Assembly (NCBI GenBank): GCA_002189035.1
Contig: NEEC01000004.1
Location: forward strand, 4,960,001-5,024,000
Direction of reading: 5' to 3'
DNA from: Utricularia gibba
Taxonomy: Eukaryota; Plantae; Magnoliophyta
DNA length: 64,000 nucleotides
Position 1 is the first letter of the stretch; each line of letters starts with the position of its first letter. Shown here piece by piece: positions 1 through 64,000 of the stretch. A program made the position numbers and the translations under genes. The notes beneath the pieces were generated by a model. That model did no database searches. It was not told the origin of the DNA and was given only the letters and a program-made list of their open reading frames with translations.

Positions 1-283
1 AAAGTAGATAAACGGTGGATCCGAGGACGATGGAAAAACCATAGCATAGAATATAAACGGGATCCAAGTTTAGAGATTCCCAGACACCGATCATCCCCTC
101 CACCCCGAGACGGCTGAGCTTGGCGGCCACGGCTCCGGCCAGCGGAATCAACAAGAGGGTGAAGAAGTTATTGATGACATACTGGTAACACAACTTGGGG
201 TACTTCTTCTTCGTTGATGCAGCGGCGGGAGCCATTCTTGTTGTTGCTGTTTGATTCTCCCTATCGGGCGCAAACGGGAACAT
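1..283 (-). CDS. KCS6: 3-ketoacyl-CoA synthase, KCS5/6 (CER6)-like, array copy 1; 5' part only, runs off the left edge
   Basis: Manual translation from the ATG at 283 gives MFPFAPDRENQTATTRMAPAAASTKKKYPKLCYQYVINNFFTLLLIPLAGAVAAKLSRLGVEGMIGVWESLNLDPVYILCYGFSIVLGSTVYLL, nearly identical to the N-terminus of copy 2. Confidence 0.9.
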   Translation of the reverse strand, partial: MFPFAPDRENQTATTRMAPAAASTKKKYPKLCYQYVINNFFTLLLIPLAGAVAAKLSRLGVEGMIGVWESLNLDPVYILCYGFSIVLGSTVYLL

Positions 284-1446
284 GATACTTAAAGACCCAA
301 ACCAAAACCAATGTTTTCCGTTGCATTAAATGGAGAGTTGGGAGTTTGAATTCCAATGACTCATTCCAACACAAAACATCATTTGCTTTTATTTATTTAT
401 TTATTTTTACCGAAAAAATATAGATATATTTAATTATTAAAACAAAATAAGTATTGGTTGTGGGTTGGTTTAATTTACATTCATGCCCCTATCTGGTGTT
501 CCCTATCATACCTATTTGCAAATGTAATAGTATTGTAATACTTGATTGAGTCCAACCTAAAAAAATCACAAAATACTCTAATCTATATCTAAAACATTCA
601 ATTTAATCTATGATATTATTAATGTTATAATACAAAATAACGACAAAATGTGTATTATTATTATTTCTCGAAAATCAATTCTCCAAAGAAGTGATAAAAT
701 CAAATGGGAGGCTTCTTTTTTTATAACATGAACCACCCACTTCTACGGTTATTAGTATCACTCTTGAGGTTGGTGTCCAACATAAATGGATGTGGGGTTT
801 TCTTCACCAATCAACAAGAAACAAATGCTACGTCACGCCACATCGACATATTTATGTGCCCATCCAACACCTTGTACCATGTGTTACGTACAAACCTGGG
901 GTAAACATGCACACACAGACACACACAAAGAGAGACATCTTAGGTAAATCGAAACGTCGGCAAACATGTCCAAAGTGGCGATGCCTGATGTTCGATTCCC
1001 GCTTTGTAATGAACGTTCATAGAACATGATGTTACATTAGACTCCCGAATCGAAAGTGGGCTCCTTTAGGGTTACGCAGTACCTCTGAATGGATGTGAAA
1101 TATGAGGTTACCTGCATTTAATTGTACATATCTGGCTTAGTATATAGTTTTAATGATTATTGGCTAATGTGATTCTTCTTTTTTTTTTCATAAAAATAAA
1201 ACATTATGCTTAAAATAACTAGTTTTTTGCCACATATATTACAGGATTATCAGATTTGTAAATAACTCGAAGAGGACGATTTCTCTCTTAAGAGTAAAGA
1301 AAGTAGTGTTTGGTTCTTTTGCAATAGATGTTATTTTGTAAAAATGTTTGGAAATCAATTTCGCAATTAAATAAGTAAAAAGTTAAAAATATTTTTTATT
1401 TCTAAAAGAAGACTACAGAGATAAGTTCTTATCTTATGAGAATAAT

Positions 1447-2606
1447 TTTGATTTATTGTCATGTTTCTTTAAAATTATTCAACATTCTATTTCCCAATGA
1501 TTTATTCTCTATAGTCATATTTCTTTATTATTTCGATGATTCCTAAAAGCTTTCAGGCTTAGATATGTTTTATGTAAGGATCTAATGAGTTGTCACACTT
1601 GATCCAACCATCTGGTGAGCACCCTCGTTGCACATTCTTCAATAAAAAAAAGTTTAATTGTGACAAGAAATTTAAAAATAGGGTAGCATGCATTATTAAG
1701 TTCGCCTGGTCGTCCCTAAAAATGACGATTATCCACCCTGAACGCGACCAAACACCAAAAACAATTTTGATTGGGCCGTCACGTAGAAGACCGTTCTTTC
1801 AACTAGTCCCCGATAGAAACATCAACATGATATCCCATCTTCCTAACTATTTGGTATTAAACCAAACAATCTCATATTAAGATTAATCAGTTGCATCTAA
1901 TTTTTTCTAATCATATCATTAATTTCTACATTTTAGAACATGAAATAACTTAGAAATAATTAAATCAAGGATGATGGACGCGTTTCGTAACATGAAGTGA
2001 TAATCATATAGTATGTGATTTTGTAAAAATGTTTGAAAATCAATTTTACAATTATATAGAGTGATTTCTACTTCAAAACAAGTAAAAAATTTATAAATAT
2101 ATTTTTTATTTCTAAAAAGAATACAGAGATGGGTTTCTATCTTATGAGAATCATTATTCGACCAAATGAAATCCTAAAAAATAATGATAAATATGATCAT
2201 ATTTGTAAATGATCCCGAAACAATCTCAAATTTGATTTATTGTCATGTTTCTTTAAAATTATTCAACATTCTATTTCCCAATGATTTATTCTCTATAGTC
2301 ATATTTCTTTATTATTTCGATGATTCCTAAAAGCTTTCAGGCTTAGATATGTTTTATGTAAGGATCTAATGAGTTGTCACACTTGATCCAACCATCTGGT
2401 GAGCACCCTCGTTGCACATTCTTCAATAAAAAAAGTTTAATTGTGACAAGAAATTTAAAAATAGGGTAGCATGCATTATTAAGTTCGCCTGGTCGTCCCT
2501 AAAAATGACGATTATCCACCCTGAACGCGACCAAACACCAAAAACAATTTTGATTGGGCCGTCACGTAGAAGACCGTTCTTTCAACTAGTCCCCGATAGA
2601 AACATC
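1447..2606. repeat. Near-perfect direct repeat (1447-1823 / 2231-2606, period 784 bp) forming a permuted copy of 7441-8224
   Basis: The two ~377-bp arms are identical except for one A in a poly-A run. The DNA between them matches 8041-8232 joined to 7441-7663. Confidence 0.95.
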
Positions 2607-3508
2607 TAAAAGATACCCCATCTTTGGAGTTGTTTGGTATTAAAAAAAACAATATCACATGGTATTTTAAATTGAAATAATCAATTATATAAGAAATTAC
2701 ATGTGACTAATAATTAATTGGATTTAATTTTTTTTATTATAATTTATGTTTCTTATATACTTGAACTTCACATGGATATTCGTCTGAGATCCATCAAATC
2801 TTTAATTTAAATATAGTATCTTAGTATTTATCTAATGTTTGGGTGGCTAAGATGGGTTTCATATTGATCTTAGTCCTGATTAAAAAAAAAAAGAAATGCA
2901 TTAAACTTTAGTGACAAAAATTAGATGGATATATTATCTAGGCATTATTCTCAATCATATAAGAAGAAATAAAAATATTAATAAAATCAAAGACTAGTTT
3001 GACTTGAGAACAAGTATTAGATCAAACTAACTTGTATCATGATTTAAAAGTGAAATAGTAAAATATATAATAAATTATAAATCATTAATCATCGATTGAA
3101 TTTAATCTTTTTAAATATAATCTATGTTTATTATATACTTAAAGTTCACGTGTGTACTCGTACTCATCAAATTCTTAATTTCTACATTTTAGAGCATGAA
3201 ACAATTCAGATAATTAAATCAAGGATGACCGACTCGTTTGGTAATACGAAGTGAAAATCATATAGCATGATTTTGTGTACTTAATTGGAGGTTTATGTAT
3301 TAGGTAATAATAGTTGCATATGCGAGAAAATAATATATTAAATGAATATGAATGAAAATTTTCTTTATTAAATGTTTAAAATAATCATATAAGATATATT
3401 AAATTTTATGTTTAGAATTACATATTTCTATTTTTTTATCGTAAAATATAAAAATACATATTGGGTGATACAACCTAACCGTCTCGTTAATAATTAATTG
3501 CTAACAAC

Positions 3509-3684
3509 CAGAGGCGGATCTAAGCAGGGGCTAAACTGGGCTTCAGCCCAGTCCAAAATTTTTTTAAAAAATTATTATTAAAATATAAAAGAGTTAATAT
3601 ATTTTAAATTTGTTTTACTATAAAATTTTATTTTATTAATTTTCAATTAACACCCCCTATAAATTTGATCAACATCCGCTGCTA
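3509..3684. mobile_element. hAT-type MITE, 176 bp
   Basis: 8-bp direct repeat CTAACAAC at 3501-3508 and 3685-3692. Imperfect TIRs CAGAGGCGGAT / ATCCGCTGCTA. The element is absent from the paralogous spacer near 8450-8470. Confidence 0.75.
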
Positions 3685-3983
3685 CTAACAACATAAATAA
3701 TACTATTATACTAAAATTTAATATGTTATTGAAATATATTTTTATCTGAGCATGTTATTAATATAGGGCTTAATCACCCACGTTTCTTATTCAAAAAGGG
3801 CATGTGGGCCAGGGTTATCTTCTAGAAGCTTAATCGAACGGATAAACAAAATTATATGGATGTTGTTCATTTGCAATATTGGAAAATTAGAAGATAACTT
3901 TGGTTATACAAAACACTACTATAACTAAATCAAACTCAGTCAATTGCACATATATTGTTCATGGATTAACTTTGTGGTAGGTA

Positions 3984-4400
3984 CCAGATAGCCGTTAGAG
4001 ATATTATGATTAGGAGCTGTAATTAGGATATCAGCGAGTGATTAGGCACGAATAATTGCAAAATTAGTAACCATGAAGTTGGAGTGTTTGGAATTTCGCA
4101 ATTAGTTATGTTGAATTATTTATAAAACGCACAATGGATTTATTCAAAAATTTCGGTCTGGAATAATTTTGAATATTAATTTTAATGATTTTTATGTATG
4201 TCCCAAATAGAAAAATAGTTATTTCAATTCTGGTTTGGTATTTTTAGTTATATATTTATATTAAAAATAATATAATATTCTTTTTTCGTATAAATAAAAA
4301 AATTTCATCCAATTATTATTAATCAATCAACTATATTTCATTCATTCATATCTCTTTATTAAAATAGTTTTTAATATATTCAACTGTCGTAATCAAATAC
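3984..4400 (+). repeat. Remnant of the HD-Zip 3' flank; the HD-Zip coding part is deleted in this unit
   Basis: CAGATAGCCGTTAG...TATGATTAGGAGCTGTAATT...TTAGTAACCATGAA...TTGAATTATTTATAAAAC aligns with the DNA right after the HD-Zip stop codon at 44300-44700. Confidence 0.75.
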
Positions 4401-4716
4401 ATTCAATATGTAGATTATGGTTTTAAAAAATGGATTCAATTATTTAGTTCAAAAAAATATATAAATAAACTCTAAACTTTCGTCTGTGAACGTTTGAACA
4501 TCGGAAAAATTTCCGGTGCTCAAAAGGTGGTTGCATGGTGATTGGCCGGGGGCGGAAAGATAACGTAAATGTTGCAAATCACTGAGGAAGTAGAGACGAG
4601 ATTTGGTGGGTAACGAGACAAGGAGAAAATGTAAAAGCACACCACTTTATTTATTTTCCGACAAAGTAAGTATTGCAGAATTCGACGGAGTATCGGGCTT
4701 CAGGGGCCCGCACGAA

Positions 4717-6246
4717 CTACAGCTTCACAACTTCTGGAATGGGGACCGGATATTTATCAATGCAATCCTTCCAGGGACCGTCCACCGGAGTTTTAATCGT
4801 GCGGTTGCATTTCCAGATCGCACTATTGCATTTAAACCCACTTCCAAACCCGATTTGCCAAACCTTGTTACCCTTCTTCATCCTCCCTTTAGCCTCTATA
4901 TAAGCGAGCTCATACCAAATCGAAGACGACGACGTATTCCCGAACCGGTGGAGCGCCATACGGGATGGTTCGACGTGCTCCGGCGAGAGCTGGAGACTTT
5001 TCTGCAACTCATCGATCACTGCCCGGCCGCCGGCGTGGATGCAGAAGTGATCGAAGGCTTGTTTGAAGTCAGGGGTGTAGAGCTTCCATGTAGGGTCGAT
5101 CATCTTTCTTCCTATGAAGGAAAGCGCGAATAAGAGCTTCTCCGACGGTGGAAGTGCTAGAGGTCCAATAGTAACTATGTTCGACTTCAGCGCTCTTCCG
5201 GCGGTGACCATCAAGTCCTTTGACAAGTGTACGCCTACATGGCCTTTTGAGTCTTCTTGCTGGAATACGCATCTGTAGGAGCTGTCATCGGCACCCTTAT
5301 GGGTTCGGACGACGTGGAGGAGTTTGTACTTCGCACGGCGGCGGTCGCTGGCCTTGTTGGAGAGGAGCATGGCAGCGGCGCCCATGCGAAAGATGCAGAT
5401 GGGTAAGAGCATGGCTCTATCCGACCCTTCGTAGTTATTAGGAGTGATGATTTCCGTACTAACAACAAGTGCATAGGAATTGGGATGCGCCTGAAGCAGA
5501 TCCTTAGCTAAATCAATCGATATCACACCAGCGCTGCACCCCATCCCCGAAAGATTGAAGCTCTTGATGTTACTCCTGAGCTTGTACTTATTCACGATCA
5601 TCGCTGATAACGACGGCGTCGGCGAGAATATGCTGCAGTTGACGATCAAGATATCAATGTCCCTTGGCTTGAGACCTGTTTTCCTCATTAAATTATCGAT
5701 CGCAGAGAACATGACCAGTTCAGCTTCCTCCCGAGCATTCTCCATCGTTGGTTTGGGCGGGATGTAGTGTACCGCCGGTGGCAAGGATGTTTCTTCTCCA
5801 AGTCCCGATCGTTCCACAATCTTCATCATGAAATCCACCTCATCAGGGCTAAATCTCTGAACAAGGTGCGCATGTTCCATGAACGTGGCATAAGGAACTC
5901 TGAAAGTGATGGGCGGCTTGAAACAACCGAAGTCCACCAGATAAATAGAACGTGGCTTCGAAAGTAGATAAACGGTGGATGCGAGGACGATGGAAAAACC
6001 ATAGCATAGAATATAAACGGGATCCAAGTTTAGAGATTCCCAGACACCGATCATCCCCGCCACCCCGAGACGGTTGAGCTTGGCGGCCACGGCTCCGGCG
6101 AGCGGAATCAACAAGAGGGTGAAGAAGTTATTGATGGCATACTGGTAACACAACATGAGGTACTTCTTCTTCGTTGATGCTGAAAGGGGAGCCGCCATTG
6201 TGGTGGTTTCTGTTTGATCTTCCCTACCGGCGGCAAACGGGAGCAT
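4717..6246 (-). CDS. KCS6: 3-ketoacyl-CoA synthase, KCS5/6 (CER6)-like, copy 2, intact (509 aa)
   Basis: Two N-terminal hydrophobic segments. Catalytic motifs GMGCSAG, FCIHAGG and [12 protein letters not shown]-terminus [31 protein letters not shown] matches CER6/KCS6. Confidence 0.95.
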   Translation of the reverse strand: MLPFAAGREDQTETTTMAAPLSASTKKKYLMLCYQYAINNFFTLLLIPLAGAVAAKLNRLGVAGMIGVWESLNLDPVYILCYGFSIVLASTVYLLSKPRSIYLVDFGCFKPPITFRVPYATFMEHAHLVQRFSPDEVDFMMKIVERSGLGEETSLPPAVHYIPPKPTMENAREEAELVMFSAIDNLMRKTGLKPRDIDILIVNCSIFSPTPSLSAMIVNKYKLRSNIKSFNLSGMGCSAGVISIDLAKDLLQAHPNSYALVVSTEIITPNNYEGSDRAMLLPICIFRMGAAAMLLSNKASDRRRAKYKLLHVVRTHKGADDSSYRCVFQQEDSKGHVGVHLSKDLMVTAGRALKSNIVTIGPLALPPSEKLLFALSFIGRKMIDPTWKLYTPDFKQAFDHFCIHAGGRAVIDELQKSLQLSPEHVEPSRMALHRFGNTSSSSIWYELAYIEAKGRMKKGNKVWQIGFGSGFKCNSAIWKCNRTIKTPVDGPWKDCIDKYPVPIPEVVKL

Positions 6247-6795
6247 GATATTTAAAGACCAAAAGCAAAACCGAAGTTTTCCATTGCATTAAATGGAGAG
6301 TTGGGAGTTTGAATTCCAATCACTCGTTCCAACACAAAAGTATTTATTTATTTATTTATTTTTAACGAAAAATATATAGATATATTTTGATTATAAATAA
6401 AAAAATAAGTCTTACTTCTTACACACATCCAATTTGCTCCCTATGTTGGTTTAATTTCCATTCATGCCCCTACCTTGTGTTCCATATCATACTTATTTGC
6501 AAATGTAATAGCATTGTAATATAACCTATACAACTCACAAAATGCTCTAACCTATATCTAAAACATTCGATTTAATATATAACATTATTCATTTTATAAT
6601 ACAAAATAACGACAAAATGTATATTATCATTATTTCTCGAAACAAGTGATAAAATCAAACGGCAGCCTTGTTTTTTGTTTTTTTTATAACAACAACCACC
6701 CACTTCTACGATTATTAGTATCACTGTTGAGGTTGGTATCCAACATAAATGGATGTGGGGTTGTCTTCACCAATCAACCAGAAACAAATGATATC

Positions 6796-7015
6796 TGATT
6801 GTTATTTAAAATTTTTGAAACATATTTATATTTTTCAAAAAATAAAAATAATTTTGTTCTAAAACACTAACAATTATAAAAATAATTCTATCAAAAAATA
6901 CTTTTGAAATTATACTATAAAAGTTACTTTTGAAAAAGTAAATAATATGTTACTTTTAATTATTATTTTTACTTTTCTAAAATAATTTTAAAAAAGTAAA
7001 AATAGATTCTAGCTT
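6796..7015. mobile_element. AT-rich 220-bp insertion flanked by ATATC direct repeats (possible decayed MITE)
   Basis: Absent from the paralogous spacers at ~825 and ~38945. ATATC at 6791-6795 and 7016-7020. No clear TIR. Confidence 0.45.
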
Positions 7016-7440
7016 ATATCATACCACATCAACATATTTGTGTGTCCATCCAACTACTTGTACCATGTGTCACGCACAAACCTGGGGTCAACATGCACGA
7101 ACATTCACATAATGAGAGACATCTTTACCTTATGTTCGATTCCTGTTTTGTAATGAACGTACATAGAACATGATGTTACATCAGGCTCCTTTAGGGTTAC
7201 GCAGTACCTCTGAGTGGGTGTGAAATATGAGGTTACCTGCATTTAATTGTACATATCTGGCTTAGTATATAGTTTTAATGATTGTTAGTTAATGTGATTC
7301 TTCGTTTTTTCATTAAAACGAAAAAAATGTGCTAAAAATAACTAATTTCTGACCCATATATCATAGGATAATCAGATTTGTAAATAACTTGAATGAGAAG
7401 ATGATTTTTTTTTCTCAAAGTAGTGTTTGGTTCTTTTGCA

Positions 7441-8232
7441 ATAGTATGTGATTTTGTAAAAATGTTTGAAAATCAATTTTACAATTATATAGAGTGATTT
7501 CTACTTCAAAACAAGTAAAAAATTTATAAATATATTTTTTATTTCTAAAAAGAATACAGAGATGGGTTTCTATCTTATGAGAATCATTATTCGACCAAAT
7601 GAAATCCTAAAAAATAATGATAAATATGATCATATTTGTAAATGATCCCGAAACAATCTCAAATTTGATTTATTGTCATGTTTCTTTAAAATTATTCAAC
7701 ATTCTATTTCCCAATGATTTATTCTCTATAGTCATATTTCTTTATTATTTCGATGATTCCTAAAAGCTTTCAGGCTTAGATATGTTTTATGTAAGGATCT
7801 AATGAGTTGTCACACTTGATCCAACCATCTGGTGAGCACCCTCGTTGCACATTCTTCAATAAAAAAAAGTTTAATTGTGACAAGAAATTTAAAAATAGGG
7901 TAGCATGCATTATTAAGTTCGCCTGGTCGTCCCTAAAAATGACGATTATCCACCCTGAACGCGACCAAACACCAAAAACAATTTTGATTGGGCCGTCACG
8001 TAGAAGACCGTTCTTTCAACTAGTCCCCGATAGAAACATCAACATGATATCCCATCTTCCTAACTATTTGGTATTAAACCAAACAATCTCATATTAAGAT
8101 TAATCAGTTGCATCTAATTTTTTCTAATCATATCATTAATTTCTACATTTTAGAACATGAAATAACTTAGAAATAATTAAATCAAGGATGATGGACGCGT
8201 TTCGTAACATGAAGTGATAATCATATAGTATG
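7441..8232. repeat. Source segment of the permuted 784-bp copy, bounded by 8-bp ATAGTATG direct repeats
   Basis: ATAGTATG at 7441-7448 and 8225-8232. The same octamer forms the tail-to-head junction at 2008-2015. Confidence 0.9.
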
Positions 8233-9335
8233 ATTATGTGTACTTTATTGAAGGTTTATGTACAGTTTATCAGGTAATAATAGTTGCATATGCGAGAAAA
8301 TAATATATTAAACGAATATGAATGAAAAATTTCTTTATTTAATGTTTTAAATGATTATATAAGATATATTAAATTTTATATTTAGAATTAGATATTTTTT
8401 TATCTTAAAAAATAAAAATACGTGTTCGGTGATGCAACGTAGCCGCCTCATTAATAATTAATAACATAAATGATAATATTATATGAAAATTTAATATATT
8501 ATTGAAATCAATTTTTATCTAAGCATGTTATGAATAGGAGGGTTTAATCACCCACGTTTCTTTTTCAAAAAGGGCATGTGGACCAGGGTGACCTTCTTGA
8601 AGTTTAACCAAGCGAATAAATAAAATAATATCGATATTATTTATTTAGAACACCCAAAAATTAGAACATATCTTTGATTGTACAAAATTTATTATAACTA
8701 AATCAATCTACGCAATCGATTGCACAGATATTGTTCATGGTTTAATTTTGCGGTAGGTTGAGGCCAATACTAAAATCAAGCATTGAAACCTGAAATGAGA
8801 TTTGAATTACAATTAGAATCCATGATTTTTTTGTATTCAATTCAATAATTTTTATAAAAGTTAAAAATTTTGAAATTTAAAAACATTAAATTTAGATTAT
8901 TATTATTGTTATTATTATTCATTTCAAAATGAATTGAATATTATGAGAACTCACCTTATCAAAAAAAAAAGGAGTTCCATTCCTTGCTCCTATTACTAAT
9001 TTTAATGCAATTATTGCACACTTCTTCCATATAATTTCAAATAATCTGAAATATTTTTTTTACTAAAACATAAATCATTATTGTTTCTAAGTAGTCAAAC
9101 ATTTTAATTATAAATTAATTTTGCATGTCACACATACGTGGCATCATTCGATCCATGCGTGACATTTTCCAAACTTTTCAAACTTATGTGAGGTTTGGTA
9201 TACTATTTGGAAGATCTTTCCAAGCAGTTGACGATGGAGCGTGACCGTCCGATCATCTGAAAATTTTCCGGTGCTCAAAAAGTGATTGCATGGTAATTCA
9301 GCGGGAACGGAAAGATAACCGAAAGGTTGCAAATC

Positions 9336-9657
9336 TGAAAGAATAAATTTTTGGAAGAATCACAATGTTTTGATAGATAAAATTCACCACACAAATGTTA
9401 TAATCAAACTACAGATAAATAGAGGATTTTTGATAGTTTCCGATCCATAGTTTTTACCTTGACTGGTGCTCTTCATTTAGAAGGTTCTTCACTTTCCTTT
9501 AGCAGCATGCGGATTACTCTTCACTTTGCCACGATTGATGCTACTTGGGCCATTCTTCAATTTACCATATTCCAATAGAAAGAGTTCATCCTTATCTCCC
9601 CTCTCCTTATCACTCCTTTCCTCAATCTTATTACTTCCTTTAATCTCTCTTTCAACA
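9336..9657 (-). repeat. 3' LTR of the copia element (322 bp, TGTTG...TTTCA on the minus strand)
   Basis: TG...CA ends, preceded on the minus strand by the PPT AGTTTGAGAGAGGG (9658-9671). Bases 9337-9396 match 14374-14433 at 58/60. Confidence 0.85.
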
Positions 9658-9752
9658 CCCTCTCTCAAACTTGGCTTGGGTTGAAGGCCTAATTTGCTTC
9701 TGAGGAAAAACTGCCTCTTAGTTGGCATTCTTTTGGTAAAGAGATCTGCCAC

Positions 9753-12700
9753 TTAGTGTTGTGCTGAAATATGATGAGTTGTTAAATAGCCCAAAGCAAC
9801 CCTCTCTCGCACAAAGTGATAGTCAATCTCAACATGCTTACTTCGGGAGTGAAGAATAGGATTTACTGTCAAGTAGAGTGCACTCAAGTTGTCGCAATAG
9901 AGTCTTGGGGTTTCGTTGAGCATCACACGAATATCCTTCAAGATAAATTGTAGCCATGTAGCCTCAGCTGCAGCATGTGCCATTGCTCTATATTCAGCCT
10001 CTGTACTTGATCTGGACACCGTATGTTGTTTTTTTGAGCTCCAGGAGATTGGATTTTTTCCAAGGACACAATATCCCGTAGTTGCAACTTGCCCAATCAG
10101 CATCAGAGAAGATTTGTAGTTGTAGTGGTGAATCAATATAGAACGTGAGACCCAACTCCAGAGTCCCTTTGATATATCGTAGGATTCTCTCAGCCATGAT
10201 TTTGTGATATGCAGTTGGCGTATGCATAAATTGAGACACAAAGTTCACACTATATATGATATCTGGCCTCGTAAAGGTAAGGTATTGAAGCACTCCTACA
10301 AGTGCTCTGAAGGGAGTGGGATCAGTAAGAGTCTCATCATTTTTTGGGGCAGTAAACTTCGCTGCTTGAGGTGTCAATGCTGGTTTACAGTCACATAGAC
10401 CAAACCTGTGAAGAATAGATAAAGCATAGTGAGCTTGTGAAAGATGAATTCCACTTGTGGTTTTTACCACTTGAACGCCAAGAAAATATTGTAGGTATCC
10501 AAGGTCTTTCATAGCAAATTCCAAGGATAGTTGATCAATTAACTTGGATATCAATTTTGAGGATGACCCTGTAACAATTATATCATCAACATAAAGTAAT
10601 AAAATTAGTGTATCATTACCAACATATGAAATGAAAAGAGATGGATCTACAAGGCTGCAAAAAAATCCAATTTTTAAGAGAAAAGAGCTAAAGCGATCAA
10701 ACCATGCCCTTGGAGCCTGTTTTAGTCCGTACAATGCTCGGTTAAGTTTGCAAACATGTGTAGGAAAATGGATATCCTTCATACTTGGAGGTTGTTCCAT
10801 AAAAATATCCTCAATGATGTGTCCATGTAAGAAAGCATTCTTAACATCGAGTTGGCGTATTTCCCAGCCATTACTTACCCCAATTGACACAATAAGACAT
10901 ATGGTACCTGGGCGAATAACAGGAGAAAAAGTTTCACTATAGTCAATACCATCAATTTGATCATACCCTTTGGCGACAAGGCGAGCTTTTAGGCGATCTA
11001 GTGCTCCATCAGGTTTGAGTTTTGCTTTAAATACCCATTTGCACCCAATGATGTGTTGTGACTCACTCGTGGGACTAGCCTCCATGTATCATTGTCGTGG
11101 AGGGCACCCAGCTCTTCTTCCATGGCTTTTTCCAACCAGGATGTTGAAGTGCCTCTTGAACCGATCTTGGCTCTGCTGGAACTGAGTAATGCACTGCCAT
11201 CTGTAAGGCATACTTTGGGTTGGGTTTAAATATCCCACGTTGTGCTCTTGTTCTCATCCCATGTGTTCTCTGCATAGATAAAGAATCAAGAGATTGTGAG
11301 GGAGTTACCAATTCATTACGCGAGACTGGATCTAACGATGAAATTGCCTCCTCAACACTAGTTATGTTGTTACTGTCGGGTGAAGTGGTGGCAACTACAG
11401 TCTCCCTAGAGGGCATTTCAGTGGTCTGGTTGTTGGTCGAAGTGGTGACAGCCTCTACTCTTGTAGATTGTATTTCATCGACCTGGAGGGTGGCAATTTC
11501 ATCGACCTGGATAGTGGCAGCCTCTCGGTCTGGTGGTTCCTCGATGAGAATTTCCTCATCAACGCTACGAGCATCAGTAAAGTCTAGGCATTCTGTGGCG
11601 GTGTGTTCCCCATCGTACACGTGGTTTGCACCTTGTTGCTGATTTTCTGCATTTGCTCCCTGCTCCAGGCCTAAACCCAAAAACTGTTGCTGCTGCTGAT
11701 TGTCTGAAGTAGCAGTGGTATGATGATGAGACGGCAGCAGAGAGGCTTCTTCTCTCACCCCACCAGGAACAATTGTACTAGTGAATTCAGGCATCTCCGT
11801 TGGGATCTGTTCTTCAGTAGGTACATGATGGTTTATGACAGTAGGTGCTTGCAAATTTCATGCAGCTATCAGGGGACTGTTTTGATGAGGGGGTTCTCTA
11901 GCTGCTGCTCCCGTGGTGAGAGGTTCTGAGTTTTCATTTGACAAGTCCTGCGTCCAGGCATTAAAGATCTTAATGACCAGCTGTGAAGAGGGAGGTGATG
12001 AATTAAGAGGTGAACGAAATGGGAATGATTGTTCATCAAAGATAGCGTGACGAGAGATATGGATTTTTTTGGCTGCTGGGTCATAACATCGGTATCCCTT
12101 ATGGCTGTCGATGTACCCTACAAAGACACATAAAGCTGTTTTTGGTGAGAACTTGTTGCGTTTAGAGTCACATAAATAAGGAAAACATTTTGCACCAAAA
12201 ACTTGAAGACTTGAGTAATCTGGATTTGAATTAAAAAGCATGGAGTAAGGAGAGCCTCTTTTGAGAGAAGGGGAAGGTAGTCGATTCTGTAAGTAGATGA
12301 CTGTTGAAAAAGCTTCAACCCAAAATGAGAGTGGTACTCCACTGTGAAACATCATGGTCATTCCATGCTCTCGTATTGTACGATGCTGTCGTTCCACAAC
12401 GCCCATCTGTTCATGAGTGTAAGGGCAGGAGAAAAAATGTAACATTCATGTTTCTAAGAAGTGAGATCTGAGTGAGTGATTGACAAATTCCCCACCATTA
12501 TCTGTTTGAAGAATTTTAATTTTTGCATTAAACTGCCTAGCTATATAACTTTCAAACTGATAAAAAATGCCAGTAAAATCACTTTTTTTTCTTAATGGAT
12601 AAAACCATAAAAAACGAGAATAATCATCAACAAGACAGGCATAATACAAAAAACCATTACGAGATATAACAGGTGCAGGTCCCCAAAGATCACAATAAAC

Positions 12701-13312
12701 CCTTTCAAACATATTTTTTGAAACTGAATCTGAATTAGAAAATGGAAGTTTGGATAACTTCCCATACTAGCAGCTGTCACAAAAAATAGATGAACTTGGT
12801 TTAATCACATTGATTAACCCTTTATTTTTGAGAAGAGACACCATTGACCCCTGTGAATGTCCAAGTCGTTGATACCAAATCTCAGGCAAACATGACTTAA
12901 AACGCAGGGAAAAGAAAGCTTGTGGAGAGTGTTTATGGACATATAAACCACCACTACGTCTCCCGGTTGCTCGATGAGTTCCCGTGTGTAGATCCTTAAT
13001 AAACAAATCAATATCAGTGAATTAACAATTAATTGGTTGCTGGGCTGTCAACTGCGAGACTGAAAGTAAATTCTTTGTCAGTTTTGGGACATACAAAACA
13101 TTCTCTAGAGAGATGGACGAGTTATTTTGCTGTAAAGTAGAATTACCAATACCATGTATCGGTAAATGGGAACCATCTCCAATAACAACACTATCTTCAG
13201 CTGTATATGGGTATAATGCAACACGAGTTGTACCTGCCATGTGATTCGTGGCTCTTGTATCAGCGGTCCAATCCGTTTTGGTGAGGGAGTTATCTAGAGT
13301 GAGCGAAGCCAA
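9753..13312 (-). pseudogene. copia pol (PR, INT, RT, RNase H) broken into fragments
   Basis: ORFs 13022-13312, 12767-13006, 12446-12712, 11858-12445, 11075-11854, 9994-11085 and 9753-10241 carry successive pol motifs separated by in-frame stops or frameshifts. Confidence 0.9.
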
Positions 13313-13435
13313 GGCTTGAGGCAGAGTCTCGTTTTCACTTGCAGGTGGGGGTGACGGTCCTGGGAGACGCCAACAGATTTTGGCTATGTGGCCTTGTAAA
13401 TTACAGATTTGACATACCTCATTTCTATATAACTC

Positions 13436-14290
13436 TCATTCCGTAGACATCATCCTGCGTTTTCCCGGAGGTGGAGGTGGTGCACGTCCCTGTCTATCAC
13501 CACTATTAGAGCGCTGCTGTGACGAATTTTGAGTCAACATTGGTGACTGTTGACGTTGACCAGAGAACCCGCGCCCATCTGAGGTGAACTTGGAAGTAGG
13601 GGATTGTCCTTGTCGTTGGGCTGTGAATGCCATGGCCGTGTTTTGTTTTTCAATCTCTTCGGTGAGTTGTCTTCTCATTTCAAAACTCAATAGCTGTGGT
13701 ATGAGATCCCGATAGCTGGGGCATGGTTCTTTTAGCATGATTGTTGAGAATGCATCGTACCCAGTTTCTAGACCTGTGAGAAGATAATATACCTTCTTTC
13801 TATCGGGAATAATATCACATATTGCTGCCAAATCATCACAGATTGTCTTGAACTTCATAAGGTACCCATCTAGTGACTGATCCGAGCGCTTGCGTGTCTG
13901 CAAGAGTTGGTAGCAAAGAGCATATCGTCGTTCTTCAGATCGTTGGGCGTAAGCATCCTGGAGGGCTGTCCAAACAGCTGCTGATGTGTCACACCCAATA
14001 ATGAGTGGCCAGGAATTTTCAGAAATTGTTCCAAGTATCCAGCTTCTGAGTAGACGATCAGCGGTTTTCCATTGAACGTATTCATTGGTGAGGGTGGGCT
14101 GTGACTGAGGTTCTTGACCTTCAGGCGCAGATACGAATTGACTTGGTGCTGTAATCTCTCCAGTAAGGTAGCCGTAGAGACCTTGGTTTTCGGCGAGCCC
14201 AATCGCCATTTCTCTCCACAAACTATAATTTGATTGGGTGAGTTTGATGGTGATGAAATTGCTTACATTGATGGAATTTGTAGTGGCCAT
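13436..14290 (-). pseudogene. copia gag (UBN2-type); premature TGA before the zinc knuckle
   Basis: MATTNSINVSNFITIKLTQSNYSLWR...DRLLRSWILGTIS. After the stop at 13436 the same frame continues ELYRNEVCQICNLQGHIAKICW. Confidence 0.9.
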
Positions 14291-14362
14291 CGTACTAGGT
14301 TGGATGAGCGGAAGCAAGGGTTGCGAAGACCACAAACGACGATTGAAAAATTCAATCGCTCA

Positions 14363-14433
14363 CTCTGATACCAGAAAGAATAAATTTTTGGAAGAATCAC
14401 AATGTTTTGATAAATAAAATTCACCATACAAAT
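14363..14433 (-). repeat. PBS (TGGTATCAGAG, 14363-14373) plus a 60-bp remnant of the 5' LTR
   Basis: CTCTGATACCA is followed by GAAAGAATAAATTTTTGGAAGAATCAC..., which matches the other LTR and then stops matching abruptly. Confidence 0.9.
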
Positions 14434-16900
14434 AAACATGATGATTCAATCATAATTACTAGAAGTTTTAATTGTAATATCAATTTATTCATTGTTATAA
14501 TACTTTTTTGAGATTATTAGAAGTTTTTTTAGAGGATGTGCTCCTTTCAAAGAGTTTTATTTTTTAAAAAAAATAACTTTTAAGAAAATATTTTTTCAAA
14601 TTTTATTTAACATAATTTTTTTTATATTTTTCACTTAATTTATGGCGAAACAGAAATTCATCCTTTGTTGAGCTTACTTAATTTCATAATAGTAAAGTAT
14701 AGCATTACCTTTATTATTTGAAAAAAAGAATTTTTATTATTCTCATTTTAGTAATATTGTATATAAATATAATTATAACAATTTCTATCAGAAACACATG
14801 CTAAAGAATCTTTTTTTAAATAATACTTTATACAAATTACACTAATGTTTTAAAATAATTTATTTTTGTGTAAATTAATCATATTCATATTTAATATCGA
14901 GTAAATTAAAACATCATATTAAATGAGTCCTTATTACTTATTTTTGAAATGTAATTTTATGTTAAATATTAATTATCAATGGCATATTTTTTAATTAGAA
15001 GAATAATATTATATATTAAATATTCCAATATTTTTTTATTTAAAATTTCATTTTTATTAAAAAAATAAAATCGTACATGATTTTTTTTAATATACGAGAT
15101 AAATAATTACATGTAAATAACTAATTATATATATTTTATAGAATGTTTAATAGTATAGTATAAAAGATTTATATTCAAGTTTACAGAAACTAATATTTAA
15201 TTAAGTAGTATATATATATCAACCTTTTATAATTACACCACTCACATACACATATTTTGAGTATTAAGGTGGTATACACAAATAGAGTAAGGTTAATTGT
15301 ATTTATATCAGTAACATACTCAACTTTTTATTCTCAAATATCAAACGTTATATATACAATCAAGCATATAAATACTAACTACTATCAAACGAACTCTTAA
15401 TAATATTGCATATAATTTTTTTTGACCATACACATAGTAAATAATATTAAATTAAATAACACTTCGTATAAATCATTAATTTTGACGTTCATTAATTTCA
15501 CTAACATATTTAATATCATATGAATCAAACATGACATCAAAAGAGCTCATAAGTTTGGTATCCAACGTTAATGGATGTGGGGTTGTGTTCAACAAACAAC
15601 AAGAAACAAATGCTATGTCATGCCACATCAACATATTTGTATATGTATTCATCATACACCTTCTATCATGTGCCCTTCAAGAGGGCCGTACCCTTTCACA
15701 CACATACCTGGGGTACTTAATCCAAGTAAAAATAATAAAAAAAATTCATGTGGAAATGATTATCTGAATTTCCCTTCTTGCCAGAAATTTGTTGCCGTTT
15801 TCGCTGAATTTTTTATGTTCCACCCCTGTCGATAATGCATGAAAGAAAAAACATAATAAAAAAAAAACACACACACGGTGAGACACAAAGAGACATCCTT
15901 GGGAAATCTAAACTTTGGGAAACATGTGATTCCAAAATTGAAAATAGTCTCATTTAGGGTCACGTAATATTGAGTCATTTACAAATTTGGTATTTTTTTC
16001 TTTTCTCTCACACAGTAGGACAAATTTTCTTAATTGAGGTAATCAATTTTGTCGCATAATTAAGGTTGGATTCCCACTTTTTCATTACACCCAATACCTC
16101 TCAATAGGTATGAAATATGATATATCTTCTAAAATTTCAAGTAATTATTATTTTTAGTAAGTTGTATAGATCCAGTTTATATTTTATGAAATTTTTTTCA
16201 TATTTTTAAAAGTTTACACAACCCCAAACTCGTATAGATGGATTGATTTGAATAATTATACGTTAATGATTAAATAGATCGGTTTTATATATTTATTTGA
16301 TATGTAAATAGAAGTACAAAGTTTTTGGACATGAAATATGTTTTAAGTAACTATCTAATCAGTTGGCTGCCTCGGTCCAACCATCTGGCGAGCACCCTCG
16401 ATGGAAAATGAACTGTATTATTTTATTTAGAAAAATAGGGTATTAATTTGGCTTAATTTGTGCCTAAAAAGGACGATTATCCACTCCGAACGCGACTAAA
16501 CCCTCAAAAATAATTATTCTTGAGGCATCAACACGATATCCGATTAATGCCCAACACGTGGTTTGATTTGTGATTATGTGTACAACTAACGCGTTTTATT
16601 TGTGATTTATGAGACGTATGTATGAAAATAACATATTTAGTAATTTAAATTAATATTATTGGATAGCTTTTTCATTCACTATTATTAAACAATCATATAA
16701 AATATATGATGATTAAATTTTGTACTCAAAATGAAATATTTTTAATGAATTTTATCGTAAAAAATATAGAAAAACATTCTCTGATGAAAAAAGAAAAGAA
16801 AATTGGAGACATATATTGTTCAAGATTTTTAATTACTATTACATTTAATAATAAATGTAATTTATTATATATTAATATTTTACACGTGTTCGTCATATAT
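14434..16900 (-). repeat. Orphan KCS upstream module with no KCS gene attached
   Basis: 15520-16570 aligns with the copy-3 upstream region 18930-20290. 14434-14600 aligns with the regions upstream of copy 3 (~18825) and copy 6 (~32085-32350). Confidence 0.8.
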
Positions 16901-17116
16901 ATCTAATATTTAAGTTTAACATTATGAGAAGAGACGAGATTTGGAGGATAACCAGGCAAAAGGGAACGTTGGACGAAATTCGAACTCAAGATTAAAACTT
17001 TTCATATTTAATAAAAAGACGAGGTAAAATTTACAGGATCACCTATTTATTTATTTTCCATGCAAGTAACAATTCCCGAGTTCGACTGAGTATCGGGCTT
17101 CAGGGCCCTGCGCCAA

Positions 17117-18645
17117 CTAGAGCTTCACAACTCTTGGAATGTTGACCGGATACTTATCAATGCAATCCTTCCAGGGACCGTCGACCGGAGTTTTGATCGT
17201 GCGGTTGCATTTCCAGACCGCACTGTTGCATTTAAATCCACTTCCAAACGCGATTTGCCAAATCTTGTTGCCCTTCTTCATCCTCCCTTTAGCTTCTATG
17301 TAAGCGAGCTCATACCAAATCGAAGACGAGGAGGTATTCCCGAACCGGTAGAGCGACATACGCGAAGCTTCAACGTGCTCCGGGGAGAGCTCGAGGCTTT
17401 TCTGGAGCTCATCGATCACCGCCCGGCCACCGGCGTGGATGCAGAAGTGATCGAAAGCTTCTTTGAAGTCAGGGGTGTAGAGCTTCCAGTTAGGGTTGAT
17501 GATCTTTCTTCCTATGAGGGATAGTGCGAATAAGACCTTCTCCGACGGCGGAAGTGCTACAGGTCCAAGGGTAGTTATGTTCGACTTCAACGCTCTTCCG
17601 GCGGTGGCCATCAAGTCCTTTGACAAGTGCACGCCTACTATGCCTTCGGAGTCTTCTTGCTGGAACACACATCTGTAGGAGCTGTCATCGGCACCCTTAT
17701 GGGTTCGAACGACGTGGAGGAGTTTGTACTTGGCACGGCGGCGATCGCGGGCCTTGTTGGAGAGGAGCACTGCAGCGGTGCCCATGCGAAAGATGCAGTT
17801 GGGTAAGAGCATGGCTCTCTCCGAACCTTCGTAGTTATTAAGAGCAATGATTTCCGCACTCACAACAAGTGCATAGGAACTGGGATACGCCTGAAGCAGA
17901 TCCTTAGCTAAATCAATCGAAATCACACCAGCGCTGCACCCCATCCCCGAAAGATTGATGCTCTTGATGTTACTCCGGAGCTTGTACTTATTCACGATCA
18001 TCGCTGATAACGACGGCGTCGGCGAGAACACGCTGCAGTCGACGACCAAAATATCAATGTCCCTTGGTTTCAGCCCTGTTTTCCTAATCAAATTATCGAT
18101 CGCAGAGAACACGAGCAATTCAGCTTCCTCCCGAGCTTTCTCTATCGTTGGTTTAGGCGGGATGTAGTGCATCGCCGGTGGCAAGGATGTTTCTTCTCCA
18201 ATTCCCGATCGTTCCACAATCTTCTTCATGAAATCCACGCTCTCAGGGTGAAATCTCTGAAGAAGGTGAGCATGCTCGATGAACGTGGCAAAAGGCACTC
18301 TTAAACTGAAGGGAGGCTTGCAACAAGCGAAGTCCACCAGATAAATAGATCGCGGCTTGGAAAGTAGATAAACGGTTGCTGCGAATATGATGCAGAAAAC
18401 AGCGCATAGAATATAAATGGGATCCAAGTTTAGAGATTTCCAGGCCCCGATCATCCCCTCCACCCCCAGACGCCTGAGCTTGACTGCCACAGCCGCAGCC
18501 AGAGGAATCAACAAGAGGGTGAAGAAGTTATTGACAACATGCTTATAACACACTTTGAGATACTTGTGCTTCGTCGATGCAGAAGGGGAGCCGCCATTCT
18601 GGTGGTTTCTGTTTGATCTTCCCTACCGGCGGCAAACGGGAGCAT
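17117..18645 (-). pseudogene. KCS6: KCS copy 3: full length, with a 1-nt deletion after codon ~21 (pseudogene or assembly indel)
   Basis: ATG at 18645 to stop at 17117 is 1529 nt, versus 1530 in copy 2. Plus strand reads AGAAGGGG where copy 2 has TGAAAGGGG (18581-18588). The rest of the ORF is open with all catalytic motifs. Confidence 0.8.
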
Positions 18646-19290
18646 GATCTTTATAGACTCAAAGTCTCAAACCAAAACCAGGGCTTCCCAGTGCATTAAA
18701 TGATGGGTCAGGAGTTGCTTGTTGCTACGACTGTCATAAATGAGGAAGAAACCCTGACTAGTTCCTTATATAACGATTGAATCAATTGTTTTTTTTATAA
18801 AAAAATTAAAATGCTTTTATGAACAACATGAAATCTTAATTCAATTATAATTGAATAATGAGTAAATCATGATTAAATTTTTATTTAGTCATCAATTTTG
18901 ACTTTCATTAATTTCACTAATATACTTAATGTCATATAAATCAAACATGGCATCAAACGAGATCATAAGTTTGGTATCCAACATAAATGCATGTGGGGTT
19001 ATGTTCAACAAACAACAACAAACAAAGGCTATGTCATGCCACATCAACATATTTATATATGTATTCATCATGCACCTTCTATCATGTGCCTTCACGAGGT
19101 CGGACCTCTTCACACACACAACTGGGGTACTTAATCCAAGTAATAATAATAATAATAATAAAAATTCATGTTGAAATGATTATCAGAATTTCCCTTCTCT
19201 CCAGAAATTTGTTGCTGTTGTTCCAGAAAATGTTTTATGTTGCACCCCTGTCGGTAATGAATGCAATGCAAAAAATAATAATTAAAAAAA

Positions 19291-19294
<4 letters not shown>

Positions 19295-19320
<26 letters not shown>
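19295..19320. repeat. (AC)13 microsatellite
   Basis: Read directly; shorter in the paralogous spacer at ~15865. Confidence 0.95.
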
Positions 19321-19321
<1 letters not shown>

Positions 19322-21815
19322 GTGAGACACATACTTGGGAAATCTAAACTTTGGGGAAACATGTGTAAGGGTGTAACATTTGATTCCAAAATTGAAAGTA
19401 GTCTCATTTAGGGTCACGCAATATCATGTCATTTACAAATTTGATCATCTTTTTCTTTTCTCTCACACAGTCATATAAATTTTCTTAATTTATGGCAATC
19501 AATTTTCTCACATAATTAATGTTGGATTCCCAATTTTTTAGTACACCCCCAATACCTCTCAATAGGTAATGAAATATGAGGTTACCTGCATTTAATTTAG
19601 CATGTCTGCCTTATTGTATAGTTTTAATTATTGTGTGTGTCCTCATTTGTGAAATTTAATGTTCTTTATACCTTTTTTAAAGACTTTTATAACCTTTTAT
19701 GTAGTTGATGATAGGTGCAGAATTCTACAAGTGAGCAGGAAAAAATGGAGGTGTGGATGAGAAGACGATGTATGGTAGAGAGAATGGAGGAGAGTAGATT
19801 TTTAGTTATGATATATCTTCTAATTTATAGAATATAAATTACAAAATAATAAATTTTTTTACTAAGTTATATAGATCCAATTTATATTTTACTAAAAATA
19901 CTTTTCTTAAATTAAAAATATTTCTTATTTTTAAAAATTTACACAACCCAAACTCTTTTACACTAGTTGATTTGAATAATTGTACGTTAGTGATTAAACA
20001 TCTCGATTTTATAAATGTATTTGATATGTGAGTATAAACTCAAAGTTTTTGAGCATGAAATATGTTTCAAGTTACTATCTAATGAGTTGGCTGGCTCGAA
20101 CCAACCATGTGGCGAGCACCCTCGATGGAAAATAAACTGTATTATTTTTTTAGAAAAATAGGGTATTAATTTGGCTTAATTTGTGCCAAAAATGGACGAT
20201 TATCCACTCCGAACGCGACTAAACCCTCAAAAACAATTATTCTTGAAGCATCAGCACGATATCCGATTAATGTCCAACACGTGGTTTGATTTGGGCTTCC
20301 AGGTCGAGGAGGTGTTTGCGATAATGCAATGATTATTGTACCATTAACTAATTATTCTATGAGCGTGATCAAAGTGAACAAACCAAATTGCACTTGTTCA
20401 TTTACAACACGGAAGATTCATTATACTCGAACAATGTGTTAATGAATACATGTCAAACCTAAATATATAATAAATATAGATTATATTAAAAATGGATATA
20501 TTCGATTATAATAATTTATAATTTTTTAAATATTTAATTATTTAACTTTCAAAATTTTGAAATATGATTATTTATTACATTAGGGGGCATGTTTGATACG
20601 TAAGATAAATGATATTTTTACTTATGATTATATTTTTAATGTGTTTGGTATAAATGATTGAACAATCACTAATAATTCAACAAACTTACGATAATCTCAC
20701 ATACATAGTAATAATGAAATGTGGGGAGTGGGTCAGATTGTTAAAACTAATGTATAATTTGTCTAATTACAAATAAATTCAATTATACATATCAAACATA
20801 AAAATGCATAATCTATAATATTTAATATATATCAATCACAAATAATTCAAAACCCTCGTTATATAATCTTTTGTATCAAACATGTACCAAACATGTCCTA
20901 GAAGGACTATGCAACCATGCGCCCTGTGTTAGCCCATCTCATCCTTCATTGAATTTGCCTAGTGTCACGGCCCTTATGAGCCCATCGTGCTCCCTGGGCC
21001 TGCCGTGTCCCAACATTCCATGTTCTTGGAAATCGGCTAGGCTGCCGTGTCGGCCCCACTCTGCCGTGTCCCAACACTCCATGTTCTTGTACCTTTTTCT
21101 TTTTCTCTTTTTCATCCAGATTCAAAGGATGAGGATGGTTAATAAAGGGGCACTCGACCGCACACATTCCGAATGTTTTTAAAATTGATACAATTATCCT
21201 TAATGTTTAATGAAAATGATATAATTCATCTTTATAAATCTATTTTGTTTTTCGCATTTTGACTAAGTATATATATTTAGTTTCAAATCTTTTTTACGTT
21301 AATTATTTTTTGATTTCATGTTTTAAAGAATACTTGTAATTCATATTCATTATTTAAAAACCATATATATTTGATCTCAATTTTTTTATAATTTGATTAA
21401 ATTAGTCTTCACTCACCACCGCCAGTCGTTTGTCGCCCATTGCTCGCACTCGTGCCTACGCCACTACCGTCGCCCGTCGACAGTGGTTGGCGGCCGTCGT
21501 TTGGCGGTCGATCGGATGCGATTGATAATAGTAAAATTAAATTGAAAAAATAGGATTTATAATTGGGGATTAAGATCAACAATGATAGTGTTTTTGATCG
21601 ATTTCATACAATAAGAATCAATTGTTAATTGTTTTAAAATAATGAGGATTAAAATCCAATATATATTCTCTAATCATGTCATTTAACCAAATAATAATGA
21701 ATATTACCGTAATTATCCATTCAAAAAGTATGGGCACACTTATTTATTTTTATTTTCCAACAAAGTAAGAATTGCAGAGTTTGACTACGTGTCGGGCTTC
21801 AGGGCCCAGCACGAA

Positions 21816-23297
21816 CTACAGCTTCACAAATTCTGGAATGGAGACTGGATATTTATGAATGAAATCCTTCCAGGGACCGTCGACCGGAGTTTCGATCGTG
21901 CGGATGCATTTCCAGATCGCACTATTGCATTTAAACCCACTTCCAAACCCGATTTGCCAAACCTTGTTACCCTTCTTCATCCTCCCTTTAGCCTCTATGT
22001 AAGCGAGCACATACCAAATCGAAGACGACGCCGTATTCCCGAACTGGTGGAGCGTCATACGGGAAGGTTCGACGTCCTCCGGCGAGAGCTGGAGGGTTTT
22101 CTGGATCTCATCGATCACCGCCCGGCCGCCAGGGTGGAAGCAGAAGTGATCGAAAGCTTGTTTGAAGTCAGGGGTGTAGGGCTTCCATTTCGGGTTGATC
22201 ATCTTTCTTCCTATTAGGGATAGCGCGAATAAGAGCTTCTCCGATGCCGGAAGTGCTATAGGTCCAATAGTAGTTATGTTCGACTTCAACGCTCTTCCCG
22301 CGGTGACCAACAAGTCCTTTGACAAGCGCACGCCTACGTGGCCTTCGGAGTCTTCTCCCTTGAATATGCATCTGTAGGAGCTGTCATCGGCACCCATATG
22401 GGTTCGGACGACGTGGAGGAGTTCGTACTTCGAACGGCGGCGATCGCGGGCCTTGTTGGAGAGGAGCATGGCAGCGGCGCCCATGCGAAAGATGCAGACG
22501 GGTAAGAGCATAGCTCTCTCCGAGCCTTCGTAGTTACTGAGAGTCAAGATTTCCGCACTCACAACAAGTGCATAGGAATTGGGAAGCGCCTGAAGCAGAT
22601 CTTTAGCTAAATCAATCGAAATCACACCAGCGCTGCACCCCATCCCCGAAAGATTGAAGCTCCTGATGTTACTCCTGAGCTTGTACTTATTCATGATCAT
22701 CGATGATAACGACGGCGTCGGCGAGAACACGCTGCAGTTGACGACCAAAATATCAATGTCCCTTGGCTTGAGCCCAGTTTTCGTCATCAAATTATCGATC
22801 GCAGAGAACATGACCAATTCAGCTTCCTCACGAGCTTTCTCCATCGTTGGTTTGGGCGGGATGTAGTGAATCGCCTCTGGCAAACATGCTTCTTCTCCAA
22901 TTGCTGATCGTTCCAGAATCTTCATCATGACAGCCATGCTATCAGGGTGATATCTCTGAAGATGGTAAGCATGTTCCATGAACCTGGAAAAAGGCGCTCT
23001 TAAAGTAGAGGGAGGCTTGCAACAATCAAAGTCCACCAGATAAATTGATCGTGGCTTCAAAAGTAGACAAACGGTTGCTGCGAAGATGATGGAGAAAACA
23101 GCGCATGGAATATAAATGGGATCCAAGTTTAGAGATTTCCAGACACCGATCATCCCCTTCACCCCCAGACACCTGAGCTTGACTACCACGGCGGCAGCCA
23201 CAGGAATCAACAAGAGGGTGAAGAAGTTATTGACGTCATACTGGTAGAACAATTTGAAGTACTTCTTCTTCGTTGATACAGAGGTGGGAGCAGCCAT
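21816..23297 (-). CDS. KCS6: 3-ketoacyl-CoA synthase copy 4, intact from the second ATG (493 aa), most divergent copy
   Basis: Motifs GMGCSAG, FCFHPGG and LHQFGNTASSS; C-terminus ...YPVSIPEFVKL. The upstream ATG at 23335 is out of frame after a 10-nt deletion. Confidence 0.9.
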   Translation of the reverse strand: MAAPTSVSTKKKYFKLFYQYDVNNFFTLLLIPVAAAVVVKLRCLGVKGMIGVWKSLNLDPIYIPCAVFSIIFAATVCLLLKPRSIYLVDFDCCKPPSTLRAPFSRFMEHAYHLQRYHPDSMAVMMKILERSAIGEEACLPEAIHYIPPKPTMEKAREEAELVMFSAIDNLMTKTGLKPRDIDILVVNCSVFSPTPSLSSMIMNKYKLRSNIRSFNLSGMGCSAGVISIDLAKDLLQALPNSYALVVSAEILTLSNYEGSERAMLLPVCIFRMGAAAMLLSNKARDRRRSKYELLHVVRTHMGADDSSYRCIFKGEDSEGHVGVRLSKDLLVTAGRALKSNITTIGPIALPASEKLLFALSLIGRKMINPKWKPYTPDFKQAFDHFCFHPGGRAVIDEIQKTLQLSPEDVEPSRMTLHQFGNTASSSIWYVLAYIEAKGRMKKGNKVWQIGFGSGFKCNSAIWKCIRTIETPVDGPWKDFIHKYPVSIPEFVKL

Positions 23298-24970
23298 TCT
23301 TGTGGCTTCTGTTTATCGGCGGCAAACGGGAGCATGGTATTTATAGACTCAAACAAAAACCAGGGTTTCCCATTGCATTAAATGATGGTTAGTGAGTTGT
23401 TGCTGCTTTCATTTACTCTGTTTATTTTTTAAGACTTCCCATTTCATCAAACAATGGCTAGATATTCGAAGACAAAATGTGTGTCATCATTACTCTTCCA
23501 AAATGGCTTGTCTGTCAAAAGTAATTTCCATGTAATAAAATCATATCGAACCTTGCTTGTAATATCATCAACCAATTCAAAAGTTACTACTAAAATTGTT
23601 AGAACTCGATTGGTAGGGCATTAAAGAATACATTATGGTAAATAACATTTGTTAAAATGACACGTTTGGTGAGCAGTAGTATTCCTTAATATTATTATGA
23701 GAAGAGGATTTATTGGAAGAGAGTAAGTTTTTTTATTATTATTATGATATGCCTTGGAATCAATAGAACACATTTTATTACATTTCATATCAAGAAAAAT
23801 GATATGAGAAAGATGACGACTATTATTGAGTTGGCTTTATTGTGCCTATAATGTACACCTATCCACCACAAACACCACTAAACAACGAAACGACAGCAAT
23901 TATCATATGGACAACTTTTTACGGGTTTATATATAATTTATGAACGATCAATAATTACGTATGTAATAAAATAATATATTTAATTATTTAAATTAATAGT
24001 ATTGGATAATATCTTCATTCATTATTATGAAAAAAATATATAATATATATGATAATTGCTTTTATCGTAAAAAAAGCACAAAAAGTTTCTGAAAAAAAGT
24101 GGAGACATCCATTGTTCAATAATTTCAGTCTAGCCATTTCGTTAATAATTGCATGGTATTATCAAAAAAGATATTTATTGCATGATTAGGTTTGAATCCC
24201 CATTATTTATTTGTCCTGATTATTATTATAACCGTATTTTTTATTTAAAAGGGGTGATTAATTTTTAATATTTTAATGGGAGTTAATATATCATTCAAAT
24301 CTAGGTTTATCCCAAGGGATGCAGGGCATACTATTAATAGGAGGGTCTAATCACCCACGTTTATTTTGCAAAAAGAGGCATGTGGTGGGCATGTGGGTCA
24401 GGGTTATGTCTTGCTGGGAGCCAATGGCTACAGACATTACGAAAGTGGAGTAGGGCTTCTACTTTAAACTCTATATTTAAACTTTTCACATTAATAAAAT
24501 ACAAGGAAAAAAGGGGGCAATCGACCCTATGCATTCCGAATGTTTTTTAAAAATGGTACGATTAGTTATTAACGTTTAATTAAAATGATATAGTTAGTTT
24601 TTATTAGCCTATTTAGTCAACATATTTGATGTATCTATTATATTTAGTTTTAGATCTTTTTTCTTTAATTCATTTTTATTTATTTATTTATTTATTAATA
24701 TTAATTATAATTGATCTTCAATATTTAAAAACAGTACATATTTGATCTCAATTATTGTATAATTTGATAAAATTAATTTTTATTTCTTTCGACCACCGCC
24801 GCTGCCGACAATTGCTCATCACCTCCGCCCATGCCACTGTCGGTCGATCGTCGCCACTACCTGTCGCTTGTTGGGTGTTCAAGTGCCCGTTGCTCGTGCC
24901 ACTGCCATAACCCGTCGGCAGTGTTCGGCGGCAATCGATTGACGGTCGATCGGCACTAGGTTCGTGGCAG

Positions 24971-25197
24971 TAGATAATATTAAAATTAAATTAAAGAAAT
25001 AATGTTTGTGATTGAGAATTAATTGTCAATCGATCGGCAGTCGATTAGTGGCGTTAGATAATAGTAAAATTAAATTGAAAAAAAAATCATGTTTGTAATT
25101 GAGAATCAATTGTCAATCGATCGGCAGTTGGTTAGTGGCGGTAGATAATAGTAAAATTAAATTGAAAAAAAAAATAATGTTTGTAATTGAGAATTAA
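24971..25197. repeat. Tandem repeat of an ~85-bp unit (about 2.6 copies) next to a GC-rich TE-like core that is also present at 21415-21560
   Basis: TAGATAAT(A/AG)TAAAATTAAATT...TTGAGAAT(T/C)AATTGTCAATCGATCGGCAG units start at 24971, 25055 and 25142. Confidence 0.85.
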
Positions 25198-26014
25198 TCA
25201 TACTGTTGTGGTTATAAATTAACTGAGTATTGAATTGTCAATCTCTATGGGGTAAATTGGTAATTAGCCAATTTACCCAATTTGGAGTTTTTTTTTTATT
25301 AGTTTAATAGCAATAAAACGAGATGATCATTTTTACGTGAAAACCATCATGATGTAAAACCATGAAAATGGAAAAACATACTAGAGAAGAAGGTTTGAAT
25401 GGAAGAAAAAAGAAGAGCATTACAAGGATTGCAAAAAAGAAAATCTCTTTTCAGATTAACTCAACTCCTATTTAGCATGAAACTTTGGTTGACCGATTCT
25501 GAAAGGAATAGCAACTTTTTGAGCTTCTGAAAATTTTCTTGATCAACTATTTCATATTCTGAATTCCTGTAGATCAACTATTTTTAAAACTGTTTTAAAC
25601 AATTGGATATTAATACTATTTCTCTCATATCCCCTTCTCAATGTATAACCGATTTATTGACTATTCTAGACTGATTTACTATCCGTAGTCCGACTTATTG
25701 CTCTAGCTCCTTGTACGGTGACGTAATAGATTTAGGATCCGTAACTAATTTTTCCAGGTTACTCTTTAGCTTTGTGCATTTCTTTGACTTTCGTTATTGA
25801 GTATCTTTAGATATCTTTTTGTCTTTTTCTGTGATGCGACATCATTATATGCTATTTTTGTACGATTATCTAACAATTGAAATCAATTACAAATGATTTT
25901 AAAATAGTGATAATTAAAACACTTTTTATATGGCATAATTATATCATTCACGCAAATACCAAAGTAAGTATTGCAGAATTGGATGGAGTGTCGGGCTTCA
26001 CGGACCATATTGAA

Positions 26015-27001
26015 CTAGAGCTTCACAGCCTCTGGAATGGAGACCTTCCAGGGACCGTCCACCGGAGTTTTGATCGCGCGGTTGCATTTCCAGATCGCAC
26101 TACTGCACTTAAACCCCCTTCCAAACGCGATTTGCAAAATCTTGTTGCCCTTCTTCATCCTCCCTTTAGCTTCTATGTAAGCGAGCTCGTACCAAATGGA
26201 AGACGAGGACGTGTTCCCGAACCGGTAGAGCGACATACGCGAAGCTTCAACGTGCTCTGGGGAGAGATCGAGGCTTTTCTGGAGCTCATCGATGACCGCC
26301 CGGCCGCCGGCGTGGATGCAGAAGTGATCGAAAGCTTGTTTGAAGTCAGGGGCGTAGATCTTCCAGTTAGGGTTGATGATCTTTCTTCCTATAAGGGATA
26401 GTGCGAATAAGACCTTCTCCGACGGCGGAAGTGCTATAGGTCCAAGGGTAGTTATGTTCGACTTCAACGCTCTTCCGGCGGTGGCCATCAAGTCCTTTGA
26501 CAAGTGCACGCCTACTTTGCCTTCGGAGTCTTCTTGCTGGAACACACATCTGTAGGAGCTGTCATCGGCACCCTTATGGGTTCGGACGACGTGGAGGAGT
26601 TTGTACTTGGCACGGCGGCGATCGCGGGCCTTGTTGGAGAGGAGCACTGCAGCGGCGCCCATGCGAAAGATGCAGTTGGGTAAGAGCATGGCTCTCTCCG
26701 AACCTTCGTAGTTATTAAGAGCAATGATTTCCGCACTCACAACAAGTGCATAGGAACTGGGATGCGCCTGAAGCAGATCCTTAGCTAAATCAATCGATAT
26801 CACACCAGCGCTGCACCCCATTCCCGAAAGATTGATGCTCTTGATGTTACTCCTGAGCTTGTACTTATTCACGATCATCGCTGATAACGACGGCGTCGGC
26901 GAGAACACGCTGCAGTCGACGACCAAAATATCAATGCCCCTTGGTTTCAGCCCTGTTTTCCTAATCAAATTATCGATCGCAGAGAACACGAGCAATTCAG
27001 C
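26015..27001 (-). pseudogene. KCS6: KCS copy 5, 5'-truncated pseudogene
   Basis: KCS homology ends at ~27001 (AELLVFSA), so the first ~180 codons and the proximal promoter are missing. A 21-nt deletion removes DCIDKYP near the C-terminus, and GSGFKCNS has become GRGFKCSS. Confidence 0.9.
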
Positions 27002-28541
27002 ATGCTATTTAAAGAAAACATTAGTTCATCTATCTTATCTCTCTCATTTTCTCTTGTTAAATGAAATCGAACCTTGCTTTTAATAACATCAACCATTCAG
27101 ACATTAAAAGTTACTTTATGTTAAATAACATTTGTTAATCACATGTATCGTAAGTGTTCATATCTTTTGAAGTATATATCTTCAATAACAATTTTCTTAA
27201 GTAATCTAAAAGACGGTTTATCCGAGGAGAGTAACTTTTTTGTTATGATATATGTTCTAATTTATAGAATATATTTTATTATATTTCTACTTAAGAAAAA
27301 TAATATGAAAAAAATGGTGACGAGTATTAAGTTCGCATAATTGTGCCAAGAATTGACGACTCTCCACTCCAAATGCGATTAACCATCCAAAACAATTATT
27401 CTTGAGGCATCAACAAGATATCCGACATTTGGATTAATGACCAACAGCTGGTTCGATATGTAGATCTCAACTATGTGATCGGGTTTTATGTGTAATTTAT
27501 GAACGATCAATAATTATTTATGTAAGAAAATAATATTTTTATTAATTTAAATGAATATTATTGGATAATATTTTCATTCAATATTATGAAAAAATTATAT
27601 AAAATATATGATATTTTATGATAAAAAGTAAGCAAAAACATTTGATGATAAAAAAAGAAAAGAAGAGTGGAGACATCCACTGTTCAAGACTGTCAGTCTA
27701 ATCTTCTCGTTAATAATTGCATAATAATATCGAAAAAGACATTTATTGCATGATTAGGTTTGCATCCCCATTACTTATTTTGTCCTGATTATAATTATTA
27801 TAATCGTATTTATATTTAAGGGGTGATTAAATTTTAACATTTTAAGCGGTTTAATTTATTATCTAAATCTTGGTTAATCTCAAGGGACGCATAGTATTTT
27901 CTAAATCTAGGTCATGTCATGCTCGTACCCAATGGCTATAGACATTAGAAAACTAGGGTTGGATGATAACACACATTTTAATCATATTTTTATAATATCA
28001 AATCATCATATTTTATTATAACTTAGATTTTATGTATGTAGTTTCTAATTTAAGTGATGTTTTTAGGTTATTTTCAATTGTATGTGTAAAAGTACATTCA
28101 TTCAATCCGACTTGTGTTATTGAGCCTAACATCAATATTAGCAATAAATCGAACTGAAATTATGTAGATCAAGTTGAAATTGAAGTTGGGCTTCGAGGGC
28201 GAAGAGGTTTGGGCGATAATGCAACGATTATTACCATTAACTATTCCATAAGGGTGATCAAAGTGAAGAAACCAAATTGCAGCTGTTCATTTAGAACACG
28301 AAAGAATTAGGGGATATCTTCTACCATATCAAGCCAAAGATTCGTTATAATCAAATCAAGGAATGTAATCTATGTTGTACGAACGTATTATATTAATAAG
28401 AAGACAATACATTGAAAGCATCTTTAAACAGATATAAACTAGTCAATATAATGTCTCAAGCTCACTCCATGACGTGATACTTGGGAAGGGCACCGCCCCC
28501 CAACAAACCAAGCAACCGTGCGCGAATAAGAGCTGCAAGAA

Positions 28542-29401
28542 CTACAGCTTCACAACTTCTGGAATGGAGACCGGATATTTATGAATGCAATCATTCCAGG
28601 GACCGTCGACCGGAGTTTTGATCGTGCGGTTGCATTTCCAGACCGCACTGTTGCATTTAAACCCACTTCCAAACCCGATTTGCCAAACCCTGTTACCCTT
28701 CTTCATCCTCCCTTTAGCCTCAATGTATGCGAGCTCATACCAAATGGAAGACGACGTATTCCCAAATCGGTGGAGCGCCATACGGGATGGCTCCACGTCC
28801 TCCGGCGAGAGCTGGAGGCTTTTCTGCACCTCATCGATCACCGCCCGGCCGCCGGAGTGGAAGCAGAAGTGATCAAAAGCTTGTTTGAAGTCAGGGATGT
28901 AGGGCTTCCATTTAGGGTTGATCATCTTTCTTCCTAATAGGGATAGCGCGAATAAGAGCTGCTCCGACACCGGAAGTGCAAGAGGTCCAAGAGTGGCTAT
29001 GTTCGACTTCAATGCTCTTCCGGCGGTGACCCTCAAGTCCTTTGACAATTGTAACCCTACTATGCCTTCGGAGTCTTCTTGCTGGAAGACGCATCTGTAG
29101 GAGCTGTCATCGGCACCCATATGGATTCGGACGACATGGAGGAGTTTATACTTCGCACGACGGCGATCGCCGGCCTTATTGGATAGGAGCACGGCAGCGG
29201 CGCCCATGCGAAAGATGCAGTTGGGTAAAAGCATGGCTCTCACCGAGCCTTGGTAGTGATTGGGAGTGATGATTTCCGTAGTCACAACAAGCGCACACGA
29301 ATTGCGATGCACCTGAAGTAGATTCTTAGCTAAATCAACCGATATCACACCAGCGCGCACCCCATTCCCCCAAGATTGAAGCTCTTGATGTTACTCCTGA
29401 G
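28542..29401 (-). pseudogene. KCS6: KCS copy 6, 3' half ([14 protein letters not shown]...PEVVKL)
   Basis: Continues the 5' half across the 29402-31253 insertion. There is a 1-nt deletion immediately after the catalytic Cys codon (TGC GC GCT), and GNTSSS lacks one Ser. Confidence 0.9.
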
Positions 29402-30378
29402 TGTTGAAATTCAAGATTCGATGAATTGGGCAAGCATCCACGTGAACCTTAAGTACACAAGAAACGTGGATTACAATAGAAAAGATTAGGTCCAACCTAG
29501 TATTAGTGATCTGTAGTTTATTATATACTAGATTATTTCACTGTCATTTTCCGATGTGGGATTATGTATTGTAACACCCGCCCTCAAGTCGAACTAGTCT
29601 GTGATCCGGTGATGACTTGCTTCTTTTTTTTTTATGATTGTAGGTAGTGCTCAGGTCATAGGTCGATCCAATTTTGTCACCTAAGCCCAATGCATCTCCT
29701 TTTTTTTTTTAACCGGACCTCAGACCAATACGAAATCCATCTTGGCCACCCAAGCCGTGCCGCAAGGCAAGCGCCATTTTCATTCTTTGATGTGGGATTG
29801 TGTATTAACACACCCGCCCTCAAGTCGAACTGGTCTGTGATCTGGTGATGACTTGCTCTTTTTTTTTTTTGTGATTGTAGATAGTGTTCGGATCATAGGT
29901 CGATCTAATTTTTTGTCACCTAAGTCCAATGCATCTCCTTGTTTTTTCCTTTTTTTTTTAACCGGAGAGGCAAACGCTCTGATACCATGTTGAAATTCAG
30001 GATCCGATGGGTCGGGCGAGCACACATGTGAAGCCCAAATACACAAGAAACGTTGATCATAATAGAAAAAATTAAGCCTAACCTATTATTAGTGATCTGT
30101 AGTTTCTTATATACTAGATTATTTCACTGTCATTTTTCAAACTGGTCTTTGATCCAGTTAAGACTTGTTTTTTTTTTTTTTTGTGTGATTTGTAGGTAGT
30201 GCTCGGATTATAGATCAATCTAATTTTTTGTTGCCTAAGCCCAATGCATCTCCTTGATTTTTTTTTTTTTAACTGGAACTCTCACCAGAACTAAACCCAT
30301 CTTGGTCACCCAAGCCATGCCGTGAGGCAAACGCTCTGTTGAAATTTAAGATCGGATGGGTCGTGCGAGCGTGCACGT
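29402..30378 (-). mobile_element. Tandem array of TRIM-like miniature LTR elements (175-bp LTR, ~200-bp noncoding internal region)
   Basis: Complete LTR at 29402-29576 (TG...CA). PPT-like CCCGCCCTCAAG at 29577 and ~29813. PBS GCTCTGATACCA at 29976-29987. Further LTR copies or fragments at ~29775-29810, 29988-30150 and 30337-30378. Three similar internal segments. Confidence 0.85.
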
Positions 30379-30379
30379 C

Positions 30380-31205
30380 CTTGTCGAGATTGAGTGTGAG
30401 GTTGTTGATGAGTCATTGGAAGAGGTTGCTGTTGTTGTTGTTGAGGGAATTGGCTGCGTTGTGCTTGAAACCCACGACCGTCAGAGGTAAAGCGAGCTGT
30501 TGACGGTGCACTCTTGTATTGGGTTTGATATGCCATAGGGGAAGAGAGTGAGTTGTACTGCCGTTCAATGTCTTCATTGATTTGTTTTCGCATCTCAAAA
30601 CTTTGCAGTTGTGAGATTAGATCCCTATACGAGGGACGTGGATATTTGAGCATGGAAGTGGTGAACGCCTCGTAGCCAGATCCAACACTTGTGAGAAGGA
30701 AGTAAACCTTCTCATCTTCAGCGACTGGGTCTTCAATAGCAGCTAATTGGTCACAGATGGACTTAAATTTACGGAGATATTCATCCAGGTTTTGATCTGC
30801 GCGTTTTCAGTTCTGAGTGAATTGATACCTCAAGGTATAACGACGCTCCTCAGATTTTTGGGCATATGCATCTCGAAGAGCAGACCAAAGATTGGCGGCT
30901 GTTTCACAACCGATAACCAGTGGCCATGATTCTTCAGAAATTGTACCTAAGAGCCAGCTACGCAAGAGACGGTCTGATTGTTTCCACTTTATGAATTCTG
31001 TAGATGGGTTTGCTGGTGTAGATGAATCCTGCACTCCTGGTTGGAGATCAAATTCTGGTGGTGGTGTTGTCTCACCGGTTAGATGGCCGGAGAGACCTTG
31101 GCTATCTGCAAGCCCAATAGCCATTTCTTTCCAGAGCGGGTAATTGCTGCTGGTTAGTTTGACGGTGATGAAGTTTGACACATTAATAGCATTTCCGGTT
31201 GCCAT
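30380..31205 (-). pseudogene. Second copia gag remnant, fused to the TRIM-like array
   Basis: MATGNAINVSNFITVKLTSSNYPLWKEMAIGLADSQG... is clearly homologous to the gag at 13436-14290. One in-frame TGA at 30807-30809; the same frame continues KRADQNLDEYLRKFKSICDQL...MLKYPRPSYRDLISQLQSFEMRKQ. Confidence 0.9.
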
Positions 31206-31253
31206 GGTGGAGGGAAGGAAGGATGTGCGGAAGCGTGAATGTGAGAGGAAGGA

Positions 31254-31923
31254 TGAGCTTGTACTTATTCACGATCATCGCTGATAACGACGGCGTCGGC
31301 GAGAACAGGCTGCAGTTGACGACCAAAATATCAATGTCCCTTGGCTTGAGCCTAGTTTTCCTTATCAAATTATCGATTGCAGAGAACATGACGAGCTCCG
31401 CTTCCTCACGAGCTCTCTCCATTGTTGGTTCGGACGGGATGTAGAGAACTGAGTCTGGAAATGATGTTTCTTCTCCAAGTCCCGATCTTTCCAGAATCTT
31501 CTTCATGAAATCCACCCTTTCAGGGTGATTTCTATGAAGATGGTGGACATGTTCGACGAACCTGTCAGAAGGAATTCTGAGGGTAAAGGATGGCTTGTAA
31601 CAAGCGAAGTCCACCAGATAAATCGGTCGTGGCTTCGAAAGTCGATAAAGGGTTGCTGCCACGATCATGGAGAAAACAGCGCATAGAATATAAATGGGAT
31701 CCATGTTTTGAGATTTCCAGACCCCGATCATCCCCTCCACCCCGAGACGGCTAAGCTTCACGGCCACGACCGCCGCCAGAGGAATCAACAAGAGGGTGAG
31801 GAAGTTATTGACGACATGCTGATAACACAGTTTGAGGCACTTGTGCTTCGTCGATGCAGTGGCGGGAGCAGCCATTCTGGTGGTTTCTGCTAGGTCTTCC
31901 CTATCGGCAGCAAACGGGATCAT
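31254..31923 (-). pseudogene. KCS6: KCS copy 6, 5' half (MIPFAADRED...[10 protein letters not shown])
   Basis: ORF 31183-31956 is KCS up to NKYKL and then reads into the retroelement leader. The ATG at 31923 is homologous to the starts of the other copies. Confidence 0.9.
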
Positions 31924-34084
31924 TATACTACTGAAACCAAAATCAGGGCTTCCCATTGCATTAAATGATGGGTTGGGAGTTGACTGTTGCTACGACTATT
32001 ATAAATGGGGAACAAACCCTGATGTTCGGATTGAATCCATTTTTTTTCTATAAAAAATAAAATATTTCAATAATAAAAATATATTAAATAATAATTCAAT
32101 TATAATTGAATGATTTTTAAAGCCCGATTAAATTTAATTTAATTATTATATTAAATGATTCATTGTTAAAATTATTTGAACTGCAGTTTTTGGAACACTG
32201 ATGGCTAATTTCATTTATTTTCTCTATTTTTTGAATGCAAAGACTTGTTATATATCATAAATTTTTATAGATTATTAGGGTTTGTTTTAGACAGTGTGCT
32301 CCTTTAAAATAGTTTTATTTTAAAGTAAAATAAATTTTAAGAAAATGCTTTACTCAAATGATTTTTATAAAGATATTTTACTGTATACGAATTGCTTCTC
32401 TAAAACAAAAGTAATACCAACTATGTGATAAGAGTGATTTTTCTAAAAGTCATAAAACTAAAACTTATGTATTAAATAAAATTTAAAAATCCAAATCATT
32501 CAAATTACTAACAGTAACCTAGCAGGCTAGCAATGAAACAGGAAATCACATAAAACAATTCAATAAACTCCAAACGATGAACTTACCAAACTGAAATCTC
32601 GATATCACAAGAATTCTAGAAACATGTTAGGTTAACTTGTGGTCATCAATCTTGAAATACGAGATTACACCCTTCATTCTAGCCCATGTTTGAAAAATAA
32701 TCATTATGACATTCTATGTTACACATTACAACAAATTTTTTACATATAGAATATGGTTATTTCGCACAAATACTTAAAGTAGAATGATTAATTTTCAAAT
32801 TCATTCCTTTCATTCGAAATATCTTTTCCCCAGCACATCAGAAGATCCTTCACAAGAACTTCAAATCTAAACGTGTTTGACCTGAAGAAATGTGAGGATG
32901 GATAACCCTTTGGAAAGCCAGATCAAATGTGGAGAAAACATAAAAACATGATAATTATATGTTCGAAACAAACATTATCATGTAATAATGAGCCTAGAGA
33001 TTGAATGTAGGTGGAATGCGACTATTATTCAGTTGGCATAGTTGTGCCTGGAATTGACACCCATCCACCCTGAACGCGACTAACCAGCCAAATCAATTAT
33101 TCTTTGGACATCAACAAGATATCCGAATTGGGATAGATGACCAACTGATTTGTATAACTATAATATGTGACCGGGTTGATGTGTAATGTATGAACCATCA
33201 ATAATTATATCTGCAAGAAAATAATATTTTTATTAATTTAATGAATACTATTGTATAATGTTTTCATTCAATATTATGAAACAGCTATACAAAATAGATC
33301 ATATTTAAATTTTATACTCAAAATTCAATATTTTAATTACTTTTATCGTAAAAAATAAGCGAAAACATTTGATGATAAAAAAAAACGTGGAGATATACAT
33401 TGTTCCAAGACTTTCAGTCTCTCCATCTCATTTATAGTTGCTTAATAATATCGAAAAAGCTATTTTTTGCATGATTAGTTTTCCATCCCCATTATTTAGG
33501 GCATGTGGGGCCAGCTTTATCCCTATAATCTATCTTATACAGTAAATTAAAATTTTTATAATATGATGTATGAGTATCCAATTTTCTCACATAATCAAGA
33601 AGAAATGATCATATTTTTAATAGATCCCCGATAATGCAATGACTATTGTGCCATTAACTACTCTATGAAGGTGATCAAAGTGAAGAAACCAAATTGCACT
33701 TGTTCATTTAGAACACTAAAGAATTTGGGGATACCATATCTAGCCAAAGATTCATTATAATCAAATTATGAGATGTAATCTATGGTTTTTAATAACAAGA
33801 TAATCACATTGAAAGCATCTTTAATACATGTATGAACTATTCAATAAAATAAGTCTCAACCTCACACCATGAGGTGATTTTTAAGTATGGTTGTAGAAAA
33901 TTTTTAGAGTTTATTTCTATTTTTTTCAAAATTACTTTAGAAAAAAATAATAAATAAAAAATATAATTAAATTATAATTATTATAAAAAAAACTGTTTTT
34001 ATTTATTGAAGAGTAAAAATAACCTCCAAAAAAAAATTTTAAAGGGACACTGCCCCCTACAAAACAAAGCAACCGTACGCCTGT

Positions 34085-34980
34085 GTTAGCCCATCTGATC
34101 CCTTATTGGCTTCGCCCAGCTGCACGGCCCTGATCAGCCCATCGTGCTGCCTGGGGCTGCCGGGTCCTGAGACTCGTCTCCGAGTCCCCAATTAGCTGAC
34201 TCTGAAGTGCAAATAATTGATACGAAACGCACAAACAAAAAAGGTCAGAACAAAGTGACAGGTTCCTCCCAGAATCGGATTTAACAACATAGAGAGAAAG
34301 TGGGCAACCATATAAATAAAGTTGCAGTATATCTACAGAGTTTGATGGGTTGACGACACGTGGAGGATGGTGTAGTGATGATATATGGACATGGTACGGC
34401 CTCCAAAAGCAAAGCAACCACATCGGATATGAGGCTACGCCACTCGCTTCCCCCGTCTTTCCTTCGAGTAGTGGGATCCCCAAACCATCTAATGACAAAC
34501 TCCAAATCTAAAGTGTCTGGAGATATCCGATTCAAATAAGGAACAATAGCATGTGCAAGTGATGGAGTCCTGTTTAAAGGTTGAATCACCAGAGAATGTA
34601 GTGGTGTATCAGGGAAGTGGAGTATACTGATATGCTTTTAAGATATGGAACTTTCATTTTGTGAATCAGTTCGGCTGCGCTCATCCCACCTAAGTCACAA
34701 CAAAGGGGAAAGAGATGATGAAAGTAGGAATTGGAAGCGAGTGACTGACAGGTTCTATCAGTCTCATGGAGTTGGGTGATGGAGGTAAATTCAGTCCTTG
34801 CCATCTCTATAAAAGAAAGCTTTGGTTCATCCCGACGAAGAAACTCCGACTTGTCCTGTCTTCTGATAAGCTCCAGCATGCGCTCCCATTCCGACGAAGA
34901 ATCCCCGATGATTCCCTCCAACAAGTGCGCTGCTGGAACTGACTCTTTTTGGAGTGAACACCGTACCAACTCACTGTTCC
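34085..34980 (-). other. Unidentified, intronless, degenerate coding-like relic (copy A)
   Basis: Protein-like minus-strand ORFs 34586-34969 and 34281-34589 are conserved in the paralog at 42060-43600. Short remnants occur at 20910-21010 and 28490-28523. No family recognised. Confidence 0.4.
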
Positions 34981-35126
34981 ATTAAGCACCTTTTTTTTTT
35001 CCTTTCAAGAAACAAACACCACTCTTAGCATACGAACGTGCAGTACATGTCACTAGACAAAGCATTTCTCCTTTTATCTTTCTATTTTTGCTGTAATAAA
35101 GTTTTTTATTTTCGAAAAAGCTGCAG

Positions 35127-35694
35127 CAAGCGGAAAGAGGCGTCGGAGAGCCACCGGAGCGAGGCTGACCGAGGATCAGGCCAACATGCTTGAGCGCGAC
35201 GTCTTCGAGGACGCATCACTGGAGACACACAGAAAGGAGATGGTGGCACAGGAATTAGGGTTGCACCACCGCCAGGTTGCGGATTGGTTCCAGAACAGGA
35301 GGGTGCGCCACCGCACCAAAAAGCTCGAGGAGGAGGAGTTCTTCAGGCCCCACTCCCTACGTGAAACCACCGTCGTCGAGAAATGCCACCTCGAAATGGA
35401 GGTTCGTCTTTGCCATCTCACTGCACCATTCACTCACACTGATATCAGTATTCATTGGTTACTTAAACTCCCATCATCAATATAATGACACTACCGTCGC
35501 CCTAGTTCCAGATTCCGCGGCTGAGGGAAAAACTGCGTGAAGCGGAAAATGAAATCCAAAAGTTTTCAGTAGGCGTTCCATCTTTTCCAACGGAAGAAGC
35601 ATCTCTGCACGCGGGATTTGAGTTTGATGACATCTTTGCCCCTGGGCTCTTCAGTGTATTGCCGCATGTAGCAAATAGCCATTACCAGGTGTAA
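35127..35694 (+). pseudogene. HD-Zip class I (ATHB21/40/53-like) gene, copy A; first exon not identified, degenerate
   Basis: RLTEDQANMLERDVFEDASLETHRKEMVAQELGLHHRQVADWFQNRR...HETTVVEKCHLE-like sequence. Intron 35402-35511, then IPRLREKLREAENEIQK. V>D in helix 3, a Leu>Pro change in the zipper and a frameshifting deletion near the C-terminus relative to copy B. Confidence 0.75.
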
Positions 35695-36310
35695 ATTAGT
35701 CTTTTCAGATCTGATGATTAGGAAATGTGATTAGGATATTATCAAGTGATTAGGTACTCATAATTTCATAATTAGTAAACATGAAATTGGAATGTTTGGA
35801 ATTCTGCAATTAGAAAAAATATAATGGATTATTGGATGATGAAATTCAATCATGCATTACATAATAAAATTTTATTTCATTATTATTATTAGTAGTATTA
35901 GATATATAGATATATAATTGCGAAATTCTTAATTAATGAATATTATTTAATATAAAATTAATTTTGCATGTCACACTTACGTGACATTTTTCAAACTTTT
36001 GCGATTTATGTCATCTATAATACACTATTTCGAACATCTTTTCAAGCAGATCGCGTTCGTTTATGAACGAAGGTCTGATCATCGGAAAATTTTCTGGAGC
36101 TGCAAAAGTGGTCGGGTAATAATTGGCCGGTGGAGGAAAGATAACCTGAAGATTGCAAATCAACTGTGTTGCGTCACTGCGGAGTAGAGACGAGATTTGG
36201 TGGAAAACCAAACAAGGTAAAAACGTAAAAGCACACATCTTTATTTATTTTCCAGCAAAGAAAGTATTCTAGAATTCGACGGAGTATCGGGCTTCACGGG
36301 CCTGCACGAG

Positions 36311-37840
36311 CTAGTGCTTCCCAGCTTCTGGAATGGAGACCGGATATTTATGAATGCAATCCTTCCAGGGACCGTCGACCGGAGTTTTGATCGTGCGGAT
36401 GCATTTCCAGACCGCACTATTGCATTTAAACCCACTTCCCAACCCGATTTGCCAAACCTTGTTACCCTTCTTCATCCTCCCTTTAGCCTCTATGTAAGCG
36501 AGCTCGTACCAAATGGAAGACGAGGAGGTATTCCCGAACCGGTGGAGAGCCATACGGGATGGTTCGACGTCCTCCGGCGAGAGCTGGAGGCTTTTCTGCA
36601 CCTCATCGATCACCGCCCGGCCGCCGGAGTGGATGCAGAAGTGATCGAAAGCTTGTTTGAAATCAGGGATGTAGGGCTTCCATTTAGGGTTGATGATATT
36701 TCTTCCAATTAGGGATAGCGCGAATAAGAGCTGCTCCGACGCCGGAAGTGCTAGAGGTGCAATAGTACTTATGTTTAACTTCAGCGCTCTTCCGGCGGTG
36801 GCATTTAAATCCTTTGACAATTTTAACCCCGATATGCCTTCGGAGTCTTCTTGCTGGAATACGCATCTGTAGGCGCTGTCATCGGCACCCGTATGGGTTC
36901 GGACGAGGTGGAGGAGTTCGTACTTCGCACGGCGGCGATCGCGGGCCTTGTTGGAAAGGAGAACTGCAGCGGCGCCCATGCGAAAGATGCAGTTGGGCAA
37001 GAGCATGGCTCTCACCGAGCCTTGGTAGTGATTGGGAGTGATGATTTCCGTAGTCACGACAAGTGCATAGGAATTGGGATGCGCCCGCAGCAGATCCTTA
37101 GCTAAATCAACCGAAATCAGACCGGCGCTGCACCCCATTCCCGCAAGATTGAAGCTCTGGATGTTACTCCTGAGCTTGTACTTATTAACGATCATCGCTG
37201 ATAACGACGGCGTCGGCGAGAACATGCTGCAGTTGACGACCAAAATATCAATATCGGTTGGCCTCAGCCCTGTTTTCCTTATCAAATTATCGATTGCAGA
37301 AAACATGACCAGCTCAGCTTCCTCACGAGCACTCTCCATCGTTGGTTTGGGCGGGATGTAGAGAAGTGAGTCTGGAAAAGATGTTTCTTCTCCAAGTCCC
37401 GATCGTCCCAGAATCTTCTTCATGAAATCCACCCTTTCAGGGTGATTTTTATGAAGAAGGTGGACATGTTCGACGAACCTGTCAGCAGGAACTCTGAGGG
37501 TAAAGGGTGCCTTGAAACAATCGAAGTCCACCAGATAAATAGCTCGTGGCTTCGAACGTCGATAAAGGGTTGCTGCCAGTATCATGGAGAAAACAGCGCA
37601 TAGAATATAAATGGGATCCAAGTTTAGAGATTTCCCGGCCCCGATCATCCCCTCCACCCCGACACGGCCGACCTTGGCGGCCACGGCTCCGGCCAGCGCA
37701 ACCAACAAGAGGGTGAAGAAATTATTGACAACATGCTTGAAACACACATTGAGGTACTTCTGCTTCCTCGATGCAGAGGCGGTCACAGCCATTCCGGTGG
37801 TTTCTGTTTGATCTGCCCTATCGGCGGCAAACGGGAGCAT
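36311..37840 (-). CDS. KCS6: 3-ketoacyl-CoA synthase copy 7, intact (509 aa)
   Basis: Motifs AGMGCSAG, FCIHSGG and [11 protein letters not shown]; C-terminus ...YPVSIPEAGKH. Closest to copy 6. Confidence 0.95.
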   Translation of the reverse strand: MLPFAADRADQTETTGMAVTASASRKQKYLNVCFKHVVNNFFTLLLVALAGAVAAKVGRVGVEGMIGAGKSLNLDPIYILCAVFSMILAATLYRRSKPRAIYLVDFDCFKAPFTLRVPADRFVEHVHLLHKNHPERVDFMKKILGRSGLGEETSFPDSLLYIPPKPTMESAREEAELVMFSAIDNLIRKTGLRPTDIDILVVNCSMFSPTPSLSAMIVNKYKLRSNIQSFNLAGMGCSAGLISVDLAKDLLRAHPNSYALVVTTEIITPNHYQGSVRAMLLPNCIFRMGAAAVLLSNKARDRRRAKYELLHLVRTHTGADDSAYRCVFQQEDSEGISGLKLSKDLNATAGRALKLNISTIAPLALPASEQLLFALSLIGRNIINPKWKPYIPDFKQAFDHFCIHSGGRAVIDEVQKSLQLSPEDVEPSRMALHRFGNTSSSSIWYELAYIEAKGRMKKGNKVWQIGLGSGFKCNSAVWKCIRTIKTPVDGPWKDCIHKYPVSIPEAGKH

Positions 37841-37879
37841 GGTATTTATAGACTCAAATCAAAACCAGGGCTTCCCATT

Positions 37880-37890
37880 GCATTTAATGC
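37880..37890 (-). promoter_or_regulatory. L1-box-like HD-Zip IV site GCATTAAATGC about 40 bp upstream of the KCS ATG
   Basis: Exact GCATTAAATGC on the minus strand here. GCATTAAATG at the same position in the other copies (323, 6286, 18693, 23375, 31958). Additional TAAATGCA at 1113, 7238, 19587 and 40169 (minus strand). Confidence 0.55.
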
Positions 37891-40800
37891 AGATAGTGGG
37901 TTGTTGCTACTTTCATTTAATACAAAAAAACTTTTTATGCATTACAAATTCATTTCCCTTATTTTGAGATAATTAAGAGCTTAATTAGAGTGGTTATACG
38001 CTATTTTCAAATAAAAATGAATTTAAAGAGAGTGACTTTTCAAGACATTTTACTAAATGCAAATCGATTCTATAAATCAAATGTAATACTAACCAAACAC
38101 AATTAACTTGATAAACGTGAATTTTTTCAAAATCACTATAAAACACGAACCTGACGTACCAAATATAATTCATAAATCCAATTCATTCAAATTACTAACA
38201 AATTAAAATCATACATTAGAATCGAGTATGAAGATCATAAACTTGTAATATAACATGGTTTTTTGTTAGTTTTTATAACTTAAAAAATTGGGAATACATA
38301 CGTTGTCTAATACAAAACATATCGTTTCCTTCATTTTCAATAAGCATGTAAATGAGTTTTAATTTATCTAAAACCAAATTTAAATTAAATGATCAATTTA
38401 ATTTAAAATTTATTACCAAACATATACATTAAATAAAACAGTCACTAAAAACCACCTTGTTTGATAGGATATTTTAATTCACTCATTGTTGAATATAAAT
38501 AAAATTAATTTACATAAAAATGATTGATTTAAAAATATTAGTGTTCTTTTTGAAGAATTTTATTTAAAAACTAATTATTTATCATTTGTTTCATAAATAT
38601 TTTAATAATTAGATTTATATATAATATTACTAAAACATCTACAAAAAATATTGAAGTAAAATCTTTTTTAATTAATAATATTATTACTATTGTACATTAT
38701 TATCATTGAATTAACTAAACCAACCTAATAAATGATTTGATGTTTCAATATGAATGAAGTTTTTAATAGTAAACTTATTTGGGTATCTAACAAAAATGAG
38801 ATTAACATGTACTATCATATAATATAATGTAATGTTTCACTTCTTACCAGACCAGCCCTTAAACCATGGTTTGAAAACCATGATGTTCTGTATCCAACAT
38901 AAATGGGTGTGGGGTTGTCTTCAACAATCAACAAGAAACAAAGGCTATGTCATACCACATCAACATATTTATGTATTTATTCATCAAGCACCTTGTATCA
39001 TGTGCTCTTCACAAGGCTATGCACACACAAAGAAGACATGTTTAAGGGTGTGATGCATGAGGTTTAACTCCCACATTGTATTTGGAAGTACATGGAACAT
39101 GTAACGTCCGATTCCAATATCCTAAGTGGGCTCGTTTAGGATGTGTTTGATAAGAAGTTTTAAATTAAATATATAATATAATTTAAATTTGATTCTAAAC
39201 GAGTTTAAATCTTCTATGAGTGTTTATTGAAAATAAAAATATTACATTTATTATATGATATATTTAACATAATGCATACATTATATTTTATTCTAAAATA
39301 TATAACCGAAACTCCAAACAATCTATCCATACTTATCATAAAATTGAATTAGTTTTCAAAAGTTAATTTTTATAGAAGATAATCAGTTATATTTTTTAAT
39401 TGTAAAATTAATAGTATTAGAATAAAATTAATTTTAATAGAATAAGAATAGTTTCCAAACATTGTCTAAATCTACCATATGTGTTTAAGAAAACAAAGCA
39501 AAAGATTAGCTTTATATTAAACTTTTTACGTGGTTTATCTAACACCTTAAATCATATAACTCAAACTTCAATCAATCCATCTACTCGCCCCATCATCTCT
39601 ATAGGTATGAAAAATGAGGTTATTTGGCTACTTTTAAAGTTGAGATTAGTTTCAAATTAAATGCTTTTTTCGAGTCACCGATTCATAAACGGAATTTTTA
39701 AATCTTGAAACGAATCAAAACTGGAACCAAATCACATGGTTTTGATTTAAAACCAGAACCAAAACGTTGAATTGAAGTAGAACTGAAATCAAATGATTAT
39801 TTTAGAAATTGATTCACAGTGCTCACATGAGCCATTATAAATGTCTGAAAAACATTGTTTTTTAAAAGATTTTTCAAACTTTCATAACAACTGTTAATAA
39901 TATCTAAAAACAATTGAATGTTTTTTAGGCACTCACATCAAACATTGACAGGAAAATTATTGTTTTTTTAAATATTTTTTAAGCTTACATAACGGTTGTT
40001 AAGAATGCTTACGATCGTTTAAACACGAAACTGAAGGTTAAAAATTGTTGGTTCCACATGAGTAGTAACCATTATTTTCTGATCTCAAATATCTCAAACC
40101 GGTCCAAAATTGTACGATTTCGATTTGAACCAGTTATAACTCAAGTTAATTTCATCACCCCTTAGGCCTGCATTTAATTTAGCATATCTAGCTCATTATA
40201 TACTTTTAATGATGGTCGGCGCAATCAGTTATTTTTTTCAGGTATAATGTTCTTCTTCCTATTTTATTAATTCACTTCGTAACTTTCTTTCAAAAATTCT
40301 TTTCGACTTCAACGATGTTTTCTCTCTAAGTCGACATCAAATTATTGCAGGATTTTGTTTCGATAAGACTTTAAAGTATATTGGTTTTAAAAATCTATTT
40401 AATACGAGACTTGATTGCGACAAATGTGGCTAAAATTTTTTTGGCTTCAAATATATTTTCCGTAACGCTCTAATGAGTTGGCACACTTGACCAAGCCACG
40501 TCGTGTCCATGCACGTTCTTTAGTAATAAAATAAAGTGTATTATTTTATTCTTAAATGTGACAAGAAATTACAAATTTGGGTACCACGCATTAAGTTCGC
40601 CTGGCTGTGCCCAAAATTGACGACTATCCACCATGAACGCGACCAACCCCCAACCTTCAAGACCTGTTCTCATTGCGGCGTCACGCGATCTTCCAAGGCG
40701 ATTATCAGATATAAGCAACTTCGAAGTAATTAAAACAAGGATAATTGAGTCGCTTTTTAATCCTTATTACAATGTGACAATCATATATTTTAATTTGTGA

Positions 40801-42059
40801 TTATGTGTATAATTAAAGTGTGTTGGGGGGTTATGTGTAATTTATTACTTAATAATAGTTAAATAAAATAATTTATTAAGTAAGTTGAATGAATAGTCTA
40901 TTTGTTTGATATTTTTCATAAACATATAAGATATATATAACCATTTATCATCTATTTACATGATATTATTCGTTTCTAACATTTAGTTTTTTTTTAATTT
41001 TATATTATCTTCTTTAAGAAAAAAAATCTTATACAAAATTAAGATAACTTATCAATTTAATCATGTCTTTTCTTCTATCCATAACAAATTGGAATACTAT
41101 CATAAATCATTGGTTTACAATATATGCCATTTTAATTTTTTAATTTTCAATTGAGTTATCTACAACTATTCAGAAATAACTTTTATTTTTTTAAGCATAG
41201 TTACTAAACACGTAAATAATATTTTATAATATTGATAAAATTGAAATTTATCTCATGTATACATTGAGTTTATAAAAAAAAAGTGCGTAAACTAAACATG
41301 CAATTACTAAATTTTAACAATTTATAATATAATAACTGAAATTTATAATCGAAATACATTAAAATATAAGTAGCGTAAAAAAGTAATAATCACAAAGTAT
41401 TTATTGATTGATAATGACTATCTATTTATTTGATAATTAATTTTAAAATTTGTTCATTTACAAATTTAATATTAATATTGAATTAGTCATTATATGTTTA
41501 TAAATTAAATAACTATAAATAATATTTTAAGATAATTGTACATATTTAAAATTTAAAATTATTTAATTTTTGAATAAATTATTTTATGATAATGTAAATA
41601 ATAGTATACTGTCACCTCTAATTCTATAATTAACAACGTAAATAAATATATCGAAAAAGATAGTTATAACATTATTTGGTTTGCATCCCCAATATTTATT
41701 TGTCCCAATTATTATTATTATTATTATGTGCGTATTGATGTGGAGATTGGTGATTAAATTTAATATTTTAAGAAATTAAAAACATGCTATTAATAGGAGG
41801 GCCTAATTGGCCACGTTTCTTTCTCAAAAAGGGCTTGCTGGGGCCTGGGATGGGCATGTGGGCCAGGGTTATCTTTTGCAAGTGCCCAATGGCTAAAGAC
41901 ATTGTGCAATCAGAGTTGGGCTTCCAGGTCCAATAGGTGTTAGTAATAATGCAATGATTATTGTAAACAATATCGCTACATTTGCAAAAATCACATGAAA
42001 CTTAATAAAAAGTGATATATGTTTGATCCTTGAAAGGGGCACCGCAACTCAAAAAACAA

Positions 42060-43600
42060 AGCAACCGTGCGCCTTTGTGTTGCCCATTTGATCCTTCATT
42101 GGCTTCGCCCAGCGGCACGGCGGTGATGAGCCCATCGTGCTCCCTGGGGCTGCCGTGTCCTGAGAGTCGTCCCCGAGTCCCGAATCAGCTGACTCTGAAG
42201 TGCAAATAATTGGTTCGAAACGCACAAACAAAAATGGTCAGAACAAAGTGACAGGTTCCTCCCAGAATCGGATTTAACAACATAGAGAGAGAGTGGGCAA
42301 CCATATAAATAAAGTTTCAGTATATCTACAGAGTTTGATGGGTTGACGACACGTGGAGGATGGTGTAGTGATGATATATAGACATGGTACGGCCTCCAAA
42401 AGCAAAGCAACCACATCAGATATGAGGCTTCGCCACTCGCTTCCCCCATCTTTCCTTCGAGTAGTGGGATCCCCAAACCATCTAATGACAAACTCCAAAT
42501 CTAAAGTGTCTGGAGATATCCGATTCAAATAAGGAACAATAGCATGTGCGAGTGATGGAGTCATGCTTAAAGCTTGAATCACCATAGAATTTAAAGGTTG
42601 AATCACCAGACAATGTAGTGGTGTATCAGGGAAGTGGAGTATACTGATATGGTTTTCGTTGAAATTTAGGATCCGACGGGTCGGACAAGCGTGCACGTGA
42701 AGTCTAAATACACAATAAACGTGGATCACAATATAAAATATTAGGCCCAATCAATTATTAGTAAACTATAATTTATTATATACTTGACTATTTCACTTTC
42801 ATTTTTCGATGTGGTACTATATATTCTAACAGTTTTAAGATATAAAACTTTCATTTTGTGAATCAATTCGGATGCACTCATCCCACCTAAGTCACAACGA
42901 AGGGGAAAGAGATGATGAAAGTGGGAATTGGAAGAGAGTGACTGACAGGTTCTATCAGTCTCATGTAGTTGGGTGATGGGACCAAAAGGGTGAACACGTG
43001 CTTCGTTGTCATAGGTTTCGATCAAAGGAACGAGTGCTACTCATCATGCAGCAGCATACCACATCCGACAAAAAGGTCGGATAAGGATCAAAGTCTTTGC
43101 CTGTCGATCGTTTCTTTAATCCAATTATGAGTTGTCTTGACTCCACAAACGCATAGATATTGATTATGGAGGGTGCAGAAGAAGGGGATCAAAGTAATCC
43201 AAACAACAAGCTCCTCTAGGTCGTCTCCATCGATCATATCAGCCGTTTTGACAGACTGTTTGGCTCGTAAACAGCTTACAATCAATACTCAATACAGGGT
43301 TTCATGGAGCAACCACGGGTTGTAGTTTAGTGCAAAAACTGTGGGAATATTAGGTTCCTGATTCTTCCTGGTTCCATTGCCATTAACTAGCTAAGTAACC
43401 AGCCCTTCTCTGTGAAAGGGGCATGGAGGTAAATTCAGTCCTTTCCATCTCTATAAAAGAAAGCTTTGGTTCATCCTTACGAAGAAGCTCCAACTTGTGC
43501 TTTCTTCTGATAAGCTCCGTCATGCACTCCCATTCCGACGAAGAATCCCCGATGGCTGGAACCGACTCTTTTTGGAGTGAACACCGTACCAACTCACTGT
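42060..43600 (-). other. Unidentified degenerate coding-like relic (copy B, longer, interrupted by a solo LTR)
   Basis: Paralog of 34085-34980 with an extra ~445 bp (about 42980-43425). The minus-strand frame reads through the junction (LIETYDNEARVHPFGPITQLHETDRTC). Confidence 0.4.
42657..42831 (-). mobile_element. Solo LTR (175 bp) of the TRIM-like family
   Basis: Aligns with the LTR at 29402-29576 and has the same length. 5-bp TSD GTTTT at 42652-42656 and 42832-42836. Empty site in the paralog at ~34630 (TACTGATATGCTTTTAAGATAT). Confidence 0.9.
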
Positions 43601-43749
43601 TCCATTAAGCACCTTTTTTTTTTCCTTTCAAGAAACAAACACCACTCTTAACATACGAACGTGCAGTACATGTCACTAGACAAAGCATGTCTCCTTTTAT
43701 CTTTCTATTTTTGCTGTAATAAAGTTTTTGATTTTCGAAAAAGCTGCAG

Positions 43750-44299
43750 CAAGCGGAAAGAGGCGTCGGAGAGCCACCGGAGCGAGCACAAACAGGAGGC
43801 TGACCCAGGATCAGGCCAACATGCTTGAGCGCTACTTCTTCGAGGACCCGTCACTGGAGACACACAGAAAGGAGAGGCTGGCACAGGAATTAGGTTTGCA
43901 CCACCGCCAGGTGGCGGTTTGGTTCCAGAACAGGAGGGTGCGCCACCGCACCAAGAAAATAGAAGAAGAGTTCTACAGGCTCCACGCCCTACATGAAACC
44001 ACCGTCGTCGAGAAATGCCACCTCGAAATGGAGGTTCGTCTTTGCCATATTCATTGATTACTTCAAAAAACACTAATCAGTCGTAAACTCCTGTCATCAA
44101 CATAATGACATTACCCTCGCCCTAATTCCAGATTCTGCGGCTGAGGGAAAAACTGCGTGAAGCGGAAAATGAAATCCAAAAGCTTTCAGCAGGCGTTCCA
44201 TCTTTTCCAACGGAAGAAGCATCTCTGCACGCGGGATTTGAGTTTGATGACATCTTTACCCCTGGGCTCGCCTGGGATTCAGTGTATTGCTTCATGTAG
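43750..44299 (+). CDS. HD-Zip class I (ATHB21/40/53-like) gene, copy B; homeodomain and zipper exons intact, first exon not identified
   Basis: SGKRRRRATGASTNRRLTQDQANMLERYFFEDPSLETHRKERLAQELGLHHRQVAVWFQNRRVRHRTKKIEEEFYRLHALHETTVVEKCHLEME. GT-AG intron 44034-44131, then ILRLREKLREAENEIQKL...VYCFM*. Confidence 0.75.
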
Positions 44300-45563
44300 C
44301 AGATAGCCGTTAGTAGGTGTAAATTAGTCTTTTCAGTTCTTATGATTAGGAGCTGTAATTAAGCTATCAGAAAGTGATTAGTGACTAATGATTTCAAATT
44401 TAGTAACCATGAAAATTGAAGTGTTCGGAATTTTTAGCAATTAATTTACCTTGAATTATTTATAAAACACACAATGAATTTATTCGAAATTAATGTCTGG
44501 TATACTTTTGAATATTAATTTTAATGATTTTTCCCTATTTTTTATGTTTTATATCCAAATAGAATTTACATATTATACTTTTCATTTGATATCTTTCTTT
44601 TTTATTCATATTAAAAATACTAAGAATATAATTATATTTTCTATCCATTTATAATTAATCAACCAACCATATTTCATTCATCAATATATACGTATTAAAA
44701 TATTTTAATATATTTAAGTATTTTAATCCAACACACTCAATATTTATATTATGGTTTTAAAGAACGGATTAAATTATTTAGTATGGAATATAAATGAATT
44801 ATAATACATTTAAATTTGTAGAAAAAAATATATCAAAATTTTGAAAATATTAAAAATATTTATTATGTATAAATATAATATTTTTTTCAATCTATGAGAA
44901 TCAAAATGTGTTTTCTAGTAAAATTTAGTTTGAATTATGTGAAAAAAATAATTGGATAATTGGATGCATTTGAATTATTTAAAATAATTGATTTGTATGA
45001 GCAATAATTCGATTATAAAAAGAAAAAATTGTTTGAGACGATAACTCCATCCGCCAGTCTCCGAAATTCCAGACCAGCAGCAGCCCGTTGCCCGTTTCCC
45101 GCCGGCAAAGTTCCGTCCTTTGGTCTGGGAAAGAGCCGTTTTTCCGAGACTTGCTCCTCGCTGACTTCTGGTTTTCCGGCGAACCCAAAATTAGGAGCTG
45201 CGGTCTTATCCGTTTGTGGTTTCGGCGTTAATTGAGAGACCTGGGTCTCATTAATTGGGAGCGAAAGTAGATATTTGATTTGAACTGCGGTTGAAGTTGG
45301 AGTGCGACTCCTTTTTCGTCTCCACCTGAGTTGTTCGTTCTCAGCAGGTTAGGTCAGTCTCAGGCACTTTCAATTTGTACTTTCCCCTATTTGATTTGGT
45401 CCTTCGTCTTCTTGTATCATTTACTTTTGCTTTTCTTTTGAGCAGAGTCATGAGTCGTGTTGCGTTTTGTCGAGTAGTTGGTCTCTAATTATTCACATGA
45501 ATAAATCCAAGCTTCTGCATTTTTAGTAGTTTGTCATTATTTTTGGGAGAAGGCTGATTGCAA

Positions 45564-46683
45564 ATGGGAAGTGGAAAAACAAGCAAACCGAACAAGTCAT
45601 CTAAGCCTCCATTATCACCACCGGTTAGTATACTTCAACATCATTTTTGGGGCTTAGTTTGGGTACTCAATGTCGCTACATGCTGATTTACAGGAGCCAT
45701 CTGGGACACCCAACACACCTCCATTTCCTGATTTGCCCAACTCTTCTCAGGTTTTTAGAATTTTTGAATTTGGCTTGTGTATGTTGCAGGTTGTTTTGTT
45801 GATTTTTTTCTTCTTGAAAGTTGCCATTTTTATGAACTAGCAGGCTTCATACGGGGGCGGAGCAACCCCTCCTCGCTTGGCTTCAAATGCTGCGGAGACC
45901 GGAAGCGCATCAGTTTCTGTTCCGGCTCTTGGAATGGATTTATGGAATGCTTCTCCTGGTTCGGAAGGTAGGAAGCTGCAGCCAACACCTCAATCCAGCG
46001 CTGCCATGAATCAACAAGTATGTCCCACGAGAGTGCAGCTTTAGTTTTTGATACAGAAGCCGATGATAATTTGGAGAAGCAGCACCTTACTGAGTTTGTC
46101 TCAGTTTTTGTTTGTTCCTATATACACTGTTATGTTTAGGCTGCTCGGATTCTTAGTCATCAAACACTCCTTTGCCTGACGCTGAAGTTTCTTGTCATTC
46201 ATCGCGTTGCAGGATGAGCGTGAATTGAAACGGCAAAAGCGAAAGCAATCTAACCGGGAGTCTGCCCGGAGATCAAGGCTGCGGAAGCAGGTAATGAATG
46301 ATTTTCGAGTTAAATAGCTATATGGTGTTTCTACATCTCGCTGCAGGGTTATGCCCTGTATACTTACAAAATAAAGTGCAGGCGGAGTGTGAAGAGCTGC
46401 AGCACAGAGTGGATGCATTAACCAACGAGAATCACACCCTGCAAGAGGAGCTGCGATCACTGTGGAATGAATGCGAGAAACTCGAATCAGAGAACACCTC
46501 ATTAAAGGTGAAGTTCACCAGCTACTTTCGCCTTCTTGTGTTGTTTTACACGCCCTGATGACTATGCAAATGAAACAGGAGGAGCTCACGATGTTCTGCA
46601 GCCCAAAAGTGGCCTCTGATTTAGACAACAGCCGCTCCCGTCGCCGGAGAATGGAGGTAACTTGTAAGAAACTTCTTGTTTAG
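45564..46683 (+). CDS. GBF1: Group G bZIP, GBF1-like, shortened (~199 aa); exons 45564-45623, 45694-45750, 45844-46017, 46213-46290, 46382-46507, 46579-46683
   Basis: GT-AG phase-0 exons give MGSGK..., ...GMDLWNASP..., [26 protein letters not shown]|[24 protein letters not shown]...SLK|EEL. Confidence 0.85.
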
Positions 46684-46929
46684 AGAAGCATGCTCTTTTA
46701 GTGATGCCGGCTAGCAACTGTCTTGTTCCTTGGATTTATCACAAATCTGAAATTAGATTTCAAGGGAAGTCATCGTTTGCTACAACTTGAAACACAAACA
46801 ACAAACAGGCAGGCACTTCTCCTAAGATGTAAACAATCAAGACAGTCACTTTATCGCTGGCAACACATATTATGCTGTTTTGGTAGAAGGATTAGAAAAG
46901 TTTGATCTTTTGACCATCTGCGGTTCAGT

Positions 46930-48531
46930 TCAATATCGCCATGCGGACATGGAAGCAACTGGTCTTTCATGCCAACAAAGCAGCATTTCGGCTTGGCGTT
47001 TCACTGTATGGAAGCCTCTGATTTGCACTTTCCGCAGCAAATACTCAGCCTGAAAATCAGCAAATTGGCTAAGCCCTATTGGCCTCAGCCCCGCCGCCAC
47101 CAGAGCCTCCGTCGCCTGAGTTCCCCGCCGGCCGACAGCCTCCACCGCCTCCGTAATTTTTGGGTACAATACATATGTTTCTATTCTTCTCATCCAATCC
47201 CACCCATTTGTCCCCATCGAGTTGGCAGCAGCTTCTATGGATTCCAAGAGCGTGGAGTAGAATTCGAGGCCGTTGATTACAGTCTGCCGATACGACGACG
47301 TGTTGCTGTATCCGATTTGCCCTTCGACATCTACGTGAACCACAACAAGGGGAGATAGACGGCGGAGATCGTTCAAGAAACCAGAACCGATTTCCCGGAA
47401 TATAAAGGGCGATAAAAGGACGGCGACTTTTTCGCCTTCTATGAACTTGATGGCCTTGAAGGAGAGATACTCGAAGCTTCGTATTGAGATGAAATCAACA
47501 TCAAATCTGACATTCAGTTCTCTAGCGAATTGGGTTAAGTTTTCTCTCACCAGATTTGATTCCATCTCGTATTCCTCGGTAACGACGGCGGAAATTCGAA
47601 ATACCGGCGGCGGCGATTTGTGTGACTCCGCCTTTTCGGCTATCTCTTTCACGAATGAAGCCCAGTGACCGCCGAATCCGATATCGAAATCGATGACATG
47701 GACGTGCATCGTGCCGTCGGTGGCTTCGAGCAGCGCTTGATTTGCTGTGAAGCTGGAGAACATGGGAATCGGAGACATGTGGGCGAATATGTTCTGGGCC
47801 TTAATCGTTTGGATGATCTCCGGCGAGGCGGCGGGGCGGTGTGCTGGAGTTGTACCAGCGAGAAGCGATTGGAGAGCTTCCTTGAAATAAAAAGCAGCTC
47901 TCTGAAGAGGCTTTCCTACCGGAGTTCTCAGACGTTCATTGAGCCGCGCCAATATCAATTGCCCCAACTGAACAGAATTTGTCTCGAAACATTCAGCAAG
48001 ACGAATCAATTCATCCACATATTCCAAGCCCACGTTAAAGTTTCCGCCGCTCAGCTCCGCGGGGAATCCCTCGATGGAATTCTGACCCGCCGGCACAGAA
48101 CCATACACCGGAAAATCCGAAATAAGCCCAAAATCCACCGCGGGAAACTCAGCAGGATAGTAAGGCCCAGAAGGCGCCGCAAATTCAGGGAGATTAAGGT
48201 AATGATTCTGCGGAACTGGCTGAAGATTTTGATTTTCCAGTGGAAGCGACTTAGAAACAGGGGAATCGTTGTCGTTCACTCCCAGGTCTCTCATCCAAGA
48301 ATCCCAGTCCTCCAACTGGGGATTGATCAGCACATGATGATTTTCCAGTTGAAAAAGATCACCCGGGTGGCTAGCCACAGGGCTGGGACTTCTCCTGAGA
48401 TCAAGAACAGACCTGGGCTCGTAAAGAAAGCAAGTTCCCGGCTGCGGCGGCTGAGTCGCTGCGGTGACTGGAGAACTGGAGCTGCTACTAAATGCGGTTT
48501 TGGCGTAAGTTGTAGAAATGGATACTTTCAT
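46930..48531 (-). CDS. SCL15: GRAS transcription factor, HAM family, SCL15-like (533 aa from MKVSIS)
   Basis: Intronless, with ILARLN, QRAAFYFKEAL, VHVIDFDIGFGGHWASF and the C-terminal SAW motif (ASMSAWRY). The ORF track begins at an upstream TTG; the first ATG is at 48531. Confidence 0.85.
   Translation of the reverse strand: MKVSISTTYAKTAFSSSSSSPVTAATQPPQPGTCFLYEPRSVLDLRRSPSPVASHPGDLFQLENHHVLINPQLEDWDSWMRDLGVNDNDSPVSKSLPLENQNLQPVPQNHYLNLPEFAAPSGPYYPAEFPAVDFGLISDFPVYGSVPAGQNSIEGFPAELSGGNFNVGLEYVDELIRLAECFETNSVQLGQLILARLNERLRTPVGKPLQRAAFYFKEALQSLLAGTTPAHRPAASPEIIQTIKAQNIFAHMSPIPMFSSFTANQALLEATDGTMHVHVIDFDIGFGGHWASFVKEIAEKAESHKSPPPVFRISAVVTEEYEMESNLVRENLTQFARELNVRFDVDFISIRSFEYLSFKAIKFIEGEKVAVLLSPFIFREIGSGFLNDLRRLSPLVVVHVDVEGQIGYSNTSSYRQTVINGLEFYSTLLESIEAAANSMGTNGWDWMRRIETYVLYPKITEAVEAVGRRGTQATEALVAAGLRPIGLSQFADFQAEYLLRKVQIRGFHTVKRQAEMLLCWHERPVASMSAWRY
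47936..47956 (-). promoter_or_regulatory. miR171 target site inside the GRAS CDS
   Basis: Plus strand TCATTGAGCCGCGCCAATATC versus miR171 UGAUUGAGCCGCGCCAAUAUC: 20/21 match, at the ILARLN position used in HAM genes. Confidence 0.85.

Positions 48532-64000: not shown

Follow-up and report, generated by a model that had tools for sequence, protein, structure and literature searches.

Within the 64,000-nt stretch of Utricularia gibba DNA analysed here (the window), the spacer upstream of one wax/fatty-acid elongase gene (KCS; very-long-chain 3-ketoacyl-CoA synthase) contains a 1.16-kb tract, at 1447–2606, which is a rearranged and nearly letter-perfect copy of the spacer upstream of the neighbouring KCS gene. 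The source has the segment order X-Y-Z, whereas the recipient reads X'-Y-Z-X-Y-Z', with native, diverged X' and Z' on either side of the copied Y-Z-X-Y. Three routes yield this exact sequence: copying during break repair with a backward jump on microhomology, a circular donor, and conversion from an allele with a tandem duplication. We tentatively rank a single recent break-repair event with such a back-jump (synthesis-dependent strand annealing, SDSA; ectopic gene conversion) slightly ahead of its rivals, at somewhat less than even probability.

The window contains a tandem KCS array in which every gene lies on the minus strand. A truncated gene at 2–283 (copy 1 in the initial annotation) is cut by the window start and retains the N-terminal 95 codons, with 84% identity by tblastn to residues 1–95 of the protein encoded at 4717–6246. 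The latter gene (copy 2) is intact, encodes 509 amino acids and contains both domains expected of a KCS, FAE1_CUT1_RppA (Pfam, 1.7e-135) and ACP_syn_III_C. The nearest database proteins to its product are KCS6/CER6-like with just 72–73% identity, and a lookup for an exact database record of this protein found none. More KCS copies or pieces occupy the minus strand at 17120–18645, 21819–23312, 26018–27004, 28545–29369 with 31255–31923, and 36317–37840. The recipient spacer lies upstream of the left-edge KCS (283..2) and the paralogous source spacer 5.4 kb away, upstream of 4717–6246, with the rearranged and source segments 1.2–2.3 kb upstream of these first two genes. The initial annotation had called the segments promoter; they are upstream segments of minus-strand KCS genes, for which a promoter role is a candidate one. 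An Rfam search of 1–9500 returned no RNA family, an ORF scan of 1300–2700 nothing above 96 amino acids, and metagenome scans with Y patterns no match.

Other repeats are present in the array. Two KCS coding regions share a 958-nt tract (17167–18124 and 26044–27001) at 96.9% identity, and the proteins of this pair are each only ∼85% identical to the 4717–6246 copy; the tract may stem from a duplication of younger age or else from an older conversion. A pair of ∼540-nt direct repeats (34061–34597 and 42053–42590; 94% identity, 8 kb apart), with a further match between 34636–34782 and 42833–42979, brackets the intact KCS at 36317–37840 and is either an LTR pair enclosing the gene or a segmental duplication.

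Across 1447–2606, the recipient is letter-identical to 7441–8232 except for one A absent from a poly-A run at 2427. Aligned in two overlapping parts, 7661–8232 equals 1444–2015 with one mismatch, at 1446, and 7441–8040 equals 2008–2606 with zero mismatches and a single 1-nt indel in the poly-A run at 2427. The native left flank X' (1310–1446) has 79–85% identity to 7428–7588 and is without 72 nt which the donor carries at 7589–7660. It is followed by the first Y copy (Y1, 1447–1822; identical to 7664–8039), donor-type Z with the octamer described below at its end (1823–2015; identical to 8040–8232), donor-type X (2016–2230; identical to 7449–7663), and a second Y copy (Y2, 2231–2606), which is identical to Y1 and the donor except for seven A rather than eight at 2424–2430. 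This seven-A run may be an assembly error; contigs covering it show eight A. Native Z' starts at 2607–2663 with ∼71–75% identity to donor Z, and the right switch point maps to AACATC (2601–2606) at the Y/Z' border. The starts of Y1 and Y2 are 784 nt apart, which is the length of the source unit X-Y-Z (7441–8232 including its second octamer). The permuted order reported in the initial annotation holds at all coordinates on alignment, as does its period of 784; the tract, at 1.16 kb, exceeds one unit.

The joint between Z and X consists of the octamer ATAGTATG (2008–2015), which also bounds the source unit at 7441–7448 and 8225–8232 and has only one further occurrence in the 64 kb. As first described, it is a tail-to-head join through the bounding octamer. 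Homeology was sought on the flanks of this 8-nt microhomology and none was found (local alignment ∼1 sd above shuffles), and an 8-nt match at a given offset is met at 5.9e-5 of positions. Since only the unit at 7441–8232 has both octamers in perfect form, the recipient counterparts being imperfect (ATAGATG and ATAGCATG), that unit is the source, and the direction of transfer originally proposed, from there to the 1447 locus, is upheld. The source unit itself is unchanged and single-copy in the window. An 8-nt joint, a duplication within the copied tract and an unaltered donor are the hallmarks of template switching or microhomology-bounded duplication; Y-Z-X-Y as against X-Y-Z, with a tail-to-head joint that the source locus lacks, is likewise the circular permutation of eccDNA-mediated duplication. 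The collinearity with the donor that marks interlocus gene conversion is lacking, and because the Z-X joint lies within the tract, the present donor cannot have produced it by plain conversion.

Outside the tract, the two spacers share 71–96% identity per 100-column block, mostly 80–90%, and when they are aligned with the insert removed, identity in Y is exactly 100%. A near-identical tract with sharp borders, 100% inside as compared to 71–96% outside, is in this respect the pattern left by conversion, and the earlier view of a recent insert lying between diverged flanks is borne out. No second off-diagonal tract at ∼100% identity was detected elsewhere in the 64-kb window. To the right of Y, Z' is ∼71–75% like Z for some 50 nt and is then interrupted by a TRIM-like element of ∼500 nt (2664–3161) with two ∼120-nt direct repeats, 378 nt apart and 78% alike. 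This insertion is found in the recipient spacer and is absent from the donor spacer, and homology on the right stops there; relatives lie at 29404–30126, 42694–42799 and 20460–20553 (other strand), and the element is multi-copy in the genome as judged from reads. The insertion predates the event, because a contig of an accession without the joint (X2, below) runs into the element. By alignment, Y is an island of homology between the 72-nt indel and the poorly matching Z' with its TRIM-like insertion, which under any homology-based model would explain why the tract ends at the Y borders. Farther from the tract, ∼200 nt at 6816–7015, upstream of the 4717–6246 gene, are missing from the paralogous spacer (gap at 827–830).

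The copied sequence has gained no substitution over 1160 nt, against ∼13% divergence of the units, which indicates that the event is very young. Plant mutation rates are near 7e-9 per site per generation, and the corresponding upper bound on age is roughly 2e5 generations.

Short-read contigs of four public runs (X1–X4) were compared with window positions 1000–3500; X1 may be the assembly's own sample. A 681-nt X1 contig covers 1803–2482 and crosses the Z-X joint with no mismatch, at a depth of 6.9 as compared to 3.3 on the adjoining exact contig 2494–3280, which crosses Y-Z'. This approximately twofold ratio fits two copies of Z and X and three of Y. An X4 contig (2440–2655) is exact across Y-Z', and X3 contigs are exact over 1000–1452, across X'-Y, and over 1557–1921. 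Exact contigs thus span both outer borders, in three runs, and the Z-X joint, being present in reads, was therefore not made by the assembler; the initial annotation's own caveat of misassembly is answered to this extent.

In run X2, which carries the same species label, the flanks differ from the window by 0.5–3%. X2 contigs cross X'-Y (1129–1511) and Y-Z' (2382–2699), and an X2 Y-Z contig (1598–2015, 13 differences) continues directly into the sequence that flanks the 7441-type locus on the right. Depth on X was zero (2016–2259; contigs of ≥95% identity) and no joint was seen, with Y, Z and both flanks present, although contigs are a better guide to presence than to absence. With X'-Y' and Y'-Z' adjacent pairs, no X and no joint, X2 probably lacks the insert, and the structure is therefore probably polymorphic. 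The copy-2 spacer of X2 may have lost X or carry a strongly diverged form of it. Of the two accession states envisaged at the outset, X2 probably represents the empty 1447 locus.

Two X2 contigs were rebuilt from their listed differences and aligned to the window's three Y copies as well as to four further paralogous spacers. The copy-2-type Y of X2 departs from the window at 8 sites within 1628–1714, and the copy-1-type Y at 9 sites in 2528–2600 (equivalent to 1745–1817) and at none in the preceding 146 nt; in the Z' part of the copy-1 contig, only 2 of 93 sites differ. The two Y copies of X2 differ from one another by ∼8%, as do the flanks. All three Y copies in the window are one identical mosaic, with a 5' part like X2 copy 1 and a 3' part like X2 copy 2. 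Outgroup paralogs carry the X2 copy-2 state at 1628 and 1709–1714, and the 5' Y state therefore derives from copy 1 and has passed, in the window, into copy 2. The 5' Y of the 7441 locus (7664–7961) has such copy-1-derived bases, e.g., TCGTCCC as against TTGTGCC in the outgroups and X2. Conversion thus ran also from copy 1 to copy 2 in the 5' part of Y; the 3' part moved the opposite way, from copy 2 into both Y copies of copy 1. On this comparison Y has undergone repeated exchange, in either direction. At 1447, the left border is then the ancestral X'-Y adjacency beside the 72-nt indel, not a new joint, and the donor tract may in fact begin anywhere within 1447–1745. These marker sites suggest a donor-type tract of at least 1745–2600, or 856 nt, which would exceed one 784-nt circumference; that Y' was still diverged at the event is read from the contigs of one accession, X2.

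From these features we infer a break, an order of steps and a jump. A break in or beside Y' of the spacer upstream of the left-edge KCS would have been mended with the paralogous spacer, 5.4 kb off, as template (SDSA). The invading end would have paired within 5' Y, over which the spacers were already identical, and copied the remaining Y and then Z. At the octamer 8225–8232, the new strand would have left its template and re-primed on 7441–7448, 784 nt backward on 8 nt of microhomology. X and Y would then have been copied a second time, until the strand was captured, at the Y/Z' border (AACATC), by the second end of the break. On the first pass into Z, the second end would have found little to anneal to, since Y is an island and Z' offers a poor match and the TRIM-like insertion. 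Copy-repair of this kind would leave 1160 donor-identical nucleotides with sharp borders inside spacers otherwise 71–96% alike, and would place the donor 3' part in both Y copies, continuous copying yielding a tract of at least 856 nt, more than 784, in one step. It also fits a joint of pure 8-nt microhomology with no flanking homeology, which by chance has a frequency of 5.9e-5 per position.

This pattern is reminiscent of yeast MAT switching, in which repair synthesis yields microhomology-bounded tandem duplications in the copied tract and −1 homopolymer slips, the donor remaining unchanged (PMC12891019). In the KCS spacer, the internal duplication of the recipient tract is similarly bounded and the donor has stayed unaltered, with one copy in the window; the tract's sole difference, one A too few in an A run, is like the documented −1 slips, and such a slip may also be present. 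However, this −1 is absent from all contigs and may be an assembly error. The jump also departs from the yeast precedent: duplication-making backward jumps there are ∼40 nt, and longer switches need ∼200 nt of homeology (PMC12891019), whereas 784 nt would have been bridged here on 8 nt without homeology. Copy-repair further takes Y' to have been diverged at the event, on the evidence of one accession's contigs, and needs a second, earlier event, as copy-1-derived 5' Y has also moved into copy 2. Counted from an X2-like ancestor, copy-repair takes 2 events, the circle 2–3, and conversion from a tandem allele 3–4.

A circular donor is possible but on balance doubtful. A 784-nt X-Y-Z circle closed via the octamer would have integrated into a pre-homogenised Y or served as template for ∼1.5 turns. 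The joint is the exact tail-to-head closure of 7441–8232 through its bounding octamer, circle-mediated duplication has permuted order as its accepted mark (PMC7188851), and circles of such size are known from rice, which forms them at direct repeats of 7–15 nt and up to 4.5 kb (PMC10948907). Given identical Y, one crossover yields exactly X'-Y-Z-X-Y-Z', and prior homogenisation of Y is plausible because Y was exchanged in both directions in the window. The initial annotation had a circle recombining into the paralogous Y, which can be entertained, but not in its simplest form: one crossover of a monomer circle into diverged Y' should leave a single circumference of donor DNA, 784 nt, and reciprocal chimeric Y copies, whereas 1160 nt are donor-identical and at least 856 nt of donor type include the donor 3' part in both Y copies. 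With a donor-type tract longer than 784 nt, a single monomer crossover therefore works only if Y was homogenised before. Circle formation in rice is accompanied by loss of the chromosomal segment (PMC10948907), whereas the source here is intact. The circle route also takes more steps than one repair event, and the circle itself is hypothetical. We accordingly regard the circle as possible and do not favour it, its simple form needing an extra step; that a sub-kilobase, microhomology-closed circle acted as donor in the plant germline, whether as integrant or as multi-turn template, and doubled the upstream module of a paralog in a structure still polymorphic, is a claim to which we give limited credence.

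Conversion of Y-Z-X-Y into the paralogous spacer from an X-Y-Z-X-Y-Z allele at 7441, the duplication having collapsed or lying on another chromosome, would account equally for the joint and for the tract borders by two common processes, and the X1 joint contig, which is without a branch into the copy-2 flanks, is still compatible with a duplication there. We consider this origin unlikely, given that the 7441 locus is single-copy in the window, that the X2 copy-2 contig runs on from Z into the right flank, and that three events (duplication, conversion, and loss or reassortment) would have passed while 1160 nt gained no substitution. Near-identical repeats a few kilobases apart are a classic source of misassembly, and the only long contig over the joint is from X1, possibly the assembly's own sample. 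Even so, it is very improbable that the Y-Z-X-Y order is not real in the plant: a mis-join of the two loci cannot make the Z-X joint, because the joint exists in neither locus, and the 681-nt joint contig is mismatch-free at ∼2× single-copy depth beside exact border contigs in three runs. A transposon-type origin, with the 8-nt repeat as a hAT-like target duplication or the copy as a Helitron rolling-circle product, would draw on the 8-nt direct repeats bounding the unit and on a more-than-unit length that recalls rolling-circle products. It is scarcely credible here, the unit containing no ORF and no RNA family; no inverted pairs of ≥40 nt occur in 1–12000, and neither hAT or Helitron ends nor an insertion relative to the paralog was found. 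Its collinearity with X'-Y'-Z' in the other spacer marks X-Y-Z as ancestral spacer, not an insertion. Two other schemes were rejected. Had the recipient first been tandemly duplicated in situ and then converted twice, Z' with the TRIM-like element would have to have been deleted, and the recipient octamers are imperfect; unequal crossover between the spacers would have removed or added an entire 5.4-kb unit, and no such change is seen.

On present evidence the case neatly illustrates processes already known (interlocus conversion, template switching, circle-mediated duplication) without adding a new one. At cattle KIT, serial translocation reportedly proceeded through circular intermediates. 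The cattle KIT alleles have been described (PMC12235870), as has eccDNA-mediated duplication in human by circle formation, cutting and re-insertion (Takahashi and Innan 2020; PMC7188851). As in those duplications, the copy is circularly permuted relative to its source and has a tail-to-head joint. However, the human and cattle cases involve 20–500 kb, non-homologous sites and one circumference, whereas the KCS spacer tract involves a 0.8-kb unit, a homologous place in the paralogous spacer, and ∼1.5 donor-identical circumferences. An identical tract with sharp borders and two-way exchange in Y resembles interlocus conversion of tandem paralogs (concerted evolution), from which the tract differs in not being collinear with its donor. 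For the spread of Drosophila satellites, the same two alternatives, reintegrated eccDNA and interlocus conversion accompanied by a template switch, were both left open (PMC7403614), and there, too, the truncated end units together make one unit; unlike those arrays, the KCS case concerns a unique-sequence gene spacer with joint and borders readable to the base.

Y contains two conserved blocks (7780–7844 and 7929–7983), with 76–88% matches at 16336–16515, 20060–20238, 33024–33098 and 40430–40653. Both are the only parts of a 7300–8400 query to match the otherwise unalignable spacers of other, far more diverged KCS copies, and the matches lie ∼1.1–2.8 kb upstream of the respective KCS start codons. 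The block pair at 16336–16515 stands where a KCS gene seems to be missing. Their conservation makes the Y blocks candidate shared cis-regulatory elements. Upstream of the left-edge KCS both are now doubled (1563–1627/1712–1766 and 2347–2411/2495–2549), in agreement with the earlier proposal that conserved upstream motifs of copy 1 had been duplicated.

The event has put two copies of a candidate upstream module before the left-edge KCS gene. As every border is readable to the base and the event is very young and apparently polymorphic, it offers an unusually legible and testable example, in which population data could choose between circle re-insertion and template-switch repair, a choice usually left undecided. 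The case shows tandem gene arrays reshuffling candidate regulatory DNA, with a conserved upstream module doubled from the neighbouring paralog.

Follow-up and report, generated by a model that had tools for sequence, protein, structure and literature searches.

Whether the unusual divergence of a tandem array of wax-elongase genes reflects adaptation to new products or the loosening of constraint on duplicated genes is the question raised by this locus. Within the ER fatty-acid elongase, the wax-specific 3-ketoacyl-CoA synthase is KCS6/CER6/CUT1 (with KCS5/CER60), and structures are available for citrus KCS6-CER2 (9lgy; PMC12716393) and maize CER6-GL2 (9uu3; PMC12674111). The window, that is, the whole 64-kb stretch of DNA analysed, was examined for the number and condition of the copies, their conservation, the selection acting on them and their transcription.

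Results

Seven intronless genes of the KCS5/6 (CER6) type, arranged head-to-tail in tandem and all on the minus strand, were found in the window by tblastn and ORF listing. Copy 1 (c1; 8-283) comprised the N-terminal 93 codons, the remainder lying past the window start, and was recognised from its 63% identity to c7 at residues 1-93 (tblastn) and by alignment of its 5' end with the other copies. Reading frames were intact in c2 (4717-6246), c4 (21816-23297) and c7 (36311-37840) only, with zero indels across their 493 codons. Counted from the canonical ATG at 6198, the ORF of c2 had 493 codons, and an in-frame ATG farther upstream extended it to 509; its Pfam matches were FAE1_CUT1_RppA (1.7e-135) and ACP_syn_III_C. 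Copy c7 likewise had 509 or 493 codons (Pfam 6.7e-130), and the c4 ORF had 493.

Three of the six assessable copies (c3, c5 and c6) were disabled, and we infer that they are recently inactivated pseudogenes. In c3 (17117-18646), a likely pseudogene by translation, 5' alignment and analysis of upstream ATGs, the loss of one nucleotide after codon 4, near 18585, placed both ATGs out of frame with an otherwise open frame of 478 codons. Copy c5 (26015-27001), a truncated pseudogene by translation, tblastn and tree, was 95% identical to c3, lacked the first ~174 codons (residues ~175 to the end remained) and had a 7-codon deletion near the C-terminus. Copy c6 was split after ...NKYKL into a 3' part (28542-29401; DNA alignment, translation and alignment blocks) and a 5' part encoding residues 1-223 (31254-31923; tblastn and ORF) by a 1.85-kb insertion (29402-31253, strand unassigned; alignment) that contained a copia-gag fragment (Pfam Retrotran_gag_2 at 30807-31205) and had CTCA at both junctions. 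DNA alignment placed a 1-nt deletion in c6 directly after the Cys codon of GGMGC, where the frame breaks, and c6 also had a 1-codon deletion within the FGNTSSSS motif. Coding remnants of a Ty1/copia retrotransposon (gag, integrase and RT; 9753-14335, minus strand; ORFs, Pfam RVT_2 6e-67 and Retrotran_gag_2) broke the array's otherwise regular spacing of ~4.7 kb. Upstream of c4, an ORF of 42 codons (uORF; 23209-23335, minus strand; alignment and scan of upstream ATGs, context ACCATGC) began at a conserved upstream ATG, was out of frame through a 10-nt deletion and overlapped the canonical start codon.

The four copies scanned against Pfam (c2, c3, c4 and c7) matched FAE1_CUT1_RppA (PF08392; E 1e-126 to 1e-135) and ACP_syn_III_C (PF08541; E ~1e-13 to 1e-14). 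The best PDB match was citrus KCS6 (9lgy; E 1.5e-244, gapless alignment). Copy c2 aligned gaplessly from residue 5 to the full-length solved KCS6, and hydrophobic stretches were visible; the N-terminal region expected to hold the membrane anchor of two hydrophobic helices was absent from c5 and unreachable from an ATG in c3. The best 120 database matches were all of KCS5/6 type. In a tree with Closterium and one 50%-identical KCS as outgroups, the copies formed a single clade (support 100/100; stem 0.527) within asterid KCS6, beside Cuscuta (98/71). Identity to Arabidopsis KCS6 was 64-69% for the copies and 79-82% for monocot and Lamiales orthologs. Assignment of the array genes to the CER6/KCS6 type is supported by these comparisons.

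The earlier note had listed motif variants at normally very conserved positions, and all strings were found in the copies named. STEIITPN was changed to SAEIIALN in c3 and c5, SAEILTLS in c4 and TTEIITPN in c6 and c7; LLPNCLF was changed to LLPICIF in c2 and LLPVCIF in c4, with CIF in every copy where orthologs show CLF. HAGG became HPGG in c4 and HSGG in c6 and c7, SGMGC became AGMGC in c7 and GGMGC in c6, and the segment after the anchors read YATFMEHAHL in c2, FSRFMEHAYH in c4 and ADRFVEHVHL in c7. In a set of 114 KCS5/6 orthologs covering monocots, magnoliids and eudicots, these changes fell at positions conserved at 97-100%, which agreed with the earlier claim: S220, S250, T251, T255, N270, L272 and A392 (numbering of citrus KCS6 throughout) were 100% conserved, and P256 and N257 99%. 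At the 273 catalytic-domain positions that were at least 95% conserved, orthologs had a median of 2 deviations (maximum 9) and array copies 27-46, the highest count being that of c4; c4 and c7 each had 10 private changes where the 114 orthologs never vary. The divergence of the array copies was far beyond chance.

Cys224, His391 and Asn424 were present in c2 to c7 wherever covered. The claim that all full-length copies keep this triad held for the residues in all covering copies, but not for the term full-length in c3 (1-nt deletion) or c6 (1-nt deletion and 1.85-kb insertion). The CoA-binding residues R133, R264, L268, F273 and V397 were retained, and every copy had the conservative changes R129K and L272I. 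The proximal tunnel residues F109, L268, P269 and F273 were kept, as was H112, and c6 and c7 had Phe in place of L142. The core CER2/GL2 interface (R103, E111, H112, Y148 and K495) was retained in every covering copy.

Structural and mutagenesis studies of citrus KCS6-CER2 (PMC12716393) and maize CER6-GL2 (PMC12674111) point to V104, T108, F109, H112, L142, I146, L193, I254, Y258, L268, P269, F273 and I326 in the acyl tunnel. In the citrus enzyme, T108W, H112W and Y258W capped products at C26, C24 and C28, respectively, F109N, L142N, L268N and F273N abolished activity, I146N affected longer chains alone, and R103, E111, H112, R114 and K495 formed salt bridges to CER2 (PMC12716393); in maize, GL2 binding was lost with T107A and with Y146A (PMC12674111). 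In poplar, helix-4 (106-118) and position 258 (poplar 277) were specificity determinants, the effect of CER2-like5 needed helix-4, and smaller residues at 277 led to longer products (PMC9574513).

The CER2/GL2 contacts T108 and R114, both 96-97% conserved in orthologs, were altered in the array, T108 to Arg in c4, c6 and c7, and R114 to His in c2, c3, c6 and c7 and to Tyr in c4. The ruler residue Y258 was Asn or His in all copies (orthologs Y/F at 97%). Tunnel residues 104, 116, 142, 146, 147, 193, 254 and 326 were altered in various copies, with H147L in c6 and c7 and a mixture of residues at I146, L193 and I326. At the nonpolar sites of the tunnel, all of the ~15 replacements inferred were hydrophobic (expected ~60% under random single-base nonsynonymous changes). 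Copy c2 carried Y258N, R114H and N270I and retained T108 and HAGG; c7 carried T108R, R114H, L142F, H147L, Y258H, S220A, S250T and A392S; and c4, the most divergent copy, carried T108R, R114Y, V104A, I254L, T251A, P256L, N257S, N270V, A392P and E433V, among others. Copy c7 may be impaired, since activity is lost with L142N at the site of its L142F change and it has private changes at invariant positions. The variable segments, said earlier to line the acyl pocket, indeed matched helix-4, Tyr258 and the distal tunnel of the solved KCS6/CER6.

Tunnel positions varied among c2, c4 and c7 more often than positions elsewhere (10/16 vs 99/396; p = 0.002), in a tunnel list that is short (16 positions) and with per-copy Fisher tests that are non-independent, the copies sharing ancestry. 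Helix-4 positions also varied more often (10/13 vs 99/399; p = 1.6e-4), and helix-4 was the most variable 13-residue window of the protein. Enrichment near the pocket, on which the earlier reading depended, was present; at the tunnel sites it fits released constraint or diversifying selection alike.

Pairwise dN/dS among copies was 0.27-0.76, vs 0.12 for Forsythia-Fraxinus (Oleaceae) KCS6 at similar dS; it was 3-5 fold above that of canonical KCS6 and was raised in every protein region, in the tunnel vicinity or not. Terminal-branch omega was below 1 for c2 (0.38; p < 0.001) and c7 (0.52; p = 0.015), and also for the now-broken c6 and c5, and the family was therefore under selection until recently. 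Omega of c4 was 1.0-1.3, with 47 nonsynonymous vs 10 synonymous private codon changes. Under M1a (nearly neutral), ~55% of sites had omega 0.1 and ~45% omega 1, and a positive-selection class did not improve the fit (M2a vs M1a, p 0.5-0.6). The branch-site test was positive for c4 (omega2 ~3; p ~0.03-0.04 uncorrected), with the tunnel residue change I254L as top site; the five other branch-site tests were null, and the c4 signal was lost after correction for six tests. Copy c4 was mosaic, a sign of gene conversion or recombination, which weakens tree-based omega estimates. Given the observed private changes, the chance of remaining stop-free under neutrality was ~0.10-0.12, which makes an open frame weak evidence on its own. 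The strong purifying selection typical of the KCS5/6 clade was not observed in the array copies.

Expression was assessed for c3 and c4 from assembled contigs, the RNA nature of the runs being deduced from the coverage pattern. Contigs were confined to the two gene bodies, and the 2.8-kb spacer between them had none in runs from two studies. Copy c3 was matched without any mismatch by contigs of 307 and 429 nt (runs X1/X2); c4 had contigs at 21714-23347, reaching at least 23347, past the uORF start, and a loose end matched 23389 onward. Both c3, the likely pseudogene, and c4 are transcribed. Expression of divergent copies, which the earlier reading also needed, was found in c4, the most divergent intact copy; frameshifted c3 was transcribed just like c4, and transcription is therefore no proof of function.

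Discussion

The locus is fairly likely to be a tandem birth-and-death array, in a core-Lamiales genome, of genes that descend from KCS6/CER6, the condensing enzyme of wax elongation. It would be an ordinary array of this kind, likely with altered specificity, and the pattern looks like relaxed constraint more than proven adaptation. After the split from canonical KCS6, the array lineage evolved fast (stem 0.53 changes/site), and purifying selection on it is now strongly relaxed but still present. The catalytic core has been preserved, including the triad, most CoA-binding residues, most proximal tunnel residues and the CER2 contacts R103, E111 and H112. Helix-4, Y258 and the distal tunnel, which experiments tie to the upper chain-length limit and to CER2/GL2 cofactor action, have diverged from canonical KCS6 and between copies. 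Copies c2 and c7 probably still catalyse condensation within the ER fatty-acid elongase, likely with a shifted chain-length limit and a weakened or changed dependence on a CER2-like partner. Copy c4 is most likely drifting toward loss, though transcribed. That c2, and c7 (perhaps c4), would be working KCS6 derivatives with the CER2 interface uncoupled or rewired (T108R, R114H/Y, helix-4) and the Tyr258 ruler opened to Asn or His is a tentative and rather unlikely reading.

Adaptive neofunctionalisation, in which the copies would be selected, lineage-specific elongases that differ in chain-length or substrate range, perhaps CER2-independent and perhaps making unusual waxes or lipids, is doubtful. 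Variation was concentrated ~5-fold on experimentally defined specificity determinants with catalytic core and tunnel hydrophobicity preserved, c2 and c7 were under purifying selection, c4 was transcribed and had the branch-site signal topped by I254L, and the PtKCS1 tandem cluster of poplar, whose members differ in product length and saturation via helix-4 and 277, is a precedent (PMC9574513). However, the adaptive set proposed in the earlier note was unsupported by the tests: M2a gave no gain over M1a, five branch-site tests were null, and the marginal c4 signal failed the six-test correction in a recombinant gene, a known source of false positives, with an overlapping out-of-frame uORF and 10 private changes where orthologs are invariant. 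Omega, moreover, was raised protein-wide, and half of the array was already disabled.

Wholesale decay, by which the whole array would be the functionally redundant remains of a KCS6 duplication, with three frames still open through too little elapsed time and no copy supplying an enzyme of relevance, is improbable: the lesions in 3/6 copies, the 27-46 deviations at strongly conserved positions (ortholog median 2), the ~45% of codons fitting omega = 1, the c4 omega near 1, the weak evidence from stop-free frames and the transcription of frameshifted c3 agree with it, but omega was below 1 on c2 and c7 and even on broken c6 and c5, the triad was retained together with most of the CoA contacts and proximal tunnel residues, tunnel replacements were uniformly hydrophobic, and c2, c4 and c7 had no indels.

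The KCS6-CER2 and CER6-GL2 structures date only from 2025 and name few residues as determinants of wax chain length and cofactor use. The paralogs of the array, all derived from CER6, form a natural series in which helix-4, T108, R114, Y258 and the distal tunnel vary and the catalytic core is kept. If c2 and c7 are active, they would be a test on natural sequences of the published "tunnel volume and hydrophobicity" rules and possible variants for engineering VLCFA length; if inactive, the array would simply be a well-resolved case of a duplicated wax gene decaying by birth and death. Were the rewired reading true, the lineage would have CER2-independent elongases with chain-length limits unlike those of canonical CER6, a natural experiment for tunnel-engineering rules from cryo-EM.

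The array copies resemble KCS6/CER6 in Pfam domains, length, gapless alignment, Cys224-His391-Asn424, CoA contacts (R133, R264, L268, F273 and V397), tunnel residues F109, L268, P269 and F273, and CER2 contacts R103, E111, H112, Y148 and K495, and they are intronless as is canonical lamiid KCS6. They differ in their identity to any KCS6, only 64-73% where angiosperm orthologs share ~80% or more; in a largely rewritten helix-4, T108R (c4, c6 and c7) and, in all copies, R114H/Y, Y258N/H, R129K and L272I; in 27-46 deviations where orthologs almost never change; in dN/dS 3-5 fold higher; and in forming a tandem array of seven copies, of which half are pseudogenes.

The PtKCS1 cluster of Populus trichocarpa (chromosome 10; PMC9574513) is likewise a tandem, transposon-rich group of KCS genes whose paralogs differ chiefly at helix-4 and 277 (CER6 258), and there these differences were shown to alter product length, saturation and the CER2-like response (PMC9574513). 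That cluster is a separate KCS clade (59% identity to PtCER6) with five members shown to be active (PMC9574513), whereas the present array comes from the CER6 clade itself and is half disabled.

Type III polyketide synthases are alike in the weak but significant matches to Pfam Chal_sti_synt_N and Chal_sti_synt_C, in PDB matches to CHS and PKS11/PKS18, and in the STEIITPN and LLPNCLF segments lying within the part aligned to the CHS N-terminal domain. The CHS SEIT loop and Phe215 are presumably in the region of these two segments, by the usual CHS numbering, and HPGG, as in c4, is the usual CHS form of the His motif. Type III polyketide synthases are soluble polyketide cyclases, whereas KCS are membrane-anchored enzymes that elongate acyl-CoA.

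Organization of the array

Seven 3-ketoacyl-CoA synthase (KCS) genes of the KCS6/CER6 type, designated c1 to c7 by position, were located in the window by tblastn with the longest copy and from the ORF list, all on the minus strand and with a spacing of roughly 4.7 kb, except between c2 and c3, where a copia element with gag and RVT_2 Pfam matches intervenes at 9753-14335. Reading frames were intact in c2 (4717-6246), c4 (21816-23297) and c7 (36311-37840) only, each with 493 codons from the canonical ATG. The window edge cuts c1 (8-283) after its first 93 codons. Both ATGs are still present in c3 (17117-18646), and its long open frame is unreachable from either because of a 1-nt deletion after codon 4. 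Copy c5 (26015-27001) begins at residue ~175 and is without seven codons near the C-terminus. Copy c6 consists of two halves (28542-29401 and 31254-31923) separated by a 1.85-kb insertion with a copia-gag fragment, which interrupts the gene after ...NKYKL. It has two small deletions as well, one of a single codon within FGNTSSSS and one of 1 nt that directly follows the codon for the catalytic Cys; its halves were joined by script for alignment only, with N put at the 1-nt deletion. The four long copies carried FAE1_CUT1_RppA and ACP_syn_III_C domains (Pfam, E about 1e-126 to 1e-135). The array is a CER6-derived birth-and-death array. The copies lack introns, as do the single-exon canonical KCS6 genes from Forsythia, Fraxinus, Primulina and Coffea; they therefore need not be retrogenes, and such an origin was rejected.

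An extra in-frame ATG occurs 48 nt before the canonical start in c2 and c7. This upstream ATG and the intervening sequence were conserved in 6/6 5' ends (236-283, 6199-6246, 18599-18646, 23298-23335, 31876-31923 and 37793-37840), and in c1, c2, c6 and c7 it is in frame and would add 16 residues (MLPFAA...). In c4, a 10-nt deletion shifts it (context ACCATGC) out of frame, so that a 42-codon uORF overlaps the canonical start. Short uORFs near -91 and -86 are also common to the array 5' ends.

Divergence from KCS5/6 orthologs

All motif variants listed in the earlier note were found, each in the copy named (ORF list and alignment), and the catalytic triad was kept, as the note had stated, with Cys224, His391 and Asn424 (citrus KCS6 numbering here and below) present in every copy covering them. 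The altered positions, described there as normally very conserved, were 97-100% conserved in 114 KCS5/6 proteins of monocots, magnoliids and eudicots (480-510 residues, from a word search). At the 273 catalytic-domain positions conserved at ≥95%, orthologs had a median of 2 and a maximum of 9 deviations, and the window copies 27-46; their divergence is extreme for the KCS5/6 clade. Identity to Arabidopsis KCS6 was 64-69% for the window copies versus 79-82% for the banana or Forsythia ortholog. The closest database protein to c2 had ≤73% identity, and the exact protein sequences of c2, c4, c7 and the adjacent GRAS gene were not found in a collection of 15 billion proteins.

Acyl tunnel, helix-4 and CER2 interface

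In a Protein Data Bank search, c2 aligned without gaps to citrus KCS6 (9lgy; E 1.5e-244), so that the citrus number equals the c2 number + 3, and nearly without gaps to maize CER6 (9uu3). The kinked acyl tunnel of citrus KCS6 is formed by V104, T108, F109, H112, L142, I146, L193, I254, Y258, L268, P269, F273 and I326; activity is lost with F109N, L142N, L268N or F273N, I146N affects longer chains only, and products are capped at C26 by T108W, C24 by H112W and C28 by Y258W (PMC12716393). Its R103, E111, H112, R114 and K495 form salt bridges, and its T108, H112 and Y148 hydrogen bonds, with the cofactor partner CER2 (PMC12716393). In maize CER6, I115, H145, P149 and F256 are further tunnel residues, and T107A or Y146A abolishes binding of the partner GL2 (PMC12674111). 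In poplar, the main specificity determinants are helix-4 (PtCER6 106-118) and position 277 (CER6 Y258, the "molecular ruler"), products are longer with smaller residues at the ruler position, and the CER2-like5 effect needs helix-4 (PMC9574513).

The variable segment after the membrane anchors corresponds to helix-4; I254 and Y258 lie within the STEIITPN-Y loop, and L268, P269, L272 and F273 within the LLPNCLF segment. The published KCS6 structures support the earlier placement of the variable loops around the acyl pocket better than could be foreseen. No copy had a change in the triad or at F109, H112, L268, P269, F273, R103, E111, Y148, K495, R133, R264 or V397. R129K and L272I occurred in every copy; T108R in c4, c6 and c7; L142F and H147L in c6 and c7. 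R114 was replaced in all copies (Y in c4, H in the others), as was Y258 in c2-c5 (N) and in c6 and c7 (H). Residues at positions 104, 116, 146, 193, 254 and 326 varied among copies.

Positions variable among c2, c4 and c7 were concentrated in the tunnel (10/16, compared with 99/396 for the remaining catalytic domain; p = 0.002, odds ratio 5), and this enrichment persisted after restriction to sites with 90% or 95% conservation. They were also concentrated in helix-4 (10/13 vs 99/399; p = 1.6e-4); no other 13-residue window in the protein is as variable as the one formed by helix-4 and the few residues after it. All of the ~15 inferred replacements at nonpolar tunnel sites were to A, I, L, V, M or F, compared with an expectation of about 40-80% hydrophobic outcomes from random single-base nonsynonymous changes in those codons. 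This pattern indicates that the tunnel remained under selection for hydrophobicity while its shape changed.

Selection on the copies

Pairwise dN/dS between copies was 0.27-0.76, compared with 0.12 for two canonical Oleaceae KCS6 of similar dS (0.22). Omega was raised in every protein region, with 0.45-0.90 at residues 248-330 vs 0.04 in the canonical pair. By likelihood (purpose-written GY94/F3x4 code), global omega was 0.46, and the free-ratio model was better (p = 0.002-0.013). Branch omega was below 1 for c2 (0.38; p < 0.001) and c7 (0.52; p = 0.015), and 1.0-1.3 for c4. The low values for c5 (0.25) and c6 (0.26) point to recent inactivation of both. Under the nearly neutral model (M1a), omega was 0.1 for about 55% of codons and 1 for the other 45%. 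Estimation of the stem-branch omega through lamiid outgroups was abandoned, as between-family dS was saturated.

Adaptive change of the elongases would be favored by the branch-site test on c4, which was marginal (2dlnL 3.0-3.4; uncorrected p about 0.03-0.04) and ranked I254L and Q317G highest among sites. The positive class (M2a) gave no gain over M1a (p 0.5-0.6), and branch-site tests were null on five branches (c6/c7 stem, c7, c2, c6 and c3/c5 stem). Copy c4 combines tracts resembling c2/c3 with others resembling c6/c7, and a mosaic of this kind can yield branch-site false positives. At sites separating c2/c3 from c6/c7, c4 sides for most of its first ~1000 nt with c2/c3; past nt ~1060 it more often matches c6/c7, as it does at the AGG codon of T108R. 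The mosaic suggests gene conversion or unequal crossing-over between array members. Private codon changes of c4 were 47 nonsynonymous vs 10 synonymous. Its open frame was rejected as proof of selection, since under neutrality the probability of no stop with its number of changes is about 0.10. The observations and the structural mapping of the earlier account stand and adaptation is not demonstrated; the evolutionary signal looks like relaxed constraint, with core function apparently retained in c2 and c7.

Transcription of c3 and c4

Sequencing runs of three studies matched parts of 17117-23297, and the contigs of four runs were aligned to 17350-23349. Both c3 (17350-18706) and c4 (21714-23347) were covered by contigs from two of the studies, one represented by runs X1 and X2 and the other by X5; X6, from the third study, gave one contig, for part of c3 only. 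Several contig pieces of 300-485 nt had zero mismatches. The 2.8-kb spacer (18750-21549) had no contig coverage in any of the four runs. Contigs confined to gene bodies are the pattern of transcript assemblies, from which, rather than from a record, the RNA nature of the runs was read; hence frameshifted c3 and divergent c4 are both transcribed, and transcription alone does not imply function.

The 5' leaders of c3 (18666-18706) and c4 (23347-23418) were alike, and one c4 leader contig also fits c3. A joint going back 4682, with a loose end matching 23389 onward, was rejected as a rearrangement and attributed to paralogy of these leaders. TATAAATA, just 5' of the conserved upstream ATG, is unlikely to be a functional TATA box, as contigs reach >100 nt farther upstream.

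Phylogeny and neighborhood

The six assessable copies formed one clade (100/100; stem 0.53; IQ-TREE, 59 sequences) within asterid KCS6, adjoining Cuscuta (98/71; long-branch attraction possible). The adjacent GRAS gene (46933-48531, minus strand) was SCL15, with best matches in core Lamiales at ≤66% identity, and lies tail-to-tail with the final exons of a gene encoding a G-box bZIP protein of the MFMR/bZIP_1 type (46201-46555, plus strand). The same order occurs in Paulownia fortunei and Phlomoides rotata, in which no gene was called in the 10 kb on the SCL15 side away from the bZIP gene. These neighbors place the host in the core Lamiales, in a lineage that has no closely related annotated genome. 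KCS6 and SCL15 share a chromosome or contig in Erythranthe guttata, Lonicera macranthoides, Oldenlandia, Phlomoides, Forsythia, Fraxinus, Olea and Striga, about 18-50 gene models apart by locus-tag numbers. Given this co-location in several asterids, the array may descend from the KCS6 of an ancestral SCL15 neighborhood.

On the plus strand, a homeodomain ORF fragment (35186-35485; Pfam Homeodomain 7e-9, HD-Zip-like) lies between c6 and c7, and ORFs with a ZF-HD dimerisation domain (52417-52932) and a NAC (NAM) domain (55366-56106) lie past SCL15. Genes flanking the array thus encode transcription factors rather than lipid-related proteins, and a metabolic gene cluster is therefore not indicated.

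Comparison with known systems

The array offers a testable prediction, namely that the chain-length limit of its enzymes is altered and that their coupling to CER2 is weaker; T108R is expected to reduce binding of CER2-like proteins. The closest parallel is the PtKCS1 tandem cluster of poplar, in which the same two determinants, helix-4 and the ruler position, were shown to change products (PMC9574513).
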